From positions 640,001 to 704,000 of the forward strand of contig OZ252251.1 in NCBI GenBank assembly GCA_965249725.1: a stretch of DNA of 64,000 nt, written 5' to 3'. Shown piece after piece: positions 1 to 64,000 of the stretch (within the stretch, counting starts at the first letter, position 1; each line of letters begins with the position of its first letter). Below the pieces are notes generated by a model, which saw only the letters and a program-made list of their open reading frames with translations, made no database searches and was not told the origin of the DNA. The position numbers and the translations under genes are program-made. The DNA is from Longimicrobiales bacterium (GTDB lineage: Bacteria; Gemmatimonadota; Gemmatimonadetes; Longimicrobiales; Gaopeijiaceae).

Positions 1-1020
1 ATGAAGATCTACTCGGGCTGGCTGTCCGATAAGCTGGGACGTCGGAAGGGACTCACGGTGGGCGGATACGGCCTGGCTGCGTTGGCCATGCCGTTGCTGC
101 TGATCGCCCGTACCTGGCCGTTGGTGTTTCTCTACCGGTTCCTGGACCGGATGGGGAAGGGGATTCGAACGGCCCCTCGTGACGCTCTGATCGCCGACTC
201 GGTGGGGGCAAAGCAACGGGGGGCGAGCTTCGGTCTCCACCGTGCAGCCGACAGTGCGGGCGCATTCTTGGGGCTGCTCGTGGCGATGGCTCTGGTCTGG
301 GGCATCCAAGGGGGGAACGTGGCTCTGGATCGCGACACGTTCCGGGCAGTCGTGGGATGGTCCTTGGTGCCTGCCGTCCTAGCCGTGCTGGTCGTGGCCG
401 GGGGTGTCAAGGAGGTCGTCACGGCCCGGCCGGCGGTGCTCCCCCGGGTCAGCTTCCGTGGAGTCGACCCCCGCTTCAAGCGGTTCCTCGTCGTGATGAC
501 CCTATTCACTCTGGGGAACAGCACGGACGCTTTCCTCATTCTGCGGGCGCAAGACGGAGGCGCGTCGGTGTTGGCGATTCTGGGACTCCTCGCCGGCTTC
601 AACCTGGTCTACACGGTTCTCGCGGGCCCGGCAGGGGCGCTCTCCGATCGGATGGACCGACGCAAGGTCATCGTTGGCGGATGGCTCCTCTATGCCCTGG
701 TGTACCTGGGCTTCGCGGTCGCGGACCGGACCTGGCATTTCGGTGTGCTGTACGCCCTGTACGGCGCGTACTACGCGTTCACAGAAGGGGTGGCCAAAGC
801 CTACGTGGCCGATCTCGTCCCGGAGAGTGAGCGCAGAGGCTCCGCATATGGTGCCTACAACGGCGTCATCGGCCTCATCGCGCTGCCGGCCAGCGTTGTT
901 GCCGGGGTCCTGTGGCAGGGGCTGGGTCAGTGGTCCGGCTTCGGCCCGGCCGCTCCCTTCCTGTTCGGGAGCGGCCTGTCGTTGGTTGCCGCCGTGCTAC
1001 TGTGGCGTTGGGTGGAGTGA
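1..1020 (+). CDS. MFS transporter (5' part lies outside the window)
   Basis: MFS motif A-like GWLSDKLGRRK and GALSDRMDRRK, many hydrophobic helices, DRMGKGIRTAPRDALIADS signature. Confidence 0.9.
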   Translation: MKIYSGWLSDKLGRRKGLTVGGYGLAALAMPLLLIARTWPLVFLYRFLDRMGKGIRTAPRDALIADSVGAKQRGASFGLHRAADSAGAFLGLLVAMALVWGIQGGNVALDRDTFRAVVGWSLVPAVLAVLVVAGGVKEVVTARPAVLPRVSFRGVDPRFKRFLVVMTLFTLGNSTDAFLILRAQDGGASVLAILGLLAGFNLVYTVLAGPAGALSDRMDRRKVIVGGWLLYALVYLGFAVADRTWHFGVLYALYGAYYAFTEGVAKAYVADLVPESERRGSAYGAYNGVIGLIALPASVVAGVLWQGLGQWSGFGPAAPFLFGSGLSLVAAVLLWRWVE

Positions 1021-1026
1021 GATCCG

Positions 1027-4000
1027 CTACTCCAGGTCGTTGATCACGGGCGACAGATTCCGGTCTCCGAGCATCTGGTTGAACTCCGCCACGTCCGCAT
1101 CGAGGAGCCGTTCCATCTCGGCGCGGTAACGAGCCAGCTCCTCTTTCAGTAGCCCCTGCACCTCACGGGCCTGATCGGTCGGCTCGAAGTCGCCACTGGT
1201 AATGGCTCCGGCCAAGTAACGGATTTCCTCCGCGAGCTTGGGTCCCCAACGCACACCATCCTGCCCCGTACCGGTCGTTTGAAGGCGAATCAGGTTGTCC
1301 TCGGCCGTGATGAGTTTGGCGTCCAGCTCGGCGGCCGCCTCTACCATGCCGGGTTCATCGCCCCGATCCTCGAGCAGGCTGCTCAGGTCATACAGTTGGC
1401 GACGCACCCACTCGACCCGGTTCACCAAGCCCGCAACGACTTCGTAGTCGTCCCGAAGCTCGGCGAACATGGCGAGCTGCTCTGCGATACTCGCCTCGGT
1501 GCCCTCGGAGCCGGGGGCCTTCAGAACATCGAATTCCTGCGACTGAGACTGACCGTTCGCCCTGAGGGTCACGGTGTACGTGCCCGGAGCTACCAACATC
1601 GAGAGCCGTTGTCCGCCAGACCGCCAACCCGCATCAGGGATGTCCACCCAGTCGGCATAGGTGGGAGTCGTGCGGAGCTTGATCTGGGTCGACGCATCGT
1701 CCCTGAGATCCCACCAGATGCGGTTGATACCGGGCTGGGCGGGCCCCTCCAGGGTGCGAACGACTCGCCCCGAAGCGTCCGCGATCGTCAGCGTGGCGCC
1801 ATCCGCCGGCGCCGCATCAAGCCAATAGTTGAGGGATGCCCCGTACGACGGGTTGTCACCGGCCGTCAGGTCGTTCGGCATTCCTCGCGCCCGAGTCTGG
1901 CCCCGGAGCCGATAGGCGTCGCGGGGCTCGAAGAGGTGCGAGGAGGACGCCACCACGTCGGCGGTCAGTTGTTGCAGCGGGGTGATGTCGTCCAGAATCC
2001 AGAATCCCCGTCCATAAGTGCCGACCACCAGATCGTTAAAGTGCTCCTGCACCACGAGCCCGTACATGGGGCTCGCCGGCATGTTGGCCTGTAGCGTTTG
2101 CCACACCTCACCGTCGTTGAAGGAGACGTAGACAGCGTTCTCCGTGCCGAGGTAAAGGAGTCCGGGGCGCACCGGGTCTTCGTGGATGCTCCGGGCATAG
2201 CTCAGCGGGCTGTCCGCGATTCCGTCTACGATCTTCGTCCAGCTTTGTCCGAAGTTGTCCGTCTTGTAGACGTGCGGTTCGAAGTTGCCCTGCTGATGGT
2301 GCTCGATGGCGATGTACGCCTTGCCCGCCTCATACCTCGACGCATCGATGCTTCGCACGACCCCGTCCGTCGGCAGGTCGGGGAGGTTGCCCGTGACGTT
2401 CGTCCAGTTCTCACCGCCGTCCCTGCTCACGTAGACGAGGCCGTCGTTCGATCCGCTCCAGTACACGCCGGGCTGAACGGGCGATTCGTCGAAGGCATAG
2501 ATCACGCAGCAGAACTCCACCCCTATGTTGTCCGGAGTGAGCCCACCCGAGATTCCCTGCTTCGACATGTCGTTTGTCGTGAGGTCGGGGCTGATCACAT
2601 CCCAGCTTTGCCCGCCGTTGGTTGTGCGGTGCACGTGCTGGCTGGTGACCAAGACGGTGTTTCTGTCGTGGGGCGAGATGAGCAGCGGGAAAGTCCACTG
2701 GAACCGGTACCGAACCCCACTCGCCGAGTGTCCACTGGCCAGCTCCGGCCAGACCTCGACGTCGCGGAACTGTTTGGTCCTGGCGTTCCAGCGGACGACG
2801 ATGCCGCCCCGTGCCCCCGCGCCCGAGGCGCTCGACCACACGATGTCGGGATCCTGAGGATCGGGAGTGGCGAATCCGCTCTCTCCGCCGCCCACCGTGG
2901 TCCACTCCGACCGTTGGATGCTGCCGGCCCCTGGGCTGTTGCTCGGGCCACGGAACGAAGGGCCGTCCTGTCGGTTGCCCATCACGTTGTACGGAACAGC
3001 ATTGTCGACGGTCACGTGGTACATCTGAGCGATCGGAAGCTGTACCCGATGCCAGGTGTCTCCACGCGTCATCGAGACCGCCATCCCTCCATCGTTGCCG
3101 ATGATCATGCGATCCCCGTTTTCGGGATCGATCCACATGTCGTGGTAGTCGCCTCCGGGGCGCCTTCGGCCCTGCTCGTTGACGTAGGTGTGGCCCCCGT
3201 CCAGGGTCCGGGCCAAGCCCGAGGTGAGGAAGTAGGCCTCGTCCGGATCCTCCGTGTTTACGAAGCAGTTGTTGTAGTAGGCGGTGCGCCCTCCGAGATC
3301 GCGGCTCTGGTTCACCAGTTGCCATGTGGAGCCGCCGTCGTCCGACCGCCAGAGCTCCCCGCTCTCCGTCTCGGCTCCGTGCCAGGGCACGCCGTCACCG
3401 GTTTCGATCAGCGCGTAGACGCGATCCGGATCGGCCGGTGTGAGGCAGACGTCGGTCTTCCCCACGGGCATGGTGGGCAAGCCGTTGCCCTCCAGCTTGT
3501 TCCATGTGTCTCCGCCGTCCTTCGACAGGTAGATGCCGCTGCCCTCTCCACCGCTCTCCCGTCCCCACGTATTGGCTGCTACCGTCCACATTCCAGCGAA
3601 GAGCTTGCGAGGGTTGGTGGGGTCCATCTCGACGCTGGACGCGCCGGTGTTTTCGTTCGCGAAGAGTACATGCTCCCAGCTCTCCCCACCGTCCTCGGTC
3701 CGGAAGACACCCCGCGCCTGCTGGGGGCCGTGGGCATGCCCGAGTGCACCCACATAGACGATATCGGGATTGGTAGGATGGATGACGATCCGGGAGGTAC
3801 GTGTTGGCCCGTCATCACCGAGTCCCATGTGTCGCCAGGTATCGCCTCCGTCGGTGGACTTGTAGGCGCCCGTGCCGAGTGAGACGTTCGATCGGATGTG
3901 CGGTTCGCCGGTCCCTGCCCAGACGATCTCGGGGTCTGAAGGTGCCACTGCGAGCGCTCCGACGGCGTGGTCGGGCTGGCCCTCGAAGACGGGAGCCCAG

Positions 4001-4254
4001 TACTCGCCGCCATCCTCAGACTTCCAGATGCCACCGGATGCGGCACCCACGTAGTAGGTCAGAGGGTCGCCGGACACGCCCGCGACCGCGGCGATCCGAT
4101 TTCCCACGGGTCCGATGTGCCGATACGTGAGGCCATCGTAGAGACCGGGGGAGATATTCTGTGTCAGGCTCTCTCGGGGCGTGGTCGTCAGGACGGCGAG
4201 GACTCCGAGGAGCAGGATGGGAAGGCGGGGAGTTCCGGGTACACGCGTCGACAT
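1027..4254 (-). CDS. Secreted VPS10/sortilin-like BNR (Asp-box) repeat protein, glycosyl hydrolase-like
   Basis: Signal peptide, repeated SxDGGxTW Asp-boxes, C-terminal coiled coil; RBS AGGAG upstream. Confidence 0.85.
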   Translation of the reverse strand: MSTRVPGTPRLPILLLGVLAVLTTTPRESLTQNISPGLYDGLTYRHIGPVGNRIAAVAGVSGDPLTYYVGAASGGIWKSEDGGEYWAPVFEGQPDHAVGALAVAPSDPEIVWAGTGEPHIRSNVSLGTGAYKSTDGGDTWRHMGLGDDGPTRTSRIVIHPTNPDIVYVGALGHAHGPQQARGVFRTEDGGESWEHVLFANENTGASSVEMDPTNPRKLFAGMWTVAANTWGRESGGEGSGIYLSKDGGDTWNKLEGNGLPTMPVGKTDVCLTPADPDRVYALIETGDGVPWHGAETESGELWRSDDGGSTWQLVNQSRDLGGRTAYYNNCFVNTEDPDEAYFLTSGLARTLDGGHTYVNEQGRRRPGGDYHDMWIDPENGDRMIIGNDGGMAVSMTRGDTWHRVQLPIAQMYHVTVDNAVPYNVMGNRQDGPSFRGPSNSPGAGSIQRSEWTTVGGGESGFATPDPQDPDIVWSSASGAGARGGIVVRWNARTKQFRDVEVWPELASGHSASGVRYRFQWTFPLLISPHDRNTVLVTSQHVHRTTNGGQSWDVISPDLTTNDMSKQGISGGLTPDNIGVEFCCVIYAFDESPVQPGVYWSGSNDGLVYVSRDGGENWTNVTGNLPDLPTDGVVRSIDASRYEAGKAYIAIEHHQQGNFEPHVYKTDNFGQSWTKIVDGIADSPLSYARSIHEDPVRPGLLYLGTENAVYVSFNDGEVWQTLQANMPASPMYGLVVQEHFNDLVVGTYGRGFWILDDITPLQQLTADVVASSSHLFEPRDAYRLRGQTRARGMPNDLTAGDNPSYGASLNYWLDAAPADGATLTIADASGRVVRTLEGPAQPGINRIWWDLRDDASTQIKLRTTPTYADWVDIPDAGWRSGGQRLSMLVAPGTYTVTLRANGQSQSQEFDVLKAPGSEGTEASIAEQLAMFAELRDDYEVVAGLVNRVEWVRRQLYDLSSLLEDRGDEPGMVEAAAELDAKLITAEDNLIRLQTTGTGQDGVRWGPKLAEEIRYLAGAITSGDFEPTDQAREVQGLLKEELARYRAEMERLLDADVAEFNQMLGDRNLSPVINDLE

Positions 4255-4346
4255 GGGTGTCTCCTGATCGTAGAGGGGACGCCTTCAAGAAATACTGTGG
4301 CGGGGAGCCGAACGGCAAGCTCGGGAAGGGTGGTGAAGAGGAGGCC

Positions 4347-4793
4347 TTATGAGCCATTCAAGCGGTTACGCTCCTGCAAGAGTGTACGAATCACTAGAGC
4401 GTCCCGCACCGCGCGCTCGAGGAAGTCCACGTCGAGTGGTTTGACCAGGTACGTACGGGCCCCCATGTCGATGCACTTCATCGCCAACTCGGGCTCGGAA
4501 TGCCCCGTCAGCATGATGACGGCCAGGTCAGGCTGTCGGCCCAAGGCCCATGCGAGAAACTCGACCCCATTCATTCTGGGCAGATCGATATCGAGCAGAA
4601 CCAAGTCGAACTCGGAGGAACTCATCCACGAGTCGGCCTCTTCGGCCGAGGCCGCGGTCTTCACGGAATAGCCGAGCTCTTCGACCACCGAGCGGGTCAG
4701 CCGTCGGACATCGGGATCGTCTTCGACGATCAGGATTTCGGCGGACTTGTCGGCAGCCGCGAGTAGGTCGGCCCACCCCATACCGAAAGTCAT
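4347..4793 (-). CDS. Single-domain response regulator (REC)
   Basis: ILIVEDD, LLDIDLPRMNG, MLTG, YLVKP motifs. Confidence 0.9.
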   Translation of the reverse strand: MTFGMGWADLLAAADKSAEILIVEDDPDVRRLTRSVVEELGYSVKTAASAEEADSWMSSSEFDLVLLDIDLPRMNGVEFLAWALGRQPDLAVIMLTGHSEPELAMKCIDMGARTYLVKPLDVDFLERAVRDALVIRTLLQERNRLNGS

Positions 4794-4805
4794 TCTCGCT
4801 TCCCC

Positions 4806-5156
4806 TCACCGATTGTTGGCACGCTCGAGGCCCTCCATTTTCCAGAGCTCATTGAGAATGCGATCCGTTTGCTGATCCAGGTCCCCTTCCTGCCTGTTCG
4901 AGTTCTCTTCCTGGGCAAGCTCTTCTGCGCTTTGCTTGCTCTGAATGCCGTAGTAGGCTCCGGCGCTCGCGGCAGCCAGGAGCGAGATCACCAGGCCGAT
5001 CATCAGGCGCTTCTGACGACGTTCCTTCCGGAAGCTCGCGCCCTGCTCGACCCTGCGGTCTTCGACGGACTCGCCGTGCGCCAGCTCGGGGCCGGCTCCC
5101 TCCTGTTCGGCATGACGCGGCGGCCCGCCCGGATAACCCCCTGTGATTTCCGACAT
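4806..5156 (-). CDS. Hypothetical single-pass membrane protein
   Basis: Basic stretch followed by one TM helix (LMIGLVISLLAAASAGAYYGI); co-oriented with neighbours; start may be 5162. Confidence 0.6.
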   Translation of the reverse strand: MSEITGGYPGGPPRHAEQEGAGPELAHGESVEDRRVEQGASFRKERRQKRLMIGLVISLLAAASAGAYYGIQSKQSAEELAQEENSNRQEGDLDQQTDRILNELWKMEGLERANNR

Positions 5157-5164
5157 CTTCACCC

Positions 5165-5196
5165 CTTCTCATCGTGCTTCTCATCGTGCTTCTCAT
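5165..5196. repeat. 12-bp tandem repeat CTTCTCATCGTG x2.7
   Basis: Read directly from the sequence, just upstream of the 4806-5156 gene. Confidence 0.85.
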
Positions 5197-5249
5197 TCAG
5201 TACTCACCCAAACAGAGGAAACAGGCAACCCCACGGCGGTGGGGACCCG

Positions 5250-7778
5250 CTAAGCTCCGTCGTCCAGCACTGTTCGCACTGCAACGGCAAGAGACTCTGC
5301 CGTAAACGGCTTCTGGAGAAACGCGATGTCACCGGTCGAGAGCCTCTCTCTGAGTACCTCGTCATCCGTGTACCCCGACATGAACAGCACCTTGGTGTCG
5401 GGCCGCATCTCCTTGACCCGCTCAGCCACCTCTCGTCCCCCCATGTTGGGCATCACGACGTCGGTGAGGAGAAGGTGGACCGCCCCGTCGTACGCCTTCA
5501 GTTGCTCCAGGGCATGCGGCCCGTCTTCGGCGGACAGGACTGTATATCCATGCTCCTCGAGGAGCTGGACCGCAATCCGGCGCAGTCGGACATCATCCTC
5601 AGCCAGCAGCACGGTTTCAGTCCCAAGCGGAAGAGCGGACTCCACCGAAGCGGCCTGGGCTACCTCTTCGTCCACCACCGGGAGGAAGATCCTCATCGTC
5701 GTCCCGACCTCGAGCTCGGTATCCACCTCGATGTGCCCGTCCATCTTCTGAACGAGCCCGTAGGCAGTAGCCAATCCGAGCCCCGTGCCCTTGTGGCGAC
5801 CCTTGGTGGTGAAGAAGGGATCGAACATCCGCTCTCTGACCTCGTCGGTGATGCCCGTCCCCGTGTCCTCGACCTCGAGCACGGCGTAGGGCTGAGGGGT
5901 CAGCGCCGGATGGGTCGTCAGGAAGGCTTCGTCCGGCGACACCGCGACGGTCCGAATCGCGAGCTCGCCGCCCTTGGGCATCGCATCACGCGCGTTCACG
6001 ACGAGGTTGGTCAGGACCTGCTCCATCTGCCCTTTGTCGACTAACACGCTTCCTAGTCGAGACTGGGTGGCGATGGTCAGGCGAATGTCCTCGGCGATCA
6101 GACGGCTCAGCATGCTGCTGATGTCGGTCACCAGCGCATTGAGGTCCAAGACCACGGGCTTGACCACCTGATCCCTCGAGAACGCCAACAATTGTCTGGT
6201 CAAGCCCGCCGCGCGCTCACCCGCCGCCTTGATCACGGTGAGGCGATCACGCATCGGATCATCATCCTCGAGACGCTTCATCCCGAGCTGCGCCTCGCCG
6301 ATGATCACACTCAGGATGTTATTGAAGTCGTGAGCCACCCCACCCGCGAGCTGCCCCAAGGCCTCCAACCTCTGCGCCTGTCGGAGTTGCTCCTCGAGCG
6401 CGACCTGTTGCGTGATGTCCTGCACGAAGCCCTGGAAAACCGTGCCCCCATCGGGGCCCACTCCGACGGGAGATCCACTCACCCGCAGGGTGAGCTTTCG
6501 CCCGTCCTTCGACACCGCCTCGAACTCCGCGTCCTCGCCTCGTCCGATCTTCCCGAGTTGCTGGGTTCTTTCCTCGGGGTACGCGTATAACTCCGCGGCG
6601 GATCCGATGGACATGAGATCTTTCTCGGAGTCGTAACCCAACATCTCCACGAGTGCCGGGTTCACCATGAGGAACTCGCCTGCGACGTTCGACTTGTAGA
6701 TACCGTACATGGCCTTCTCGACCAGCTCCCGATACTCGCTTTCGGAGCGCCTCAGGCCGTCCTCGGCCGACTTGCGGTCGCTGATGTCGTGGTGGACGAC
6801 GACGACCCGCGCCGGCTCGGCCTCCTGGAAGCGGGTCACGTGGAGGGTGAACCACCGTTCCTGGCCAGCGGGACCACAAGCGTACTCCAAGTGGAACTGG
6901 CTCTGTTCCCCGACGGCCACCCTTCGGCACGCCTCCGCCGCCTGGACGGCCGTGTCGCGGTCTGCCCCCGTCGCCTCCTCGCATACATCGAGGTAGGCCG
7001 AGCCGACTCCCGCGGTCGGATCTTCATATCCGTTCGCGCGCGCGAACGTGCGCCATGCCTTGTTGACGCTCAGCAGGACACCGTTCTCGTCGAGAACTGC
7101 GATGAGCCCCGAGAGCGCGTCCATCGCCGACTGCAGGAAGCGTCGGGACTCCTGGGCGGCCTGTTCGGCCAGGATGGTCTTCTGCAGCAGCTCCCGGGAG
7201 TAGAGAATGTCCTCGAAGGTCGCGACCAGGTAGTCGAGAACGTGCTCGGGCGAGGCGGTCAGGGTGTAGGTCGTTCCCCTGAACGACGTTTCCACCTGTC
7301 TCGGGCGACGGCGCTCTTGTCGTGGCTCCCGGTCCCCGTGCGAGTCTCGCCCCGACAGCGCGCTCTCGATCCGGGAGAGGAGCTGCTCTTCCTCGAAGGG
7401 CTTTACCAAGAGGTGCTTGGCCCCGGCTTCGAGTCCGCGGATGATGTTGCTCGGATCGTCGAGCGATGTGAGGAGGATCACCGGTACTTCGACCCCACGG
7501 GCCTCTCGAATCTTCCCACATACCTGGTAGCCCGTCATGTCGGGCAGGACCACGTCGAGGAGTGCCAGGTCGCAGGGCTCAGCCGTCCATCTCTGCAGCG
7601 CCTCTTCCCCCGTGCCACAGGTCTCCACGTGGTATCCGTGCCGTTCCAAGATGGACTTCAATCGTGTGGCCTGCGTGGGACTGTCCTGCACCGCCAGAAT
7701 TCGGCCCTTGCCTCCCGCCGGGTCGTTCGGCACGGGTTCACTCATGGCCCGTCGGGGCACGGCCGGTGTCGCTCGCAT
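5250..7778 (-). CDS. Hybrid sensor histidine kinase (REC-PAS-PAS-HisKA-HATPase-REC)
   Basis: H-box GGVAHDFNNIL, N-box NLVVNARDAM, G boxes DTGTG and GTGLGL, REC domains at both ends; start may be 7745. Confidence 0.93.
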   Translation of the reverse strand: MRATPAVPRRAMSEPVPNDPAGGKGRILAVQDSPTQATRLKSILERHGYHVETCGTGEEALQRWTAEPCDLALLDVVLPDMTGYQVCGKIREARGVEVPVILLTSLDDPSNIIRGLEAGAKHLLVKPFEEEQLLSRIESALSGRDSHGDREPRQERRRPRQVETSFRGTTYTLTASPEHVLDYLVATFEDILYSRELLQKTILAEQAAQESRRFLQSAMDALSGLIAVLDENGVLLSVNKAWRTFARANGYEDPTAGVGSAYLDVCEEATGADRDTAVQAAEACRRVAVGEQSQFHLEYACGPAGQERWFTLHVTRFQEAEPARVVVVHHDISDRKSAEDGLRRSESEYRELVEKAMYGIYKSNVAGEFLMVNPALVEMLGYDSEKDLMSIGSAAELYAYPEERTQQLGKIGRGEDAEFEAVSKDGRKLTLRVSGSPVGVGPDGGTVFQGFVQDITQQVALEEQLRQAQRLEALGQLAGGVAHDFNNILSVIIGEAQLGMKRLEDDDPMRDRLTVIKAAGERAAGLTRQLLAFSRDQVVKPVVLDLNALVTDISSMLSRLIAEDIRLTIATQSRLGSVLVDKGQMEQVLTNLVVNARDAMPKGGELAIRTVAVSPDEAFLTTHPALTPQPYAVLEVEDTGTGITDEVRERMFDPFFTTKGRHKGTGLGLATAYGLVQKMDGHIEVDTELEVGTTMRIFLPVVDEEVAQAASVESALPLGTETVLLAEDDVRLRRIAVQLLEEHGYTVLSAEDGPHALEQLKAYDGAVHLLLTDVVMPNMGGREVAERVKEMRPDTKVLFMSGYTDDEVLRERLSTGDIAFLQKPFTAESLAVAVRTVLDDGA

Positions 7779-7796
7779 GAGGCGGGCACCCCACGG

Positions 7797-8759
7797 CTAT
7801 GCGATGCTCCTTAGTCCGTTAGGGGCGTAGCGTCTGAATTCCTCGAAGACGTCCCCATCCCACCATCCTCGCTTTACCTCCTCATCCAACTCCTTCAAGG
7901 CCACGTCGACGGGCAGGGCCGGCTTGTACGGACGCTGCGTCGTGAGAGCGTCGAAGACATCGACGACCTGCAGGATCCGGGCGGTCAAAGGAATCTGCTC
8001 TCCTTTGAGTCCGTCGGGGTAGCCCGATCCGTCCATTCTCTCATGGTGATGACGGATGATGGGCCTGATCAGGCTGAACGACTTGAGTGACTTGCAGATC
8101 TGCTCCCCGGCTGCCGGGTGCCGTTGAACCACCTTGCGCTCTTCGGCAGTGAGGCGGCCCGCCTTCAGGAGAATGGTGTCCGGGACAGCGATCTTTCCGA
8201 GGTCGTGCACGATTCCGGCCTGTCGGAGGGCGTTCACTTCCTCTTCCGGAAGACCAAGCCTCTGCCCCAGAGCACTTGCATACTCAGATAGCCTCTCGCA
8301 GTGACCTTCCGTGTAGTGATCCCTTTGCTCAATGGTGCGAGCCATGGTGAACAGCACGGCCTCGGCGCGCTCGAGTTCGTCGGTGTACTCCTTGACTCTG
8401 ATCAACGATCTCACGCGGGCGAGCAGTTCCACCTCGTCGATGGGCTTCGATAGGAAGTCGTCTGCACCTGCCTCGATTCCACTGACCTTGTCGCCACCGA
8501 CGCTCCCCGTAATGAGCACGACGGGAGTCAGGCGTGTCTCGGGATCCGCCTTGAGCTGGCGGCACAGCTCGAGTCCATCGAGCCGCGGCATCTTCACATC
8601 GGAAAGGACCAGGTCGGGCGACACGTCCCTAAAGGTCGCCAGGCCGTCCACGCCGTCCACGGCCGTGATGGTCTCGATGCCGTTCTCTCGTAGGAGTGAC
8701 GCCAAGATCCGACGAATGTCCGGATCGTCATCGACAACGAGTACGAGTTTTGAGTTCAC
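7797..8759 (-). CDS. Response regulator with HD-GYP cyclic di-GMP phosphodiesterase domain (RpfG-like)
   Basis: REC domain plus HDLGK, HHERMDGSGYP, VVDVFDALT, RPYK. Confidence 0.93.
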   Translation of the reverse strand: MNSKLVLVVDDDPDIRRILASLLRENGIETITAVDGVDGLATFRDVSPDLVLSDVKMPRLDGLELCRQLKADPETRLTPVVLITGSVGGDKVSGIEAGADDFLSKPIDEVELLARVRSLIRVKEYTDELERAEAVLFTMARTIEQRDHYTEGHCERLSEYASALGQRLGLPEEEVNALRQAGIVHDLGKIAVPDTILLKAGRLTAEERKVVQRHPAAGEQICKSLKSFSLIRPIIRHHHERMDGSGYPDGLKGEQIPLTARILQVVDVFDALTTQRPYKPALPVDVALKELDEEVKRGWWDGDVFEEFRRYAPNGLRSIA

Positions 8760-8984
8760 GCCACGCCTTGCTCACACCGCCGACCGTTACGCGCAGGCGT
8801 CGCTCTTAGCGGGTGTCATTGAGGCACATTGGCACTATAGATGTAACGCAAGGGGGGATCAAAAAGTTACAGCCACCTTTATGCGAATGCCAAACATAAA
8901 TATTCGCAATCTGACAGACTCCGTGGACATGCCGTGATCAGCGGAGAATGGAGATGGGACGTGGAGGGAGATGCGGAGCCGATC

Positions 8985-9536
8985 TCAAGAGATCAGCTTG
9001 ACCTCCGTCAGCGCATAGGACAGCGCCTCGACCGAGTGCTGCGTGACCAGTCTTGCCACCCCCCAGCAGTACTCCTCCGCCTCGGTCTTGAGGGGACTAT
9101 CGTCGGCTTCCAGGGCCCTCCTGAGCATACGCCCGGTCGTGGCCGTCACCTCCGCGACCGAGTCCGAGTCCTTGGCGGATCCACTCGCCGTACGCGTGAG
9201 GACGTCCCTCACACCATTTTCCCACTGTACGGCTATCGCTTCGGCCTCCCCATTTGACCGGGCGGACTCCTGGAGCACGTGCCAAAGGACGGTTTGGTAG
9301 CGCTCGTGGAGTTCCGAGGCGTCGACCGGAACGCCGTCCCTCGCGCGCGCCGCCAATGCGAAGTAGTGGGCGATCAGTGAGCGGACTCGCAGAAGGTCGG
9401 CCACCCTGACGCGTTGCTCGGCCGTAAGCAGATGGGCAGGGTCTACCTGCGCGATCGGAAAACCGCCGGCGAAGGTGGCCGCGATAGCGTTGTGAAGAAA
9501 ACGGTCGAGCTCGATCTTCCTCTTGAACAGTGCCAT
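8985..9536 (-). CDS. Hypothetical protein
   Basis: ORF with GAGG RBS before MALFKRK, plausible helical composition; family not recognised. Confidence 0.55.
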   Translation of the reverse strand: MALFKRKIELDRFLHNAIAATFAGGFPIAQVDPAHLLTAEQRVRVADLLRVRSLIAHYFALAARARDGVPVDASELHERYQTVLWHVLQESARSNGEAEAIAVQWENGVRDVLTRTASGSAKDSDSVAEVTATTGRMLRRALEADDSPLKTEAEEYCWGVARLVTQHSVEALSYALTEVKLIS

Positions 9537-9665
9537 CCGCGCCTCACGAGGGGATGCACTGGGAAGAGGCACCCCACTGTTTCAATATTTGACATGTTGA
9601 GCTTCCAGCGCAAACGGACGAATGTCCTACCGGTTGAAGGTCGGCCCACCACATCGGGAAGCGCA

Positions 9666-11198
9666 GTGTCGCAATCCAACACCGTTTGGGATCTCTTGTC
9701 CGCCGGACGCGACGGGGACGTCGCACTGGCTTGTCCGGGCCGGCCTCCACTGCCGTACGCCGGTCTTCGGTCGCAGGTCGAAACCACGGTTGCCGCGCTC
9801 AACGAACGGGGGATCGGGAGAGGCGACCGGGTCGCTCTGGTCCTGCGCAACGGGCCGGAAATGGCCTCGGCCTTTCTTGCCGTGGCGGCGGGCGCCACCA
9901 ACGCGCCACTCAACCCGGCCTACCGACGGGAAGAGTGCGAGTTCTATCTCGCCGATCTCGGTGCCAAGGCGTTGATCGTCGATGAGGGCAGTGACTCACC
10001 CGCCGTCGAAGTGGCCGCCGATCTGGGCATTCAAGTTCTGGAGTTGCGGGTGAGTGAAGGATCCATGGCCGGCACCTTCGAACTCGCCGGCAGCGGCACG
10101 GGCCGGGCGGTCTCCAGCGGTGGCCTTGCCGAGGAGGATGACACCGCACTCGTGTTGCATACATCCGGCACCACTGCGAGGCCCAAGATCGTCCCTTTGG
10201 CTCAACGCAATATCTGCGCGTCGGCAGGCAATATCCGAAGGACCCTACGGCTCACGGAGACGGATCGCTGCATGAACGTGATGCCGCTCTTCCACATCCA
10301 CGGCCTGATGGCGGCGACCATGGCGCCCTTGAGCGCCGGGGCATCCGTCTTCTGCACACCCGGGTTCAACGCCCTCAAGTTCTTCGGATGGTTGGACGAG
10401 GCGCGACCGACGTACTACACCGCAGTTCCCACCATGCACCAAGCGATTCTGGCGCGGTCCCGGGGAAATCGGGAGGTACTCGATCGGGTCTCCCTCCGGT
10501 TCGTGCGATCCTCTTCCTCCTCGCTGCCTCCGCAGGTGATGGCCGAGCTGGAGGACGTGTTCGAGGCCCCGGTGGTGGAGGCGTATGCCATGACCGAGGC
10601 GTCGCACCAGATGACGTGCAATCCGCTTCCTCCGGCTCTGCGGAAGGCCGGTACGGTGGGTGTCGCGGCCGGACCTTATGTGTCGATAATGGATGCCACG
10701 GGTGCCCTCCAAGCGCCTGGTGTCGTGGGGGAGGTGGTGATCAAGGGATCCAACGTCATGGACGGCTACGAGAACAACGCCGAAGCGAATGCTGCCGCCT
10801 TCGCGGACGGTTGGTTCCGCACCGGAGACCAGGGTGTGATGGACGCCGAAGGGTACCTCACGATCACCGGACGCCTGAAGGAGATCATCAACCGTGGAGG
10901 TGAGAAGATCTCTCCGCGCGAAGTCGACGACGTGATCATGGATCACGCAGCGGTTCGGCAGGTAGTCACCTTCGCCGTGCCGCACGCCAAGCTCGGGGAA
11001 GAGGTGGCCGCGGCTGTGGTGCTCCGGGAGGGAATGGAGGCCACGGTGCAGGAGATCCGGGACTTTGCCGCCACCCGGTTGGCCGACTTCAAGTGCCCCC
11101 GGAAGGTCATCATCCTGGATGAGATTCCCCTGGGGCCGACCGGGAAGCTGCAACGCATCGGAATGGCGCAGAAGCTGGGTCTTGAGGCACCCACATGA
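9666..11198 (+). CDS. Acyl-CoA synthetase, oxalate--CoA ligase (AAE3/Pcs60)-like
   Basis: LHTSGTTARPK P-loop, PLFHIHGL, AYAMTEASHQM, FRTGD, RGGEKISP, PTGKLQR; GTG start at 9666 inferred. Confidence 0.85.
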   Translation: MSQSNTVWDLLSAGRDGDVALACPGRPPLPYAGLRSQVETTVAALNERGIGRGDRVALVLRNGPEMASAFLAVAAGATNAPLNPAYRREECEFYLADLGAKALIVDEGSDSPAVEVAADLGIQVLELRVSEGSMAGTFELAGSGTGRAVSSGGLAEEDDTALVLHTSGTTARPKIVPLAQRNICASAGNIRRTLRLTETDRCMNVMPLFHIHGLMAATMAPLSAGASVFCTPGFNALKFFGWLDEARPTYYTAVPTMHQAILARSRGNREVLDRVSLRFVRSSSSSLPPQVMAELEDVFEAPVVEAYAMTEASHQMTCNPLPPALRKAGTVGVAAGPYVSIMDATGALQAPGVVGEVVIKGSNVMDGYENNAEANAAAFADGWFRTGDQGVMDAEGYLTITGRLKEIINRGGEKISPREVDDVIMDHAAVRQVVTFAVPHAKLGEEVAAAVVLREGMEATVQEIRDFAATRLADFKCPRKVIILDEIPLGPTGKLQRIGMAQKLGLEAPT

Positions 11199-11208
11199 TG
11201 GTGAAGAA

Positions 11209-12183
11209 ATGAGGATCTGCGTCTACGGCGCCGGTGCGATCGGGGGGTACTTGGGGGGCCAGTTGGCTCTGTCCGGCGCCGACGTGACGCTCGTGGCGCG
11301 CGGGCCGCACCTCGAGGCGATGCAGACGAACGGACTCAAGCTGCTAGTGGATGGCGAGGAGCGCATCGCCCAGCCCCGCTGCACAGACGATCCGTCCGAG
11401 GCCGGTCCACAGGACTATGTCATCGTCACCTTGAAAGCCCACGCGGTGCCTGCGGTCGTCGATGCCATGCAGCCGCTCTTGGAGCCTCATACGGCCGTGG
11501 TGACCGCTACGAACGGCGTCCCGTGGTGGTACTTCTATGGGCTGGAGGGGCCGTGGAGAGACCGCCGGCTCGAGAGCGTGGATCCCGATGGTACCCAGTG
11601 GGAAAAGATTGGACCCAAGCGGGCGATCGGGTGCGTCGTGTATCCGGCCACAGAGGTGATCGAGCCGGGCGTGATCCGGCATCTGGACGGCGATCGCTTC
11701 ACCCTGGGAGAGCCCACTGGAGCGAAGACCGAGAGGGTTCGCGCGCTCAGCCATGCCCTCATCGCCGCCGGATTCCGGGCTCCCGTCCGAGACATTCGTG
11801 ACGAGCTTTGGGTGAAGCTCTGGGGCAACCTCACCTTCAATCCCCTCAGTGCGCTCACGCAGGAGACCCTGGACATCGTGGCAACGGACCCGGGAACGCG
11901 GGCTGTGGCCAAGGCTATGATGCTCGAGGCCCAGGCTATCGGCGAGAAGCTGGGCGTGCACTTCAAGGTCGATGCCGATCGCCGCATCGACGGGGCCGCC
12001 GCCGTCGGAAAGCACCGCACTTCGATGCTGCAGGATCTCGAGAAGGGGCGGCCCATGGAGATCGACGCCCTCGTCGGCGCGGTCCAAGAGATGGGACGTC
12101 TCGTGGACGTTCCGACGCCGACGATCGACGTGGTCTTGGCCCTCGTTCAGCAGAGGGCCAGGGCGGCGGGGTGCTACAGCTGA
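11209..12183 (+). CDS. Ketopantoate reductase family protein (PanE/ApbA; oxalyl-CoA reductase-like)
   Basis: GAGAIGG Rossmann motif, NGVPWW, WVKLWGN, TSMLQDLEKGRPMEID. Confidence 0.88.
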   Translation: MRICVYGAGAIGGYLGGQLALSGADVTLVARGPHLEAMQTNGLKLLVDGEERIAQPRCTDDPSEAGPQDYVIVTLKAHAVPAVVDAMQPLLEPHTAVVTATNGVPWWYFYGLEGPWRDRRLESVDPDGTQWEKIGPKRAIGCVVYPATEVIEPGVIRHLDGDRFTLGEPTGAKTERVRALSHALIAAGFRAPVRDIRDELWVKLWGNLTFNPLSALTQETLDIVATDPGTRAVAKAMMLEAQAIGEKLGVHFKVDADRRIDGAAAVGKHRTSMLQDLEKGRPMEIDALVGAVQEMGRLVDVPTPTIDVVLALVQQRARAAGCYS

Positions 12184-12199
12184 GTTGGAGCCCTCGCGG

Positions 12200-13531
12200 C
12201 TACTGCATCTGCACTACGAAGAGGCCCTCATTACGGCTCGTGAAGGCAATGATTCCGCTCTGGAAGAACGGGTAGTTGCTCCAGGAGCCGTCGAAACCCG
12301 GCTCGTCGATTCCAGGCACCGTGTCGAAGTATGCGACCTCGACCGGATTCACCGGATCGGACACATCGAGGATCCGGAGTCCGCTCACGTAGTTGGACTG
12401 GTACATGAGGTGATCGCGGATATAGAGGTTGTGGTCCGTGGAGGTCGTGACGCCGAGGTGCTCATTGGCCAGGACGGGGTCGTCCAGGTCCTCGATGTCC
12501 CAGATGATGGTGCGGGTTCGGGGCACCGTCCACCTGAGCTCGTCGATCTCGTCGTTGATGTAGAAGAAGCGGTGGTCGTCGGAGATCCAGCCCTGATGTA
12601 CGTATCCGTAGTTGGGATACTCGGCCTTCGAAATGGCCCTGGGGTCGTTCTTGTCGGTCACATCCGCAATGCTGAGCGCGTCTTCGTTGGCGCCGAGGCA
12701 GATCTCCCGGCCCAGGTGTTCCTCGTCCGGACCCGCATACACGATGCACTGGGCGTCATGCGTGTATCCGGATCCTTCTCTGCCCGTGGAGTGATCGGCG
12801 AAGCATCCCGCAAAGCTCGGGCTCGCCGGTGTGCGGATGTCGATCATGTGGAGTCCGCGACCACAGGTGTCGCCTCCCGAAGAGGCCGCCACGACGTACG
12901 CGAAGCCCGTCGCCTCGTTGATCACGATGTTGTGTGCGCTGGCGATCCTGCCGTATACCGTCGCTTCTTGGAAGGTCACGGGTGCATCCTGGACATCTCT
13001 GAGGTGGCGCAGGTCGAAGACCTGGACGCCGTGATCGTTCGCGCGATCGGCCACTATGAAAGCGTGATCTGCGTAGACCTTCACGTCTCGCCACGGGCTG
13101 ATCGGAGACCCGAACGTCCGGAAGAGTTGGCCCAGATATACCGGGTTCTCCGGATCCTCGAGGCTGACGAAGGCCATGCCGTCGGTCCGGCCCACCAGGG
13201 CGTACTCGATGCCGGTCAGGGGGTCCGTCCAACCCCACAGGTCGTTTACGGTGATCTCGGGAACGGAGTCGGCGGGTGCCGCGCCAGGTGCGGGGCCACC
13301 ACCCATCGCCTCTATGGGGAGGAACGACACAAGATCCAGGTTGGAGCACGCGTATCCGGCAGCGAACCCGCCCTGGCATTCGACCATGGATCCGAGGACG
13401 GCGCCGGTGAACCCGGGATCCTCATCCAGTGCTGTCGTGCTATCTGAGCAAGCGGACAGGAGGAGCATCGCTCCCACCACCGACATCTGCAGTAGGGTTC
13501 GAACGGCATGTGGCGATTTGAATCGACTCAA
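12200..13531 (-). CDS. Choice-of-anchor B family (LVIVD-type beta-propeller) lipoprotein
   Basis: Lipobox LSAC; NDLWGWTDP, WRDVKVY, AHNI, THDAQC, VHQGW, DHNL, WSNYPFF motifs; start TTG 13531 or ATG 13486. Confidence 0.85.
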   Translation of the reverse strand: MSRFKSPHAVRTLLQMSVVGAMLLLSACSDSTTALDEDPGFTGAVLGSMVECQGGFAAGYACSNLDLVSFLPIEAMGGGPAPGAAPADSVPEITVNDLWGWTDPLTGIEYALVGRTDGMAFVSLEDPENPVYLGQLFRTFGSPISPWRDVKVYADHAFIVADRANDHGVQVFDLRHLRDVQDAPVTFQEATVYGRIASAHNIVINEATGFAYVVAASSGGDTCGRGLHMIDIRTPASPSFAGCFADHSTGREGSGYTHDAQCIVYAGPDEEHLGREICLGANEDALSIADVTDKNDPRAISKAEYPNYGYVHQGWISDDHRFFYINDEIDELRWTVPRTRTIIWDIEDLDDPVLANEHLGVTTSTDHNLYIRDHLMYQSNYVSGLRILDVSDPVNPVEVAYFDTVPGIDEPGFDGSWSNYPFFQSGIIAFTSRNEGLFVVQMQ

Positions 13532-13651
13532 AGTTTCCTCCGACGCGCTGGTAATCCCCCGTAGTCCTCGAACCATCCCGCGGCCGGATCGGCTCCTCTT
13601 TCTATGACCCCCAATGTACGACGGTGCGGCCCGGACGTGACAGCCGATGCG

Positions 13652-14386
13652 CTAAACGGCATCTCCGAACACCACCGACAGGAATCGTCGCAGGATGGCC
13701 TCGGTTTCCGGCGTCTCGGGAGTCGCGGCCGCGAACTCGTCAAGCGTCGTGTGCCCCGTGAGCGGAAGGTACTCGGGGTAATAGGCGATCCGCTTGATGA
13801 GGCCGGTGCGGTCGAGTTCCGGGTGAAACTGCGTGCAGTAGATCGGCTTGCCCTCGAACCGGAAGGCCTCGTTGGGAACCGTACGGCTGGAAGCGAGCAG
13901 GACGGCCCCGGGAGGGAGCTTCGTGACGATGTCCTCGTGTCCGATCTGAACCGAAAAGGTCTGGCCCAGGGGCCCGAAGACGGGATCACGGCGCCCCGCA
14001 GGCGTCAGTTCCAGCGTTGCGGTGCCTACTTCGGCCAAGTCGTGATCGGTGACGACCTCACCGCCCATGGCGCGCGCCATGGCCTGGAAGCCCCAGCAAG
14101 ACGCGAAGGTCGGCTTGGAGTATTCGTACAGTTCCCTCATCGTCTCGAGCGCCGCAGGGAGCCAGGGGCCACCCCGGGCGACCGAATAGTCCCCACTTCC
14201 TCCGAGGAGGACGACGTCCGTCGAGTCCAGCGTCTCGTCCGAGGGGACTCCGCTGAGAAGGTCGAAGATTTGAATTTGGTCCGGCGAGCAGCGGAACGAG
14301 CGGGCGAAACACTCGATTTCGTGCTCCCGCATCGGATCGTCGTCGTTCCGTACCTGAAGGAGCAGGAAGCGGCGGTTCTGTGGCAT
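13652..14386 (-). CDS. Type 1 glutamine amidotransferase (GMP synthase GATase-like)
   Basis: Nucleophile elbow SCWGFQ and QFHPE catalytic triad. Confidence 0.88.
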   Translation of the reverse strand: MPQNRRFLLLQVRNDDDPMREHEIECFARSFRCSPDQIQIFDLLSGVPSDETLDSTDVVLLGGSGDYSVARGGPWLPAALETMRELYEYSKPTFASCWGFQAMARAMGGEVVTDHDLAEVGTATLELTPAGRRDPVFGPLGQTFSVQIGHEDIVTKLPPGAVLLASSRTVPNEAFRFEGKPIYCTQFHPELDRTGLIKRIAYYPEYLPLTGHTTLDEFAAATPETPETEAILRRFLSVVFGDAV

Positions 14387-14601
14387 GCGGTTTCGGGTCG
14401 GCGTGTGGCTCTCGCCCCGAAGCAGGGCGCACGGACTCGAAAAAAGATGAGCTTGGTGGGCAAAGCGGGCAACGCATAGGGGGGCGCGGGCCTCCAGCGG
14501 GACCCGGCGCCTTTCAAGAGCCTTCTCTGTCCGGCATGCCGGTCGCGACCACATATTCGCAGTCCATCGATCCGTACTCTCGGGCTCCGAGGTGACCCTA
14601 C

Positions 14602-15951
14602 ATGATCACGCGACGACGCTGGCCCTTGGTCGGCCCTGGAGCGTTCCTTCCGCTATTGGCCTTCGCGCTCGTCAGCCCGCAGGGCGTCGCGGGGCAGGGC
14701 CTCCTCATCGAGGACGTCACCCTGATCGATGGCACAGGCCGGCCACCGATGGCCGGTGCGTATGTCCTCGTCCAGGGCGACCGCATCGCGACCGTATCCC
14801 GCGATCCGTTGGATGCCCCGGCCGGGACCACTCGCATCGATGGCCGCGGCCGGTATCTGATACCCGGACTCATGGACATGCACATCCACCTGTCCGGAGG
14901 TCGGGGCAGGGCAGGTCCGAACGAACAAGCCGGCATCCAGGCGCTCCACGGCTTCCTGTATAGCGGCTTCACCTCCGTCTTCGACGCTGGAAACAACCCG
15001 GACTACATCTTCGGACTGCGAGAACGGGAGCGGGCGAACGAGTTGGCGGCTCCGAGGATCTTCGCCACGGGTGGTGTGGTCACGGCCCCTGGAGGGCATG
15101 GTGGCGGGTCGGGTGCGGCACTCATCGAGAGCTGGCCCAGAGATCGCAGCAACCTGGAGGAGCACTTGTCCCGCTCTCCCGACCTGGTGAAGCTGACCTT
15201 CGACGAGCACGGCTGGGGCACGCGGCCGCTCATTCCTCTTCTCGACCCCGAGCTCATGGCCGAGGCCGGCCGCTTCTACAACGAGCATGGGGTGCGAACG
15301 ACCGTTCACATCTCCCACGAGTATCGCGCACGACAGGCGATCGAAGCCGGGATCAACACCCTGGCCCACCCCATCATTCAGGGGCCTGTCAGCGAAGGCT
15401 TCGTGAAGCTCATGGCCTCGACGAAAACGCCCATGGTGTCCACCCTCACCATCGGTGAGGGATACAGCCGGTTGGTGGAACATCCCGAGTTCCTGGATTC
15501 GCCGATCTACCAAGCGGTGTACGAGCCCGACGCCATCGAGCGCCTGAAGACGACTGTACGAGACGGGTACGCGGCGAGAGCCTGGACCACGTGGATGAAG
15601 GTCATGACGCCCGTGGCCCAGGAGAATCTCCGGCAGATCGTGGAGGGGGGCGGTGTGATCGTCCTCGGGTCCGATCAGTCGAGCGGCCCGGCGTCGCATC
15701 GAGAACTGGAGCTGATGGTCGAGGGTGGGATTCCCGCGCTCGAAGCCATCCGTATCGGTACGCTGAACGCGGCTATCTTCATGGGGAAGGAGCGGGAGAT
15801 GGGCTCGGTGGAGGAGGGGAAGTTGGCCGATCTGGTCCTGCTCTCGGCGGATCCCGTTGCCGACATCAGCAACGCCCAGAAGATCGACATGGTGATCAAG
15901 GGCGGGAGGATTATCGATCGGGGGGCGCTGGATTTGCCGGCGAACCGGTAG
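14602..15951 (+). CDS. Secreted amidohydrolase family protein
   Basis: Signal peptide, PGLMDMHIH, TVH, LAH, GSD, GSVEEGKLADLVLL. Confidence 0.9.
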   Translation: MITRRRWPLVGPGAFLPLLAFALVSPQGVAGQGLLIEDVTLIDGTGRPPMAGAYVLVQGDRIATVSRDPLDAPAGTTRIDGRGRYLIPGLMDMHIHLSGGRGRAGPNEQAGIQALHGFLYSGFTSVFDAGNNPDYIFGLRERERANELAAPRIFATGGVVTAPGGHGGGSGAALIESWPRDRSNLEEHLSRSPDLVKLTFDEHGWGTRPLIPLLDPELMAEAGRFYNEHGVRTTVHISHEYRARQAIEAGINTLAHPIIQGPVSEGFVKLMASTKTPMVSTLTIGEGYSRLVEHPEFLDSPIYQAVYEPDAIERLKTTVRDGYAARAWTTWMKVMTPVAQENLRQIVEGGGVIVLGSDQSSGPASHRELELMVEGGIPALEAIRIGTLNAAIFMGKEREMGSVEEGKLADLVLLSADPVADISNAQKIDMVIKGGRIIDRGALDLPANR

Positions 15952-15954
15952 ATC

Positions 15955-15978
15955 GATCCCCCGTGACCCCGGGGGGTC
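15955..15978. terminator. Possible bidirectional terminator hairpin
   Basis: GATCCCCC...GGGGGGTC inverted repeat between convergent genes; no U-tract. Confidence 0.35.
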
Positions 15979-16004
15979 CGTGCTGCCGAACCCCGGCGCC
16001 GTCC

Positions 16005-17771
16005 TTAGGGCCGGTTCGCCTCGATGCGCCTAGCCATTTCCCTGAACATCTCGCCCCGCGGCTTGGGCTGCCATCCGTGGCTCATCATCGGGCGCCCGTA
16101 GAGGATCTCCCCGCCATAGTGTGGCTCGGCGGTCTCGAAGAACTCCTCGAGTTCGTAGACGGCCAGGTTCAAGTAGAACTGATCCATCTCCCCGACGTAG
16201 ACACGGAGTTTCCCCACGAGGTCGGGGCCGATCTCGTCCCAGTTCTGCCGGATGTAGTGAACCAGGTCGTACCCGTTGTCTCGCATGTACTCGGCCACCT
16301 CCCGGTCGATCACTCCTGTGTCCGGGTCCCAAAGTGGGCGTGGGTAACCGTCGTCGCCTACCGGTCCGTATACGGCCTCCCAGATCCCCAACTGTTGAGC
16401 GCCACGGCCCTTGTTTCCTAGGACCTGCTCGAAGCGCGTCATGTCACGCATCGTGATCGTCGGTTGTCCGATGAAGTCGCCGTGATTCCAGTGGTCTCGC
16501 ATCCAATAGCGCTCTGGCTCGATCCACTCGTGATGGAGGTCGGGCGTGTAGGCGTTCGCCTCCTCGTAGATGTTGATGAGACCGTAGCGCGTGAAGTCGA
16601 TGGGATCCGGATAGAGTACCCACGCGCCACCGAAGAACTCGGGGTTCTGGACCTGCAGCACCAGCGACTCCCACCCGCCGGTGGACCCACCGGTCAGCAC
16701 TCGCGCATACCCCTCGCGGATGATCCGGAACTCCTCCTCGACACGTGGAATCAGCTCCGTCATGATGGCGTCACCGTACGGTCCGTTGTTGGCCGAGTTC
16801 ACGGCGTAGGAGTCGTCGTAATAGGGGGTCGGGTGCTGGAACGTGACTCCGATCATCCTCGGGAAGTCGTCTGACATCCACTGATGAGAGAACTCCCAAC
16901 CGGTCTCGCCGTTGTGGCGCAGGCGCACCTCGCGGCGGTCCGGGTCCTCCTGTCCGGGCGCCTCGGCGGTGGTGAAGCCGAAGGGAGCGCCGAGACTGAA
17001 ATGGCCTTGCCCATAGACCACCGGGTAGCGCCGGTCGGGCTCCTCTTGGTATCCCTTGGGCAGCAGGACCGTCGCACCCAGGTAGATGGGCCGGCCCCAG
17101 AACTCCGTGAGCAGTTCGCTCTGGAACTTGATGCGTTTCACCCATTCGGTGTCGGGCGGGACCTCGACCGGAGGGAGTACGTCGGTCAACTCCAGCTGGA
17201 CCGTGTATCCGGCGCTCGGATCGAGGTGCACGCGCTGCACCTCACTCACGATATTCCCGGGCGAACGGTTGAACCTCTGGCCCTCCCATTGGTCGTCGTG
17301 GATCCAGACCGTGTGGCCGTCCGCTCGCTGAAACTCCGTGTACACGTTTGCGATGGCCTGGACGTAGTATTCGCCGGCCGGGATATCGCCCAAGCGCTCG
17401 GGAGGGTATCCGACCGTGGCACCGTCCAGGACGGCGGCTTCACCCGGCTGCCAATCCTGCACGTCTACGCCGAAGAAAGGGACGCTCGTCTCCCACGCGC
17501 CAGCCTGTAGGCGGGGCTCCCGAGAGTCGTCGCGGGTGATCATGACCAACACGCGGCCCGTGATGGGCTCGGACCGAGCCGACTCGGCGTACGTTACCTC
17601 GAAGCGTGTGTCGGCCGGGCCGGTGCATCCGCCGACCAGCACCGCTACGGCGATCAGGCTCGACGCGAAGGTGCGGGGGCCGCGGCGGTGCGTACCAGGG
17701 TGTGTACCAGGGTGTGTACCAGGGTGTGTACCAGCGTGTGTACCAGCGTGTGTACCGAGTGGTCGTGACAT
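16005..17771 (-). CDS. Putative esterase (alpha/beta hydrolase) lipoprotein
   Basis: GGSTGG nucleophile motif, lipobox VGGC, NSANNGPYG; GGAG RBS before ATG 17771. Confidence 0.8.
   Translation of the reverse strand: MSRPLGTHAGTHAGTHPGTHPGTHPGTHRRGPRTFASSLIAVAVLVGGCTGPADTRFEVTYAESARSEPITGRVLVMITRDDSREPRLQAGAWETSVPFFGVDVQDWQPGEAAVLDGATVGYPPERLGDIPAGEYYVQAIANVYTEFQRADGHTVWIHDDQWEGQRFNRSPGNIVSEVQRVHLDPSAGYTVQLELTDVLPPVEVPPDTEWVKRIKFQSELLTEFWGRPIYLGATVLLPKGYQEEPDRRYPVVYGQGHFSLGAPFGFTTAEAPGQEDPDRREVRLRHNGETGWEFSHQWMSDDFPRMIGVTFQHPTPYYDDSYAVNSANNGPYGDAIMTELIPRVEEEFRIIREGYARVLTGGSTGGWESLVLQVQNPEFFGGAWVLYPDPIDFTRYGLINIYEEANAYTPDLHHEWIEPERYWMRDHWNHGDFIGQPTITMRDMTRFEQVLGNKGRGAQQLGIWEAVYGPVGDDGYPRPLWDPDTGVIDREVAEYMRDNGYDLVHYIRQNWDEIGPDLVGKLRVYVGEMDQFYLNLAVYELEEFFETAEPHYGGEILYGRPMMSHGWQPKPRGEMFREMARRIEANRP
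17688..17756. repeat. 12-bp tandem repeat GTGTGTACCAG(G/C) x~5.7, encoding GTH(A/P) repeats
   Basis: Read directly; lies in the signal-peptide n-region of the esterase. Confidence 0.95.
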
Positions 17772-17987
17772 CGTGGTTCTCCGTTGTTCTTCTGCGACAA
17801 CTCCTAGGTGACCGCGGAGCAACGCGCGCGCCGGGGAGGAGGTGACGATACGGCTGCTTGGCCGTGATGTCATCGTCGGGAGGGCCCGCACGAGGGCCGA
17901 GCCGCGGCCCGAGGTTGCCGCGCGTACGTTCCGACTGCCTTTTGAGGGACCCTGTTGCCCGGATCTCCGACCCTACGAGGGAACCTG

Positions 17988-19400
17988 ATGTCCTCCGAAT
18001 GCACAAGGCACCCGCAATCCCATCGGAAGCCGCTCACCGGCCTTTCCACGATCCTGACCTGGATCCTCGCACTCGTCGGTGTCTTCCTGATGACCGCGTG
18101 TGCTCCGTGGGACACGCCCGGTACGACCGACTCCTCCTTCGAGTTCGACCTCCCCAACTGGTCCGAGCAGGTAACACTGCGCGAGGGGTGGCTCGAACGT
18201 CGACACGAGATGCTGCTCCCCATGATGCGCCAGTACGATATCGACATGTGGATCATTGTGAACGAGGAGTTCCACGACGATCCGCTGACCGAGTACATCG
18301 CACCTCCCAGGCCCTATACCGGCAACCGCGACATGTTCGTGTTCGTCGACACGGGAGCGGGATTGCGGAGCGTCGCGATCACCGGGTTTTCGGAAGTCAA
18401 TCTCAAGCGTTTCTTCGAGTCGCCCGACGAGCCGCGCCCGGCCAGCGAAGTGCTACCGGAGCTCTATCGCGAGCATGCTCCGCAGCGCATCGCGCTCGCA
18501 ATGGACGGGCGGAAAGGCATGACCCGCAGCCTGACCCATGCGTCGTATGGGTACCTGAGTGAGATCATGGGCCCGGAGGCCACCTCCAGGTTCGTGGGCG
18601 CGGCCGACTTGATCGAAGAGTTTCTCGACACCCGGATTCCCGAGGAACTGGAGTCCTACCGCCAGCTCGTCCAGCTGACGGAGATCATTGCCAAGCGGTC
18701 ACTGTCCGACGAGGTCATCGAGCCCGGCGTCACGACGATCGGTGACGTGCGACGCTGGATCTACAACGCGATGTGGGAATACCGCGTGGGGACGTGGTTC
18801 CAGCCCGACCTGCGGCATCAGCGCGGCGGAAGGCCGAACGACACGTCCAGGGGCTTTCTCGCGGTTGCGCCGGAGGATTGGGTGATCGAGCCGGGCGACG
18901 TGCTGCACCTCGATGTGGGCATTTCCTATCTCGGGTTCGACACCGACTGGCAAAAGATGGCCTATGTGCTTCGCGACGGTGAGGCGGAGCCGCCGGCCGG
19001 CCTCCAAGCCGCCATGGCGAACACGAACGCTCTTCAGGACGCCCTCACGTCGACCGCCCGCCCGGGCCTCACGGCCGGCGAGGTGTACGACGCGACCATG
19101 GCTGTGATGGACGCCCAGTTGATCAACGCCCAGATCTACTCCCATCCGCTCGGCAACCACGGCCACGGCATGGGGCCGAGCATCGACTTCCGGTCGGCCC
19201 GACGGGGCGACACGGCCCGACAGTCGAAGCGCCTCCGGGACGGCTCGTACATCTCGATCGAGCTCAACACCCGCACGGCCGTGCCCGAGTGGGACGGGCA
19301 GGAGGTCTACATCATGATGGAGGATCCTGCACACCTGGACGACGAAGGGTACCACTTCTTCGTGCCACGACAGGAGAGTTTCTACCTCATCGGGGGATGA
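17988..19400 (+). CDS. M24 family metallopeptidase (Xaa-Pro aminopeptidase-like) lipoprotein
   Basis: Metal ligands in HLDVG...[22 protein letters not shown]; lipobox MTAC. Confidence 0.85.
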
Positions 19401-19447
19401 GGCGGTGCCTGATCGGAGGCGGTTGAGCCGATCGGGGCCGGTTGCGC

Positions 19448-20134
19448 TCAACGGACCTCGGGTCCCCCCGTCCGATCGTCCGGGACGAATCGATCTCGTG
19501 CCGGCATCACCACCGCCGGCAGGGTCTCGGCGTTCATGACCGCGTCCTCAGGGATGATCTCGTTGAGGTAAAGGACGTAGGCCACGGCACCGTAGACCTC
19601 GTTCGGTGTGAGCGAGCCCGGCGACTCCAACGGCATCGTGCGCGTGACGTAGTCGAAGATCGTGGTGGCGTAGGGCCAGTAGTTTCCGACCGTCTTCGTG
19701 TATTGCCCCCGGGCCGCGCCGAACGGGAAGCCCTCGCGTGGCTCGCGACCGACCAGGCGGTCATTCGGACCCTCGGTGCCGGTGGCCCCGTGACAGACCG
19801 CGCACTTGGCCGAGAACACCTGTGCACCTTCGGCGACGGTTGCACCTCCGGGCGGCAAGCCGGCTCCGTCGGGCCGGACGTCCTTGTCCAAGGCGGCGAT
19901 CTCGGTCGCAGTGGCATCCCGGCCGATCTCGAAGGTGGCAGGCCAGTGCGCCGGAGCCGCTGATGCAACCGGAGGGGGCCCGAACCCGGGAGGGGTCTGC
20001 CGCCCGGCCGAACCCTGTCCACTCGGTGCGGCCGCATCAGGCTGGCACGCCGTAAGGGCGACAGCCAGCCCGATCAGAGTCGCGGCCACTCGATGAGAGT
20101 CACGCAATCCGGAGTCGCTACGTGCGCGGCTCAT
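19448..20134 (-). CDS. soxD: c-type cytochrome, SoxD-like lipoprotein
   Basis: CAVCH heme motif, DVRPDGAGLPPG, TVGNYWPYATTIFDYVTRTMP; ATGA overlap with soxC. Confidence 0.82.
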   Translation of the reverse strand: MSRARSDSGLRDSHRVAATLIGLAVALTACQPDAAAPSGQGSAGRQTPPGFGPPPVASAAPAHWPATFEIGRDATATEIAALDKDVRPDGAGLPPGGATVAEGAQVFSAKCAVCHGATGTEGPNDRLVGREPREGFPFGAARGQYTKTVGNYWPYATTIFDYVTRTMPLESPGSLTPNEVYGAVAYVLYLNEIIPEDAVMNAETLPAVVMPARDRFVPDDRTGGPEVR

Positions 20135-21384
20135 GCTGTATCTCCGCTACCGAAGAAGACACGTCCGTCAGCCTGCACGCTCCATGGTCTGATGCTGTTG
20201 TAGTGGTAGGCGCTTCCTTCGCCTCGGGCCGCCATGAGCGTTTCGAGGCTGGGTTGCGTGTATCCGGTCTCATCGATCGCGCGACTGAGCAGAGTGGTCG
20301 CCCGCCCGTCCCAATTCCAGAGGTGACGGAATCGAGTCGTGCACTTGGAGAGCACGGGCTCCTGAAGCTCGGCCGGCTGCCATGTGCGCCCCCCGTCCGT
20401 ACTCACTTCCACTCGAGTGATGCCGCCCCGCCCGCTCCAGGCCAGTCCAGTGATCTCCCACCAGCCACGCTCCGGGAGCACATACGGGAAGGTGGGGAAG
20501 GTGATCGTGGACTTCGCGTCCATCACGAGGCTGAACTGGCGCGAGGTGCCGTCGGCTAGCGGGTCCGTGTACTTGGACGTCTCGTCTCGTGTCATGAAGG
20601 GCCCGTCCGACACCTCGATGCGTCGGATCCACTTCACCTGAGCATTCCCCTCCCATCCCGGGAGGAGGAGTCGGGCCGGGTATCCCTGTTCCGGCCGGAT
20701 CGCCTCACCATTTTGCCCGAAGGCGATCATGGCGTCGTCCCATGCCTTCTCCAGAGGGACGCTCCGGCCCATGACGGCTGCATCGCCGCCCTCGGCCAGC
20801 AGCCAGGTCGCACCGGGCCGCACCCCCACCTCGCGCAGGAGGGTGGCAAGTGCCACGCCCGTCCACTCACTCGTGCTGAGGAGTCCGTCGATCTGCTGCG
20901 GTGAGACTTCGGGGCGGGGCTCGCGGTTGTAGGCCGCCCCACCATTCCCTGAACACTCGACGAAGCAGAGGCGAGATACCGCCGGGAGGCGCTTCAGGTC
21001 GCGCAACGTGAACGTCATGGGTCGCTCTACCATGCCGTGGACCACGAGCGAATACTGTTCCGGCTCGATGTCGGGAATCCCCCCGTGGTGCCGTTCGAAG
21101 TGGAGATCGGCCGGAGTGATGATTCCGCGAAGCTCATGGATGGGAGTCCGTGAGGAAGACGAAGGACCGGGCCGCATTCCCGCGCGTCTCGGCTGTTCCC
21201 CCGGCGCCCTCTGACCCAGTTCGCTGGTCCCCCTTCCAAGCACCTTCGTGGGGTCCGGCGGGGCTTGCTGGGGTGTGGGTTGAGCGTCACCCAAGGAAAG
21301 GGCGTCGGCCTGCGTCTTGAGGAGGCCGCCGGCGATCAGGCCTCCGGTTGCTCCGAGCATCGCGCGGCGTGACAGGCGGGCCAT
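20131..21384 (-). CDS. soxC: Sulfite/sulfane dehydrogenase molybdoprotein, SoxC-like
   Basis: Tat signal SRRAML, ITPADLHFERHHGG, ECSGNG Mo-ligand Cys, PEQGYPARL, GLAWSG; GGAGG RBS. Confidence 0.88.
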   Translation of the reverse strand: MARLSRRAMLGATGGLIAGGLLKTQADALSLGDAQPTPQQAPPDPTKVLGRGTSELGQRAPGEQPRRAGMRPGPSSSSRTPIHELRGIITPADLHFERHHGGIPDIEPEQYSLVVHGMVERPMTFTLRDLKRLPAVSRLCFVECSGNGGAAYNREPRPEVSPQQIDGLLSTSEWTGVALATLLREVGVRPGATWLLAEGGDAAVMGRSVPLEKAWDDAMIAFGQNGEAIRPEQGYPARLLLPGWEGNAQVKWIRRIEVSDGPFMTRDETSKYTDPLADGTSRQFSLVMDAKSTITFPTFPYVLPERGWWEITGLAWSGRGGITRVEVSTDGGRTWQPAELQEPVLSKCTTRFRHLWNWDGRATTLLSRAIDETGYTQPSLETLMAARGEGSAYHYNSIRPWSVQADGRVFFGSGDTA

Positions 21385-21532
21385 GACACCTCCAGAATCC
21401 GACGTTTCGCGACGGGCCCCTCGCGGAGCATCCCCGGAGAGTCCCGAGATCGCCCCTCCCGTAGCGTCTGAGGAGAGCAACCTCCGTCCCGTTCGAGGTC
21501 TCCCGCAAGTCCCCCGGCCGGGCCCTCCCGCG

Positions 21533-21562
21533 TTGACAGGGTCGGCAGGCCCCCTTTAGCGT
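21533..21562 (+). promoter_or_regulatory. Putative sigma70 promoter (TTGACA-N18-TAGCGT)
   Basis: Perfect -35 at 21533-21538 and TAnnnT at 21557-21562, 7 nt before ATG 21569. Confidence 0.5.
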
Positions 21563-21568
21563 CATGGC

Positions 21569-21901
21569 ATGATCTGGTTGCGCGAATGCTTGACCAAGCG
21601 ATTGGGGGCAGGGCTGGCGGTTTGGACGCTGGCCGTGGGGGTTACGATCCCTTTCCTCGATCGAGACCTGCTGGGCTTCGACATCGCCATCGAGGCGGAG
21701 CACCAGGAGGCGTGTAGCGTTCCGGCCCACGATCACACGATCTGCTCCCAATACGGCAAGCATCCGTGGGCGACCCCTCCAAGCGAAGTCGACCCGGCTC
21801 TCCCGCCGTCCATAGTGGAGGCCGTGGTGCATCGGCAGGACTTGATTCCACCGAGGCGCCTTTCCCGCCCAGCGCACCCCCGAGCTCCACCCACCCTCTG
21901 A
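21569..21901 (+). CDS. Putative regulatory leader/arrest peptide (DUF2946/CruR/CutF-like) ending RAPP
   Basis: N-terminal hydrophobic segment, HQEAC...HDHTIC His/Cys cluster, Pro-rich linker, C-terminal RAPPTL*; precedes metal uptake genes. Confidence 0.7.
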   Translation: MIWLRECLTKRLGAGLAVWTLAVGVTIPFLDRDLLGFDIAIEAEHQEACSVPAHDHTICSQYGKHPWATPPSEVDPALPPSIVEAVVHRQDLIPPRRLSRPAHPRAPPTL

Positions 21902-22016
21902 GATCCTTCCTGCATCTAGCAGGAAGACCGTGAGCGCGGTGCCCTGACGGCACACGCGCCCCATCGGTCGTCGCCCCTCCCGAGAGACTGGGAGACGGGC
22001 TTTCAGGGGAAGGAAA

Positions 22017-23351
22017 GTGAAGCAACAAACCATCCGAGGCCTGAGCCTCTTCATTCTATGTGCCGCCTTCGTGGCGGCTCCGGGTACCGCCCGGGGGCAA
22101 GACGTGTCGCGCTCCCAGGCCGACTCGTTGCGCGCCGAGATCGCCGAGCTTCGGAGCCAGCTCGACAGCATCCGCGTGCTCGTCGCGCAGGGGGGCGCGG
22201 AGCCGGACGAGGAAGATGACGCCCTTGCCCGTCTCCGAGCGGCGGCCCGAGCGGCGGCGGGGGGACCCGAGGCCGACACACCCGCGCTAGACGAGGGCGA
22301 CCAGGAGTTCGTGGGCCGTTCCCGCTCTCTGCAGGCGCTGAACCCCGAAATCAGTGTGACGGGTGACCTCTTATTCTCGATTCAGAGCGAGGACGCCGAC
22401 GCCGACAACTTCGTCCCTCGGGAATTCGAGTTCTCATTCGTCTCGGCGCTGGATCCCTTTTCGAGAGCCAAGATCTTCCTCTCGGCGGAAGAGGAGGGCG
22501 CCCGGATCGAGGTCTTCCCGGGGGCGGAGGAAGAGGCCGATGAGCATGGTCCGGGGCTCGCGGTCGAGGAGGGCTACCTGGAGTGGGTGGGGATCGCCGG
22601 GGGCGTAGGGATCAAGGTAGGGCGCTTCTTCCAACAATTCGGGCAGGTGAATCGTTGGCACAGCCATGCCCTTCAGTTCCAGAGCCGTTCGCTGCCACAC
22701 CTGGCGTTCATCGGGGAAGAGGCGCTCGCACAGGATGGCGCGTCGCTGCGGTGGCTTCTCCCGAACAACGGAGGTGGAGCCTACGAAGCGACCGTCGAGG
22801 TGACGCGAAGCACGAACCATGGCCTGTTCGGGGAATCTCGGGGACCGAGTTACCTGGGGCACTTCAACGCCTTCTGGCAACTCTCCTCAGCGGTCGATCT
22901 GGACCTGGGGTTGAGCGCGATCTTCGGAGACCACCTGGCAGACGGCGTCACCTATTCCAACCGACTGTTCGGAGCCGAGGCGGCGTTGAGTTGGGTGCCT
23001 CCGGATCGGTCCCGGTACCGGGGCGTCACGCTCAGAGGGGGCGTCATGGTGTCCGATCCGGGGGCCGCATCAGGCTCCCCGGCGCCCGAGTCGGCCTTGG
23101 GAATCTGGTCCCTCGCGGAGATCAAGTTGTCGAGGCAGTGGATCGCCGGTGGCCGCTATGAGTGGGTGGAGAACCCCGATGACCCCACGGAGACGGCGTG
23201 GCTGGCATCCCCGGCGCTGACGTACTGGCAAAGCGAGTTCGTTCGACTGAGAGCGGAGTACGATGTGTTGGGCAACCCGGGGGCAACCACGGGCCAGTTC
23301 ACGCTCCGAATCACGTTCGCCATGGGACCTCACAAGCACGAGACGTACTGA
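22017..23351 (+). CDS. Outer-membrane beta-barrel protein associated with metal ABC uptake
   Basis: Signal peptide, N-terminal coiled coil, LNPEISV, amphipathic beta-strands, His-rich C-terminus GPHKHETY. Confidence 0.7.
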   Translation: MKQQTIRGLSLFILCAAFVAAPGTARGQDVSRSQADSLRAEIAELRSQLDSIRVLVAQGGAEPDEEDDALARLRAAARAAAGGPEADTPALDEGDQEFVGRSRSLQALNPEISVTGDLLFSIQSEDADADNFVPREFEFSFVSALDPFSRAKIFLSAEEEGARIEVFPGAEEEADEHGPGLAVEEGYLEWVGIAGGVGIKVGRFFQQFGQVNRWHSHALQFQSRSLPHLAFIGEEALAQDGASLRWLLPNNGGGAYEATVEVTRSTNHGLFGESRGPSYLGHFNAFWQLSSAVDLDLGLSAIFGDHLADGVTYSNRLFGAEAALSWVPPDRSRYRGVTLRGGVMVSDPGAASGSPAPESALGIWSLAEIKLSRQWIAGGRYEWVENPDDPTETAWLASPALTYWQSEFVRLRAEYDVLGNPGATTGQFTLRITFAMGPHKHETY

Positions 23352-23361
23352 GGGTATAGCG

Positions 23362-24435
23362 ATGATGAAAGCACTAGCGATAGTCGTGATGACGGGTTGG
23401 ATGTCCGGGCTTCACGGGGATGCGGCGCCTGGCGCCGGTCCGGACCGGCAGGAGCCTGTTCGCGTCGTCACGACGCTCCCCGTGTACGCGGATCTCGTGC
23501 GGAAGATCGGCGGAGCCGAAGTCGAGGTGTCCTCCATCGCCGCACCGAATGAGGACTCACACTTCGTCCGCCCAAAGCCCAGCTTCGCAGTACAGATCCG
23601 GCGGGCAGAGATGTTCGTCACGACCGGGCTCGACCTCGAGCTGTGGGTCCCGACCCTTCTCGATCGCGCCGGGAACCGCGATGTGTCCGAGGGTGGCCGA
23701 GGCTATGTGACGGCCTACACGGGGGTCGAGCTGTTGGACATTCCGACCTCGATCGATCGAAGTGGAGGCGACGTCCACGTCTTCGGGAATCCCCACCTGG
23801 TTACCGATCCCCTCCGGACCCTCCGAGTGGCCCGGAACATCACGGTCGGCCTGAAGAGGGTGGCGCCCGAACGGTCTCGAATCTGGGACGTCGGCCTCGC
23901 GCGCCTGACTGAGGAGATCTACGTCAGGCTCTTCGGGGAGACGTTGGTCGAGCTCCTCGGGGGAGATGTTCTGGCCGACCTGGCCTTGAAGGGCACGCTC
24001 TATCCGTTCCTCGAAGTCGAGGAGTGGCAGGGCAGGCCCCTGATTCACGAATTGGGTGGATGGCTCGGAATAGCGGAGCCGTTCCGCGGCCGCGACATCA
24101 TCTGCTACCACAAGAACTGGGCGTATCTCGAGGATCGCTTCGGTGTTCAGTGCGCCGACTACGTCGAGGCCAAACCCGGCATCCCGCCCACTCCCGGCCA
24201 TGTGGCCGATCTCCTCGAGAAGATGTCGAATGAGGGCCTGGACGTGATCCTGGCCGCCTCGTACTTCGACCAGAAGAAGGTCGATTCCGTGGCCCGGCGC
24301 AGCGGCGCCCACGTCGTCGTCGTCCCCATGAACCCCGGAGGCAAGGATGGTGTCGACGACTACTTCGCCCTCGTGGACGACTGGGTCGAGGGATTGGCCG
24401 AGGCGCTCGGTCCGTCCACCGGTCCGTCCAGATGA
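23362..24435 (+). CDS. Metal ABC transporter substrate-binding protein (ZnuA/TroA family)
   Basis: VVTTLP, DSHFVRPKPS, GDVHVFGNPH, YHKNWAY, EAKPGIPPTPGH. Confidence 0.9.
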   Translation: MMKALAIVVMTGWMSGLHGDAAPGAGPDRQEPVRVVTTLPVYADLVRKIGGAEVEVSSIAAPNEDSHFVRPKPSFAVQIRRAEMFVTTGLDLELWVPTLLDRAGNRDVSEGGRGYVTAYTGVELLDIPTSIDRSGGDVHVFGNPHLVTDPLRTLRVARNITVGLKRVAPERSRIWDVGLARLTEEIYVRLFGETLVELLGGDVLADLALKGTLYPFLEVEEWQGRPLIHELGGWLGIAEPFRGRDIICYHKNWAYLEDRFGVQCADYVEAKPGIPPTPGHVADLLEKMSNEGLDVILAASYFDQKKVDSVARRSGAHVVVVPMNPGGKDGVDDYFALVDDWVEGLAEALGPSTGPSR

Positions 24436-24467
24436 TCAGCCGACACACTCTGGCAATGAGGCTCTAG

Positions 24468-25289
24468 ATGCTCGACCTGATGCTCGCGCCCATCGCGGCC
24501 GGCCTCGTCATTCTCGCGATTCATGCCTATCTGGGGCTGCACGTCATCGCGAGGGGGGTGATCTTCGTCGATCTGGCCTTCGCCCAGATCGCCGCGTTGG
24601 GCACTACCGTGGGACTGATGATGGGTGTAGAGCATGGGACACCCATGTCGGTGGCCTTCTCACTCGGGTTCACGCTGATCGGCGCTCTCATTTTCTCGTT
24701 CAGCCGCCTCGAGGAGACTGTCGTGCCTCAGGAGGCCATTATCGGCATCACATATGTCGTGGCCTCGGCGGCGGTCATCCTCATCGCCGGTTTTACGGCC
24801 GAGGGTGCGCAACACGTGGCCGAGACCATGACGGGTACGCTCATCTGGGTGACCTGGCCTCAGATTCTCCGCATGGCTGTGGTCTATGTGGTCTTGGGTG
24901 TCTTCTACTACGCGTTCCGGCATCGCTTCGTCGCTCTGTCGATGCGTGACGACACGCTCGAGCAGGGCCGGCTCTGGGACTTCCTGTTCTACGTCGCCTT
25001 CGGAGTCGTGATCACGTTTTCGGTAGCCATTGCCGGTGTCCTCATGGTCTTCAGCGCTCTGGTGATTCCAGCCGTCGTGGCCTTTCTGTTCACGAGCCGA
25101 TTCCTCGTAGCTCTGGTGTTGGCGTGGGTCGTGGGGACCGCTGCGCTGGTGACCGGAGTGGTGGCGTCCTTCGTACTGGACGTCGCGACAGGACCGTTGC
25201 TGGTATGTACGTTCGGACTGGCGCTGGTCGTGGCACTGCTCGTTCGGTGGGGAACCGGGGTCCAACCCGGAGGCGATCTCCAGGTTTGA
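24468..25289 (+). CDS. Metal ABC transporter permease (ZnuB/ABC-3 family)
   Basis: LGLHVIARGVIFVDLAFAQIAALG, EAIIG, GVLMVFSALVIPA. Confidence 0.9.
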   Translation: MLDLMLAPIAAGLVILAIHAYLGLHVIARGVIFVDLAFAQIAALGTTVGLMMGVEHGTPMSVAFSLGFTLIGALIFSFSRLEETVVPQEAIIGITYVVASAAVILIAGFTAEGAQHVAETMTGTLIWVTWPQILRMAVVYVVLGVFYYAFRHRFVALSMRDDTLEQGRLWDFLFYVAFGVVITFSVAIAGVLMVFSALVIPAVVAFLFTSRFLVALVLAWVVGTAALVTGVVASFVLDVATGPLLVCTFGLALVVALLVRWGTGVQPGGDLQV

Positions 25290-25404
25290 GGGCGGCGGGC
25301 TCAGCGACCCCGGACGGTCGAATGGAGCACCTGATGTGTAACGTTGAGGCGCGTTCGCTGTATCCTTAGCAGCGCATCATGGAAAATCGAACTCGGAGGG
25401 CGAA

Positions 25405-25971
25405 TTGAAGCGTCTAGTCTGCGCGCTTTTGGTGGCCACGTTTCCGATCGTGTCGGGTTGTGGTGGCGACGATCCAGTCGGACCCATTGCATCCGGCCCG
25501 ATGCAGTTGAGCATCACGGGCATCGCCCCGTCTGACATCGAAGCCGGAGTCATCGACCGGAACGTCAGCATTACGACTGCAGCGGCCAATCTGTGGCCCA
25601 GCTACGTACGCCTCGTGTCGGACCTGTGTGGTCGAGATCCGGTGGGGTTCTCGATCAACTCGCTCGCGATGTCACTCGACTTCGAAGAGAGCCTGAACGT
25701 CTCGCAACTCGAGGAGGTCTTTGACGGCACCGTGACCATCTACCTGACCGCCGGAGGCGCGACGGTGGAAATCGGTACCGGATTGGTTTCCGGTGCGGGC
25801 CCTGTCACGCTACAGGGCGTCAGCACGGAGGAGGCGCTGGCCGTGCTCTATACCCAGATGCTGGCGGGGACGTTTCAGGTGGGCCTGAGGGCCGAAACCT
25901 CTCGCACCGCCGAGGACGATTTCTCGCTCGACGTGGAGGTGTCCTTCCTCACGCGCGCCTCTTGCCAGTAG
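25405..25971 (+). CDS. Hypothetical lipoprotein
   Basis: GGAGG RBS, TTG start, lipobox VSGC, beta-rich mature part. Confidence 0.65.
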   Translation: MKRLVCALLVATFPIVSGCGGDDPVGPIASGPMQLSITGIAPSDIEAGVIDRNVSITTAAANLWPSYVRLVSDLCGRDPVGFSINSLAMSLDFEESLNVSQLEEVFDGTVTIYLTAGGATVEIGTGLVSGAGPVTLQGVSTEEALAVLYTQMLAGTFQVGLRAETSRTAEDDFSLDVEVSFLTRASCQ

Positions 25972-26023
25972 GCATTCGGGCGGAGCGGACCCTCGGCCAG
26001 TAACAGTTCGCCGGACAGTCCCC

Positions 26024-26584
26024 TCAGAACGACCAGTTCACGATGGGCAGGAACTGAAGGCTCTCCTTGCCACTGATGATGTTGATCAGCCCGATCTGGA
26101 TGCCATGCATGTTCTCGGCCCAGTTCACGATGCCCAGCTGGAACCCCGAGATATCGCGCGCCCGGTTGAAGAAGCCGAACTGAAACGCCTCGCCCCAATC
26201 GATCTGGTTGTAGACGCTGAACCCTTGGACGCCCACGAATTCCTGTTGATTGATGTTGGCCAGGATATTGTTCTGCCACCCCAGGAAGGCGCCCTCGACG
26301 ACGCCCACCGCGCCCCACTGTAGTCCCTTGGACACGCCACCGGTGCTGTGGTTCACCACGCCGATATCGAGCCCCCGAACGGCCACGTTCTTGCTGTAGA
26401 GGCCCAGCCGAAGGATGCGGATCGCGGACTCTTCGCTACGAATCTGAATTGGCGGGAAGAGGGAGAGCTCGAAGTTCTGGACGGAGTCGTCGACTCCGGA
26501 GGGCTGCTGTGCCTCCATCTGCGCGGGGGCAGCGGCGATGGCGATCAAGAATCCGACGACTAGAATGAGCGGAGACGCTCTCAC
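26024..26584 (-). CDS. LA_2272-like surface repeat protein
   Basis: Signal peptide, repeated G(L/F/I)Q(L/I)GxxN units, C-terminal FLPIVNWSF. Confidence 0.75.
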   Translation of the reverse strand: MRASPLILVVGFLIAIAAAPAQMEAQQPSGVDDSVQNFELSLFPPIQIRSEESAIRILRLGLYSKNVAVRGLDIGVVNHSTGGVSKGLQWGAVGVVEGAFLGWQNNILANINQQEFVGVQGFSVYNQIDWGEAFQFGFFNRARDISGFQLGIVNWAENMHGIQIGLINIISGKESLQFLPIVNWSF

Positions 26585-26651
26585 TACTACCTCCCGAGTC
26601 CAGGTCTGTTGGTGGTTTCCCCGTTACCGGCCAACCTACGCCACGGTATGC

Positions 26652-29063
26652 TCACTCTACCCGTAGCGCCACGATTGGGTCGATACGTGCGGCACGCACG
26701 GCCGGGAAGGTTGCGGCCAGGGCCCCCAGCACGATGATCCCGGCCGCGACGCCGACGTAGGTCAACGAATCCGTCGGTGGCACTCCGTAGAGGAGGCTCT
26801 CCATGAGACGCGAGAGCACGGATGCGCCGGCCAAGCCCGAGAGTACTCCGACGACGACCACCCGCACGGCGCCGGCCACGACCAGCCGGGCCGTCTCTCG
26901 AGAACCGGCGCCCAAGGCCATGCGCAGTCCGATCTCGCCTGTCCGCTGTACCACCGCGTACGATACGACGCCGTAGATGCCGACGCAGGACAGGATCAGG
27001 GCCGACAGGGCCAGCCCGATCAGGAGCGCCATGTTGAACCGGGGCTCCGCTACAGACCGCGTCAGGCGGTCGGCCACGGTGCCCACCTCGGTCGGCGGTA
27101 GCTCCGGATCGAGGGCGAGCACCTCCCGCTGGATGACGGCACTCATCACGGACTCGTCGAGCGTCGTGTGCACGACCACGTGCATCTCGGTCAGAGCGAA
27201 CTGGCTGATCGGGACGAACAACTCCGGCTTCGTATCGGACGAAAGGCCCTCATGGTGCACGTCGCCGACCACTCCGATGATCGTGAGCGACCCGGCCATC
27301 GGTACGTCGAGGAGCTGTCCGATCGGATCGCGGTCGCGGAAGTACCGGTCGGCGAGCTTCGCGTTGATCAGCGCCACCCCACGACCGTCCGCACCGTCCA
27401 GTTCGCTGAAGAGCCTGCCCCGCACAAGCGGAATATCCATGGCGGGGAAGTAGCCCCTTACCACACCCCTGTAGTCCGCGCGAGGGCGTTCGGTGGGTGA
27501 GGTCGCGTCGAGGCCCAGGATGGTGAAGGGCATCTCGAAATCGACCCCCACGGAACTCATCGGGAGTGCCGATACAGCGCCGACTTCCTCCACACCGGCG
27601 AGGCCTCGGACTCGCTCCACGATTTGAGAGAAGAAGAGCCGCTGTGCCTCCGAGTCCGGGTACCTGGATCGGGGTAGGGCGACGGCCACCGTTACCACGC
27701 CCTCCGTGCGGAAGCCCGGGTCCACGTCGGTCAGGCGGTCGAAGCTCCGGACCATGAGTCCCGCCCCGATCAGGAGAATGATCGCCAAGGCGACCTCACT
27801 CGCCACCAGCCCGTTGATGATCAGGCGTGCCCGGCGACCAAATCCGGCGCCGCGCCCGGACTCCTGGATCACGACCCCCAGGTTTGGGCGCATGGCCCGA
27901 ATCGCCGGAAGAAGTCCGACGGCCAAGCCGGCAACCAGGGCCACTACCAGCGCGAAGCCGAGGGCCGTGACATCGAGGCCGATATCGCCGGAGCGTGGTA
28001 TGCTGTCGGGAATGACGTTGCGCAGGATGCCGACTGCCCCATAGGCCACTGCGACCCCGGCTAACCCACCCAACCCCGCCAAGACCATGCTCTCGGTCAG
28101 GGACCGCTTGAGAAGCGCTTTCCCTCCGGCGCCCAACGTGGCACGAATCGCGTAGCCCCGGGCAGCCTCGGTGGAGCGGACCAGGAGGAGGTTCGAGACG
28201 TTGACGCAGCCTGTAAGGAGAACGAGGGTCACGGCCCCGAACAGCACCCATAGTGTGGATCGCACGTCACCGACGAGTTGTTCCTGGGTTGGCACCAGCG
28301 AGACGCCCCAGCCTTCACTGTTCTCCGGATCCTCCGTCTCGATCTGTCTCGCCAAGGCCGACATGTCCCCCTGCGCCTGTTCGAGGGTCACGTCTGGACG
28401 AAGTCGACCAATCGCGTTGAACATGCGGTGGGGCCGGCTGATCAGGGCTTCCAGATCGAGGGTCAGAGGGGACCAGGCCTCGACCGAAGGGTCGCCCGCC
28501 GGGAACTCGAAACCGGCCGGCATGACACCGACCACGGTGTACCCCTCTCCATCGAACTCCAACGTCCGCCCGACGATGCTCGGATCCTGTCCGAAATGCC
28601 TGGACCAGGCTCCGTAGCTGAGGATCACCAACCGTTCGTTCCCCTGGACCTCGTCCTCCTGAAGGAGGGTGCGGCCCAGTAGCGGATCGACCCCGAGCAC
28701 CCTGAAGACGGCCGGGGAGACCCGGACACTCGGCACGCGTACCGGATCACCGTCACCTGTGAGCGTAAACCCGACGTATTGATAGACCGCGACGGACTCG
28801 AGCGTCTGTGAGCGCGTCCGCCAGTCCACATAGGTGGTCGTAGACGTCTGTACCTCGTCCTGCCCCTGTTCGAGGTTGTTCTCCCAGATCGTGACCAGGC
28901 GCTCCGGGGAGTCGTAGTCGAGCGGGCGCAACAGCACGCCATAGACGACACTGAAAATCGCCGTGTTCACACCGATCGCGATTGCCAGTGTGAGCACGAT
29001 AATCCCCGCCAAGGCCGGGCGGCTTCCAATCGAGCGGAGGGCGTGCTTCAAGTCGCGTCCCAT
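26652..29063 (-). CDS. ABC permease, ADOP-type duplicated MacB/FtsX orphan permease
   Basis: LTLAIAIGVNTAIFSVV, two MacB/FtsX halves, EIGLRMALGA, RAARIDPIVALRVE. Confidence 0.9.
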   Translation of the reverse strand: MGRDLKHALRSIGSRPALAGIIVLTLAIAIGVNTAIFSVVYGVLLRPLDYDSPERLVTIWENNLEQGQDEVQTSTTTYVDWRTRSQTLESVAVYQYVGFTLTGDGDPVRVPSVRVSPAVFRVLGVDPLLGRTLLQEDEVQGNERLVILSYGAWSRHFGQDPSIVGRTLEFDGEGYTVVGVMPAGFEFPAGDPSVEAWSPLTLDLEALISRPHRMFNAIGRLRPDVTLEQAQGDMSALARQIETEDPENSEGWGVSLVPTQEQLVGDVRSTLWVLFGAVTLVLLTGCVNVSNLLLVRSTEAARGYAIRATLGAGGKALLKRSLTESMVLAGLGGLAGVAVAYGAVGILRNVIPDSIPRSGDIGLDVTALGFALVVALVAGLAVGLLPAIRAMRPNLGVVIQESGRGAGFGRRARLIINGLVASEVALAIILLIGAGLMVRSFDRLTDVDPGFRTEGVVTVAVALPRSRYPDSEAQRLFFSQIVERVRGLAGVEEVGAVSALPMSSVGVDFEMPFTILGLDATSPTERPRADYRGVVRGYFPAMDIPLVRGRLFSELDGADGRGVALINAKLADRYFRDRDPIGQLLDVPMAGSLTIIGVVGDVHHEGLSSDTKPELFVPISQFALTEMHVVVHTTLDESVMSAVIQREVLALDPELPPTEVGTVADRLTRSVAEPRFNMALLIGLALSALILSCVGIYGVVSYAVVQRTGEIGLRMALGAGSRETARLVVAGAVRVVVVGVLSGLAGASVLSRLMESLLYGVPPTDSLTYVGVAAGIIVLGALAATFPAVRAARIDPIVALRVE

Positions 29064-29090
29064 ATCGTTGCCCCGTCGTGTCGTTAACGT

Positions 29091-29128
29091 GTCGTCATCG
29101 GGTCGTCATCGGTCGTCATCGGGTCGTC
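29091..29128. repeat. 10/11-bp tandem repeat GTCGTCATCG(G) x3.5
   Basis: Read directly; intergenic. Confidence 0.85.
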
Positions 29129-29144
29129 GACTTCGGCAAGAGCA

Positions 29145-31385
29145 TCAGCTCTTGAGAATCCGTGTGGCTTGTTCGAGGGCCTCGGAGACTCGATTCAGCA
29201 TGTCTGCGACAAGCCCGATGTGCTCGGTCGCCTCATCCCAGTTCCTCAGTTCGATGGCCTCACGGATGCCCGGCAGGGTCTTCACCCCATACCCGGTGTG
29301 GAAGCCGGGAGCATAGACTTGATGCCGATACCACGGGCGTCGCGGGAGCCCCTGGTCGTTCGTCATGAGGCGCTCCGTGGTCTTCAGCGCCTGATTCAAG
29401 GCCCGGGCCTCGGCCGCGGTCGCCCCCGTGCGTATGACACGCTCCATCTCGACGTCCAACGCTGCCGAACTCGCATCGAGTCGCCGAATGGCGTTCTGCA
29501 CGGGTGCGAAGTTGAGGAATGGCACCTCGTCTTCGGCCTCGGGCGGCACGTACGTCTTCGTGGGGTCGGCGGCCAGCCCATAGGCGTTCAGCGCCACCAG
29601 CTGGTTCCTCCGATCCGTGGACGACCGTGTCTCTTCGAGCAGCTCCATGACCTCGCCGGCGTACAGTCCCACATTGTCCGAGAAGTTCTCGAATCGCATG
29701 GGCAAGACGTCGGCGTTCGCGAGGCGCAGGGTCAGGCGGCCGGTCGTCTTCACGAGGGCCTCTCCGTAGTAGAAGCCCGGATCGCCGAACCGCGTGTAGT
29801 GCTCGAAGGAGTCGAACTGCGAGTGGTATGACCCTCCGCCGTTCTCACCTCCGTAGCTCACATTGAGCGTTGCGATGCCCAGGTGCTGAAGGAACGGCGT
29901 ATAGTCGGAGCCCGATCCCAGAGGACTGATGCGCAGGTCCGGGCGGGTCACGGCCTCGGCGTCGCCCGCCACGGCCCGCTGGGCTTGGGCTCGCTCCCAG
30001 GCGGTTACGCCGGTCTGGGGGTCCTTGATCTCACGAGCCACTTCGTTGACCAGGCGCTCGAGCGTGTGTGAGCCCCCCATGCGGAGGAAGCCCCTCCCGT
30101 TCCCGTCGGTGTTGATGTAAGCGACGGCCTTTTCGCGCAACTCGTCGGCGTGGTCCTCGGCCCATTCGGTGGAGCCGAGCAAGCCTGGCTCCTCGGCGTC
30201 CCACGACCCGTATACGATGGTCCGCTTGGGACGTTGGCCGCTCGCGGCCAGAACCCCGATCGCCCTCGCTTCTTCCATGAGCGCTACGTGCCCGCTGATC
30301 GGGTCGCCCGCTCCCATCGCCCAGCCGTCCCGATGGTTGCCCCGCATGACCCACTCATCCGGGTACTCGGAGCCTTCCATGCGCGCGATGACGTTGTACG
30401 CCGGCTCGAGGTTCCAGTCGAACTCGAGGTGGACACGCACCGTGGCCGGGCCCGGTCCGATGTGGTAGGTGAAGGGCAGGGCACCCCGCCAGGCGGCAGG
30501 CGCTACAGGGCCTCCCAGGGCCCTTAGCAGGGGCTGTGCATCGCCCCACGAGAGCGGAAGTACCGGGATCTTCATGATCGCCGGTGACTCCTCTACGGTG
30601 TACCTCTCCGCGTCTGCGGTGGCTGCCACGAACGGGGTCAACGGATCACCCGGGTAGAGCGGCATGTCCGTTACGGATCCCCGCTGCACGCCCCACTCCA
30701 TCCGGTAGGGCCCGTCCGGGTAGGTGTCCCCCTGGAAGTAGCCATCGTCCCTGGGATCCGAGTACAGGATCGTGGCCACGGCTCCCTTCTCGTAGGCGAG
30801 CTTTGGCTTGATGCCCCGCCAGGACCCGCCGTATCGCGCGATGACGATCTTGCCGGTGACATCGATGCCCATGCGCTCGAGCTCTTCGTAATCCCCCGGA
30901 ATTCCTTGGTTGACATAAACCAACTCGGCCGTGACGTCGCCGTCGGCGCTGTAGGCGTTGTACGAGGGCAGCCGTCCGTCCACCCCGGAGCTGGCATCCT
31001 CTGGAATCACCGGCTCCTCGAGTCCGGCCGTGTACCGTTCCGGAGAGATCATCTCCACCTCGCGGATGCGGGGCTTCGGGAACAGGACCCGGTACTCCAC
31101 GATCTCGGCCTCGTAACCCCACTCCTCGAACAGATCGCGTACGAACTCCGCGTTTTCCTTGTTGTGAGGCGCTCCTACGAAGAACGGCTCTGATGTGATC
31201 CGCTCCATCCAGTTTCGCAGGTTGTCGCGATTCACCTGCTCGTCCAGTCGGGCCTCGAGGGCTCGCTGAGCGGCGGCCGACTCTGCTGAAAACCCTAGCA
31301 TGGAGGACTCTTGTGCCTGGCCGGGCTGGGAAATGAAGAAGAGCGGGCTGAGAAGGGCTATAAGGGCTATGACTCGCTGCGACAT
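29145..31385 (-). CDS. M28 peptidase, glutamate carboxypeptidase II/transferrin receptor-like
   Basis: PA domain, GNHRDGW, GAGDP, WDAEE, GSGSDY, YHS, TfR dimerisation domain. Confidence 0.92.
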   Translation of the reverse strand: MSQRVIALIALLSPLFFISQPGQAQESSMLGFSAESAAAQRALEARLDEQVNRDNLRNWMERITSEPFFVGAPHNKENAEFVRDLFEEWGYEAEIVEYRVLFPKPRIREVEMISPERYTAGLEEPVIPEDASSGVDGRLPSYNAYSADGDVTAELVYVNQGIPGDYEELERMGIDVTGKIVIARYGGSWRGIKPKLAYEKGAVATILYSDPRDDGYFQGDTYPDGPYRMEWGVQRGSVTDMPLYPGDPLTPFVAATADAERYTVEESPAIMKIPVLPLSWGDAQPLLRALGGPVAPAAWRGALPFTYHIGPGPATVRVHLEFDWNLEPAYNVIARMEGSEYPDEWVMRGNHRDGWAMGAGDPISGHVALMEEARAIGVLAASGQRPKRTIVYGSWDAEEPGLLGSTEWAEDHADELREKAVAYINTDGNGRGFLRMGGSHTLERLVNEVAREIKDPQTGVTAWERAQAQRAVAGDAEAVTRPDLRISPLGSGSDYTPFLQHLGIATLNVSYGGENGGGSYHSQFDSFEHYTRFGDPGFYYGEALVKTTGRLTLRLANADVLPMRFENFSDNVGLYAGEVMELLEETRSSTDRRNQLVALNAYGLAADPTKTYVPPEAEDEVPFLNFAPVQNAIRRLDASSAALDVEMERVIRTGATAAEARALNQALKTTERLMTNDQGLPRRPWYRHQVYAPGFHTGYGVKTLPGIREAIELRNWDEATEHIGLVADMLNRVSEALEQATRILKS

Positions 31386-31517
31386 CGTCTGTCTCCGAAT
31401 GGTCGGGTGCTGAGATGTTGGATTTGCTTCGCGTTCCTCTGAGGGGGGTCGAGGAGCGACGTCTAGAGTACGGCGGCGAAGGAGGTGTGGAAATGGGCGA
31501 AACGGAGCGAGTGCCCT

Positions 31518-32654
31518 TCAGTTTCCGGGCCTTCGCGTCGATCCGCGCACCAATTCCAGTAGGATCCCGCCAACCTCATCGTTGTCCTTGAGTCCCCCGA
31601 AGCGCTCGGCTCCCGGGCCCGCGGCAAAGAGGGGAACCAGGGCGGCGGTATGAGCGCCTGTCTCGTACCGCAGGGCGAGAGATGGCCTCCGGGGTTCGCC
31701 GGGATCAAACCGCTGGGTCGAGTCTGCCGGAAAGGACATCCCGCCGGTTTCGTGATCGGCGGTCACGACGATCAGGGTGCCAGGATGCCTCTCTTGATAC
31801 TCCATAGCCGTGGCGATGGCGGCATCCAGCCCGAGCATCTCGGCCGTGACCACCTCCCGTGCCATGTTGCGATGGGCGTAGGTGTCGGACCCTTCGTTCT
31901 CGACCATGAGGAAGAAGCCGTCTGGGTCGCGCCCGAGCACATCGAGTGCAGCGGTCGTCATCTCCACCAGGCTGGGCGATCGCAGGGTCGCAGGCGGCAT
32001 CTCGAGAGGGGAGAAGAGGCCGAGGAGCGGCGAGGTCTCCACCAGGCCCGCTCGGCGAAGCTCATCGGCGGTCTCCACGTAGGTGTACCGCTCCATCACC
32101 TCCGCCCTGAGATCGACGTTGTCCCGTTCCTGGATCCTTCGGAACAGCTGGGTACCGCCGCCCAGGATCACGTCGACCGGCAGATCGGTCATCTGCTTGA
32201 AGATCTCGCCGAGCTGGGTTCGACTTCGGGCGTGGGCGGCGAAGGATGCCGGAGTGGCGTCGGCCACGTAGGTCGTCGTGACCAGGCCGGTGGCCCAGCC
32301 CCTGTCATGGGCCGCCTCGAGCGACGTTCTACGCGGGCGCCCATCCGGGCCCAGGGAGATGGCTCCACGGACGGTACGGACTCCGGTGGCGATCGCCGTG
32401 GCGCTGGCGGCACTGCCTGTCACCTCGTGATCGGACCCCCGCGTGTCCACCAGGCCCGCCACCGGCATCCTGCGGACGGCGAGGTCGTCCGAGCCGAAGC
32501 TGGCCAGGGTCCAGTGCCCTACCCCCGCCCCGTCCGCCATGAACACGATGACCGCTGTCGGATAGTCCTGGCCTGTCGCGACGGGGGCCGTCGTGCAGCT
32601 CGAGGCCAGGAGGAGGAGAAGCGGAGCGACGCCATTCAGGGGCCTACGGCACAT
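31518..32654 (-). CDS. Alkaline phosphatase family lipoprotein
   Basis: FMADGAG, VTGSAASATAIATG (Ser nucleophile), DATPASF, TADHETGG; lipobox ASSC; true start is inside the 640-aa track ORF. Confidence 0.88.
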   Translation of the reverse strand: MCRRPLNGVAPLLLLLASSCTTAPVATGQDYPTAVIVFMADGAGVGHWTLASFGSDDLAVRRMPVAGLVDTRGSDHEVTGSAASATAIATGVRTVRGAISLGPDGRPRRTSLEAAHDRGWATGLVTTTYVADATPASFAAHARSRTQLGEIFKQMTDLPVDVILGGGTQLFRRIQERDNVDLRAEVMERYTYVETADELRRAGLVETSPLLGLFSPLEMPPATLRSPSLVEMTTAALDVLGRDPDGFFLMVENEGSDTYAHRNMAREVVTAEMLGLDAAIATAMEYQERHPGTLIVVTADHETGGMSFPADSTQRFDPGEPRRPSLALRYETGAHTAALVPLFAAGPGAERFGGLKDNDEVGGILLELVRGSTRRPGN

Positions 32655-32683
32655 AGGTATTCCGTTCTGCTGGGCTGTGGATT

Positions 32684-33093
32684 CTAGGCTGCTGCCCGGA
32701 ACGCCCTCTGGAACAGGCGGCGAATCAACAGAACCGCGAGCACCAGAATGATGAGGAGTTCGGCCAGGCTGCCGATGAACCAGATGCCCCAGCCGCGGAA
32801 CATCGAAAGGAACCAGACCAGCGCAGCGCATATCGCGAAGAACTGGAAGACCTCGACAATAGACCGCCAGCTCGCCAATTCCGACAGCGGGAACGAATCC
32901 CACGACCATCGCCAATGTGAACTGGAGTGCGGCAACGAGGATGAAGATGTTGGCGAAGAGGAGGCCGTCACGATCCGTTCGTCCACCTCGACCCACCAGC
33001 GCGGCGCCCGTCCCGATGAGCGGTATGGCTACCGCCATGACGAAGAACGGGAGGGCGTTGCTCTCCGCCAACGCAAACGCATCGAGGAAGATC
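32684..33093 (-). pseudogene. Frameshifted membrane protein gene
   Basis: Hydrophobic N-half (EIFLDAFALAE...FTLAMVVGF) and C-half (FPLSELASW...RRLFQRAF) lie in different frames joined near 32895; no in-frame start before EIFL. Confidence 0.6.
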
Positions 33094-34371
33094 TCACGCG
33101 GCCTGGTGAATCTCCGTGGCGGCGCGGAGCCCTGACGCGAGTGCACCTTGCATCCACCCCCGCGCGTCGGAGGCGTGCTCCCCGGCGAAGTGTACGCGCC
33201 CTTCGGCCATCCCGAGGAACGGGCTGAGATCGGCATCCTGTTGCACTGTGGGTGCAGCGTACGCCGAGCCCGCCCAGGGGTCCTCAGTCCAGGCGTAGGA
33301 CGTTCCCGAGTCCACGTGCGCGGCGACATCCGGGAAGAAACCGCCCCAGTGTCCGAGCACGTGCTGCAGACGTTGCTCTTCGGTGAGGGATGCCAGCTCC
33401 AGGGCTCTGTCCCCTCGGACATAGGACAGCAGCAAGCCACTTGGTCCTGACCGGTCCCAAGTGGGGTGCCACAGCTCCTCCGGCCAGTCGGTAGTGCCCC
33501 AACCGTTCCATCCTTCGGCTTCCCAGAAGCGCTCCCGGAATTGGACGAATACCCTTGTCGCCGCGCGGTACTCGAACCCGCCGCTGGAGGCGCTGAGCTT
33601 CTCGGGAGAGAGTTCGGGTGTGAACCGGATCCGCCCTATCACTGGAAGCGGCACCGAGCAGAGCACTCGATCGACGAACGAGGTTTCACCGTCAGCCGTG
33701 GTCAGCCGAACGCCTCCACCCTGCTGTTCGACGTTCAGTACCTCCGCACCGAACCGCACTCGTTGGCCGAGTGCCTCTGCGAACGCCATAGGGAGCCGGT
33801 CTGTCCCTCCGCGGATCTTCACGAAGGCGGGCCGCTCGGAGAGGAACTCCGTGGGGGACCTGGTGGCGCGCTGTCCGTCGACGTACTCGACGAAGGATCC
33901 TGCTTGAGGATAGAACGGGTCCAGCTCGAGCCCGAAGTGACTGACGTAGCCGAGCGTCAGATCGTGTTCCGGACGGATCCGCGCCGCACCGGCTTCGGCG
34001 AGGTGACCATCCGCGAAGGGGGCACGGAGTGTGAGCACCCTCCCGCCGACCCGGGTCTGACCCTCTAGGATCGTCACCTCGTGGCCGCTCTGACTCAGCT
34101 CGTAGGCGGCGACAAGCCCGGACAGGCCTGCGCCGATGACCGCTACGCGTTTCGGCGACCCTGATCCGAGTGGTCCGGGGCTTTCTTCGGGTGTCGTCGG
34201 CCCGTCGCACGACACGAGTGTCGAACCAGCCAGCGCGAGGGCGCTTTGTCGAACGAAATCTCGTCTAGTGAGGTTTTGGGGTATCAGTGGGGGTATCAGT
34301 GGGGGTATCAGTGGGGGTATCAGTGGGGGTATCACGGTGATCGGGACAGGTGACTCTCGTGCGTCGATCAT
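33094..34371 (-). CDS. Flavin monoamine oxidase/L-amino-acid oxidase family Tat lipoprotein
   Basis: TRRDFV Tat motif plus LVSC, GAGLSG, RVGGRV, EAGAARI, FAGEH, GWMQGALASG; start uncertain. Confidence 0.85.
   Translation of the reverse strand: MIDARESPVPITVIPPLIPPLIPPLIPPLIPQNLTRRDFVRQSALALAGSTLVSCDGPTTPEESPGPLGSGSPKRVAVIGAGLSGLVAAYELSQSGHEVTILEGQTRVGGRVLTLRAPFADGHLAEAGAARIRPEHDLTLGYVSHFGLELDPFYPQAGSFVEYVDGQRATRSPTEFLSERPAFVKIRGGTDRLPMAFAEALGQRVRFGAEVLNVEQQGGGVRLTTADGETSFVDRVLCSVPLPVIGRIRFTPELSPEKLSASSGGFEYRAATRVFVQFRERFWEAEGWNGWGTTDWPEELWHPTWDRSGPSGLLLSYVRGDRALELASLTEEQRLQHVLGHWGGFFPDVAAHVDSGTSYAWTEDPWAGSAYAAPTVQQDADLSPFLGMAEGRVHFAGEHASDARGWMQGALASGLRAATEIHQAA
34278..34334. repeat. 12-bp tandem repeat GGGGGTATCAGT x~4.8, encoding IPPL repeats
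   Basis: Read directly; immediately before the Tat motif. Confidence 0.95.
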
Positions 34372-34506
34372 GACAACGTAGGCGGCAACGTACGTGACAA
34401 CGTACGTGGGGCCTGGAGTGGGCTTTCCTCGTCTCGACGCCGGCTTGACGTGAGTCGACCCGTGTAAGGAGGTTGCTCTTTCGATCATCATCCACCGGAG
34501 ATCCCA

Positions 34507-35586
34507 GTGCCCGTTCGATTCCGTGCCTTGGCTGCCGTCGCCCTTTGCGTGTCCCCCGCTGTTCTGTGGGGTTGGCCTCCCGAAATGGCCAGCGCCCAAG
34601 TCCGCCCCATGCGGACCGAGCAGGAGAGCGGTACCTCCGTGCTTCTTCAGGCTGTGAGCCCGGTGAGTGATCAGATCGTGTGGGCCTCCGGCCACGGAGG
34701 GACCTTCGCCCGGACCACCGACGGGGGGGCGACCTGGACGGCCAGCGTGATGCCCGGAGAGGAGACGCTCCAGTTCCGGGACATCGACGCGTTCAGCGCT
34801 CGCACGGCCTACATGATGAGCGCCGGCGGCGGGACCGTATCGCGGATCTACCGTACCGATAACGGCGGCGACACGTGGGACCTCCAATTCCAGAATGAGC
34901 ATCCCGACGGCTTCTTCGACTGCATGGCTTTCTGGGACGTGGACCACGGCGTCCTGTATGGAGACGAGATCGAGGGGCAGCTCTACATTCTCCGGACCGA
35001 CGATGGGGGAGATTCCTGGAATCGTGTGCCCGCCAACTCGTTGCCTCCCGCACAGGACGGGGAGGGTGGCTTCGCTGCGAGCGGCACGTGCATCGCTACC
35101 GGCGAGGGTGGTCGCGGTTGGATCGCAACGGGTGCCGCGGAGCGCGCTCGGGTGTTGGTGACCGAGGATCAGGGCCGGACGTGGACCGAATCGCCGGTAC
35201 CTGTTCCGGGCGGGAACGCGGCAGGACTGACGACGATCGGCTTCCTCGACAACGACACCGGAATCGCCCTGGGTGGGTTGATCGGGCAGGATACGATGCG
35301 GGTGGACAACGTGACGGTTACGTCCGACGGCGGTCGCACGTGGACGTCAGGGGGCAGATCACGCCTGGCCGGTCCGGTCTACGGATCCTCCTGGGTGCCC
35401 GGGGCCTCGAGCCCCACCGTGTTCGCTGTGGGCCCCGGAGGAGCCGACTACTCGGTGGACGGCGGGCGAAGCTGGCGAGCGGCGGATACACGCACCTACT
35501 GGGCGGTCTCCTTCGTGTCGCCAGGGCGCGGGTGGGCGGTGGGTCCGCGAGGACGGATCACCCGCTTCGGTTTCGGGGGTCGCTGA
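34507..35586 (+). CDS. Secreted BNR/Asp-box beta-propeller (Ycf48-like)
   Basis: Signal peptide, repeated TxDGGxTW, EGGFAASGTC. Confidence 0.82.
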   Translation: MPVRFRALAAVALCVSPAVLWGWPPEMASAQVRPMRTEQESGTSVLLQAVSPVSDQIVWASGHGGTFARTTDGGATWTASVMPGEETLQFRDIDAFSARTAYMMSAGGGTVSRIYRTDNGGDTWDLQFQNEHPDGFFDCMAFWDVDHGVLYGDEIEGQLYILRTDDGGDSWNRVPANSLPPAQDGEGGFAASGTCIATGEGGRGWIATGAAERARVLVTEDQGRTWTESPVPVPGGNAAGLTTIGFLDNDTGIALGGLIGQDTMRVDNVTVTSDGGRTWTSGGRSRLAGPVYGSSWVPGASSPTVFAVGPGGADYSVDGGRSWRAADTRTYWAVSFVSPGRGWAVGPRGRITRFGFGGR

Positions 35587-35710
35587 CCCTGCGTCTCCGG
35601 CTCCCGACCCACCTCGGCCGGGAACTTCTGCACGGGGTAACGGGATATGGAGTCATCTGTGCAAGACGGGGCCGCCCTGGTGAAGTGGTCCTGGCCAACC
35701 GGAGGGACCC

Positions 35711-36673
35711 ATGCTGATCAAGCGACCTGCCGATATTCCTTCGTCCGAGATCACGTCGGAGAGCGTCTACCTGAATCGCCGCGAGTTCATTGCCGGGCTC
35801 GCGCTGGCCGGGGCGGTGGGCGGCTCGATCCTGGATCCTCGGCGTGCCGAAGCGCAGCGCCCTAGCGATCTGCCCGGGTACGATCAGAAAGACTGGAGCA
35901 AGGTCCGCTCTGAACTCGACGAGTCGCTGAACTCCCACAAGGACGTCACCACATACAACAACTTCTACGAGTTCGGCACCGGCAAGGGTGATCCGGTGAA
36001 GAACGCGCACACGTTACGACCGGAACCCTGGACCATCGAGGTAGACGGTCTGTGCGCCAACCCGGGGACGTACGGGTTGGAGGACTTTGTGAAGCCCGGG
36101 AAGATGGAAGACCGCGTCTATCGTCTCCGCTGCGTCGAGGCCTGGTCGATGGTGGTTCCCTGGTACGGCTTATCGCTCAAGGACGTCATCGATCGGGCCG
36201 ATCCGCTCGGTAGTGCACAGTACGTGGAATTCACGACGCTCTACGACCTCGAGCAGATGCCGATGCAGCGCGCCTTCGTGCTGGAGTGGCCTTACGTCGA
36301 AGGACTTCGCTTGGACGAGGCACGCCATCCCCTGACCATGTTGGTGACGGGCGTCTACGGGCAGGATCTGCCGAACCAGAACGGGGCTCCATTGCGGCTC
36401 GTGATCCCTTGGAAGTACGGCTTCAAGGGTATCAAGTCGATCGTGAAGATGAGCTTCACCGATACCCCGCCTCTCAACTCGTGGCAGCGTTCCACTCCGT
36501 GGGAGTACGGGTTCTACGCCAACGTGAACCCTGAAGTGAACCATCCTCGGTGGAGCCAGGCACGGGAGCGCAGGCTGGGTGAGTTTCGCAAGCGCGAGAC
36601 GCTCATGTTCAACGGGTACGGCGATCAGGTGGCCAGCCTCTACTCCGGGATGGACCTTCGGGTGAACTTCTGA
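35711..36673 (+). CDS. msrP: Protein-methionine-sulfoxide reductase catalytic subunit
   Basis: SEITSESVYLNRREF Tat signal, YNNFYEFG, RLRCVEAWS, PWKYGFKGIKSI, HPRWSQA. Confidence 0.96.
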   Translation: MLIKRPADIPSSEITSESVYLNRREFIAGLALAGAVGGSILDPRRAEAQRPSDLPGYDQKDWSKVRSELDESLNSHKDVTTYNNFYEFGTGKGDPVKNAHTLRPEPWTIEVDGLCANPGTYGLEDFVKPGKMEDRVYRLRCVEAWSMVVPWYGLSLKDVIDRADPLGSAQYVEFTTLYDLEQMPMQRAFVLEWPYVEGLRLDEARHPLTMLVTGVYGQDLPNQNGAPLRLVIPWKYGFKGIKSIVKMSFTDTPPLNSWQRSTPWEYGFYANVNPEVNHPRWSQARERRLGEFRKRETLMFNGYGDQVASLYSGMDLRVNF

Positions 36674-36689
36674 TCGGACGCTGAGCCGG

Positions 36690-37337
36690 TTGAACAAGAA
36701 GCGACAGATCCTCCTCCTCAAGGTCGTGGTGTGGCTGATCGGTCTTACGCCCGCGACCTGGCTCGTGTGGCGTGGCCTGACGGATCGTTTGGGAGCCAAT
36801 CCCATCGAGGAGATCCTGCATCGGCTGGGTGGTACGGCGTTGATCCTCCTCCTGACGACGCTGTCGGTGACGCCCATCCGGAGCGTCACGGGGTGGAACA
36901 GCCTCACCCATCTCCGCCGCCCGTTGGGGCTCTTCGGCTTCTTCTATCTCACCCTGCACTTTCTGACCTACGCCGTCCTGGACCAGACCCTCGACTGGGA
37001 GTTCATTCTCGAGGACTTGACCGAGCGGCGGTACATCATCGTGGGATTCACGGCGTGGGTCCTCCTGATCCCTCTGGCGGTGACGTCGACCAAGGGATGG
37101 ATCAGGCGGCTCGGCAAGCGCTGGCAGAAGCTCCATCGCATCGCGTACGTCTCGACGGCCCTCGGCGTGCTGCACTTCTATTGGCAGGTGAAGGCGGACA
37201 CTTACTGGCCCCTGGTGGCGACGACGGTCCTTGCGGTACTCATGCTCTTCCGACTCCGGGTGTGGCGGAGCAAGAGGTCTGCCAAGTCCGGCCCCGCTGC
37301 GGCGGTACCGGGTGCCTCCTCGGCGGCGAACCGCTAG
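36690..37337 (+). CDS. msrQ: Protein-methionine-sulfoxide reductase heme-binding subunit
   Basis: LGANPIE, RRPLGL, YLTLH, LAVTS, WQKLHR; follows msrP. Confidence 0.93.
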   Translation: MNKKRQILLLKVVVWLIGLTPATWLVWRGLTDRLGANPIEEILHRLGGTALILLLTTLSVTPIRSVTGWNSLTHLRRPLGLFGFFYLTLHFLTYAVLDQTLDWEFILEDLTERRYIIVGFTAWVLLIPLAVTSTKGWIRRLGKRWQKLHRIAYVSTALGVLHFYWQVKADTYWPLVATTVLAVLMLFRLRVWRSKRSAKSGPAAAVPGASSAANR

Positions 37338-37347
37338 GACGGTCACG

Positions 37348-38814
37348 ATGCCACTCGAGCGATACCGAACGATCATCCCGGAGTGGGATCGCTTTCAGGC
37401 GACCATCCTGTTACGCGATCCGACGACGATCCGAGTTCGCACAGGACGGACCACATCAGGGGAGCTCGCCGAGCGACTCCGGACCCAGGGCTTCGTGCTC
37501 GAGCCTATCGAGGGGCTCCCCGACTTCATGCGCGTGGTCGACGGCCCGCACAGCGTGGCCGACACCATCGAGAACTGGCTCGGGATGTTCTACATCCAGC
37601 AAGCCTCCACGGGGGTAGCCGCTCCGCTTCTTGGGCCTCGCCCGGGGGAGCGCATTCTCGACATGTGTGCCGCGCCGGGGGGTAAGACGACTCACGCTGC
37701 AGACCTCATGGAAGACCGTGGCTGTATTGTGGCTGTGGATCGCAACGAGCACCGCATCCGCGCGCTGCTGGGCAACCTCTATCGCACCGCTCACCCCAAT
37801 GTGCTGGTGGTATCGGGCGATGGAAGGGCGCTCCCGGACGGGGCCCTGTTCGACCGGGTGCTCGTGGATGCGCCCTGTTCCGCCGAGGGCACGCTGCGCC
37901 GTAAGGGCGGAATCGTTCGCGGGCAGCCGAAGAAGTTCCGTCAGGGGGTACCCCGACGGCAGGAGGGGCTTCTTCGAAGAGCGATCGAGTTGACCCGTCC
38001 TGGTGGGGTCGTGCTCTATTCCACCTGCACTTTCGCCCCGGAGGAGAACGAGGCTGTGGTCAGCCGTGTTCTCGAGGATGCTCCGGTAGTGCTCGAACCC
38101 ATTTCCATCGAGGCGCCCCACGCGCCGGGGCTGATGAGCTTCGAGGGTGTGAAGTACCACGCCAGCCTGGAAGGGGCGTGCCGCATCTATCCCCACCACC
38201 TGGATTCCGGCGGGCTGTTCCTGGCAAGGCTCCGTCGCTTGGACGGGGACGCGTCAGGGGGAGGAGCCGATGGAGGGAGAGGCCAGGATCTGCCTGGATG
38301 GAGCCCTGTCCCCGTAGCCTTTCCCGATGGTACCGATCCCGACAAGGCCCGGCGGATGATCGACGAGGGGATGGAGAGGCTCAGAGCGTACTTCGGCGTC
38401 GAAGAGGCCGCATTCGAGGGGCTTCACTGGATGGTGCGAGGCGACGACTTATGGGTGCATCGCTGCGGCAGTTGGCCGCTGGATGCATGGGGTGAGCCCG
38501 ACCGTTGGCGCGTGGTGTCGGTTGGGCTGCGGGCGATGGTACCGGACTACAAGGGCCGCCCCAGGCCGACGAACGATCTCTTGCGACTGCTGGAGGGGGC
38601 GCTGGGTCAGAGTGTCGTTCCGCTGTCACGCGGCCAGTGGAAAGCGCTCCTCGAAGGCGCCGAGGTCGATGTCCCCGGTATCCAGTCGGGCTTCTCGCCT
38701 CTGGGTCTCGACGGGCATGTGGCGGGGCGTGGGCTGGTTCGCGGGGAACGCGTGAAGCATGAGATCCCGAAGGTTCAGGCGCGTTGGCTCGCCAAGATTC
38801 TCGGATCTGACTGA
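37348..38814 (+). CDS. RsmB/NOP2/RsmF family RNA m5C methyltransferase
   Basis: DMCAAPGGKT, DAPCS, YSTCT, PEENE. Confidence 0.92.
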   Translation: MPLERYRTIIPEWDRFQATILLRDPTTIRVRTGRTTSGELAERLRTQGFVLEPIEGLPDFMRVVDGPHSVADTIENWLGMFYIQQASTGVAAPLLGPRPGERILDMCAAPGGKTTHAADLMEDRGCIVAVDRNEHRIRALLGNLYRTAHPNVLVVSGDGRALPDGALFDRVLVDAPCSAEGTLRRKGGIVRGQPKKFRQGVPRRQEGLLRRAIELTRPGGVVLYSTCTFAPEENEAVVSRVLEDAPVVLEPISIEAPHAPGLMSFEGVKYHASLEGACRIYPHHLDSGGLFLARLRRLDGDASGGGADGGRGQDLPGWSPVPVAFPDGTDPDKARRMIDEGMERLRAYFGVEEAAFEGLHWMVRGDDLWVHRCGSWPLDAWGEPDRWRVVSVGLRAMVPDYKGRPRPTNDLLRLLEGALGQSVVPLSRGQWKALLEGAEVDVPGIQSGFSPLGLDGHVAGRGLVRGERVKHEIPKVQARWLAKILGSD

Positions 38815-38839
38815 CCAAAGGGAACGTGGCCGAGAAGCG

Positions 38840-39226
38840 CTAGAGCATGGGGGCGAGCAGACTCTCCACGAAACGTCCATCGGACGGAGCGAGTGGTAGG
38901 TCCCGCAGGGCATCCAACCCGAACCAACCGATCTCCGAGTGCTCGAGGGCGCTGGGCTCGCCGGCGACCTCTACGTCGACGAACCTGATCATGAACGGAG
39001 CCTTCGGGTCCCGGCTCTCGAAAAGGATGTTACCGACAGAGAGCGTGCGCAGATCGAGTTCCTCTATGAGTTCCCGCTCCACCGCCTCGAAGTCGGTTTC
39101 CCCGGGATCGACCTTGCCGCCCGGAAACTCCCAGAGTCCTCCGTGTCGCTTGTGGACGGGGCGTCGGCCCAGAAGAAACAGGGGGCCTTTGCGAATGACG
39201 GCGGCTACGACTGAAATCTCATCCAT
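38840..39226 (-). CDS. Nudix hydrolase (MutT/NudG-like)
   Basis: WEFPGGKVDPGETDFEAVERELIEEL Nudix box. Confidence 0.92.
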   Translation of the reverse strand: MDEISVVAAVIRKGPLFLLGRRPVHKRHGGLWEFPGGKVDPGETDFEAVERELIEELDLRTLSVGNILFESRDPKAPFMIRFVDVEVAGEPSALEHSEIGWFGLDALRDLPLAPSDGRFVESLLAPML

Positions 39227-39475
39227 AGCGCCACGGTAACTCGCTGTGTGAGCCGGGGCGACCGCGGCCCTGCGTTCCCGACCGAAGGGCATGTTTCTTG
39301 ACCGTCGGAGGGGCTCCGCTTAGAGTCACCGACCCAGCAGGCAGCCCCTCCGTCGTCCCCCCCGACGATCCTGCAGTGGTTTGGCTACGAGTTGATCGGT
39401 CCTGTCCGGTTCGTCCAGATCGTTGAGGCGATTCCTCGGTGCGGCTCGGTCCGATTCGCAGAAAGAGGCGCGATA

Positions 39476-40096
39476 GTGAACTACGGAAGAACGACTCTCC
39501 AGACTTGTATCGCCCTTGGCCTGATCGCCCTTTCGGGGTGTGCGAGCGTCCCAAAGGAAACGGTTGCGCTCTCCGTGGCCGTCGGGGAGGACATCCAGCA
39601 GCTCTACTCGGGCTACAAGAGCATGGTCAGGCTCTCTTTCGAGCAGATGCGGGACAACGGAATGTTGGTGATCGACGAGGTCTGGACGCCCGTGTATCTC
39701 GCGACCTTCGTCCGCGAAGGGGAACTCCTGGAGATTGCGAGGGAGGAGAATTGGGACGATCTGCAGGGGTGGGCGAGTGCCGCCATCGAAGACATCGAGG
39801 CGAAACGAAGGGAGTTTCTCGATGAGGTGGACGCGAGAGAGACGGCGCTCCTCGAGAAGATCGACGAGGCGTTCGGGCGTACCCTCAGCGCCAACGCCGC
39901 CGTGACCGCCCACCTCAACAGCGTCCTCGAGGTGGAGGGTCTGCAGGATCAGATGATCGAAACGGCCGGGCTGAAGGATCTCAGGGACCAGATCACGTCG
40001 GATATTGCCGCCGCCTCCAACTTTGCGCGCAATGCCACCGAGGAAATCAGGGAGGCCTCATCGGTGCTGAATGCGGCGAATGACAACCGCCAGTAG
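39476..40096 (+). CDS. Hypothetical helical lipoprotein
   Basis: Lipobox LSGC after GTG start, GAGG RBS. Confidence 0.7.
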   Translation: MNYGRTTLQTCIALGLIALSGCASVPKETVALSVAVGEDIQQLYSGYKSMVRLSFEQMRDNGMLVIDEVWTPVYLATFVREGELLEIAREENWDDLQGWASAAIEDIEAKRREFLDEVDARETALLEKIDEAFGRTLSANAAVTAHLNSVLEVEGLQDQMIETAGLKDLRDQITSDIAAASNFARNATEEIREASSVLNAANDNRQ

Positions 40097-40143
40097 TGAT
40101 ACTCCGTCGCGGGCACGCTGACCAAAGAGAGAGAGGATCGATC

Positions 40144-40461
40144 GTGGGAAGAGACTTCAGGGAAGCTCGGAGAAAGGCCAAAGAGGCGGCGGACGAAGCC
40201 GTCGGTGACAAGCTCGATGCGATCCTGCAGGTCGCCGCCCACCTAGAGGAGATCTTCGACGAGTTGGAGTTGAGCGATCAGGAGGTGTACGATGGCCTGA
40301 CCGAGATTGTGCGGGACGCCACCGAGAAGAACGAGTCGCTCGCGACCGTGATCGATCGGGTGAGAACGCTCGGGGAGGTCGGTCAGGAACTCGCTACGAG
40401 AATTGCGGATGTGACCAGCGCCGGTGCCCTCGCGGCCGTGCGTGGCGCTCTGAACGTCTAG
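40144..40461 (+). CDS. Hypothetical acidic helical protein
   Basis: GAGGA RBS, GTG start, co-oriented with the lipoprotein gene. Confidence 0.6.
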   Translation: MGRDFREARRKAKEAADEAVGDKLDAILQVAAHLEEIFDELELSDQEVYDGLTEIVRDATEKNESLATVIDRVRTLGEVGQELATRIADVTSAGALAAVRGALNV

Positions 40462-40586
40462 CCTGCAACCCAGCGTTTCCACTCCTCGGCGTCGTACCCC
40501 ACCGTCACGTCCTCTAGCCGATCACGTCCCGATACCGCGGCAATGGCGGAGGCGGCTGCGGTCTTGAGAAAGGCTCTTCGGTGCAT
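40458..40586 (-). pseudogene. 42-aa Tat-signal micro-ORF, probable gene remnant
   Basis: Hand translation MHRRAFLKTAAASAIAAVSGRDRLEDVTVGYDAEEWKRWVAG*; GGAGA RBS. Confidence 0.5.
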
Positions 40587-40668
40587 AGTGATCTCCAGAT
40601 CCGTCGACAACGACTCAGCGGTTCGGCAGCAAGATAGATCGAGGGGGGCGGCTAGGCCCTCCGAGTCT

Positions 40669-41418
40669 TCAAGGCTTCCCCGTCAGGAATCGGCCCTCAC
40701 GGATGAAGTAGATGCACTGATCCGCCACGCCCCGGTGGTTCATGATGAACGTATGCGTGGCCTCGACGACGAGAAACGCGTCGGCACCCTCGAGTCGCGC
40801 CCGATCGACGGCCACCTTGCCATCGTCCGGTCCGGGGATGAGCCAAGAGTTGATCAGGTTCATGCTGCGGTTCCCTGTGATGATCCCGACCTCGAAGTCG
40901 GCAGGGCCGAGCTGGTGGGCGATGCCCATGCTATCGGTTCCGAGCCGCGATCCGCTCGGACCCAGGATGCCGCTCAAGACGGGTGACTCGGCGATCAGGT
41001 CGGAGACGAAGTCCGCGACCTCACTCCCCTGATTGGGGGGCGCGAGCATCACGACCCGTCCCTGGTGATTCGGCGAGTGTGCCCCCAGGTAGAACCGAAC
41101 TAGAAGGCCTCCCATGGAGTGTGTGACGAAGTGGACTCGCGTGATGTCCTGGGCACAGCACGCTTCCAGCCGGGCTCGCAGGCGGGCCACCAGACTCTCG
41201 ATGGGTTCGTCGGTCGAAGGGTAGCCGAAGTTGAAGACACGGAATCCGGCGGCCTCGAGTCGCTCCACCAGAATCGCCATCGACGTGGGCGTGCGGCCGA
41301 GCCCGTGGACGACGATGACGGTCTCGGCGTCGTCGTCGACCGGTGGGGACAGGCACCCCGAAACGAGCAGGGCCACCAACGTGGATACGAGTAGGAATGG
41401 GCGCGTCGTGATGGGCAC
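40669..41418 (-). CDS. Alpha/beta hydrolase (lipase/esterase-like) lipoprotein
   Basis: VHGLGR, THSMGG, PNQGS, DDGKV, ATHTF; lipobox VSGC. Confidence 0.87.
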   Translation of the reverse strand: MPITTRPFLLVSTLVALLVSGCLSPPVDDDAETVIVVHGLGRTPTSMAILVERLEAAGFRVFNFGYPSTDEPIESLVARLRARLEACCAQDITRVHFVTHSMGGLLVRFYLGAHSPNHQGRVVMLAPPNQGSEVADFVSDLIAESPVLSGILGPSGSRLGTDSMGIAHQLGPADFEVGIITGNRSMNLINSWLIPGPDDGKVAVDRARLEGADAFLVVEATHTFIMNHRGVADQCIYFIREGRFLTGKP

Positions 41419-41621
41419 GGCTCCTTCACCTCTCCGGTACTTCGGGTCACTAACGGTACGGGCATCTGTACCTGTGGCACAGAGGTATCCCGGAGCCGTG
41501 GGTGAGAACCGGGACCCAGGGCATTGCAGGATCATTCGTCCCCGTAGTATGTCCCATGGGTCGGACGCTCGCCCGCCCCGGGCCTGAGACCGTTGGATTC
41601 CAAGTCGGCAAAGGAACGACC

Positions 41622-42836
41622 ATGACCACGCGCAGATCCTTTCTCCATGGTGCCGCGGTACTCCCGTTGGGCACGTTACTTCCCGGTGTCGAAGACTCCG
41701 CTCTTGGACACGCTTCCGGACAGGCCCCGCGAGACTACTTCGCCGAACTCGAGCTCGGCTCGTTCATCAACGCGGCGGCTCCTTACTCGTCCCTCTCCGG
41801 CTCACCGATGTGGCCCGAGGTCATCGAGGCGATGGAGTATGCCATGACCCGCCCGGCCCGAATGAGTGAACTGCACGATGCCGTCGGCAAACGGATCGCG
41901 GAAATGGCGAGGAGTGAGGCGGCGATGGTGACGGCGGGCGCGACCTCGGCGATCACTCTCGGGACCGCCGCCTGCCTAACGGGCACCGATCCGGACCTCA
42001 TCCATCGGCTCCCCGACACGACCGGCATGAAGGACGAAGTGATCATCCAGAAAGGCCATCGCTACAGCTACGAGCACGCGGTCCGCAACTGCGGCGTCCG
42101 CCTCGTCGAGGTGGAGACGATGGCCGACGTGGACAGAACGATCAGCGAGAGCACGGCGATGCTCATGTTCAACTACAGCCAGTTGGATCGTGGAGGAATC
42201 GGTGCCGCAGAGTGGGTGGAGGTCGGCCGGAAGAGCGGGATTCCGACGTTCTGTGACGGGGCCACGATGCTGCCCCCCATCGAGAACATGTACATGCTCG
42301 TGAGCTACGGATTCGATCTGCTGTGCTTCTCCGGCGGGAAGGGGCTGCGCGGTCCATATAGCGCCGGACTCCTGATGGGCCGGCCCGATCTAGTGGCAGC
42401 GGCACGCCTCAACTCGGCCCCAAATGACGATGCCATCGGGAGGGGCATGAAGGTGGCCAAGGAGGAGCTCCTGGGGACCATGGTGGCCGTGGAGACCACC
42501 GCCGCCTTCGACTACGAGACCAACATCAAGATGAAGAGGGAGTGGGTCGACGCCATCGCCGCCGAGATCGACAAGGTCCCGGGAGTTGAGACCCTGGTCT
42601 ATTACCCCAAGGGGGACAACCATCAGCCACAACTCCGGATCACCTGGGATGAATCGAGAATCCGACTCACTCCGGCCGAGGCGAAGCAGAGGCTCCGGGA
42701 TGGCAACCCGGTGGTAGAGGTGCACTATCTGGGCCTGACGGACGGTAACCTGGAGCTCACGGCCTGGGTGCTCGAGGCCGACCAGGTCGCGGTCGTGGGT
42801 CGGCGGGTCCGCGAGGTGCTCGAGGCGGCGTCGTGA
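41622..42836 (+). CDS. SelA-like/DgaE-family PLP-dependent enzyme with Tat signal
   Basis: TRRSFL, FINAA, FSGGKGLRGP (PLP Lys), IGRGMKVAKEE. Confidence 0.8.
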   Translation: MTTRRSFLHGAAVLPLGTLLPGVEDSALGHASGQAPRDYFAELELGSFINAAAPYSSLSGSPMWPEVIEAMEYAMTRPARMSELHDAVGKRIAEMARSEAAMVTAGATSAITLGTAACLTGTDPDLIHRLPDTTGMKDEVIIQKGHRYSYEHAVRNCGVRLVEVETMADVDRTISESTAMLMFNYSQLDRGGIGAAEWVEVGRKSGIPTFCDGATMLPPIENMYMLVSYGFDLLCFSGGKGLRGPYSAGLLMGRPDLVAAARLNSAPNDDAIGRGMKVAKEELLGTMVAVETTAAFDYETNIKMKREWVDAIAAEIDKVPGVETLVYYPKGDNHQPQLRITWDESRIRLTPAEAKQRLRDGNPVVEVHYLGLTDGNLELTAWVLEADQVAVVGRRVREVLEAAS

Positions 42837-42959
42837 CTCGTCCCCACGAAGGCCTTTCCTATAGCGGGGCCAGGACCCGCTTACTACGTTGCTCGTCCGC
42901 CTCAATCGCTCGTATCAGTCGACACCGTACGATTGCCACACATGCGGGAGGAACCGCTC

Positions 42960-44306
42960 ATGTCGTACCCCCGAACCACCATCCTGGGCGCCGTTGCGGC
43001 CTTGGTTGCCTTCGCCGTCTTCGCCCCTACGCCCTCTGAGGCGCAGTGGAATGCGCTGGAGCGCGGAAGCGACAACATCGAAGTCCTCGGACATCTGCCC
43101 CTCGGCCCCGCGCTCAACGTCGCCGATATGGACGTCGAGCAGGAGCTGTCCCGTCCCTACGCCTACGTGGCTCGCATGGTCTACGCAGGCCAGGGGGTCA
43201 TGGGCATGGACGTCATCAGCATTGAAGATCCGTCGCAACCCGAGCTGCTCTACGAGTGGCGCATCGAGGAGCAGGACCTGCACCTCGGTCGAGGCGGCAT
43301 GGACGTCAAGCACTTCAAGTGGAATGATCGCTACTACGTGATCCAGTCCACCCAATTCGGGCAGGGTGGCCCGGATTCGGACATGGGCGGCGTCGTTCTC
43401 GACGTGACCGGTCTACCCGATGCATCGACGGTTCGTGAGGTCGCGCGAATCAGAGAGCCTCTCATGCCGGGTGGCTTCCACAACATCTTCGTCTACAAGC
43501 ACTCCGACGGGCGGGTGTTGTTGTTCGCAACAGTTTCAGGCGCCTTCGCGCAGGTTTACGACCTGGGCAAGCTGGTTGAAGGCGCCTCGTCCGAAGAGGC
43601 ACGCGCCGGCCGGGTCCCCAACCCCAGCTCGGACGAAGGAGGTGGACGGGGATATCACGACTTCTACGTCGGCTACCATCCAGACACCGATCAGGATCGG
43701 TTCTACGGCGGTGGCGGTGGTGGGTACTACATCTACAACGTCAGCGACCTTGAGGAGCCCGAGCTGGTGGTCACGCTCACGGGCGTCAGCGGTGTCGGTG
43801 GCGGCCACACGTTCACGCCTGGCCCGAACGGTCGCTACGTGGTGGCGGAGACGGAGTACGAGTTCGCACCGCTCAGAATCTTCGACCTGGAGCCTGCCCT
43901 GGAAGGGGAGGCCACGAACATCCGCCGACCCATCTCGGGTTGGACGGCCGACTACAAAAACTTGACCCACAATCACGAGATCCGGTGGCCGTTGGTCTTC
44001 GTGTCCGGCTATCTGGATGGTCTCCAGGTGTTCAGCCTCCAGGATCCGTACAATCCGGTCACGGTGGGCTACTACGACACCTACATCGGTCCGCGGTCCA
44101 CCGAGACCACCCCCGTATTCAACGGCGCATTCGGAATCGACGTCCGGAATGCGGACGGGCTGATCACGATCAGCGACATGAGCACCGGATTCTGGACGTT
44201 CCGCATGGATGGCTTCCAGGGCTGGAACGGAGCGCAGTGGGGCGTGCCGGACATCTCCAGCGCTCAGAAGTGGGATGAGCCCCTGAGGCGTCCCATCAGC
44301 CAGTAG
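42960..44306 (+). CDS. Secreted LVIVD-like His beta-propeller, array copy 1
   Basis: Signal peptide; GFHN, YHD, GHT, HNHE motifs; paralogous to nine neighbours. Confidence 0.85.
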   Translation: MSYPRTTILGAVAALVAFAVFAPTPSEAQWNALERGSDNIEVLGHLPLGPALNVADMDVEQELSRPYAYVARMVYAGQGVMGMDVISIEDPSQPELLYEWRIEEQDLHLGRGGMDVKHFKWNDRYYVIQSTQFGQGGPDSDMGGVVLDVTGLPDASTVREVARIREPLMPGGFHNIFVYKHSDGRVLLFATVSGAFAQVYDLGKLVEGASSEEARAGRVPNPSSDEGGGRGYHDFYVGYHPDTDQDRFYGGGGGGYYIYNVSDLEEPELVVTLTGVSGVGGGHTFTPGPNGRYVVAETEYEFAPLRIFDLEPALEGEATNIRRPISGWTADYKNLTHNHEIRWPLVFVSGYLDGLQVFSLQDPYNPVTVGYYDTYIGPRSTETTPVFNGAFGIDVRNADGLITISDMSTGFWTFRMDGFQGWNGAQWGVPDISSAQKWDEPLRRPISQ

Positions 44307-44357
44307 CGATAGCTGCAGGCCGCGTAACACCGCCGACCCTCTCCACGGAGTTGATGC

Positions 44358-45791
44358 ATGTCTGTTTCAGGTGGCCTCTCAGGTGTTCGCGTAGTCGGAC
44401 GCGGCCTTCGCCTTGCCGTTCACCTTGCGTGTACGCTGGCATGTACGCTGGCATGTGTGATGACAGTGCTCGGGACGCCCCGTGCCTCCGCGCAGGAGTG
44501 GACCGCCCTCGATCGGGGCAGTGAAAACATCGACGTGCTGGGCCACCTGCCGTTGGGCGGCCCGCTCAACGTGGGCGACATGGACGTGGAGCCGGAGGTT
44601 TCCCGCCCCTTCGCGTACGTCGGCCGCATGCGCTACGGCACGCCGGGACCCACGGGCATGGACATCATCAGCATCGAGGACCCGGACCGGCCCACGCTCC
44701 TCTACGAGTGGCGCATCGAGGATCAGGAGCTGCACACGGGACTCGGAGGCATGGACGTGAAGACGTTCAAGCTCGACGGGCGCTACTACGTGGTGCAGTC
44801 CCTTCAGTACGGCCAGGGCGGACCGGACTTCGACCTCGGTGCCGTGGTCTTCGACGTCACGGGTCTCCCCGACGCGTCGACCGTTCGTGAGGTGGCGCGG
44901 ATCCGTGAGCCGCTCCTACCTGGGGGCTTCCACAACATCTTCATCTACAAGCACTCCGACGGTCGGGCGCTCCTGTTCACGACGGTGAACGGCCCATCGG
45001 CGCACATCTACGACCTTGCGCGTGTCGTCGCGGGCGCCAGCGCGGAGGATGCACTAGTGGGTCGTGTGCCGATCCCGGATGCCGGCGGCGAGACCAGTCC
45101 CATCGGCGGCTATCACGACTTTTACGTCGGGTATCATCCCGATACGGACGAGGATCGCTTCTACGGTGGAGGTGCAGGCGGATACTTCATCTACGACGTG
45201 ACTGATCCGGCAGAGCCGGAGCTTCGGATCACGCTTACCGGCATTCGGGGCGTGCCGTTTGGGCACACCTTCACGCCCAGCCCGGACGGTCGCTACGTGA
45301 TCGCCGAGACAGAGTACGAGTTCGCTCCGCTGCGCATCTTCGATCTGCAGCCCGCCCTCGATGGCCAGACGACCAACATCAACCGCCCGATCGCAGGGTG
45401 GACGTCGGATTACCGGTATGTGGCCCACAACCACGAGGTTCGGTGGCCGTTGGTTTTTGTGTCCGGATACCTGGACGGCCTGCAGGTCTTCAACCTGCAG
45501 GACCCGACCGACCCGGTGACGGTGGGCTACTACGACACGTATATCGGGCCGCGAGCCACACTGAATCCAGACGGGGTCATGGGCGACTATGCCACCAGCC
45601 TTTTCAATGGGGCCTTCGGAGTGGATGTGCGGAACGAAGACGGCCTGATCCTGATCAGCGACTTCTCGACCGGCTTCTGGACGCTCCGCATGGACGGCTT
45701 CCAGGGCTGGAACGGAGAGCAGTGGGGCGTGCCGGATATCTCGAGCGAACAGAAATGGGACGAGCCGGTACGGCGGCCCATAAGCGAATAG
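44358..45791 (+). CDS. Secreted LVIVD-like His beta-propeller, array copy 2
   Basis: Same scaffold; extended loop PRATLNPDGVMGDYATSLF; start uncertain. Confidence 0.85.
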   Translation: MSVSGGLSGVRVVGRGLRLAVHLACTLACTLACVMTVLGTPRASAQEWTALDRGSENIDVLGHLPLGGPLNVGDMDVEPEVSRPFAYVGRMRYGTPGPTGMDIISIEDPDRPTLLYEWRIEDQELHTGLGGMDVKTFKLDGRYYVVQSLQYGQGGPDFDLGAVVFDVTGLPDASTVREVARIREPLLPGGFHNIFIYKHSDGRALLFTTVNGPSAHIYDLARVVAGASAEDALVGRVPIPDAGGETSPIGGYHDFYVGYHPDTDEDRFYGGGAGGYFIYDVTDPAEPELRITLTGIRGVPFGHTFTPSPDGRYVIAETEYEFAPLRIFDLQPALDGQTTNINRPIAGWTSDYRYVAHNHEVRWPLVFVSGYLDGLQVFNLQDPTDPVTVGYYDTYIGPRATLNPDGVMGDYATSLFNGAFGVDVRNEDGLILISDFSTGFWTLRMDGFQGWNGEQWGVPDISSEQKWDEPVRRPISE

Positions 45792-45819
45792 AATCTCAAC
45801 CCTAGCGGGAGCAGTAGAT

Positions 45820-47163
45820 ATGTCATCGTTCCGGTCCTGTGTAGTCGGCCTGGCCACGCTCGCCCTGATGGCGATCGTCGTGCCGGGGGCTTCGGCCCAG
45901 TGGACGGCCCTCAAGCGTGGTAGCGACAACATCGAGGTCGTCGCGCACCTCCCCCTCGGAGGTCGCGTCAGCGCAGCGGACACGGACATCGAGCAGGAGC
46001 TTGACAGGCCCTACGCCTACGTGGGGCGGATCTCTAACGGCGGCGGCGGCAAGGGCGTTGACGTCATTGATCTGTCAGACCCAGCGCACCCGGAGGTTCT
46101 CTACGAGTGGCGGATCGAAGATCCGGAGCTGCACCTCGGGTTGGGTGGCATGGACGTGAAGTACTTCAAGGTGGACGGCCGCTACTACGTGGTGCAGTCA
46201 CTCCAGTTCGGCCAGGGTGGTCCCGACTCCGACCTGGCTGCGGTGGTACTCGACGTGACTGATCTGCCCGATCCGTCCACGGTGCGTGAGGTGGCACGGA
46301 TGAGGGAGCCGCTTCTGCCGGGCGGCTTCCACAACATCTTCGTCTACAAGCACTCCGACGGGCGGGTGTTGTTGTTCTCCACGGTCAGCGGGCCCTTCGC
46401 CAACGTGTACGACCTGGGCATGATCGTGCAGGGCGCGGACATGGAGAGCGCGCTGGCGGGCCGGGTGCCCGTGCCGCAGGCCGCCCAAGGTGGCCAAGCG
46501 GGTGGGGGTTACCACGACTTCTACGTGGGCTATCACCCCGACACGGACGAGGATCGCTTCTACGGGGGCGGCACCGGAGGGTATTACGTCTACGACGTCA
46601 CCGACACGGAGGACCCCCAGCTCCGGATCAGCCTCACCGGTGCCCGAGGTGTAGCGCGGGGACACACCTTCACGCCCAGCCCTGACGGGCGATATGTGGT
46701 AGCCGAGACGGAGTATCAGTTCGCGCCGCTCCGTATCTTCGATCTGAAGCCCGCGCTCGACGGTGAGGTGACCAATATCAACCGGCCCATTGCGGGGTGG
46801 ACGGCCGACTTCAACAACCTCTCCCACAATCACGAAGTTCGCTGGCCGTTCGTGATCGTGTCGAGCTACCTGGACGGGATCCAGATCTTCAACCTGCAGG
46901 ACCCCACCAATCCGGTCACGGTGGGCTACTACGACACCTACATCGGGCCGCGCTTCACGGAGGATCTCAACCCGATCCTCAATGGCACGTTCGGCGTGGG
47001 CGTGCGCAACGCGGACGGGCTCATCATCGGGAGCGACTCCAGCACCGGATTCTGGGTCCTACGCATGGACGGCTTCCAGGGGTGGAACGGCGAGCAGTGG
47101 GGCATGCCGGACATCTCGAGCGCGCAGAAATGGGATGAGCCGGTCCGGAGGCCGATCAGCTGA
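45820..47163 (+). CDS. Secreted LVIVD-like His beta-propeller, array copy 3
   Basis: Same scaffold and His motifs. Confidence 0.85.
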   Translation: MSSFRSCVVGLATLALMAIVVPGASAQWTALKRGSDNIEVVAHLPLGGRVSAADTDIEQELDRPYAYVGRISNGGGGKGVDVIDLSDPAHPEVLYEWRIEDPELHLGLGGMDVKYFKVDGRYYVVQSLQFGQGGPDSDLAAVVLDVTDLPDPSTVREVARMREPLLPGGFHNIFVYKHSDGRVLLFSTVSGPFANVYDLGMIVQGADMESALAGRVPVPQAAQGGQAGGGYHDFYVGYHPDTDEDRFYGGGTGGYYVYDVTDTEDPQLRISLTGARGVARGHTFTPSPDGRYVVAETEYQFAPLRIFDLKPALDGEVTNINRPIAGWTADFNNLSHNHEVRWPFVIVSSYLDGIQIFNLQDPTNPVTVGYYDTYIGPRFTEDLNPILNGTFGVGVRNADGLIIGSDSSTGFWVLRMDGFQGWNGEQWGMPDISSAQKWDEPVRRPIS

Positions 47164-47180
47164 CTAACGGAGGATTACCG

Positions 47181-48518
47181 ATGTTGTTCAGAACACGCGC
47201 AGTCGCCGTATTCGCGGCGGCCGCCGCTGTCCTCATGGTCGCGGTCGGGTCCGCGTCGGCTCAGTGGACGCCACTGAAGCGAGGAAGCGACAACATCGAC
47301 GTGCTGGGGCATCTGCCGCTCGGAGGGCTGCACAGCGCCACCGACACCGACATTGAGCAGGAGCTCTCGAGACCCTACGCGTATGTCGGACGGAGCGTCA
47401 TCGGGCGGGGCGAGGGCCGGGGTGTCGATATCATCGACCTCTCCGACCCGGAGCGGCCGGGGCTGCTCTACTCGTGGCGGATAGAGGACGACGACGTCCA
47501 CATCGGGAGCGGCGGCATGGACGTGAAGCACTTCAAGGTCGATGGCCGCTACTACGTGGTGCAGTCACTCCAGTTCAGTCAGGGCGGGCCCGACGCGGAT
47601 ATGGGCGCGGTGGTGCTCGACGTGACAGGGCTGCCGGATCCATCGACCGTTCGCGAGGTAGCCCGGATCCGTGAACCCCTCCTGCCGGGCGGGTTCCACA
47701 ACATCTTCGTCTACCAGCACTCGGATGGGAGAGTGCTCCTTTTCACCACGGTGCGCGGGCCCAGCGCACACGTGTACGACCTTCGGAAGGTGGTGAACGG
47801 AGCCAGCGCGGAAGAGGCCCTTGCCGGGCGCGTGCCGGTTCCCGTGACCGGAGACACGCCGGGTAGTTATCACGACTTCTACGTGGGCTACCATCCCGAC
47901 ACGGATCAGGATCGCTTCTACGGCGGGGGCACGGGCGGCTACTACGTCTATAACGTCACCGACCCCGCTGACCCCGAGCTCGTCATAACGCTCACGGGGG
48001 TCCGAGGCGTTTCGTACGGGCACACGTTCACTCCCAGCCCTGACGGCCGCTACGCGGTGGCCGAGACGGAGTACCAGTTCGCCCCCCTCCGAATCTTCGA
48101 CCTGCAGCCGGCCCTGGACGGAGAGGCCGCCAATATCAACCGCCCGATCGCGGGCTGGACGGCCGACTACCGGAACCTGGTGCACAACCACGAGGTGCGC
48201 TGGCCGCTGGTGTTCGTATCCGGATACTTGGATGGCCTTCAGATCTTCAATCTGCAGGACCCCACGAATCCGGTGACCGTGGGCTACTACGACACCTATA
48301 TCGGGCCGCCGAGCCCGGTGCTGAACCCCGTATTCGGTGGGACCTTCGGCGTGGACGTGAGGAACGCGGACGGGCTCATCATCGTCAACGACTCGGGCAC
48401 GGGCTTCTGGACCTTCCGGATGGAAGGCTTCCAGGGATGGAACGGCGAGCAGTGGGGCATGCCGGACATCTCCAGTGCGCAGAAGTGGGACGAGCCGGTG
48501 CGGAGGCCCATAAGCTAA
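47181..48518 (+). CDS. Secreted LVIVD-like His beta-propeller, array copy 4
   Basis: Same scaffold and His motifs; GGAGG RBS. Confidence 0.85.
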   Translation: MLFRTRAVAVFAAAAAVLMVAVGSASAQWTPLKRGSDNIDVLGHLPLGGLHSATDTDIEQELSRPYAYVGRSVIGRGEGRGVDIIDLSDPERPGLLYSWRIEDDDVHIGSGGMDVKHFKVDGRYYVVQSLQFSQGGPDADMGAVVLDVTGLPDPSTVREVARIREPLLPGGFHNIFVYQHSDGRVLLFTTVRGPSAHVYDLRKVVNGASAEEALAGRVPVPVTGDTPGSYHDFYVGYHPDTDQDRFYGGGTGGYYVYNVTDPADPELVITLTGVRGVSYGHTFTPSPDGRYAVAETEYQFAPLRIFDLQPALDGEAANINRPIAGWTADYRNLVHNHEVRWPLVFVSGYLDGLQIFNLQDPTNPVTVGYYDTYIGPPSPVLNPVFGGTFGVDVRNADGLIIVNDSGTGFWTFRMEGFQGWNGEQWGMPDISSAQKWDEPVRRPIS

Positions 48519-48616
48519 CGTGGCGCGGTTTTTTTTCGTCCCCTAGCTTGTCGAGCACGCAGAATCGATCCGTGCCGGACCGCACGGCGCTCAATCCATA
48601 GCAGGAGCACTCTCCA

Positions 48617-49957
48617 ATGCCACGCCCACGAACCGCCGTTCTCTGTGCCGTCGTTCTGGCGCTTCTCACACTACTGCCGGTCTCCGCGGTCGCCCAGGCG
48701 ACTGCACTGAATCGCGGAAGCGACAACATCGATGTTCTCGGGCACTTGCCGCTGGGCCCCGCCCTGAGCGTGTTGGACATGGATGTGGAGCAGGAGTTGT
48801 CCAGGCCGTATGCCTACGTGGCACGTGGTCGACTCGGGCCGGCTGGGCCGCGCGGGATGGACATCATCAGCATCGAGGATCCTGACCGCCCCGAGCTCCT
48901 GCACGAGTGGCGGATCGAGGATCAGGACCTGCATGTCGGGCCGGGTGGCATGGACGTGAAGTACTTCAAGGTGAACGGCCGTTACTACGTCGTGCAGTCG
49001 GTCCAGTTCGGGCAGGGAGGGCCGAACGCCGATGTCGGTGCCGTGGTTTTGGACGTGACGGGTCTCCCGGATCCGTCCACCGTGCGTGAGGTGGCCCGTA
49101 TCAGTGAGCCCCTCTCGCCTGGTGGCTTCCACAACATCTTCGTCTACAAGCACTCCGATGGTCGTGTGCTGCTTTTCGCGACGATCAACGGCCCGTATGC
49201 CCACATGTACGATCTGGGGATGGTCGTGTCAGGGGCCACTTCCGAGCAGGCGTTGGCCGGCAAGGTGCCCATCGCGAACGACGGCAATACGCCGGTCATC
49301 GTGGGCTACCACGACTTCTACGTCGGGTATCATCCGGACACGGATGAGGACCGCTTCTACGGTGGTGGTGGCGGTGGCTACTACGTCTACGACGTGAGCG
49401 ACCCGTCGTCGCCCGAGCTCCGCATCACGTTGACGGGAATCAGCGGAGTACCGTTCGGTCACACCTTCACCCCGAGCCCCGATGGACGGTATGTCGTTGC
49501 CGAGACGGAGTACGGCTTCGCGCCGCTCAGGTTCTTCGATCTGAAGCCGGCGCTGGACGGCGAGACCATGAACATTCGCCGGCCCATCTCGGGCTGGACA
49601 CCGAACTACAAGAACGTGGTCCACAACCACGAGGTGCGCTGGCCTTGGCTGTTCGTCTCGGGCTATCACGAGGGGCTACAGGTCGTGAACCTGCAGGACC
49701 CCACGGATCCGCAGACCGTGGGCTACTACGACACCTACATCGGACCCCACACCGAAGTGATCAACCCGATCTTCAATGGTGCGTTCGGGATCGACGTGCG
49801 GAACGAGGACGGCCTGATCCTGATCAGTGACATGAGCACCGGGTTCTGGACCTTCCGCATGGATGGATTCCAGGGTTGGAACGGTGAGCAGTGGGGCCAG
49901 CCGGATATCTCCAGTGTGCAGAAATGGGATGAGCCGGTGCGCAGGCCCATCAGCTAG
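48617..49957 (+). CDS. Secreted LVIVD-like His beta-propeller, array copy 5
   Basis: Same scaffold and His motifs; AGGAG RBS. Confidence 0.85.
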   Translation: MPRPRTAVLCAVVLALLTLLPVSAVAQATALNRGSDNIDVLGHLPLGPALSVLDMDVEQELSRPYAYVARGRLGPAGPRGMDIISIEDPDRPELLHEWRIEDQDLHVGPGGMDVKYFKVNGRYYVVQSVQFGQGGPNADVGAVVLDVTGLPDPSTVREVARISEPLSPGGFHNIFVYKHSDGRVLLFATINGPYAHMYDLGMVVSGATSEQALAGKVPIANDGNTPVIVGYHDFYVGYHPDTDEDRFYGGGGGGYYVYDVSDPSSPELRITLTGISGVPFGHTFTPSPDGRYVVAETEYGFAPLRFFDLKPALDGETMNIRRPISGWTPNYKNVVHNHEVRWPWLFVSGYHEGLQVVNLQDPTDPQTVGYYDTYIGPHTEVINPIFNGAFGIDVRNEDGLILISDMSTGFWTFRMDGFQGWNGEQWGQPDISSVQKWDEPVRRPIS

Positions 49958-49994
49958 GAACAGAGTGTTGTCCATTCCAAAAGGAGGACCGTCC

Positions 49995-51329
49995 ATGTCG
50001 AACCGTCATCCACGCTATGCGGCCGCGGTTTCGACCGTATTCGCACTTCTCGTGCTCGTTGCAGCTCCCGTGTCCGGGCAGTGGACCGCCCTCAACCGGG
50101 GGAGCGACAACATGGAGGTGTTGGGACACCTCCCCCTGGGCCCCTTCCTGAACGTGTCGGACATGGACCTGGAGCAAGAGCTGTCTCGTCCCTACGCGTA
50201 TGTCTCCCGCATGGTATGGGGAGAGGGCGGTGCCAAGGGCATGGACATCGTCAGCCTCGAGGACCCTTCGCATCCCGAACTCATCTACGAGTGGCGGATC
50301 GAAGAACAGGATCTACACGTAGGGACCGGCGGCATGGACGTGAAGTACTTCAAGATTGCCGATCGTTACTACGTGGTGCAGTCGTTTCAATTCGGTCAGG
50401 GCGGTCCCGATTCGGACATGGGTGCGGTGGTCTTGGACGTGACGGGTCTCCCGGATCCATCAGCGGTTCGGGAGGTGGCCCGCATCCGAGAGCCGCTCCT
50501 GCCGGGTGGCTTCCACAACATCTTCGTCTATAAGCACTCCGACGGCCGGGTGCTGCTGTTCACGACCGTTTCCGGGCCCTACTCCCACGTCTACGATCTT
50601 GAGCGTGTGGTCGCCGGCGACATGGAAAATGCGCTGGTGGGTCGTGTGCCCGGTCCCGACCGCGAAGGTGGCGGTTCGGCCTATCACGACATCTACGTGG
50701 GCTACCATCCGGACACCGACCAGGACCGGTTCTACGGGGGCGGGACAGGTGGTTACTACATCTATGACGTCACGGACGTCGAGGCCCCCTCACTCGAAAT
50801 CAGTTTGACGGGGATCAGCGGGGTGGGCCGTGGTCACACGTTCACGCCGAGTCCCGACGGGCGCTACGCTGTGGCCGAGGTCGAGTACCAGTTCGCTCCC
50901 CTTCGGATCTTCGATCTACAGCCGGCCTTGGACGGTGAGACCACGAACATCCGTCGCCCCATCGCGGGCTGGACGGCGGACTACCAGAACCTGGTGCACA
51001 ATCACGAGGTTCGGTGGCCTTATGTGTTCGCTTCGTCGTACCTGGACGGACTCACGGTCTTCAACCTCCAGGATCCGTCCAATCCGGTGACGGTCGGCTA
51101 TTACGACACATATCTCGGAAAGCCGGGGCCCCGAAGCACCATTGTGGGTGGGGCGTTCGGCGTGGACATCCGCAATGAGGACGGCCTGATCGTCGTGAGC
51201 GACATGAACACGGGCCTGTGGACCTTCCGCATGGACGGTTTCCAGGGGTGGAGCGGCGACCAGTGGGGCGTGCCGGACATCTCGAGCGCCCAGAAGTGGG
51301 ACGAACCTCTGCGCAGACCGATCAGCTAA
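49995..51329 (+). CDS. Secreted LVIVD-like His beta-propeller, array copy 6
   Basis: Same scaffold; AAGGAGG RBS before ATG 49995. Confidence 0.85.
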   Translation: MSNRHPRYAAAVSTVFALLVLVAAPVSGQWTALNRGSDNMEVLGHLPLGPFLNVSDMDLEQELSRPYAYVSRMVWGEGGAKGMDIVSLEDPSHPELIYEWRIEEQDLHVGTGGMDVKYFKIADRYYVVQSFQFGQGGPDSDMGAVVLDVTGLPDPSAVREVARIREPLLPGGFHNIFVYKHSDGRVLLFTTVSGPYSHVYDLERVVAGDMENALVGRVPGPDREGGGSAYHDIYVGYHPDTDQDRFYGGGTGGYYIYDVTDVEAPSLEISLTGISGVGRGHTFTPSPDGRYAVAEVEYQFAPLRIFDLQPALDGETTNIRRPIAGWTADYQNLVHNHEVRWPYVFASSYLDGLTVFNLQDPSNPVTVGYYDTYLGKPGPRSTIVGGAFGVDIRNEDGLIVVSDMNTGLWTFRMDGFQGWSGDQWGVPDISSAQKWDEPLRRPIS

Positions 51330-51401
51330 CCATCACCCCATAGACATGCCCTCAACCCACTAGACATGCACGAATTCAACCTTCAGCGGGAGAAGCACTC
51401 A

Positions 51402-52739
51402 ATGTCGTTTTCCAGGTCGGCCGTTCTGAGCACGGCCCTCATCTTCGCCCTGATGGCCTGGGCGGCTCCCGCCTCGGCGCAGTGGACAGCCATGAACCGC
51501 GGCAGCGAGAACATCGAGGTGCTGGGGCACCTGCCTCTCGGTGCCCACCTGAACGTGTCCGACATGGATGTCGAGCAGGAGCTGTCTCGCCCGTACGCCT
51601 ATGTGTCCCGCATGGTCTGGGGACCCACGGGCACCAAGGGCATGGACATCGTCAGCATCGAAGACCCAGCCAACCCGGAGCGCATCTACGAATATCGGAT
51701 CGACGATCCGGACCTCCATCTCGGTACGGGGGGCATGGACGTGAAGCACTTCAAAATCGGCGACCGCTACTACGTGTTGCAGTCGTTCCAGTTCGGGCAA
51801 GGTGGTCCGGATTCCGAGCTGGGTGGGGTCGTGCTCGACGTGACGGGTCTCCCGGACGTATCGACCGTGCGTGAGGTAGGCGAGATCCGCGAGCCCCTGA
51901 TGCCCGGCGGCTTCCACAACATTTTCGTCTACAAGCACTCCGACGGTCGCGTCCTACTTTTCACGACCGTTAATGGACCCTACGCCCACATCTACGATCT
52001 GGCCGAGGTCGTGGATGGAGCCGACGCTGAAGACGCACTCGTGGGCCGCGTGCCAGTCGGTGCGGCCGAGGGTACCGGCGGAGGCTACCATGACATATAC
52101 GTTGCGTACCACCCCGACAGCGATCAGGACCGCTTCTACGGTGGCGGGACCGGTGGGTACTTCGTCTACGACGTGTCGGATCCCAGCAGCCCCTCGTTGG
52201 AGATCACCCTGGTGGGGATCCGTGGCATCACATACGGACACACCTTCACGCCGAGCCCCGATGGTCGGTACGCGGTAGCCGAGGTCGAGTATCGGTATGC
52301 GCCTCTGAGGATCTTCGACCTCAAGCCGGCGTTGGACGGTGAAACCACCAACATCAACCGGCCCGTATCGGGTTGGACCGCCGACTACCAGAACCTGGTG
52401 CACAACCACGAGGTGCGGTGGCCTCTCGTGTTCGCTTCGTCGTACCTCGACGGGCTGACCATCTTCAACCTCCAGGATCCGTCGAATCCGCAGACGGTGG
52501 GCTACTACGACACCTACATCGGCAAGCGCACACAGGATCGGTGCCCGGAGTGCAATGGCGCGTTCGGGGTCGACGTCCGGAATGCGGACGGTCTGATCCT
52601 CATCAGCGACATGAGCACGGGGCTTTGGACGTTCAAGATGGAGGGCTTCAACGGCTGGAATGGTGAGCAGTGGGGCATGCCCGACATCTCCAGCGCCCAG
52701 AAGTGGGACGAGCCGGTGCGCAGGCCCATTAGCCAGTAG
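51402..52739 (+). CDS. Secreted LVIVD-like His beta-propeller, array copy 7
   Basis: Same scaffold; CPEC in the last variable loop. Confidence 0.85.
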   Translation: MSFSRSAVLSTALIFALMAWAAPASAQWTAMNRGSENIEVLGHLPLGAHLNVSDMDVEQELSRPYAYVSRMVWGPTGTKGMDIVSIEDPANPERIYEYRIDDPDLHLGTGGMDVKHFKIGDRYYVLQSFQFGQGGPDSELGGVVLDVTGLPDVSTVREVGEIREPLMPGGFHNIFVYKHSDGRVLLFTTVNGPYAHIYDLAEVVDGADAEDALVGRVPVGAAEGTGGGYHDIYVAYHPDSDQDRFYGGGTGGYFVYDVSDPSSPSLEITLVGIRGITYGHTFTPSPDGRYAVAEVEYRYAPLRIFDLKPALDGETTNINRPVSGWTADYQNLVHNHEVRWPLVFASSYLDGLTIFNLQDPSNPQTVGYYDTYIGKRTQDRCPECNGAFGVDVRNADGLILISDMSTGLWTFKMEGFNGWNGEQWGMPDISSAQKWDEPVRRPISQ

Positions 52740-52954
52740 CGCCAGTCAAACGTCGGAACGCGACGGTCACGTTGCTCGGCTCCCCCGGACACGGCACCTG
52801 TGTTGCCCCGGGGGGAGTGCGGGAACCCACCCGTTATACGCAACGGCAGGTAGACTCTGGGTTGATAGGTAACAGGAGGTTACGGGGTGAACGGCGGCCT
52901 AGGGCGCGGCAAACGAACCTGCGACGGACTGATGGAGCTACGCCAAGTCGAGCG

Positions 52955-54409
52955 TTAGAGCCCGTAGATCAGGCGAGCGTTCTCGAGCCCGATGAGCCGA
53001 GCGAGGTCCGGGGGGAGGGCCTGCAGCAAGGCCTCGAACGGCTCCATGTGTGCGTCGATGAGGTCGGGGTTGGCGTAGAAGGTGTCGGAGCCCAGAACGA
53101 AGCGGTCGGGGAAGGCCGTGAAGAGTGCAAGCCACTCCGGTCGCAGCGCACCTCCTTCGTCGAGCGGCGCGTGCTCGGGAAAGAGCGGCACGATGGCGTC
53201 ACTATATATGAGGACCTGGAGGAAGAGGTTGGGGTGAGCCTCGAGCAGGGTGCCAAGCAGCTCCACGGTCATGTCGCCGGTGTTGTCCCAGCCGACATGG
53301 GCCCACACGATGCGCGTCTCCTGATTGTGCGAAAGGAGTCGCTCCAGTGCGTCGACGTTGGCACGTAGGGAGGCCGGGTTCAGGGCGCTGCGCTGCAAGA
53401 AGACTGGGGGTGTAGGCTTCTCGGTCACCACCGCCTCCATGTGAAGGTCGATGGGAACGCCGTACTGCGCGGCCAGGTCCGCCGCGAGAAGGAAGGCGGC
53501 ATGATCGGGCGGCATCTCGAGGAATGGGTGCTCGGGCCGAAAGGAGAGGTGTAGCGCAGTGAGCTCACCTAAGACGACCGAGCCGCTGGTGGAGAGCTGC
53601 GCCGCCGCGGCTACCAAAGCGTCTGAAAGTTCGGACGTGAGGCCGTCTACCTGGCTCTGGTGAAGAAGCGGGTTGAGCGAGAAGCCGCCAGCGGCGAAGG
53701 CGAAGCGGTCAGACCGGCTGGTGATGGCCGCTGATAGCGCGCTTTCGAAGGCGTTGGCTGCTACGGGTGAAGGAGGTGGCATCATCACCGCCTGCACGAC
53801 GTGGTGCACATCTTGGCGAGCGACGGCTCGGTCCAGGCAGGCAGGATCGAAGCAGCTGACCATCTCACCCGGCCCAAAAGTGGGGTGCGTGTGCGTGTCG
53901 ATCCATGTCGCCGCGGGGGCGGGGGCTACCATCGTGGCTACTGCCGTTCCGCTTCGTCCCTCGCTCGAGGCCGTGAGGGTGCTCACGCCAGGTCCGACGG
54001 CTGTGACGAGCCCGCTGGCACTAACGGTCGCGGCACCTTGGCTCGAGCTGGACCAGGTGACCGTTCGACCGGAAAGCACATTCCCGCCTGCGTCCGTCAC
54101 GGTGGCCGTGAATTGCGCCGTTTGACCGATTTCGAGCGTAATCGAACTCGGAGAGACCGCTACCGAGGCGACAGGCACGGGGAGGGTAGGCCCCGGCGCA
54201 GTAGGCTGCTCGGAGCTGCCTCCACCCTCACCACCACCGCAAGCTGTTAGTGCCAGTAAGAGGACCAACCAAGTTAGGAACTTCCGATTCTGGCTTTGCT
54301 TAAGATCCTCAGCCAGATGCACCGTGGCCATGCCACCCTCGCCCAACTCACGCTCGATGGCGTAGCGGCCCTCCAAAGCCGAGTTCAGGCGGTCAACTGG
54401 ATCGGACAT
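52955..54409 (-). CDS. Ig-like (Big_2) plus amidohydrolase lipoprotein with an N-terminal Ser/Thr kinase remnant
   Basis: RYAIERELGEGGMATVHLAEDLK kinase subdomain I; lipobox LTAC; VASVAVSPS...VTWSSS Big_2; IDTHTH, DLHME, WAHVG, LGSD. Confidence 0.78.
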   Translation of the reverse strand: MSDPVDRLNSALEGRYAIERELGEGGMATVHLAEDLKQSQNRKFLTWLVLLLALTACGGGEGGGSSEQPTAPGPTLPVPVASVAVSPSSITLEIGQTAQFTATVTDAGGNVLSGRTVTWSSSSQGAATVSASGLVTAVGPGVSTLTASSEGRSGTAVATMVAPAPAATWIDTHTHPTFGPGEMVSCFDPACLDRAVARQDVHHVVQAVMMPPPSPVAANAFESALSAAITSRSDRFAFAAGGFSLNPLLHQSQVDGLTSELSDALVAAAAQLSTSGSVVLGELTALHLSFRPEHPFLEMPPDHAAFLLAADLAAQYGVPIDLHMEAVVTEKPTPPVFLQRSALNPASLRANVDALERLLSHNQETRIVWAHVGWDNTGDMTVELLGTLLEAHPNLFLQVLIYSDAIVPLFPEHAPLDEGGALRPEWLALFTAFPDRFVLGSDTFYANPDLIDAHMEPFEALLQALPPDLARLIGLENARLIYGL

Positions 54410-54494
54410 GGGCACTCCCCGGACTAGACCGTTGTGAATGTCCGGGTTCGGGGAGCGCAAGCAGAACGACGTTGAAGGCCGACTCAGCAAGGTC

Positions 54495-54628
54495 GCCTAA
54501 CAAGCTGGTTTGCACGAACTCGCATGCGCTCGTTCGCCCTTCGGGTAACGCGCCGCTGGTCACTGCGCTTGCCTTCGCAAGCTCGTGGCCTGTCTCGCGG
54601 CGCGCTCGCGAACCAGACTCCGTTCGCC
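54495..54628 (+). mobile_element. attC-like recombination site (134 bp)
   Basis: R'' GCCTAAC at 54495, R' GTT at 54622, arms CTGGTTTGC/GCGAACCAG and CGCGCCGC/GCGGCGCG, inner hairpins. Confidence 0.65.
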
Positions 54629-54805
54629 GCCCGGGGGAGTGCGGGCACCCACCCCGACGTTCTCCGAATCGTTCCCCCTCGGACCGCTGCCCGGGCCCGC
54701 CCCGTTGGCGGGTTTTTCGACGGCCCCGTAGGTTGTGGGCCACGCTTGTTTCAACAGGACGCGCCGCTCAGCCTGGCGCATCGACTTCAGCGGGAGGCAC
54801 CGCTC

Positions 54806-56155
54806 ATGCTCTACACTCGGCCAACCCTCATAGCGACGGCGTTCGCCCTCGCGGCGTTGATCGCCACGGCCGTGGCTCCCGTTTCGGCCCAGTGGACTCC
54901 GTTGAGCCGCGGGAGTGACAACATCGAGGTGCTCGGGCACCTCCCTGTGGGTCCCGCTCTCAGCGTCTCGGACATGGATGTGGAGCAGGAGCTGTCCCGT
55001 CCCTACGCTTACATGAGCCGCATGGCCTATGGCGGCGAAGGGCCCATGGGCCTCGACATCATCAGCATCGAGGACCCGGGGAATCCGCAGATCCTCTACG
55101 AATGGCGGATCGCCGACCGCGACCTCCACTCGGGTAACGGGGGGATGGACGTGAAGTACTTCAAGGTGAACGGCCGCTATTACGTGGTGCAGTCGACACA
55201 GTTCGGCCAGGGTGGTCCGGACTCGGACATGGGCGCCGTAGTGCTCGACGTCACGGGTCTGCCCGATCCGTCCACCGTGCGTGAGGTCGCCAGGCTCCGT
55301 GAGCCGCTGCTGCCCGGCGGCTTCCACAACATCTTCGTCTACAAGCACTCGGATGGCCGAGTGCTGCTGTTCGCCACCGTCAGTGGGCCGTTCGCCAACG
55401 TGTATGACCTGGGCAAGGTGGTTCAGGGGGCATCCGCCGAGGAGGCGCTCGCCGGACAGGTTCCCAACCCGCAATCTCAGGCCGCCGGCGGCGGACGAGG
55501 GTACCACGACTTCTACGTCGCCTACCATCCGGATACCGATGAGGACCGCTTCTACGGAGGTGGCGGTGGCGGGTACTACATCATCGACGTCTCCGATCTG
55601 TCGGATCCACAGGTCCGCATCACGCTGACGGGCGTCCGCGGAGTGGGCGGGGGCCACACGTTCACCCCGAGCTCCGACGGCCGCTACGTCGTCGCCGAGA
55701 CAGAGTATCAGTTCGCGCCCCTCCGGTTGTTCGACCTCAAGCCTGCTCTCGATGGAGAGGTCACCAACATCAACCGCCCGATCTCGGGCTGGACCGCGGA
55801 CTGGAACAACCTGGTCCACAATCACGAGGTCCGTTGGCCCTACGTGTTCGTGACCGGTTATCTGGACGGACTCCAGGTCTTCAACATGCAGGACCCCGCG
55901 AATCCGCAGACGGTTGCCTATTACGACACGTACATCGGAGTTCGCGATCCCGAGCGTTGCCAGGAGTGCAACGGTGCGTTCGGGGTCGACGTTCGCAACG
56001 CCGACGGACTCATCGTGATCAGCGACATGAGCACTGGCCTGTGGACGTTTCGCATGGACGGCTTCCAAGGTTGGAACGGAGAGCAGTGGGGGATGCCCGA
56101 CATCTCCAGCGCTCAGAAGTGGGATGAGTCGGTACGGCGGCCGATTAGTGATTAG
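54806..56155 (+). CDS. Secreted LVIVD-like His beta-propeller, array copy 8
   Basis: Same scaffold; GGGAGG RBS; CQEC loop. Confidence 0.85.
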   Translation: MLYTRPTLIATAFALAALIATAVAPVSAQWTPLSRGSDNIEVLGHLPVGPALSVSDMDVEQELSRPYAYMSRMAYGGEGPMGLDIISIEDPGNPQILYEWRIADRDLHSGNGGMDVKYFKVNGRYYVVQSTQFGQGGPDSDMGAVVLDVTGLPDPSTVREVARLREPLLPGGFHNIFVYKHSDGRVLLFATVSGPFANVYDLGKVVQGASAEEALAGQVPNPQSQAAGGGRGYHDFYVAYHPDTDEDRFYGGGGGGYYIIDVSDLSDPQVRITLTGVRGVGGGHTFTPSSDGRYVVAETEYQFAPLRLFDLKPALDGEVTNINRPISGWTADWNNLVHNHEVRWPYVFVTGYLDGLQVFNMQDPANPQTVAYYDTYIGVRDPERCQECNGAFGVDVRNADGLIVISDMSTGLWTFRMDGFQGWNGEQWGMPDISSAQKWDESVRRPISD

Positions 56156-56231
56156 CCGAAGCCGCTCCTCTATCGAGCACTCGTCCATAAAGATATATCA
56201 CAGAAGCACTTACAGCAGGAGCACACGGTTC

Positions 56232-57581
56232 ATGTCACACCATCGGTCAAGTACGGTAGCGACGGCTTTTGCCGTCGTAGCTCTCGTCGCACTCGCCGCG
56301 GCGCCGGTCTCTGCGCAGTGGACCGCCATGAAGCGCGGTAGCGACAACATCGAGGTCATCGGCCACCTGCCGCTGGGGCCGGCCTTGAGTGTTTCCGATA
56401 TGGATGTGGAGCAGGAGTTGTCCCGTCCGTATGCCTATGTGTCGCGAATGCTCTACGGTGTCACCGGCCCCAAGGGCATGGACATCATCAGCATCGAAGA
56501 CCCGGCCAACCCCGAGATCATCTACGAGTGGCGGATCGAAGAGCAGGATCTTCATCTGGGCCGAGGCGGCATGGATGCCAAGCACTTCAAGATCGGCAAC
56601 CGCTACTACGTGGTTCAGTCCACGCAGTTCGGCCAGGGCGGCCCCAATTCAGACATGGGCGCCGTGGTCCTTGATGTGACCGGACTGCCGGACCCGGCCA
56701 CGGTCCGAGAGGTCAACCGAATCCGGGAGCCTCTGCGTCCCGGTGGCTTCCACAACATCTTCATCTACAAGCACTCTGATGGCCGAGTACTTCTGTTCGC
56801 GACGGCGGCCGGGCGGGTCGCCTTGATCTACGACCTCGCTCTGGTGGTGGATGGTGCGGACGCCGAAGCGGCCCTCGTCGGGGAGGTTCCGATCCCCAAT
56901 CAACCCGAGGGCCAGGACAACAGGAGTTATCACGACTTCTACGTCGGCTACCATCCGGACACCGATCAGGACCGGTTCTACGGGGGTGCCGGGGGCGGCT
57001 ACTACATCTATGACGTGACGGATCCGGCGAATCCCAACCTCGAAATCACCCTTACGGGGATTCGCGGGGTGGAGTGGGGTCACACATTCACGCCCAGCCC
57101 GGACGGTCGCTACGTGGTGGCCGAGGCCGAGTACCAGTTCGCACCGCTCCGTATCTTCGACCTGAAGCCGGCTCTGGACGGCCAGACGACCAACATCAAC
57201 CGCCCGATCTCAGGCTGGACGGCGGACTACGACAACCTGGTGCACAACCACGAGATCCGGTGGCCCTGGATGTTCGTGACGGGCTATGTGGACGGCCTTC
57301 AGGTCGTAAACCTCCAGGATCCGACGAACCCCGTGACAGTCGGCTACTACGACACGTACCTCGGTGTCAAAGACCCGACCCGGTGCCAGGAGTGTAACGG
57401 GTCCTTCGGAATCGACGTCCGCAACGAAGACGGACTCATCGTCATGAGCGACATGAGCACCGGCCTCTGGACTTTCCGCATGGACGGCTTCCAGGGTTGG
57501 AGCGGTGAGCAGTGGGGTATGCCGGACCTGTCGAGTGCCCAGAAGTGGGACGAGCCGGTGCGGAGGCCGATCAGTCAGTAG
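56232..57581 (+). CDS. Secreted LVIVD-like His beta-propeller, array copy 9
   Basis: Same scaffold; CQEC loop. Confidence 0.85.
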   Translation: MSHHRSSTVATAFAVVALVALAAAPVSAQWTAMKRGSDNIEVIGHLPLGPALSVSDMDVEQELSRPYAYVSRMLYGVTGPKGMDIISIEDPANPEIIYEWRIEEQDLHLGRGGMDAKHFKIGNRYYVVQSTQFGQGGPNSDMGAVVLDVTGLPDPATVREVNRIREPLRPGGFHNIFIYKHSDGRVLLFATAAGRVALIYDLALVVDGADAEAALVGEVPIPNQPEGQDNRSYHDFYVGYHPDTDQDRFYGGAGGGYYIYDVTDPANPNLEITLTGIRGVEWGHTFTPSPDGRYVVAEAEYQFAPLRIFDLKPALDGQTTNINRPISGWTADYDNLVHNHEIRWPWMFVTGYVDGLQVVNLQDPTNPVTVGYYDTYLGVKDPTRCQECNGSFGIDVRNEDGLIVMSDMSTGLWTFRMDGFQGWSGEQWGMPDLSSAQKWDEPVRRPISQ

Positions 57582-57714
57582 GAAACTCAACAAATCATGC
57601 ACGCCGGCTGTCTATATATACTGGCGAGGTTCCTGACGCCTTGGTAGATTACGTGGACGTCGGCGACAGCGCTGATCGTACGTGGCAAATCATCTAAAGT
57701 TGGAGAGATCGCCC

Positions 57715-59064
57715 ATGCAACGCTCCCGGACCGGCATCCTCGCGGCTGCCATCCTTACAGTTCTCGCTACCAGCATGCCCGCTGATGCGTCTGCGCAAGA
57801 GATGAACGCGCTCACGCGTGGCAGTGACAATATCGAGGTGCTAGGGCATCTCCCCCTCGGACCCGCCCTAAACACGTCGGACATGGACGTTGAGCAGGAG
57901 ATGTCCCGTCCTTATGCCTACGTCGGTCGGATGGCATACGGTGGCGTTGGCGTGAAGGGCATGGACATCATCAGCATCGAGGATCCGTCGAATCCGGAGA
58001 TTCTGTACGAGTGGCGCATCGAGGACCAGGATCTCCACCTGGGCCTGGGCGGGATGGACGTGAAGCACTTCAAGTGGAACGACCGCTACTACGTGGTGCA
58101 GTCGCTCCAGTTTGGTCAGGGTGGACCGGACGCGGACCTCGGCGCGGTAGTGCTCGACGTCACAGGTCTTCCCGATCCGTCCACGGTGCGTGAGGTCGCG
58201 CGAATCCATGAGCCGCTGATGCCGGGTGGTTTCCACAACATCTTTATCTATAAGCACTCGAGTGGTCGGGTGCTGCTCTTCACGACCATCGGAGGACCCT
58301 TTGCTCAGATCTATGACCTGGGCACGCTCGTCGAGGGTGGCTCCACTGAGGATGCGCGGGCCGGCCGGGTGCCGAACCCGCAGTCCCAAGAGACCGGCGG
58401 TAACGGCGGGTACCACGACTTCTACGTCGGATACCATCCGGACACCGATGAAGACCGCTTCTACGGCGGCGGGCGCGGTGGTTACTACATCATCGACGTT
58501 ACGGATCTTTCGGATCCGCAGGTTCGCATCACCCTGACGGGCGTCAGCGGAGTGGGCGGTGGTCACACGTTCACGCCGAGCCCCGACGGCCGGTACGTGG
58601 TTGCCGAGACCGAGTACGAGTTCGCTCCGCTCCGGTTCTTCGACCTGCAGCCGGCGCTGGACGGCGAAACGACCAACATTCGTCGGCCCATCTCCGGCTG
58701 GACATCGAACTACAAGAACCTCGTGCACAACCACGAGGTCCGTTGGCCCTGGCTGTTCGTCTCGGGCTACCTGGACGGACTCCAAGTCGTGAACCTCCAG
58801 GATCCGACCAATCCGCAGACCGTGGGGTATTACGACACTTACATCGGTGCGCGCCGCGCGGATCGTACGCCCGTGTTCAACGGCGCGTTCGGGATAGACG
58901 TGAGAAACGCGGATGGGCTAATATTGATCAGTGATATGAGCACGGGGTTCTGGACCTTCCGAATGGACGGCTTCCAGGGCTGGAACGGCGAGCAGTGGGG
59001 AGTCCCCGACATCTCCAGCGCTCAGAAGTGGGATGAGCCCGTGCGTCGTCCAATAAGCGAGTAG
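57715..59064 (+). CDS. Secreted LVIVD-like His beta-propeller, array copy 10
   Basis: Same scaffold and His motifs; GGAGAG RBS. Confidence 0.85.
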   Translation: MQRSRTGILAAAILTVLATSMPADASAQEMNALTRGSDNIEVLGHLPLGPALNTSDMDVEQEMSRPYAYVGRMAYGGVGVKGMDIISIEDPSNPEILYEWRIEDQDLHLGLGGMDVKHFKWNDRYYVVQSLQFGQGGPDADLGAVVLDVTGLPDPSTVREVARIHEPLMPGGFHNIFIYKHSSGRVLLFTTIGGPFAQIYDLGTLVEGGSTEDARAGRVPNPQSQETGGNGGYHDFYVGYHPDTDEDRFYGGGRGGYYIIDVTDLSDPQVRITLTGVSGVGGGHTFTPSPDGRYVVAETEYEFAPLRFFDLQPALDGETTNIRRPISGWTSNYKNLVHNHEVRWPWLFVSGYLDGLQVVNLQDPTNPQTVGYYDTYIGARRADRTPVFNGAFGIDVRNADGLILISDMSTGFWTFRMDGFQGWNGEQWGVPDISSAQKWDEPVRRPISE

Positions 59065-59067
59065 ATC

Positions 59068-59613
59068 ATGAACATCTTTATTCCGATTGCGGTGGCGGTG
59101 CTGGGTGTAGGGCCCAACGGGGCTCAGGCGGCCCCGGCCATGTGTTTCGCCGCCGACAACCAGCCTCCCGTCTTCTATCGGGTGGAGCTCATCACCACGA
59201 AGCGAGTCCCGGGGTCGGGAATGGCGACCGGCGCGGGCGAGATCACGTTCACGCCCTCTCCGTTCGCGGTGAACCTCACGCCTGAGGGTGATTACCTGCG
59301 TGACGTGAACATCACCGTGAACGGTCTCAAGCCGGCTGCGAGCGGCAACTACGTCGCTTGGGTGACGACCCCCGCATTGGACCGCACCACGCGGCTCGGC
59401 GTGCTTGATGCCGACGGAACCGCCAGCGGACAGATCGCCTTCAACAAGTTCCTCCTCGTGATCTCTCTCGAGGAAGACGACGGCTCGTCCTCGGAGCGTT
59501 GGAAGGGACCCATCGCGCTGAGGGGCATGTCCCGGAGTGGGGCAATGCACACCTCTGCGGGGCACGGACCCTTCGTGGTCGAGAACTGCACGGGGTACGG
59601 CTTCAACGGGTAA
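59068..59613 (+). CDS. Secreted hypothetical beta-rich protein with His/Met/Cys tail
   Basis: Signal peptide, two Cys, MHTSAGH; starts 3 nt after copy 10. Confidence 0.7.
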   Translation: MNIFIPIAVAVLGVGPNGAQAAPAMCFAADNQPPVFYRVELITTKRVPGSGMATGAGEITFTPSPFAVNLTPEGDYLRDVNITVNGLKPAASGNYVAWVTTPALDRTTRLGVLDADGTASGQIAFNKFLLVISLEEDDGSSSERWKGPIALRGMSRSGAMHTSAGHGPFVVENCTGYGFNG

Positions 59614-59701
59614 GGAGTCAGCCCGTTCACAACGACATCCCCGTCGGTCTCGGTCATCCGTGGCCGACGGGGATGTTTCGCTTTCAACCGAAGTGATACG
59701 C

Positions 59702-61453
59702 ATGCGCCAGACCAATAGCCGACGGTCCGCTGGGCCGCGGAGATCTTACAGAATCCTAGGGGCCACGGTACTCGGCCTCTCCGTTCTCACCGGCCAGTTA
59801 CAGGCCCAGGAGATGGACCACAGCCAGCACGAGATGGAGATGGGTGACAGCCTGATGTGGACCATGCCTCCTCATCCCGTGTGGATGAACCCGGCCATGA
59901 TGGCGCCGTTCATGGGGATTCTCCCCGACGTCGAGCCGTTCATGCCTGGCTGGGAACTGGACATCATGACGTTGCCGGTCGCGAAGGCGCCCGAGGTGGT
60001 CCAGCTCGCATCAGGGGACACGCTCCGACTCGATGGCGGGATCCTACACGGAATGGTGGGCAGCCGGATGCTCAAGGTGTACGGGTTCAACGGCCAGTTC
60101 CCCGGACCGACGCTCAAGGTGCCCCAGAACGCGTCAATCACGGTGGAATTCACCAACAACATCGACTTCGCGACCACCCTGCGTTGGCACGGGGTGAGGG
60201 TGGAGAACGAGTACGACGGCGTGCCGGGCCAAACGCAGAGGCCGGTCCGCGTCGGGGCGACCTATACCGCGGAAGTCACGTTCCCGGATGCGGGCGCATT
60301 CTGGTATCATCCGCACCAGCGCGGGTACATCGCGCAGGATCTGGGTCTCTACGGTGCGATCCTCGTGGACTCGCCCGATCCCGACTACTACGCGCCCGCC
60401 AACTCCGAAGAGGTGCTAATCCTCGATGACGCCCTCATGACCGCGACGAACTGGGCTCCGTTCGGCCTGGAGGCCCCGACGAATGCTCTCATGGGGCGTT
60501 TCGGCAACGTGCTCCTGGTCAATGGACGTCCCGGCTTCAGGAAGGACGTCAAGAAGGGCGACGTCGTGCGGCTGCACCTGACCGACGCCTCGAACACCAA
60601 GAACTACAATCTCAGGGTCGAGGGTGACGTCCCGATGAAACTCGTTGCCGGAGACTTGAGCCGGTATGAGCACGAGCAGATGGTGTCCAACGTGATCATC
60701 GCTCCCGGGCAGCGGTACACCGTGGACACCAGGTTCGCCGAGTCGGGCGAGTACGCGCTCACCAACCGGATCACGGCCGTCGATCACTGGATGGGAGAGT
60801 ACTTCTATCAGGTGGATACGCTCGGTGTGTTCGTCGTCTCCGATGAGGAGACCGATCAGGACTACGGCGCGCAGTTCGCAGAGCTACGCACCAACGATGA
60901 CGTCGTGGCCGAGTTCGCGGCCGTGCGCGCCCAGGCGGGTCGCCAGGTCGATGAGGAACTCGTGCTGTCGCTCAAGGTCGGCGAGTTGCCGATCCCCGTC
61001 ATCATGATGATGGAGATGGATACTCTCTTCTATCCTCCGGTCGAGTTCAACGATGCCATGCCTATGATGAACTGGCTCTCCACGGGCATCGACGTCATGT
61101 GGCTCATGCACGAGCCCTCGCCCGGAGTGTCGCCTCGGGACCTCGGGCCGGCGGTCGGCTGGCGGTTCAAGCAGGGCGACATCGTCAAGATTAGGGTGTT
61201 CAATTCCCACGACTCGTGGCACCCCATGAGCCATCCGTTGCACCTGCACGGTCAGCGGTTCGCAGTGATCGAGCAGGACGGTGTGCAGACGGACAACCTG
61301 GTGTGGAGGGACACCATCCTGATTCCGGTGGGCACCACCATGGATCTTATGGTGGAGATGTCGAATCCCGGCACGTGGATGTTCAACTGTCAGATTCCGG
61401 AGCACGTGGGATCCGGCATGTCGATGAATTTCACGGTGGATCCGGTCAACTAG
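59702..61453 (+). CDS. Three-domain multicopper oxidase homologue with degenerate trinuclear site
   Basis: FNGQFPGPTL, RWHG, WYHPH, HPLHLHG, WRDT, NPGTWMFNCQIPEHVGSGM; Met/His-rich N-terminus. Confidence 0.9.
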   Translation: MRQTNSRRSAGPRRSYRILGATVLGLSVLTGQLQAQEMDHSQHEMEMGDSLMWTMPPHPVWMNPAMMAPFMGILPDVEPFMPGWELDIMTLPVAKAPEVVQLASGDTLRLDGGILHGMVGSRMLKVYGFNGQFPGPTLKVPQNASITVEFTNNIDFATTLRWHGVRVENEYDGVPGQTQRPVRVGATYTAEVTFPDAGAFWYHPHQRGYIAQDLGLYGAILVDSPDPDYYAPANSEEVLILDDALMTATNWAPFGLEAPTNALMGRFGNVLLVNGRPGFRKDVKKGDVVRLHLTDASNTKNYNLRVEGDVPMKLVAGDLSRYEHEQMVSNVIIAPGQRYTVDTRFAESGEYALTNRITAVDHWMGEYFYQVDTLGVFVVSDEETDQDYGAQFAELRTNDDVVAEFAAVRAQAGRQVDEELVLSLKVGELPIPVIMMMEMDTLFYPPVEFNDAMPMMNWLSTGIDVMWLMHEPSPGVSPRDLGPAVGWRFKQGDIVKIRVFNSHDSWHPMSHPLHLHGQRFAVIEQDGVQTDNLVWRDTILIPVGTTMDLMVEMSNPGTWMFNCQIPEHVGSGMSMNFTVDPVN

Positions 61454-61467
61454 GAGCGATCCGCTTC

Positions 61468-63903
61468 CTAGAAGACCGGCTGCCTGGCCTTCCGCACCAC
61501 GAAGAGCCCCTCTCGCATGCTCGTGAAGATGATCAGCCCGCTCTCGAAGAACGGGTAGTTGCTCCACGAACCGGCGAATCCGGGCGAGTTGTCTCCCACT
61601 GGAACGCTGTCGAAGAACCCGACCTCTCTCGGCTCGGCCGGATCCGATACGTCGAGGATCCTCAGTCCGCTCACATAGTTGGACTGGTACATGAACTGGC
61701 CGTTGACGTAGAGGTTGTGGTCGGACGCGGCGGTTTCGCCGAGATGCTCTTTGACCAGCACCGGATCGTCGAGGTCTTCGATGTCCCACACCAGCGTCCG
61801 TGTGCGCTCGACGAGGCCTCCCACCTCGTCTCCTTCGTCGTTGACGTAGAAGAAGCGGTGATCGTCCGAGATCCAGCCCTGGTGGACGTAGGCGGGGTTG
61901 GGGTAGACGGCCGTGGCGATCGAAACAGGATTCGACTTGTCCGAGACGTCTGAGATGCTGAGGGCGGTCTCGTTGGCGCCAAAGCAGACTTCCCTCCCGG
62001 CGTGATCCGTGTCGGGGCCCTGGTACACGAGACACTGAGCGTCGTGGCTGAACCCCGTCCCGTTGTTCCCGGTCTCGGTCTCGGAGAAGCACCCGGCGAA
62101 GACAGGGTTCGTCGGCTCGCGCACGTCGATCATATGCAGGCCGCCCCCACACGTCTCGCCCCCCATGCTCGCTCCGACCACGTAGGCGAAGCCCGTTTCC
62201 TCATTCATCACGATGTTGTGGGCGCTGAAGATGCCGTCGTAGTGAGCGGTCTCCTCGAACGTGACTGGGGCGTTCTCCACGTCACGCAACTGACGAAGAT
62301 CGAAGATCTGCACGCCATGTTCGCCGGCACCGTCGGCCACGATGAATGCGTGGTCGGCGTAGACCTTCACGTCACGCCAGAGATTCGTGCTGGCGCCCTC
62401 CGTGAGAGGAAGCTCTCCGAGGTACCGTGGATTCGTCGGGTCCTCGAGGCCTACGAAGGTCATGGCGTCCATGCGACCCACCAGGGCGTACTCGGTACCG
62501 GTCTGGGAGTCGGTCCACCCCCAAATGTCGTTCACCATGACCCCGCGGGCTCCGCCCAGGTCCTTGAGTGGCAGGAACGACACCAGATCGACATCGGAGC
62601 AGTTGAAGCCACCGACCGTGCCGGCGTCACTACACTCCTCGGGTGATCCGAGGATGCCGTCCATGCCACCGCCGTCGTCGATCAACGATTCGAGCACGGA
62701 CCACTCGCCGTCGGCGCTCGCGCGACCATATAGGCTGCCCATGCCCTCGAAGAAATCGGCTCCCGGGGCTCCCACGACGGCGATGTCTTCGCCGCCCGCG
62801 ATCGACACCCCCATGAACGACATGGCCGCCGTCATCGTCAACGCCTGGAGCTCCTGCCAACCACCGCCCGCCGAGGGGCGATACACGTAGGTGACTCCCG
62901 CCAGCGGAGCACCGACGAAGACATCACCGCCCGCACGGGCCAGTCCCATGCCGAATCCGGACTGGGGCGCCGGCGTGGACGACGTGATGGCATCGCCATG
63001 AACCCACTCCCCCGAGGCCGCCCTCTCGTACGTGTGTACGGCCCCGGCGAACTGGCTCGCGAGAGGCGCTCCGATAAGCGCTTGCTCCCCCTCGAGGACG
63101 ACCGACTGACCGAACATGCCGGGGCCCTCCTCTCCTGATATCACCCGGGAGCTCTCTACGAAGCCACCGGCTTCTAGCTCGAAGAAGTATGCAGAGCCGG
63201 ACAGCGGCGCGGTCGTGGCTCCCGGCACCAGCCCGGGGAACGGACCGGGCGCCCCGACCAGGAGGCGCCCGCCGTCGAAGGCCATGGCCGAGCCGAACCG
63301 CTCACCCGCTACGACCTCCGAACCCTCGATCGTGGCGATCTCGGTCCAAGCCCCGCCGAGCATGCGGAAGACCACGACGGCCCCGGCACCCTCCGCGTGA
63401 CCGGGTGCCCCTACGAGCGCGAAGTCTCCGCTGAGCGCAACCGAGCCTCCCAGTTCGTCACCCGCGGTGCGGGTCGCCGACCGGAGTACCGCTGCCTGTT
63501 GCCATGCTGCGTCTGCGCCAGACCGCCGGAAGACGTAGGCAGCGCCCCTGGCGTCATCGGTCTTGGGGGCACCGACGAGGAGTGTGTTGCCTGACGCGCC
63601 CAGGGCTTGTCCAAAGCCGTCCCCCACGGCGACCGAGGGCGACGTGACGACCGCCGCCTCGACCCACGTGCCACCGTTGTTCGCGAAGACGTTGACGGTG
63701 CCCGTGTGGTTCGGCGGGATGGGAAAGAACGGAAACTCGCCTGGACGGCCGACGAAGATCTCGTCGCCGTCGATGAACACGGCTGCTCCCAGGCCGGCCG
63801 CGCCCATGGGGGTGCCGTCCACTGGGGCGGTCTGAGCCATGATCGGGGTTCCGGCCAGCAAGAGGCCGAAGCCTGCAGCGAATAGACCTTGGGTGACTCT
63901 CAT
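61468..63903 (-). CDS. Choice-of-anchor B family protein with N-terminal FG-GAP repeats
   Basis: Signal peptide; repeated FG..VGAP..GAAYVF units; NDIWGWTD, WRDVKVY, AHNI, SHDAQC, VHQGW, DHNL, WSNYPFF; GAGGAG RBS. Confidence 0.88.
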   Translation of the reverse strand: MRVTQGLFAAGFGLLLAGTPIMAQTAPVDGTPMGAAGLGAAVFIDGDEIFVGRPGEFPFFPIPPNHTGTVNVFANNGGTWVEAAVVTSPSVAVGDGFGQALGASGNTLLVGAPKTDDARGAAYVFRRSGADAAWQQAAVLRSATRTAGDELGGSVALSGDFALVGAPGHAEGAGAVVVFRMLGGAWTEIATIEGSEVVAGERFGSAMAFDGGRLLVGAPGPFPGLVPGATTAPLSGSAYFFELEAGGFVESSRVISGEEGPGMFGQSVVLEGEQALIGAPLASQFAGAVHTYERAASGEWVHGDAITSSTPAPQSGFGMGLARAGGDVFVGAPLAGVTYVYRPSAGGGWQELQALTMTAAMSFMGVSIAGGEDIAVVGAPGADFFEGMGSLYGRASADGEWSVLESLIDDGGGMDGILGSPEECSDAGTVGGFNCSDVDLVSFLPLKDLGGARGVMVNDIWGWTDSQTGTEYALVGRMDAMTFVGLEDPTNPRYLGELPLTEGASTNLWRDVKVYADHAFIVADGAGEHGVQIFDLRQLRDVENAPVTFEETAHYDGIFSAHNIVMNEETGFAYVVGASMGGETCGGGLHMIDVREPTNPVFAGCFSETETGNNGTGFSHDAQCLVYQGPDTDHAGREVCFGANETALSISDVSDKSNPVSIATAVYPNPAYVHQGWISDDHRFFYVNDEGDEVGGLVERTRTLVWDIEDLDDPVLVKEHLGETAASDHNLYVNGQFMYQSNYVSGLRILDVSDPAEPREVGFFDSVPVGDNSPGFAGSWSNYPFFESGLIIFTSMREGLFVVRKARQPVF

Positions 63904-64000
63904 GTCTCGCACTCCTCGTAGGGATGGGGTCTAAATCTCGAAAAGCGGGAGGGATGACGCCATGGGTCTGTACGACATCTTCTTGCTCCTCGCCACTGCG

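Follow-up and report, generated by a model that had tools for sequence, protein, structure and literature searches.

What brings ten tandem copies of one secreted beta-propeller gene together with a gene for a multicopper oxidase (MCO)? The question is raised by a stretch of DNA 64,000 nucleotides long, here called the window, from a Longimicrobiales bacterium, in which an initial annotation had outlined a ten-gene propeller array followed by a small His/Cys protein and an atypical MCO. Our analysis suggests that propeller, small protein and MCO form a three-part set that is probably a new periplasmic metal-enzyme system. Neither the propeller family nor its copper-oxidase partnership was named in the literature searched, and the partnership looks obligate.

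The Propeller Array and Its Gene Order

All ten propeller genes lie on the plus strand with open frames, as annotated. Seven come first, at 42960..44306 (copy 1), 44358..45791 (copy 2), 45820..47163 (copy 3), 47181..48518 (copy 4), 48617..49957 (copy 5, an intact ORF), 49995..51329 (copy 6) and 51366..52739 (copy 7), and three follow, at 54806..56155 (copy 8), 56232..57581 (copy 9) and 57682..59064 (copy 10). The ORFs of copies 1, 6, 8 and 9 open upstream of these positions (at 42933, 49863, 54524 and 56124, respectively); because the likely starts lie inside several ORFs, the real propeller lengths are about 445–477 aa, roughly the 445–480 aa given initially. Copy 10 is followed after 3 nt by the gene for the small secreted protein of 181 aa (59068..59613, plus strand), and this by the MCO homologue (59702..61453, plus strand, with 59702 the likely start); coordinates and Pfam matches agree with the order first described.

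Each paralog shares 70–79% identity with copy 1; the ten-copy alignment has a mean column identity of 76%, and over the mature regions the copies are 70–83% identical. Six motifs attributed to every copy (GGMDxK, GFHN, YHD, GHT, ExEY, and HNHE) are indeed invariant alignment columns in 10 of 10. The signal peptide ascribed to each copy fits the secreted-looking N-termini, which, read by eye, consist of a hydrophobic stretch ending A-x-A/Q-W; in a structural model of copy 4, residues 2–25 form a helix. A scan of positions 42500–61800 for promoter-like sites (none, versus 3.6 in shuffles) and terminator-like sites (7, versus 7.5 in shuffles) was uninformative.

Between copies 7 and 8 the array is interrupted by a minus-strand gene outside the family (52955..54490), which the first account did not mention. 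It encodes Big_2 and Amidohydro_2 domains behind a lipoprotein-like signal, and a Ser/Thr-kinase N-terminal fragment lies in frame upstream.

Antiquity of the Array

That the array arose by misassembly, or consists of duplicates in decay, is extremely improbable. Short-read contigs do break within the repeats, and among the pieces listed none spans the whole stretch; against this, contigs from four runs in four studies cover 30 of 30 bins of positions 42800–61600 and bridge the junctions of copy 6 with copy 7, copy 7 with the intervening gene, the intervening gene with copy 8, and copy 10 with the small gene and the MCO. Orthologous, collinear arrays are also borne by two other assemblies, L021 and L022, in which adjacent copies have no comparable gap. 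The concern that the array might be an assembly artefact is thereby answered, and decay is further contradicted by the ten open frames and by dN/dS values of 0.09–0.22.

Six copies (1, 3, 6, 8, 9, and 10) each have a single counterpart, in collinear order, among the six copies of the Longimicrobiales assembly L021 (L021_4620, L021_6001, L021_7518, L021_9056, L021_10471, and L021_11963), the orthologs of copy 3 being about 87–89% identical in amino acid sequence. Copies 1, 6, 9, and 10 pair in addition with the four copies of L022, namely L022_1439, L022_3088, L022_4466, and L022_6001, the last of which is likewise the final copy ahead of the small gene. dN/dS is 0.07–0.11 between orthologs (0.07 for copy 1) and has a median of 0.14 within the array (45 pairs), with an overall range of 0.07–0.22. 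The ten genes are thus old, separately retained paralogs under purifying selection.

A Linkage Conserved Across Genomes

In loci from relatives, all three genes occur together in 18 of 20 and the small gene in all 20, while 79 further related loci have the small gene in 70 cases and the MCO in 65. These 79 loci come from Gemmatimonadota, Rhodothermales/Bacteroidota, Acidobacteriota and two MAGs labelled Gammaproteobacteria; as the nearest relatives of the query, they give linkage figures for their own clade rather than for the family at large, and kin genomes within the counts are not independent. A sample of 151 genomes contained 41 with the propeller and 65 with the small domain, and all 41 fall among the 65; comparison of the listed coordinates places the small domain co-oriented within 6 kb of the propeller in 39 of the 41. 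In the genome studied here, each of the three MCO paralogs and each of the four small-protein paralogs abuts a propeller gene. The linkage of propeller, small protein and MCO, for which a search of other genomes had been proposed, is therefore strongly conserved.

ORF clustering of the 99 loci found no further family in more than 17 of them. It gave no support for membership of an upstream DgaE-like gene or of the intervening amidohydrolase gene, and the convergent minus-strand neighbour beyond the MCO (61468..63912), which combines FG-GAP repeats with a bona fide choice-of-anchor B domain, was rejected as a module member, as it adjoins only 2 of 99 loci.

An Expanded Family Distantly Related to Choice-of-Anchor B Proteins

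Treating the ten-gene array as the system captures part of the picture: the array is real, but it is one portion of a family with about 45 strong paralogs in this genome, most of them far from any MCO. The neighbours of these other paralogs include SusC/SusD (twice), solute-binding proteins, an amino-acid permease, M24 peptidases, amidohydrolases, a creatininase and a sulfatase. Searches with copy 4 as the query recovered 2,594 cluster representatives at E up to 0.001, and at least 2,620 of 8,000 candidates scored matched the family. Its members from different phyla are about 65–70% identical, and no Pfam model represents it. Tandem amplification of the propeller genes recurs in several lineages.

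The paralogs had been placed in the LVIVD/choice-of-anchor B group. They are homologous to it, but only distantly, and fall below both cut-offs. Copies 1, 4, and 10, the three of the ten tested against TIGR04312 (choice-of-anchor B), score 38.2, 42.2, and 47.2 bits (curated cut-off 100), and LVIVD (PF08309) reaches 17.4 and 19.2 bits in two copies (gathering score 20.2) with no match at E 0.01 in the other eight. The convergent neighbour itself scores 428.9 bits with TIGR04312, and hhalign aligns its choice-of-anchor B domain with the family profile over 339 columns (probability 96.6%, E 6.1e-10), pairing FHN with AHN and YHD with SHD; by this profile comparison, the ten paralogs are distantly homologous to the propeller domain of the neighbour. 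The family differs from choice-of-anchor B and LVIVD proteins in being a stand-alone mature protein of ~420 aa, in a conserved C-terminus rich in Trp that is its own, and in its linkage to the MCO.

A Probable Ring of Histidine and Acidic Residues in the Propeller

The AlphaFold2 model of copy 4, whose numbering is used throughout, has 28 strands in seven blades (pLDDT 90.8). The innermost strands, every fourth strand of the model, come after the LVIVD strand and the outer strand, and each of the seven opens on a His or acidic residue that is invariant: D55/E59, D114, H173, H231-D232, H281, H335-x-H337-E338, and D392. These residues, five His and several Asp/Glu, are kept in 43–44 of 44 aligned paralogs (H337 in 39 of 44). 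The starts of innermost strands are where propeller enzymes hold metals. Convergence of the His residues on the central channel, which the initial annotation had proposed as a check, fits their place at the strand starts of successive blades and is deduced from propeller topology and not from distances; on this model, the ring would line the mouth of the central tunnel and would bind one metal ion or several.

Variation between the copies peaks in the segments that lead directly into the inner strands of blades 4, 5, and 7 and in one loop of blade 1. Copy 2 has an insertion in the blade-7 rim loop, copy 7 has a CxxC there, and copies 8 and 9 also have the CxxC loop. An invariant inner-strand ring beside copy-specific rim loops suggests one chemistry acting on different substrates, in keeping with the differing specificity proposed for the copies.

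Non-catalytic binding proteins or adhesins of the surface or periplasm, with the His residues in a structural role, would also be conceivable for such a fold, and LVIVD repeat proteins are commonly taken to be of that kind. WD40 scaffolds dominate the matches to the model (Foldseek and VIA, 50 listed), and a preprint places LVIVD proteins on the cell surface (bioRxiv 10.1101/2022.05.06.490989). A scaffold has no need of invariant His/Asp at the same inner-strand position in seven blades (43–44 of 44 paralogs) or of tight linkage to an MCO unit, and we consider this reading very improbable.

A hydrolase merits more attention. The only solved structure that the family profile matches in the PDB (E 1.2e-4) is Sb-PTE, the phosphotriesterase/haloalkylphosphorus hydrolase of Sphingobium sp. 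TCM1 (PDB 5hrm/5ioj), also a seven-bladed LVIVD-type propeller, in which the binuclear centre is reportedly manganese; we know of no MCO or small-protein partner of Sb-PTE. Rings that mix His with Asp/Glu are commoner in Mn/Zn/Fe hydrolase centres than in redox copper sites. The propellers could accordingly be Sb-PTE-like hydrolases of phosphoesters, esters or amides, with a binuclear Mn/Zn/Fe centre and a role in nutrient scavenging, to which the MCO pair is linked secondarily; the MCO may then act on phenolic or metal products as an oxidase, or adjust the redox state of the metal that is to be loaded. Consistent with this, 5hrm is second in the Foldseek list (E 7.6e-11, 16% identity), a title cited in PMC11656708 speaks of a "binuclear metal center" inside the Sb-PTE propeller, the ring has five His and several Asp/Glu, other paralogs adjoin uptake and hydrolytic genes, and many paralogs with variable rim loops would suit substrate-diverse hydrolases. 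The sequence similarity is confined to LVIVD repeat segments, with the catalytic residues of Sb-PTE not alignable to the family; moreover, hydrolysis offers no ready reason for the constant company of the small domain (41 of 41 propeller-positive genomes sampled) and leaves the copper-chaperone-like features of the partner unit unexplained. Overall, we judge this reading possible but rather unlikely.

A third precedent is offered by nitrous oxide reductase, with its CuZ centre, and thiocyanate dehydrogenase, where a multi-copper centre is bound by inner-strand His of a propeller with seven blades that works with a cupredoxin-type electron partner. By analogy, the propellers would be new periplasmic multi-metal (copper) oxidoreductases whose paralogs oxidise different small substrates and share the MCO and its SOD-fold companion as electron outlet or copper loader, and the His ring may hold a cluster comparable in principle to CuZ. 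The shared idea is of inner-strand His with a cupredoxin-type partner; the ring of this family differs in that it also has Asp/Glu. Neither enzyme gave a PDB profile match at E up to 10, and CuZ-type propellers were absent from the 50 fold matches listed by Foldseek and VIA. We regard this redox role as unlikely.

The Small Protein and Multicopper Oxidase as a Pair

The 181-aa protein had been seen as a free-standing His/Cys protein of the array. That view does not hold: a 716-aa ORF directly after a propeller gene is the small domain fused to an MCO, and such fusions occur in 39 protein clusters (612–1061 aa), which shows that the small protein belongs with the MCO as a pair. To bring up the fusion clusters, the search had to start from the divergent fused paralog; with the small protein of the window as the query, none was found among longer proteins.

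A beta-sandwich core (residues 37–154) is followed by a tail that is modelled as flexible and invariably reads R-G-M-S-R-S-G-x-M-H-T-x-A-G-H-G-P-F-x-x-E-x-C-x-x-Y-G-[YF]. In the model the fold resembles superoxide dismutase (SOD) and its copper chaperone (CCS), a modest match. The copper/zinc ligand His of the SOD barrel were not found in 40 sequences, where the only invariant His are H161 and H166, both in the tail, and no sequence similarity to CCS was detected. The tail motif (M-H-T-x-A-G-H-G...C) differs from the CXC of CCS, as does the periplasmic location. Pfam gave only a weak resemblance to RskA_C (PF10099; 14.9 bits for the window protein, gathering score 29.4; 8 of 40 members, best E 0.0055) and no match to CopC. 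In a PDB profile search the sole match, repeat-like in character, was to a YVTN surface-layer protein (E 5.3e-4), and a protein atlas matched only unnamed Gemmatimonadota clusters. Complex prediction of copy 4 with the small protein, using both alignments (score 0.00, mark 0.32), spoke neither for nor against binding.

The MCO homologue is a Met-rich (6.0%), three-domain protein (Cu-oxidase_3, E 1.9e-31; Cu-oxidase, E 2.3e-19; Cu-oxidase_2, E 2.5e-23), and its best curated scores are 133.7 bits for CueO (NF008205, cut-off 525) and 111 bits for CopA (TIGR01480, cut-off 478.95), far under both cut-offs. We take the motifs HxHG, HxH, HxxHxH, and HCHxxxHxxxxM to contain the eight His of the trinuclear cluster and the type-1 His, Cys, His, and Met. 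In the window protein, RWHG replaces HWHG, and NCQ replaces HCH within NCQIPEHVGSGM, which stands in for HCH..H....M, while YHPH, HPLHLHG and the type-1 ligands are kept. It is thus atypical, as first noted, with three of eight cluster His replaced and an intact type-1 site. Loss of the His-Cys-His path to the trinuclear cluster makes an ordinary O2-reducing role doubtful here; from these ligands, the MCO of this lineage is most likely a copper-binding or one-electron partner and not an O2-reducing oxidase. For the shared downstream copper-loading or electron-accepting module first proposed, the candidate is this pair of genes, with an O2-reducing form of the electron-accepting role in doubt.

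A Possible Route for Copper

We favour the reading, at a probability of roughly 45%, that the propellers are enzymes of the periplasm, probably with copper, which differ in specificity and need a copper-handling pair. The metal site, copper as the metal, catalysis and the direction of dependence are all inferred, and the copper flavour comes from the Met-rich, CueO/CopA-like MCO and the invariant Met/His/Cys tail. In this scheme, ten propellers would be exported to the periplasm, each holding a metal, most probably copper, and the operon would end in a pair consisting of a SOD/CCS-like beta-sandwich protein and the MCO. The pair would capture Cu(I), oxidise or hold it, and hand the copper through the tail to the exported propellers, a transfer that would resemble those from CCS to SOD1 or from PcoC to PcoA; alternatively, electrons would be exchanged between the pair and the propellers by way of the type-1 copper. 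Three observations weigh against a copper enzyme: Asp/Glu stand among the His of the ring, the majority of the 45 paralogs are far from an MCO and near uptake or hydrolase genes, and the sole solved relative is said to have a binuclear manganese centre.

Known copper systems offer a partial parallel. In PcoA/PcoC and CueO/CopA, too, a three-domain MCO rich in Met is accompanied by a small beta-sandwich protein of the periplasm that bears Met/His ligands, and PcoC hands copper over to PcoA. The module differs from Pco/Cop systems in its low-scoring MCO with three missing cluster His, in a small protein unlike CopC, and in the propeller client, which is absent from those systems. A copper-resistance or buffering operon would make the propellers copper sinks, with tandem copies raising capacity and the MCO and small protein acting as PcoA/CueO and PcoC. 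The CueO/CopA-like MCO, the Met/His/Cys tail, the many conserved His of the propellers and the recurrent tandem amplification would all suit such an operon. We nevertheless find it quite improbable: at 70–83% identity in the mature region, the copies are not recent dosage duplicates, six have one-to-one orthologs under purifying selection, variation is focused on rim loops, most paralogs sit in nutrient-uptake contexts, and a mere metal sink would not usually stay ~65–70% identical from phylum to phylum.

Should the propellers prove to be enzymes that use copper or another metal, as the favoured reading has it, marine, sponge-associated and soil bacteria that are abundant but for the most part uncultured would possess a greatly expanded set of periplasmic catalysts that has gone unrecognised, and the module would be a new case of dedicated periplasmic metallation or electron transfer. 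Were they oxidoreductases in the manner of CuZ-type propellers, the module would amount to a system of many dehydrogenases with one blue-copper partner, found widely among marine and soil Gemmatimonadota, Rhodothermales, and Acidobacteriota, with an expansion to ~45 genes here. For learning what the partner does, nature would supply a ready tool in the MCO variant whose trinuclear cluster is dismantled. The same His losses occur in the two other MCO paralogs of this genome and in locus L017; among 61 other MCOs of the module, four share them and 57 are canonical.

An Array of Ten Individually Retained Propeller Genes

The initial annotation described an array of ten paralogs followed 3 nt later by a small gene and then by a multicopper oxidase (MCO) homolog, and the ORFs and Pfam domains bear this out. 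An ORF scan of window positions 42960-61453 finds ten intact, co-oriented ORFs of a single family (copies 1-10, 42960-59064, + strand), a 181-aa ORF (59068-59613, +) that starts 3 nt past the last propeller ORF and, 88 nt beyond it, the MCO homolog (likely start 59702, end 61453, +). Aligned, the ten copies show 70-79% identity to copy 1 and a mean column identity of 76%, and the motifs claimed to be invariant (GGMDxK, GFHN, YHD, GHT, ExEY, and HNHE) are so in 10/10 copies. For several array ORFs, the open frame extends upstream beyond the likely start codon; every copy, read by eye, has a hydrophobic N-terminal stretch ending A-x-A/Q-W, and residues 2-25 of copy 4 form an N-terminal helix in the AlphaFold2 model.

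The array is interrupted between copies 7 and 8 by a gene on the opposite strand (52955-54490, -) with Big_2 and Amidohydro_2 domains. Its ORF runs in frame through an N-terminal Ser/Thr kinase fragment from the Gly-rich loop region (NCBIfam Stk1, E 6e-6, residues 37-64), after which come a lipoprotein-like signal (LLLALTAC) and the two domains; translation probably starts inside this ORF, and the kinase piece seems to be a remnant. The gene immediately preceding copy 1 (41502-42836, +) encodes a DgaE/SelA-like PLP enzyme (TIGR01437, 147 bits, under the cut-off) with an apparent twin-arginine signal (TRRSFL), implying a location unusual for that family; the gene does not recur beside the propeller, small gene, and MCO in other loci.

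Fourteen runs contain near-identical sequence for at least half of the sampled words (18 holder rows from 7 studies). Contigs from four runs, belonging to four studies, cover 30/30 bins of 42800-61600, and contigs bridge the junctions of copies 6 and 7, of copy 7 with the intervening gene, of that gene with copy 8, and of copy 10 with the small gene and MCO; none of the short-read pieces listed spans the whole stretch. A rapid FastTree analysis of 126 rows, whose support values are local only and in which a few rows were flagged for long branches, groups the ten copies in a 24-row clade (support 99) with tandem copies from two other Longimicrobiales assemblies, L021 (six) and L022 (four). Copies 1, 3, 6, 8, 9, and 10 are one-to-one partners of all six L021 copies, with order kept, and copy 10 and its L022 ortholog are each the final propeller ahead of the small gene. 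Such one-to-one orthology of array members across genomes is new here. Selection on the copies is purifying: dN/dS is 0.07-0.11 between array orthologs at dS 0.6-0.9, and its median is 0.14 (range 0.09-0.22) over the 45 within-array pairs, where dS of about 1.2 is close to saturation.

The bridged junctions, the one-to-one orthology, and the purifying selection together identify anciently duplicated, individually retained genes, and establish the paralogy and age of the array. An assembly artefact, the concern raised in the initial annotation, is vanishingly improbable, since contigs of four runs cover every bin and both other assemblies carry orthologous copies. Recent amplification and decay were likewise rejected, the L021 orthologs being collinear and dN/dS low.

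Size and Distribution of the Family

Copy 4 has 51 matches in its own genome (4.16 Mb, 3 contigs), 45 of them strong (49-100% identity, E 6e-121 or better) and six weak, the latter being true choice-of-anchor B proteins. Both the ten-copy array, the largest so far, and a genome with 45 copies are new here. The paralogs form further tandem sets, and 21 are found within a 230-kb stretch of contig 3 (80-308 kb); near these are a Mutator-family transposase fragment (own-genome locus L100:4678-5325) and a reverse transcriptase (L103:4889-6127). Some paralogs at different sites of contig 3 form near-identical pairs, among them 295374 and 95787 as well as 2441144 and 162696 (branch lengths of 0.03-0.05 in the tree), which points to recent segmental duplication. 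One strong paralog has an in-frame TAA (contig 3, 1914160-1915416) and is possibly the sole pseudogene of the family in this genome.

More widely, of 8,000 candidates scored in a word-indexed protein search, at least 2,620 had an E of 0.001 or lower. The best 120 are 68-100% identical (three or four of these are encoded in the window) and mostly lack a source name; the names given are "hypothetical protein", except for one "LVIVD repeat-containing protein". An exhaustive search of representatives yielded 2,594 matches with an E of 0.001 or lower, 143 of them at or below 1e-30. At the latter threshold, 41 of 151 sampled genomes of the phylum have a propeller match, and most genomes of the window's own taxonomic family have one or two; two other genomes, G043 and G127, each have at least 11 scored matches. 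Literature searches found nothing in print on the family or on its association with the two downstream genes.

Linkage of Propeller, Small Gene, and Oxidase

In the own genome, each of the three MCO paralogs immediately follows a propeller gene, and each of the four small-protein paralogs abuts one. The shared downstream pair suggested in the initial annotation also recurs in other genomes: in 20 relatives, the locus with the best propeller match has the small gene in 20/20 cases and the MCO in 18/20, so that 18 carry all three, in the order propeller-small-MCO or small-MCO-propeller. A scan of species-representative genomes gave 79 loci, with the small gene in 70 and the MCO, always accompanied by the small gene, in 65; as these loci are the closest relatives of the query and leave out more distant paralog clades (49-62% identity), the figures apply to that clade. 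Several of the misses are contig ends cutting the locus, and one to seven tandem propellers precede the pair. Taxonomically, the loci span Longimicrobiales and other Gemmatimonadota, Rhodothermales/Bacteroidota, Acidobacteriota, and two Gammaproteobacteria-labelled MAGs, which establishes the three-part linkage across phyla. Clustering of ORFs found no further gene family in more than 17 of 99 loci.

The small domain occurs in 65/151 sampled genomes, a count that, like the others from this sample, includes related genomes and hence observations that are not independent. It is found in all 41 propeller-positive genomes, and a coordinate comparison places a co-oriented small gene within 6 kb of a listed propeller in 39 of them. 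This co-occurrence, which is new here, is asymmetric: 24 of the 65 genomes lack a propeller match at E up to 1e-30, and in 22 of these the small domain lies in an open frame of at least 695 aa (these two counts alone rest on the unpublished genomes G097 and G057, both among the 24).

A divergent second pair of small gene and MCO lies on the opposite strand, 2-4 kb upstream of the propeller, in loci L002, L004, L005, L006, L011, L041, L042, L046, L048, L050, L054, and L088. Its small protein is 35-42% identical to that of the window and has the tail H-x-x-H-x-K-F-E-R-E-x-C. The two Gammaproteobacteria-labelled contigs, L048 and L054, carry the same module plus this second pair, and their propellers are nested in a Longimicrobiales clade with branch lengths of 0.009-0.015, which looks like mis-binning or very recent transfer and not an independent phylum.

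The Small Protein and the Variant Oxidase

The small protein belongs with the MCO. A 716-aa ORF of the own genome (L101:4601-6751; contig 3, 137601-139751) joins a small-protein-like domain to the variant MCO described below, begins at the base after a propeller stop codon, and has a Met-rich linker in place of the tail. Genes for DsbB (L101:2457-3023) and DsbA (L101:8265-8825) flank this triad. A search with the N-terminal domain of the fusion found 39 protein clusters of 612-1061 aa, its own included, all with three MCO Pfam domains, and these fusions are thereby established and are also new here; with the window's small protein as query, longer fused forms were not found.

A 40-row alignment places the strongest conservation of the stand-alone small protein in its last 30 residues, which include H161, H166, and C174 (consensus R-G-M-S-R-S-G-x-M-H-T-x-A-G-H-G-P-F-x-x-E-x-C-x-x-Y-G-[YF]). 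The model has a beta-sandwich at residues 37-154 (pLDDT >90) and a tail at pLDDT 43-54 that is probably flexible. The nearest fold matches of the predicted sandwich, a further new element, are Cu,Zn superoxide dismutases and domain II of CCS, and Foldseek gives the same ranking at an E of only 0.01; unlike in the dismutases, the metal-binding His are missing from the barrel in the 40-row alignment. CCS is the copper chaperone of Cu,Zn superoxide dismutases and combines a docking barrel with a flexible tail bearing metal ligands. By analogy, the small protein may resemble CCS in its way of working, not in family membership.

The MCO has three MCO Pfam domains, and its best NCBIfam scores, CueO and CopA, are both far under the cut-offs. 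It is 6.0% Met, with a Met/His-rich N-terminal region; copper buffering, as an account of the system, nevertheless seems to us distinctly improbable. Its copper motif 1 is RWHG and its motif 4 is NCQIPEHVGSGM. On the standard ligand assignment, it lacks one type-2 His and both type-3 His beside the type-1 Cys, and keeps all four type-1 ligands. The same variant motifs are established in both other own-genome paralogs, in G086, and in the four closest loci (L022, L025, L027, and L032), while the other 57 of 62 module MCOs examined, that of L040 among them, have canonical copper motifs; a conserved MCO variant with an apparently dismantled trinuclear cluster is new here. A Cu-oxidase_3 search found no canonical three-domain oxidase in the own genome, although it encodes 45 propellers, which argues that in this organism, at least, the partner role would not need O2 reduction at a trinuclear cluster. 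The only other Cu-oxidase_3 match of the genome (contig 3, ~1714316-1715755) is copper nitrite-reductase-like with a C-terminal CxxCH (cytochrome c) domain.

Propeller Fold, Predicted Polar Ring, and Possible Function

Pfam gives no match in eight of the ten copies and LVIVD below the cut-off in the other two, and in the three copies tested the NCBIfam choice-of-anchor B model reaches 38-47 bits, under its cut-off of 100. In hhalign, the family profile aligns with the domain of the neighboring gene at 61468-63912 (96.6%, E 6.1e-10, 339 columns), placing FHN against AHN and YHD against SHD; judged by this profile match, the family is homologous to the choice-of-anchor B domain. A further propeller of LVIVD/choice-of-anchor B type (12200-13576, -) shares 63% identity with the C-terminal domain of the 814-aa neighbor, and a whole-genome match overlapping its 3' end continues across a TAG that closely follows the ORF.

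The AlphaFold2 model of copy 4 (43-row alignment; pLDDT 90.8, pTM 0.88) has 28 strands in seven four-stranded blades, and fold searches with it yield generic seven-bladed propellers. The one enzyme that ranks near the top of the matches listed by Foldseek is Sphingobium phosphotriesterase (Sb-PTE; rank 2, E 7.6e-11, 16% identity), which is also the only meaningful solved protein found with the family profile (E 0.0039 and 1.2e-4; remaining rows at chance level, E 0.78-1.2), in a match limited to the LVIVD repeat segments. The propellers might be hydrolases of the Sb-PTE kind that use Mn, Zn, or Fe and are linked only secondarily to the oxidase, a rather unlikely alternative whose best argument is the uptake and hydrolytic genes around other own paralogs. 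These surroundings include SusC/SusD pairs (twice), small outer-membrane barrels (three times), solute-binding proteins, an amino-acid permease, M24 peptidases, amidohydrolases, creatininase, gamma-glutamyl transpeptidase, sulfatase, and a DUF5916/CBM9 protein, and hint at nutrient acquisition.

In the copy 4 model, conserved polar residues lie at, or 1-2 residues ahead of, the start of every fourth strand, which, coming after the LVIVD strand and the outer strand, is the innermost of its blade. They are D55 and E59 (blade 1), D114 (blade 2), H173 (blade 3), H231 and D232 (blade 4), H281 (blade 5), H335, H337, and E338 (blade 6), and D392 (blade 7), in copy 4 numbering, and by standard propeller topology they would surround one mouth of the central tunnel. 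Of the 44 own paralogs aligned, 43 or 44 conserve each of these ring residues, apart from H337 with 39, and several of the His are substituted in relatives at 30-39% identity. Over mature positions of the ten copies, mean entropy is 1.94 in the loop before the blade-4 inner strand, against 0.59 overall, and 1.67 in the loop before the blade-7 inner strand; the two residues immediately before GHT and one blade-1 loop are also among the most variable. One chemistry acting on different substrates would be expected to show just this combination of an invariant polar ring and a variable rim, and we give very little credence to the propellers being non-catalytic binding proteins. Our preferred reading, to which we assign a probability of roughly 0.45, is that the propellers would hold a catalytic copper site at the tunnel mouth and depend on the small protein and MCO for metallation or electron exchange.

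Copies 7, 8, and 9 share a CxxC (RCPEC or RCQEC, at ~52540, ~55960, and ~57390) in the hypervariable loop ahead of the blade-7 inner strand, where it could supply two additional metal ligands, or a redox disulfide, to the ring's rim.

Follow-up and report, generated by a model that had tools for sequence, protein, structure and literature searches.

A probable old set of specialised, predicted propeller metalloenzymes encoded by a tandem array in a Longimicrobiales bacterium

Within the 64,000-nucleotide window that we analysed (contig OZ252251.1 of a Longimicrobiales bacterium), positions 42960-59064 carry ten intact tandem paralogs, all on the + strand, that encode an uncharacterised family of predicted propellers. 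We consider it probable that the array arose by an old tandem expansion in which the loops on the top face of the propeller changed fast after duplication and were then fixed, leaving each copy of a predicted metalloenzyme with its own pocket. A preliminary description of this DNA had spoken of a germline-encoded repertoire; we think it likely that the array is not antibody-like but a long-standing collection of specialised enzymes.

The products of genes 2 to 10 are 70-80% identical to that of the first gene (p1), whose residue numbering we use throughout, and the source genome contains 45 family members, which take up about 1.5% of it. All ten array proteins begin with signal peptides and are likely secreted or periplasmic. 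A scan for promoters and terminators gave signal at or below chance. The genes of the array and its surroundings are as follows:

42960-44306, + strand: p1, 448 amino acids, signal peptide ending AQ; orthologs in G031-G034
44358-45791, + strand: p2, whose blade 6-7 loop has a long insertion that the ortholog L046:858 shares
45820-47163, + strand: p3, orthologs in L045 and L046
47181-48518, + strand: p4, no ortholog in any array examined
48617-49957, + strand: p5, ortholog in L046
49995-51329, + strand: p6, orthologs in L044, L045 and L046
51402-52739, + strand: p7, no ortholog in any array examined
52955-54490, - strand: open reading frame that splits the array between genes 7 and 8
54806-56155, + strand: p8, orthologs in L045 and L046
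56232-57581, + strand: p9, orthologs in L044 and L045
57715-59064, + strand: p10, last gene of the array, adjoining the small partner gene as does the single-copy gene of relatives
59068-59613, + strand: small partner gene, 181 amino acids, likely secreted, predicted beta-barrel
59537-61453, + strand: multicopper oxidase, probable start inferred at 59702

The array protein is predicted to fold as a seven-bladed beta-propeller (pLDDT 94.3, pTM 0.93). The best Foldseek match was the phosphotriesterase Sb-PTE (5HRM; E 2e-11, TM 0.63), which was also the best match in a sequence search of the PDB (E 4.6e-6). Sb-PTE, the haloalkylphosphorus hydrolase of Sphingobium sp. TCM1 (PDB 5HRM/5IOJ), is likewise a seven-bladed propeller, at 14-15% identity to the array family. 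VIA-align placed WD40 proteins at the top (Z about 31), and the best 50 matches listed were generic seven-bladed propellers only, with no 5HRM, nitrous oxide reductase or methanethiol oxidase among them. A match to beta-peptidyl aminopeptidase (E 0.02-0.19) was rejected, as that enzyme has a different fold. All ten proteins matched the choice-of-anchor B model TIGR04312 weakly, at 35-47 bits against a curated cut-off of 100 bits; for the LVIVD repeat, PF08309, two of the ten reached 17.4 and 19.2 bits, below the gathering cut-off of 20.2, and the other eight gave no match at E 0.01. One close homolog of the array genes has a precomputed PF08309 match, and the Atlas neighbours of the array proteins are automatically named LVIVD proteins. 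The array family differs from these two families, themselves uncharacterised, in having no anchor domain. A true choice-of-anchor B protein in the window carries histidines at comparable positions where its blades begin (HNIV, HDAQ, HQGW, HNLY).

Four histidines at the hub of the predicted fold (H174, H233, H283 and H337) open strand a of blades 3-6, and we call the face on which they lie the top. The faces were assigned, with the alignment already in view, by the order of the DSSP strands and the usual topology of propellers. The preliminary description had placed variable loops at seven sites, capping one face beside conserved His and Asp residues. In the predicted structure all seven are loops on the four-histidine face; the conserved Asp residues come after the hub position and do not occupy it. 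The top-face features of p1 are:

43098-43124, + strand: loop from blade 7 to 1, residues 47-55, after HLPLG
43179-43202, + strand: loop b-c of blade 1, residues 74-81, after AYVxR
43263-43301, + strand: loop from blade 1 to 2 (102-113) and hub M114, which aligns with E201 of Sb-PTE
43479-43481, + strand: H174, hub histidine of blade 3, present in 44 of 45 paralogs
43620-43658, + strand: loop from blade 3 to 4 (221-231, variable length) and hub H233 (45/45)
43782-43808, + strand: loop from blade 4 to 5 (275-282) and hub H283 (45/45)
43944-43979, + strand: loop from blade 5 to 6 (329-336) and HNHE, with H337 (45/45), H339 (40/45) and E340 (45/45)
44076-44126, + strand: loop from blade 6 to 7, residues 373-389, after YYDTY

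The loop motifs that had been quoted are all present: PALNVA in p1, GPLNVG in p2, GRVSAA in p3, GLHSAT in p4, PFLNVS in p6 and AHLNVS in p7; the five variants after AYVxR in p1-p5; LGR, TGL, IGS, VGP and SGN before GGMD; and GG, PF, AR, SY, GR, TY and EW before GHT. Differences among the paralogs do concentrate at these fixed sites, which make up 46 of the 405 scored columns and have a mean heterozygosity of 0.67, compared with 0.20 elsewhere; the clustering of variable columns (autocorrelation 0.23) was matched in none of 5000 permutations, and 15 of the 16 indel columns fall within top-face loops. The named sites nevertheless account for only 31% of heterozygosity overall, and of the 72 most variable columns 33 lie in them, 16 in bottom loops and 15 in strands. 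Comparing the two faces, we found a heterozygosity of 0.387 (top) against 0.217 (bottom) among the paralogs, a 1.8-fold difference (p 1e-4), whereas seven orthologs matched for overall divergence gave 0.269 and 0.275 (p 0.53). The top/bottom ratio was 1.20-1.96 in 11 of 11 arrays, computed with His-less members left out, and 0.91 across 54 single-copy loci. Part of the loop signal is ordinary loop tolerance, because the named sites also vary among seven single-copy orthologs (0.46 vs 0.21); column variability in the paralogs correlates at 0.60 with that in eight orthologs. The ortholog controls, for heterozygosity and for dN/dS, exclude G011, which nests in the array clade, and the second copy in G013.

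Eight of the ten array genes have orthologs in related genomes, and these keep the loops. Identity between array gene and ortholog (17 pairs) is 0.84 on both faces; between array gene and non-ortholog (119 pairs) it is 0.645 on the top and 0.78 on the bottom. The other 35 paralogs behave alike, with a ratio of 0.72 for 26 ortholog pairs and of 1.38-1.62 for paralog pairs. On duplication branches dN/dS is 0.29 in top loops and 0.11 in bottom loops, as against 0.064 and 0.071 on speciation branches; equality of top and bottom is rejected on the former (p 7e-12) and not on the latter (p 0.26). The acceleration after duplication is thus 4.5-fold for top loops, 1.6-fold for bottom loops and 2.6-fold for the rest, and 29 of 39 rate-shifted sites fall in top loops, which comprise 27% of sites. 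Synonymous sites are near saturation, which makes absolute dN/dS model-dependent (0.03-0.08 overall). Positive selection was sought site by site under three codon-frequency models, where no class had dN/dS above 1 (M8 vs M8a, p 0.43-0.5), and by a branch-site mixture, which gave omega 1.0 (p 0.5); neither detected it, so that the loops may have relaxed and then been fixed. The term hypervariable, used of these loops in the preliminary description, does not fit loops that each paralog's orthologs keep.

His174, His233, His283 and His337 are predicted to meet with Glu297, His339/Glu340 and Met114 atop the central channel, and this ring is a likely metal site. Every one of the 54 single-copy genes has all four hub histidines, and 109 of 115 full-length genes keep the ring. 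In distant relatives the scaffold persists but the hub histidines are lost, which argues that the propeller fold does not need them; His-less members also stand at the head of six arrays in other genomes. The contrast between the 54 single-copy genes and the arrays allows candidate catalytic residues (likely His174, 233, 283, 337 and Glu340) to be told apart from candidate pocket or specificity residues (likely Y75, L131, R230, T253, F387 and M407). Y75 is present in 53 of the 54 and variable in arrays; R230 occurs in 53 and F387 in 52. R72 is invariant in the array.

Sb-PTE hydrolyses phosphotriesters with two Mn ions, held by four His at blades 3-6 and a terminal Glu, with Glu201 as the bridging metal ligand. 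H174, H233, H283, H337 and E297 stand at the blade positions that this ligand list would predict and resemble it in blade order and spacing, a likeness of arrangement and not a residue-level alignment. A sub-region profile of blades 3-6 against Sb-PTE gave E 1 with the wrong blade aligned. Two profile alignments, locally weak, put E201 opposite M114; the array genes thus have Met, and most other paralogs Lys, Leu or Val, where Sb-PTE has its bridging Glu, and D115, the neighbour of M114, lies one residue off. The array family further differs from Sb-PTE in a Trp-rich tail peculiar to the family, its linkage to a multicopper oxidase and its copy number of up to 45 per genome. The title of the Sb-PTE structure paper mentions a binuclear metal centre housed in a propeller of this type.

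Cu/Zn-SOD and SOD-chaperone entries fill all of the first ten places among the structural matches of the small partner protein (Z 7.0-8.6), the best of them middling (Z 8.6, rmsd 3.3, 105 aligned). By analogy it resembles domain 2 of SOD/CCS with a flexible tail, as in the SOD1/CCS chaperone architecture; the tail is predicted at low confidence and has invariant His, His and Cys in an alignment that omits L064, L067, L053 and L080, which had stops or ambiguous bases, along with 7 further loci of the 80. At these 80 small-gene loci, from several phyla, a multicopper oxidase is present in 80 and a propeller in 76. The oxidase in the window keeps the type-1 ligands, but three of its trinuclear-site histidines are replaced (HWH to RWH, HCH to NCQ), as in all three oxidase copies of the genome, and it lacks the full complement of ten His plus a Cys and an axial ligand that the four motifs of a canonical three-domain multicopper oxidase contain. 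The genome holds three such oxidases, three small-protein genes and one oxidase-fused domain copy, against 45 propellers. Nitrous oxide reductase and methanethiol oxidase are copper propeller enzymes with accessory copper proteins; histidines at the propeller hub and dedicated copper partners may, by analogy, be traits in common with the array family. The oxidase linkage at 80 of 80 loci, the SOD-like small protein and the Met at the position of the Sb-PTE bridging Glu lead us to favour copper, with the choice between copper and another metal about even.

From these observations, we hypothesize that a likely secreted seven-bladed propeller gene was duplicated in tandem, that its top-face loops would diverge fast after each duplication and then be held fixed, and that each copy of a predicted metalloenzyme would thereby gain its own substrate pocket. 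The His ring would bind metal, most likely copper, which the shared SOD-like protein and oxidase might load or serve in redox; loops and pocket residues would select the small molecule that reaches the ring. Such a set could equip a single periplasm to process various related organics that are imported, with arrays evolving later by differential gene loss. A bolder version, which we regard as rather unlikely, is that of an undescribed periplasmic copper-enzyme superfamily, in which a CCS-like chaperone loads His/Met-ring propellers, the multicopper protein, without an oxygen-reducing site in this lineage, acts as a type-1 electron relay, and 45 pocket variants provide a P450-style toolkit for organic oxidation.

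The same pocket specialisation could instead have arisen in Sb-PTE-like Mn/Zn hydrolases of esters, amides, phospho- or sulfo-esters, with the copper genes linked but separate in function, a possible reading that we hold doubtful. It would agree with Sb-PTE being the nearest solved relative in fold and sequence, with the spacing of the four His and Glu297, with arginines (R72, R230) that could bind an anion and with the hydrolase genes that adjoin other clusters; moreover, 9 of the 45 paralogs have Lys at position 114, which in a carboxylated state could bridge metals, by analogy with amidohydrolases. At that position, however, the array genes (10 of 10) and the single-copy genes (54 of 54) all have Met, only 1 of 45 paralogs has Glu, and the oxidase linkage is near absolute across several phyla. 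That the proteins are metal-dependent but non-catalytic modules, whose loops recognise different ligands or partners, for example the small protein, seems distinctly unlikely. Propeller top faces often bind partners, as the WD40 matches recall, His-less members head some arrays and SusC/SusD genes adjoin some clusters, yet the His ring is kept in most full-length genes, the one sequence relative with a solved structure is an enzyme, and one small gene for ten diverged copies suits a varied substrate pocket over a shared interface.

The variation itself admits two further readings. Top loops may have been freed while copies were redundant, drifted and later been fixed, all copies doing the same job and the array serving dosage or split regulation. 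Such neutrality is consistent with the absence of dN/dS above 1, the shifted class at omega 1.0 and the tolerance of top loops in orthologs; we judge it unlikely given the strong face bias of the release, its impact on residues that hardly vary across the 54 single-copy genes of several phyla, the constraint on new loop states afterwards (dN/dS 0.06) and the retention of as many as 45 diverged copies. Continuing diversification of an immune-like or evasion repertoire, whether through positive selection, through gene conversion or through a diversity-generating retroelement, is highly improbable, although a constant scaffold, variable loops and indels on one face and 45 copies in a genome might suggest it. 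Synonymous difference is 0.51-0.64 in all 45 array gene pairs and the longest identical tract is 54 nt, on which gene conversion was rejected as the source of the constant scaffold, and no conversion tracts were found among the ten genes. A diversity-generating retroelement was likewise rejected, as the genome's sole reverse transcriptase lies well away from the array and there is no copy that resembles a template. Contigs from four runs contain pieces of 1-2.5 kb across array genes with 0-2 differences (short joints between paralogs, with 21-37 letters a side, were taken as cross-mapping), loops are nearly fixed between species, and no membrane anchor is visible in the propeller sequences. 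Pocket specialisation is our preferred reading: the earlier claim that the loops set specificity agrees with their paralog-specific states and post-duplication excess, and each paralog may have substrates of its own.

A pattern of duplication, change and fixation of pockets is familiar, but the propeller family itself is not, with no curated model and one distant solved relative, Sb-PTE, which is not known to act on other than man-made substrates. The family is open to direct tests, its copies provide a ready-made series of pocket variants on a common scaffold, and it bears on the natural roles of LVIVD-like propellers and of the ancestor of Sb-PTE. Other clusters of the family adjoin SusC-type importers in 4 of 18 regions examined, and also amidases, amidohydrolases and peptidases.

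Ten intact plus-strand propeller genes stand in tandem in the window (p1 to p10; residues are numbered by p1), each encoding 444-477 amino acids, with p2-p10 70-80% identical to p1. A 2 kb interruption separates genes 7 and 8; all other gaps are 17-133 bp. Read by eye, each N-terminus resembles a signal peptide that ends in AQ or GQ, and no anchor is visible. The array and its surroundings comprise:

42960-59064 (+), p1-p10
41502-42836 (+), directly upstream, SelA-related PLP enzyme scoring below the DgaE cut-off; not found beside the module of propeller, small partner and oxidase in five relatives searched
52955-54490 (-), interrupting ORF: a short kinase-like fragment at the N-terminus (about 20 like it in the genome), then Ig-like (Big_2) and amidohydrolase domains
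61468-63912 (-), FG-GAP and true choice-of-anchor B protein, its histidines occupying comparable positions at the starts of blades; at least six relatives in the genome

The source genome, G000 (4.16 Mb, 96% complete), holds 45 members of the propeller family; its two congeners yield 13 and 35 matches, and the 16 sampled genomes from other genera of the same taxonomic family yield 0-3. The congeners (both about 90% complete) have most of the other paralogs in common, and no array-clade member was found in them. Named homologs are hypothetical proteins labelled Gemmatimonadota or Longimicrobiales. None of p1-p10 reaches a curated family cut-off, including those of TIGR04312 and PF08309, outside which we place the array proteins.

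Every loop motif quoted in the preliminary description is correct in the p1-p10 alignment, and its observation that differences concentrate at fixed sites is borne out, the clustering being matched by 0 of 5000 permutations. The 46 columns of its seven sites have a mean heterozygosity of 0.67 among p1-p10 versus 0.20 elsewhere, carry just 31% of the total, and vary among orthologs too (0.46 versus 0.21). All seven sites are d-a or b-c loops on the top face, that of the histidines, in agreement with the proposal that they share one face; the faces here are a topology from strand order rather than measured distances.

Relatives with a single copy of the propeller gene, adjoining the same two downstream genes, provide a control that the preliminary description lacks. 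Seven of these orthologs differ among themselves about as much as the paralogs do (76% for eight orthologs, 75% for the paralogs). Among paralogs, heterozygosity is 0.387 in top and 0.217 in bottom loops (p 1e-4; p 0.014 with loops as units), whereas seven single-copy orthologs show no top excess (0.269 versus 0.275). Codon models likewise put the top loops at about twice the bottom loops in paralogs (p below 1e-10) and find them equal in orthologs (p 0.62-0.98). In 80 further loci, the top/bottom ratio is 0.91 for the 54 with a single full copy; it is 1.20-1.96 in 11 of 11 arrays examined, namely the window's and ten more, of which several carry Rhodothermales or Bacteroidota labels. These counts are not independent, because of partial overlap with the first control, some short contigs and kinship among several of the arrays. 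Five residues that vary in arrays are near-fixed in single-copy genes: Y75, L131 and R230 (53/54 each), F387 (52/54) and M407 (54/54).

Four genomes with 2, 4, 6 and 7 array copies contain orthologs of eight of the ten window genes, the gene order of the three longer arrays being a sub-order of the window's. The paralog-specific loops are recognisable in these orthologs, including the long insertion of p2. Over 17 ortholog pairs, identity is 0.84 in both top and bottom loops with 50% of four-fold sites different, versus 0.645 and 0.78, respectively, over 119 non-ortholog pairs; the loops are thus not hypervariable as had been suggested. On duplication versus speciation branches, dN/dS is 0.29 versus 0.064 for top loops, 0.11 versus 0.071 for bottom loops and 0.089 versus 0.034 for the rest of the protein. 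With branch lengths fixed, equality of top and bottom is rejected on duplication branches alone (p 7e-12, versus 0.26 for speciation). The other 35 paralogs of G000 show the same pattern when compared with congener G002.

About 14% of sites move to an omega of 1.0 after duplication, top-loop sites making up 29 of the 39 clearest, and the site-shift test of the propeller genes gives no support for omega above 1; relaxed drift of the loops followed by fixation may account for this history. As for ongoing diversification, synonymous sites differ by 51-64% in all 45 pairs among p1-p10, and no pair shares a tract longer than 54 nt. The only reverse transcriptase of G000 is group II intron-like (locus L128:5389-6627, on G000 C3) and lies directly after a non-array paralog; no template-like copy or template repeat was found in the genome. 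Contigs from four runs (three studies) cover all 30 bins and include long near-identical pieces, none spanning the whole array. Of ten variants picked among 40 of 200, eight fall within genes; seven are synonymous, and no top loop is affected. In the insert at 52955-54490, one 900-nt contig of one run carries 31 differences, so polymorphism may be higher there than in the array. We conclude that the loop variation is real, face-specific and biologically meaningful, and that it most likely marks a long-established family of specialised enzymes, not a variable repertoire.

The propeller fold is predicted from an AlphaFold2 model of mature p1 (150 sequences; pLDDT 94.3), whose first Foldseek match is the Sphingobium sp. 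TCM1 phosphotriesterase, Sb-PTE (5HRM, E 2e-11, TM 0.63). Profile searches against PDB sequences also rank this enzyme first (E 0.004, 4.6e-6, 4.5e-4); VIA-align returns generic seven-bladed WD40 propellers (Z about 31). By strand order, the inner strands begin with A55, M114, H174, H233, H283, H337 and F391. H233, H283, H337, D234, E340, H108 and H181 are each present in 45/45 paralogs, and H174 (44/45), H339 (40/45) and E297 (31/45) are less constant; in relatives at about 33% identity the scaffold persists but the histidines are lost. That the propellers are Sb-PTE-like hydrolases is a close rival reading. The array proteins would work like a His-ring metallo-propeller, but we place them outside the Sb-PTE type, as the bridging glutamate appears to be missing: M114 lies opposite Sb-PTE E201 in two alignments, both locally weak. 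In Sb-PTE, E201 is a bridging metal ligand.

The first gene of six arrays, possibly a non-catalytic subunit or binder, is without part or all of the His ring. In a subgroup of the family, Lys stands at the hub opposite Sb-PTE Glu201, where a carboxylated Lys bridge would presumably parallel amidohydrolases (L, loci examined):

L060:1493-2968, incomplete ring
L065:2042-3370, incomplete ring
L075:1488-2864, incomplete ring
L098:2501-4276, incomplete ring
L118:1442-2848, incomplete ring
L122:3-1334, incomplete ring
G000 C2:200659-210845, Lys hub
G000 C3:136277, 196737, 219909, 221299 and 1914328, Lys hub
L043:7952, Lys hub
L083:6496, Lys hub

In p7, p8 and p9 the blade 6-7 top loop has gained a CxxC (CPEC, CQEC; p7 example at 52514-52540), which the p8 and p9 orthologs also have; it is a candidate new disulfide or metal pair close to the pocket.

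Next to p10 follows a gene for a protein of 181 aa (59068-59613). Among the best 80 of its 228 relatives, 80/80 loci have a multicopper oxidase no more than 10 kb away and 76/80 a propeller gene. The ten top matches of its model (pLDDT 81) are all Cu/Zn-SOD or SOD-chaperone entries with middling Z of 7.0-8.6, and its low-confidence C-terminal tail carries an invariant His, His and Cys, a layout of SOD-like barrel and tail similar to that of the CCS chaperone. The barrel is also fused to an oxidase N-terminus (G000 C3:137600, L031:8044). The window oxidase keeps its type-1 ligands and has three trinuclear histidines replaced (RWH, NCQ), a pattern found in all three copies of this genome; the RWH form occurs in 13/80 loci, chiefly the window's closest relatives, and members of this clade may act as electron relays instead of oxidases. 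Oxidases with RWH/NCQ are:

window 59537-61453
G000 C3:291901-293736
G000 C3:137600-139747
L043-L053, L064 and L084

The pattern of the array is established at the level of sequence; the metal, the chemistry and the distinct substrates of the paralogs we infer. Each propeller protein would be exported and bind metal at the histidine ring, probably copper in view of its partner genes and of the methionine found where Sb-PTE has the bridging residue. It would act on a small molecule chosen by the top loops, which would have been remodelled after duplication and then conserved, with different copies later lost in different lineages. We found no published description of the propeller family or the three-gene module in the portion of the open-access full-text literature searched; an unrelated LVIVD protein is mentioned as a possible attachment factor in one preprint (10.1101/2022.05.06.490989).

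Other propeller clusters of G000 adjoin SusC-type importers, amidases, amidohydrolases, peptidases and transporters (scans covered 84 and 60 of the 135 adjacent ORFs). The genome also carries a cluster of 19 same-strand tRNA genes in a stretch of less than 3 kb (G000 C3:1903222-1906030).

Follow-up and report, generated by a model that had tools for sequence, protein, structure and literature searches.

A multicopper oxidase clade that retains the T1 copper site and carries Arg, Asn and Gln in place of three trinuclear-cluster histidines

A clade of three-domain multicopper oxidase (MCO) proteins was found in which the blue T1 copper site is kept, while exactly one ligand of each copper of the trinuclear cluster is replaced. 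Arg takes the place of the type-2 His, and Asn and Gln take that of the type-3 His on either side of the T1 Cys, a state that is held by selection. The trinuclear cluster and its eight His are treated as an invariant hallmark of MCOs, and to our knowledge the natural exceptions have lost nearly everything. The R/N/Q clade represents a natural experiment on the separate capabilities of T1 and of a partial cluster, on an Arg standing in for a metal ion and on the repurposing of an oxidase. For P0001, the member encoded in the 64,000-nucleotide stretch of a Longimicrobiales genome analysed here (the window), we favour with moderate confidence a paralogue that retains T1 but has its trinuclear cluster converted into a lower-copper, Arg-containing site, and for which four-electron reduction of O2 is unlikely.

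Fold and copper ligands of P0001

The gene and the protein features discussed below are located in the window as follows.

59702-61453 (+): three-domain MCO variant P0001, 583 aa, from the open reading frame and its translation
59702-59806 (+): signal-peptide-like N-terminus, residues 1-35, with two RR pairs and a hydrophobic core, then AQAQE
59807-59971 (+): Met-rich N-terminal segment, residues 36-90, with 11 Met and 3 His by count, common to both clades
60182-60190 (+): motif 1, R161-W162-H163, R161 at the position of CueO H101 and H163 at that of CueO H103
60215-60217 (+): D172, by alignment the equivalent of CueO D112, the acid beside the type-2 copper
60308-60319 (+): motif 2, H203-P-H205-Q206, both type-3 ligands retained, Q206 clade-specific
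60974-61147 (+): Met-rich domain-3 insert, residues 425-482, with 9 Met by count and an MPMMNW conserved in the alignment
61220-61249 (+): motif 3, H507-P-M509-S-H511-P-L-H514-L-H516, residues conserved in 47-48 of the 48 variants
61385-61420 (+): motif 4, N562-C563-Q564-I-P-E-H568-V-G570-S-G-M573, Asn and Gln replacing the two type-3 His that flank the T1 Cys

The frame is open over its full length from the ATG at 59702 to the stop codon at 61451-61453. At the fold level, P0001 belongs to the three-domain MCO superfamily, as the Pfam domains Cu-oxidase_3 (1.6e-31, 109.3 bits, cut-off 21), Cu-oxidase (1.6e-19, 71.0 bits, cut-off 21) and Cu-oxidase_2 (2.3e-23, 82.9 bits, cut-off 20.4) follow each other in order, all of them above their cut-offs. 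Its AF2 model (pLDDT 72, pTM 0.76) was matched best by Foldseek to the Thermus laccase 2xu9 (E 2e-38) and to CueO (TM 0.64-0.80), and a HMMER comparison with solved laccases gave 4f7k (4e-42) and CueO (about 1e-28) as top sequence matches. The leaders of the P0001 clade resemble one another, some of them lacking RR. A second MCO gene was not found within the window, and a scan of 56000-62000 returned no promoter-like site and two terminator-like sites on the minus strand that did not exceed shuffled sequences.

A first-pass annotation of this DNA had read motif 1, placed at about 60181, as RWHG and motif 4 as NCQ, next to intact WYHPH and HPLHLH motifs, and the codons bear this out. R161 is encoded by CGT at 60182-60184, followed by TGG for W162 and CAC for H163 (60188-60190), while motif 2 reads WYH203-P-H205 with CAT at 60308-60310 and CAC at 60314-60316. 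H511, H514 and H516 of motif 3 lie at 61232-61234, 61241-61243 and 61247-61249, and motif 4 is made up of AAC for N562 (61385-61387), TGT for C563 (61388-61390) and CAG for Q564 (61391-61393), with H568 at 61403-61405 and M573 at 61418-61420. Direct reading likewise confirmed that CGT, AAC and CAG are each one base away from a His codon, a point in favour of a sequencing or assembly error, to which we return below.

HMMER alignments with solved laccases pair the Arg with the leading His of HWHG, and the Asn and Gln with the two His of HCH. Aligned with E. coli CueO, R161 corresponds to H101, N562 to H499 and Q564 to H501. CueO H101 we take to be a type-2 ligand. The ligand passage of PMC6155172 lists H499 and H501 among the type-3 ligands, and the assignment of H101 also follows from it by elimination. 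The CueO alignment hence agrees with the earlier claim that one type-2 and two type-3 ligands have been lost. The T1 set was rightly expected to remain: H511, C563, H568 and M573 match CueO H443, C500, H505 and M510, and each is found in 48 of 48 clade members. H514 and H516 align with the cluster ligands H446 and H448, and M509 with M441. Altogether, P0001 possesses nine of the twelve copper ligands and lacks the full eight-His pattern of a catalytic MCO (HxH, HxH, HxxHxH, HCH). Because only five of the eight cluster His remain, it is indeed not a normal laccase. D172, at the position of an acid near the cluster of the kind that the relevant part of PMC2944330 describes as needed for O2 reduction, is Asp in 47 of the 48 variants and in all 73 canonical proteins.

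The Met/His-rich N-terminus pointed out in the same annotation is present, but it is not specific to the variants, with a mean of 9.1 Met in 48 variants vs 7.9 in 73 canonical proteins. Such a segment is also carried by the canonical sisters and therefore provides no argument that the variant took on a new function as chaperone or store. Both clades also have the domain-3 insert, which aligns to the Met-rich region of CueO.

Origin and selection of the R/N/Q state

The R/N/Q state has a single origin and is fixed across the whole clade. Our alignment comprised 121 proteins, 48 N-C-Q variants and 73 canonical sisters. Asn and Gln occur in 48 of 48 variants each and the motif 1 Arg in 47, so that the complete triple, whose presence in orthologues had been proposed as a check, is common to 47 of 48; the sisters have H/H/H in 73 of 73 and the triple in none, a split far beyond chance. 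Across the 48 variants, which span down to about 50% identity, each of the five other cluster His and the four T1 ligands is preserved in 47 or 48. A FastTree phylogeny of 142 rows united the 48 variant rows in one clade (SH-like 99), and in IQ-TREE runs with the trait residues masked, a single branch separated 25 of 57 rows, then 27 of 66, from the rest (SH-aLRT 99 and 100).

The clade is under purifying selection, and the surroundings of the site are not relaxed. Values of dN/dS were 0.18, 0.29 and 0.26, which are rough since dS of 1.3-1.5 is near saturation, and are not near 1 as general decay of the gene would have it. Across three DNA loci, the Arg is encoded by CGT, CGA and CGC and the Gln by CAG, CAA and CAG. 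Entropy in the four motif regions amounts to 0.40-0.56 in the variants and 0.42-0.67 in the sisters, at core means of 1.02 and 0.94. Each ligand His persists in 47 or 48 of the 48 variants, against 3-24 of 48 for His that are invariant in neither clade. R/N/Q recurs in 47 independent database proteins and, with other synonymous codons, at two genome loci, the frame is open over its full length and dN/dS is far from neutrality; an error of sequencing or assembly or a decaying pseudogene can thus be dismissed.

Only 14 positions discriminate between the clades, and seven of these lie in or beside cluster motifs (R161, Q206, A211, N562, Q564, P566 and G570). At the G570 position, two residues past the T1 His, 47 of 48 variants have Gly; in the 73 sisters the five commonest residues listed are Glu (33), His (23), Asp (9), Gln (4) and Ser (2). 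Two further proteins rearrange the motifs in their own way: P0016, inside the R/N/Q clade, combines R203 with H161, and L030, outside of it, combines RWHG with WYHPQ. Each of the three forms, the main clade, P0016 and L030, has exactly one Arg in its ligand set, which suggests that the recurring Arg plays a positive role among the cluster ligands.

Neighbouring genes

The MCO family sits in a conserved cassette consisting of a His-rich LVIVD propeller, a beta-sandwich protein of about 180 aa and the MCO. At the window locus, the propeller is amplified tenfold.

42933-59064 (+): ten tandem secreted LVIVD / choice-of-anchor-B-like beta-propeller paralogues of about 450 aa
42933-44306, 44358-45791, 45820-47163 and 47181-48518 (+): propeller paralogues 1-4
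48617-49957, 49863-51329 and 51366-52739 (+): propeller paralogues 5-7
52772-54490: interruption of the propeller array
54524-56155, 56124-57581 and 57682-59064 (+): propeller paralogues 8-10
59068-59613 (+): accessory secreted protein, 181 aa, directly upstream of the MCO, with a beta-sandwich core, its C-terminal tail conserved

Gene context was taken from genome contigs, in which 588 stretches matched a pattern and 583 were confirmed, the best 80 being used; for the variant it covers three genes, those of the window and of loci L012 and L014. In these best 80 of 583, the accessory protein accompanies the MCO in 77 loci, as a fusion in 16 and as a separate neighbour in 61, and it is homologous to the N-terminal extension of MCOs of more than 700 aa. 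Its tail, M160-H161...H166...E172-x-C174, is present in 79 of 82 free-standing homologues. Foldseek searches with its model (pLDDT 74) gave weak matches to the Cu,Zn-SOD / CCS-domain-II fold (best E 3e-3) and none at E <=1e-3, and searches of Pfam and NCBIfam returned no family, with RskA_C at E 0.034 only. For the accessory protein, the clusters listed in the atlas are all unnamed ones of Gemmatimonadota.

The ten propeller paralogues share 67-79% mutual identity and have six invariant and two nearly invariant His. NCBIfam model TIGR04312, scanned against eight of the ten, scores these at 38-47 bits, which is under its cut-off of 100 and does not make them members. Separately, an 814-aa protein encoded at 61468-63912 on the minus strand scores 428.9 bits with TIGR04312, over that cut-off. 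Against PDB sequences, the propeller profile matched only the repeat of haloalkylphosphorus hydrolase, over one blade (E 2e-4).

A link between the MCO and the propeller array, as put forward in the first-pass annotation, is partly supported, at the level of the family: among the best 80 of 583 stretches, a propeller homologue lies on the same strand beside the MCO in 52, and in 40 of those 52 directly upstream of the small protein and the MCO. Those MCOs are canonical, however, and the link does not extend to the other variant loci, as neither L012 nor L014 has a propeller within 10 kb. L014 also lacks the small accessory protein, so the cassette partners are inconstant in the variant clade. 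The cassette is newly uncovered and spread over Gemmatimonadota, Rhodothermales and Acidobacteriota; in open-access and bioRxiv text we found no description of it or of the R/N/Q variant.

Possible roles of the altered site and comparison with known systems

P0001 would be a periplasmic paralogue of the Gemmatimonadota-type, Met-rich, CueO-like MCOs that, judged by sequence, retains the blue T1 site, the Met-rich segments and the residues on the metal-substrate side. A canonical three-copper cluster is presumably unable to assemble, and the Cys-His electron bridges appear to be gone, so that P0001 would not be a normal four-electron oxidase. The guanidinium group of R161 probably fills or compensates the position of the type-2 copper, and a smaller copper site is probably formed by the five conserved His together with N562 and Q564. 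Since these five His are unrelaxed, their conservation suggests that the inter-domain site still binds something and is not an empty relic beside T1. P0001 may act in periplasmic copper handling or as a T1 electron relay, without reducing O2 to water, and its partners might be the upstream 181-aa protein as a candidate copper-delivery factor and, at this locus, also the amplified His-rich propellers.

The strict conservation of the five His would be expected of an active catalytic site no less than of a reduced one. Asn and Gln amides can ligate copper, and an altered-ligand three-copper cluster is therefore compatible with the sequence. P0001 might then still be an oxidase, holding two to three coppers on five His and the Asn/Gln amides with assistance of the Arg and receiving electrons via T1, and it would reduce O2 more slowly, yield H2O2 only or use another acceptor such as peroxide or an oxyanion. 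We consider this possible, albeit unlikely: the five cluster His, D172 and the motif surroundings are as constrained as in canonical proteins, as in a working active site, and one Arg enters the ligand set in all three forms, but both His bridging T1 to the cluster are gone and the polar residue two after the T1 His has become Gly in nearly the whole clade. Type-2-depleted MCOs, moreover, are not known to react with O2. In Fet3p, replacement of a lone type-2 His by Gln (H81Q) already depletes that copper, leaving a type-2-depleted protein with 2.7 Cu according to the passage on this variant in PMC5796215.

A reading that we regard as distinctly improbable sees in R/N/Q a new catalytic centre on the MCO scaffold, in which two coppers would be held by two His and an amide each while the Arg replaces the type-2 copper. 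T1 would feed two-electron chemistry foreign to canonical MCOs there, with O2 reduced to H2O2 or with peroxide or an oxyanion as the acceptor, and the His-rich LVIVD propeller would have the protein as its redox partner within a three-gene periplasmic system not described before. If this were true, the recurring Arg of the main clade, P0016 and L030 would represent convergent invention, not loss.

Less probable still is a non-redox pseudoenzyme that serves as a binding scaffold only, for example as a Met-rich copper sponge or as a structural partner of the propeller after the model of FtsP/SufI in the divisome. The retained Met-rich segments would suit such a role, as would the catalytically dead CutO variant C473A, which still gives copper resistance according to the section of PMC8456105 dealing with it. 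A scaffold alone, however, would not need nine conserved ligands, and their retention, each in 47-48 of 48 proteins, therefore counts against it; FtsP/SufI, in the account given in a passage of PMC2661564, retains two of twelve copper-binding residues and binds no metal. The NCBIfam FtsP model NF008135 scores P0001 at 67.5 bits vs a cut-off of 581, and an FtsP-like identity was rejected on this score and the ligand count.

Returning to the rebuilt, lower-copper site that we favour, the variants are annotated as 'multicopper oxidase family protein' and would count as laccases or copper/manganese oxidases in metagenome surveys, which they probably are not.

P0001 shares with CueO, 2xu9 and the metagenomic laccase 4f7k the three cupredoxin domains, the T1 His/Cys/His/Met set, a Met-rich insert on the T1 side and the periplasmic location. 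It differs from CueO in the exchange of H101, H499 and H501 for R/N/Q, in the Gly at the D507 equivalent and in the additional Met-rich N-terminal segment, and it scores 134.5 bits with the CueO equivalog NF008205 (cut-off 525) and 111.5 bits with the CopA-PcoA subfamily TIGR01480 (cut-off 478.95), placing it outside both. The canonical sisters from Gemmatimonadota, Rhodothermales and Acidobacteriota (e.g. P0045-P0121 and L001-L080) are of equal length at 48-52% identity and also have Met-rich segments, the small accessory protein and, in many loci, a propeller neighbour; unlike P0001, they hold all eight cluster His (73 of 73) and mostly a polar residue at the G570 position. A nitrite-reductase-like combination of T1 and type-2 sites was rejected, TIGR02376 scoring 29 vs 296.3 bits and no His adjoining C563.

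Like the copper-free FtsP/SufI and insect MCO-related proteins, for the latter of which a passage in PMC4203857 describes the absence of many ligands, P0001 is a natural MCO-fold protein that has lost oxidase ligands. Unlike these, it retains nine of twelve, including the whole T1 site. An analogy from another fold and metal, and an analogy only, is offered by the carbonic-anhydrase-related proteins, conserved pseudoenzymes with Arg, Asn or Gln at the sites of former metal-binding His. With Fet3p H81Q, P0001 has in common a replaced type-2 His next to a retained T1 site, the lowered copper count being a datum of the Fet3p variant; unlike this engineered protein, P0001 is natural, has Arg instead of Gln and two more changes in His-Cys-His, and its state is fixed by selection.

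The gene arrangement finally resembles that of CutF and CutO in Rhodobacter capsulatus, in which, as the part of PMC8456105 concerned with maturation states, CutO needs CutF, a small protein encoded upstream that has a putative copper-binding motif. Here, too, the gene of a small secreted protein with a putative copper-binding motif lies immediately before that of a periplasmic MCO, a likeness of arrangement; unlike CutF, the accessory protein of this family is a beta-sandwich of about 180 aa that in 16 of 77 loci, among the best 80 of 583, forms one protein with the MCO.

Copper ligands and fold

The multicopper oxidase (MCO) variant P0001, the query of our protein searches, is encoded by an open frame of 583 codons:

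59702-61453, plus strand, multicopper oxidase variant

An alternative GTG start at 59537 gives a longer frame that overlaps the upstream gene, and ATG 59702 agrees with the N-termini of the closest homologues among the matches listed. Three multicopper-oxidase Pfam domains were found in correct order, each above its cut-off, while the NCBIfam equivalogs CueO (134.5 bits, cut-off 525), CopA/PcoA (111.5 bits, cut-off 479) and FtsP (67.5 bits, cut-off 581) were not reached. Among PDB sequences (160 distinct at E ≤ 0.001), the nearest solved structures are bacterial laccases and CueO (4f7k, 4e-42; CueO, about 1e-28). An AlphaFold2 model built from 17 clade sequences (mean pLDDT 72, pTM 0.76) was matched by Foldseek to Thermus thermophilus laccase and CueO, with E values of 2e-38 to 1e-32 and TM-scores of up to 0.80 on the target. 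P0001 is an MCO at the fold level, and it fails the eight-histidine test that defines catalytic MCOs.

The first-pass annotation had read R-W-H-G and N-C-Q in motifs 1 and 4, with WYHPH and HPLHLH intact, which is borne out by the codons: R161 (CGT, 60182-60184) precedes W-H163-G, and N562 (AAC, 61385-61387), C563 and Q564 (CAG, 61391-61393) are followed by I-P-E, H568, V-G570-S-G and M573, while WYH203-P-H205 and H511-P-L-H514-L-H516 are intact. In HMMER alignments to solved laccases, the arginine lies opposite the first histidine of HWHG, and asparagine and glutamine lie opposite the histidine pair of HCH. Alignment of E. coli CueO with 121 family members equates R161, N562 and Q564 with H101, H499 and H501, and the retained cluster histidines H163, H203, H205, H514 and H516 with H103, H141, H143, H446 and H448. 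H511/C563/H568/M573 align with the type-1 (T1) set of CueO, so the T1 site is retained as previously claimed. The type-2 copper, whose ligands in CueO we take to be H101 and H446, would have lost one of its two histidines. As the accessible text of PMC6155172 assigns H143, H448 and H499 to one type-3 copper of CueO and H103, H141 and H501 to the other, each type-3 copper would also lack one ligand in P0001.

Conservation of the variant clade

In a word-indexed protein search, 5175 of the 8000 proteins scored reached E ≤ 1e-10, and 120 of these were listed. The query and these 120 divide into 48 proteins with N-C-Q and 73 canonical sisters with H-C-H. Whether orthologues share the R/N/Q triple had been posed as a check; among the matches listed, 47 of the 48 N-C-Q proteins also carry arginine at motif 1. 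The sole exception, the single-member metagenome protein P0016, has H at 161 and R at 203 (WYRPH), as if, judging from this one sequence, the arginine had shifted to another ligand position with H161 restored. P0043 carries Q in place of H516. A pattern count over 270 proteins returned the same 48 variants and no further ones, and the R/N/Q type was absent among 149 proteins added by an exhaustive 50%-representative search (115 fully canonical, the remainder fragments or pattern misses). A FastTree phylogeny of 142 full-length rows unites the 48 variants in a single clade (SH-like 99) that lies within canonical Gemmatimonadota-type enzymes. When the trait residues were replaced by X, quick IQ-TREE searches (LG+G4, without bootstraps) still placed the variants on one side of a branch, as 25 of 57 rows (SH-aLRT 99) and, in a repeat, 27 of 66 (SH-aLRT 100). 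R/N/Q is a conserved clade.

Sequencing error as the source of R/N/Q is rejected, given a conserved clade of 48 proteins.

General decay of the gene, earlier raised as an alternative that dN/dS near 1 would reveal, was looked for by comparing three variant genes as DNA, namely that of the window and those of L012 (66% identity) and L014 (54-57%), two loci from Longimicrobiales MAGs; NG86 dN/dS came to 0.18, 0.29 and 0.26, not near 1, figures that are rough since dS, at 1.3-1.5, is near saturation. The three loci encode the arginine as CGT, CGA and CGC and the glutamine as CAG, CAA and CAG; what is preserved at these sites is the amino acid. Of the 48 variant proteins, 47-48 retain each of the nine remaining ligand residues. 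H362 and H507 do not vary in either clade, and histidines that vary in both clades persist in just 3-24 of the 48. Across the four motif regions, variants show column entropies of 0.40-0.56 and canonical sisters 0.42-0.67, against whole-core means of 1.02 and 0.94, respectively; constraint around the rebuilt site is not relaxed.

Only 14 positions discriminate the clade (≥ 90% conserved in variants, ≤ 10% shared with sisters), seven of them in or beside cluster motifs: R161, Q206, A211, N562, Q564, P566 and G570. Position 211 is alanine in the variant clade and glutamine in 69 of 73 sisters. G570, present in 47 of 48 variants, aligns with CueO D507, the neighbour of E506; the five commonest residues here among the 73 sisters are E (33), H (23), D (9), Q (4) and S (2), 42 sisters being acidic. 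According to the part of PMC2944330 available, O2 reduction requires channel acids and the Asp adjoining the type-2 copper. That aspartate (D172, CueO D112) is retained in 47 of 48 variants and may form a salt bridge with R161.

The Met/His-rich N-terminus described in the first-pass annotation is present (11 Met and 3 His in residues 36-90), as is a domain-3 insert with 9 Met. It is, however, not variant-specific, as the 73 canonical sisters carry the same segments, with mean Met counts of 7.9 versus 9.1 in variants for residues 36-90 and 5.6 versus 5.8 for the insert.

A second variant was found in a Bacteroidetes-labelled MAG:

L030 9860-11692, plus strand, MCO variant with RWHG, WYHPQ and intact HCH

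It branches within 13 canonical rows (SH-aLRT 99) that are separate from the R/N/Q clade, and no small protein or propeller lies near it. As L030 is nested among canonical enzymes, arginine has replaced the type-2 ligand histidine at least twice. Since L030 is one sequence only and its branch is longer (0.42 versus a median of 0.23), the gene may itself be decaying.

Genomic setting of the oxidase

The surroundings of the gene in the window are as follows.

26652-38814, MacB/FtsX permease, M28 peptidase with transferrin-receptor-like domain, alkaline phosphatase, flavin amine oxidase, BNR/sortilin-like protein, molybdopterin oxidoreductase, RsmB/F methyltransferase
42933-59064, plus strand, ten tandem genes for secreted propellers of about 450 aa, paralogues 67-79% identical
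52772-54490, interruption of the array: small ORF (plus), then Big_2 and amidohydrolase gene 52955-54490 (minus)
59068-59613, plus strand, small protein, 181-aa ORF directly upstream of the MCO
61468-63912, minus strand, convergent gene for 814 aa with FG-GAP repeats and full choice-of-anchor B domain

The genes at 26652-38814 are not obviously tied to the MCO. The array propellers are LVIVD/choice-of-anchor-B-like, score below the family cut-off and share six invariant and two nearly invariant histidines; the 814-aa protein scores 428.9 bits for choice-of-anchor B (cut-off 100) and is just 21-31% identical to them. As listed, propeller ORFs 48617-49957 and 49863-51329 overlap by about 95 bases (49863-49957), and likewise at 56124-56155; their true starts probably lie further downstream. 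The last propeller and the small ORF are 4 bases apart, the small ORF and the MCO 88 bases.

We fetched the best 80 of 583 confirmed genome stretches with a related MCO. The small protein adjoins the MCO in 61 of these 80 loci and is fused to it in 16 (77 in total), and MCOs of 700+ aa, of both types, carry an N-terminal extension homologous to it (28 matches, E ≤ 1e-3). Of the 80 loci, 52 have propeller homologues (47-75% identity) on the strand of the MCO, directly upstream of small protein and MCO in 40, just downstream in 9 and elsewhere in 3. Propeller, small protein and MCO form an unexpected conserved cassette. Copy numbers in the same 80 loci are 0 (28 loci), 1 (47), 2 (3), 3 (1) and 4 (1), and the tenfold array of the window is therefore an exceptional amplification. 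L012 has the small protein at 57% identity; it was not found in L014, and neither locus has a propeller within 10 kb.

The small protein has no named family (RskA_C only at E 0.034), and its listed homologues are all unnamed or "hypothetical". In its model (pLDDT 74), eight strands form a beta-sandwich and the tail is disordered. The fold weakly matches mainly Cu,Zn-SOD and the SOD-like domain (CCS domain II) of the SOD copper chaperone; with a best E of 3e-3 and none ≤ 1e-3, the SOD-like fold is no more than a lead. Of 82 free-standing homologues, 79 share the tail motif M-H-x4-H...E-x-C.

Further genes were noted at other loci:

L012 12294-13697, minus strand, HupE/UreJ_2 metal-transporter-family gene, about 630 bases downstream of the variant MCO
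L075 3642-7751, minus strand, second canonical MCO, 1370-aa frame, opposite strand and much longer
L077 3837-6176, minus strand, second canonical MCO, 780-aa frame, opposite strand and much longer

Upstream of its variant MCO, L012 has a gamma-glutamyltranspeptidase gene. In this group, then, a genome can carry several MCO paralogues.

Putative function and comparison with known systems

P0001 still has its T1 site and Met-rich segments as well as M509 (CueO M441); three cluster ligands and one polar channel residue have been replaced under selection. By established MCO chemistry, the canonical three-copper cluster could not form and the Cys-His bridges, the electron route from T1 to the cluster, would be absent, which makes four-electron O2 reduction unlikely. 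Type-2-depleted enzymes are not known to react with O2. The five conserved histidines argue that the cavity may still bind metal, probably fewer coppers, with the arginine guanidinium in place of the type-2 copper. Possible roles for P0001 are electron relay from T1 to a partner, Cu(I) buffering or a new kind of two-electron chemistry. Open-access and bioRxiv full text yielded no description of the R/N/Q variant or the cassette.

In Fet3p, exchange of one type-2 His for Gln (H81Q) gave a type-2-depleted protein with 2.7 Cu, as stated in the excerpted text of PMC5796215. According to the accessible portion of PMC8456105, dead CutO (C473A) still guards Rhodobacter from copper and is therefore a precedent for a non-oxidase copper-handling role; by likeness to CutF from the same source, the small protein may deliver copper. 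In FtsP/SufI, by contrast, 2 of the 12 ligands remain and no metal is bound (PMC2661564), unlike in P0001.
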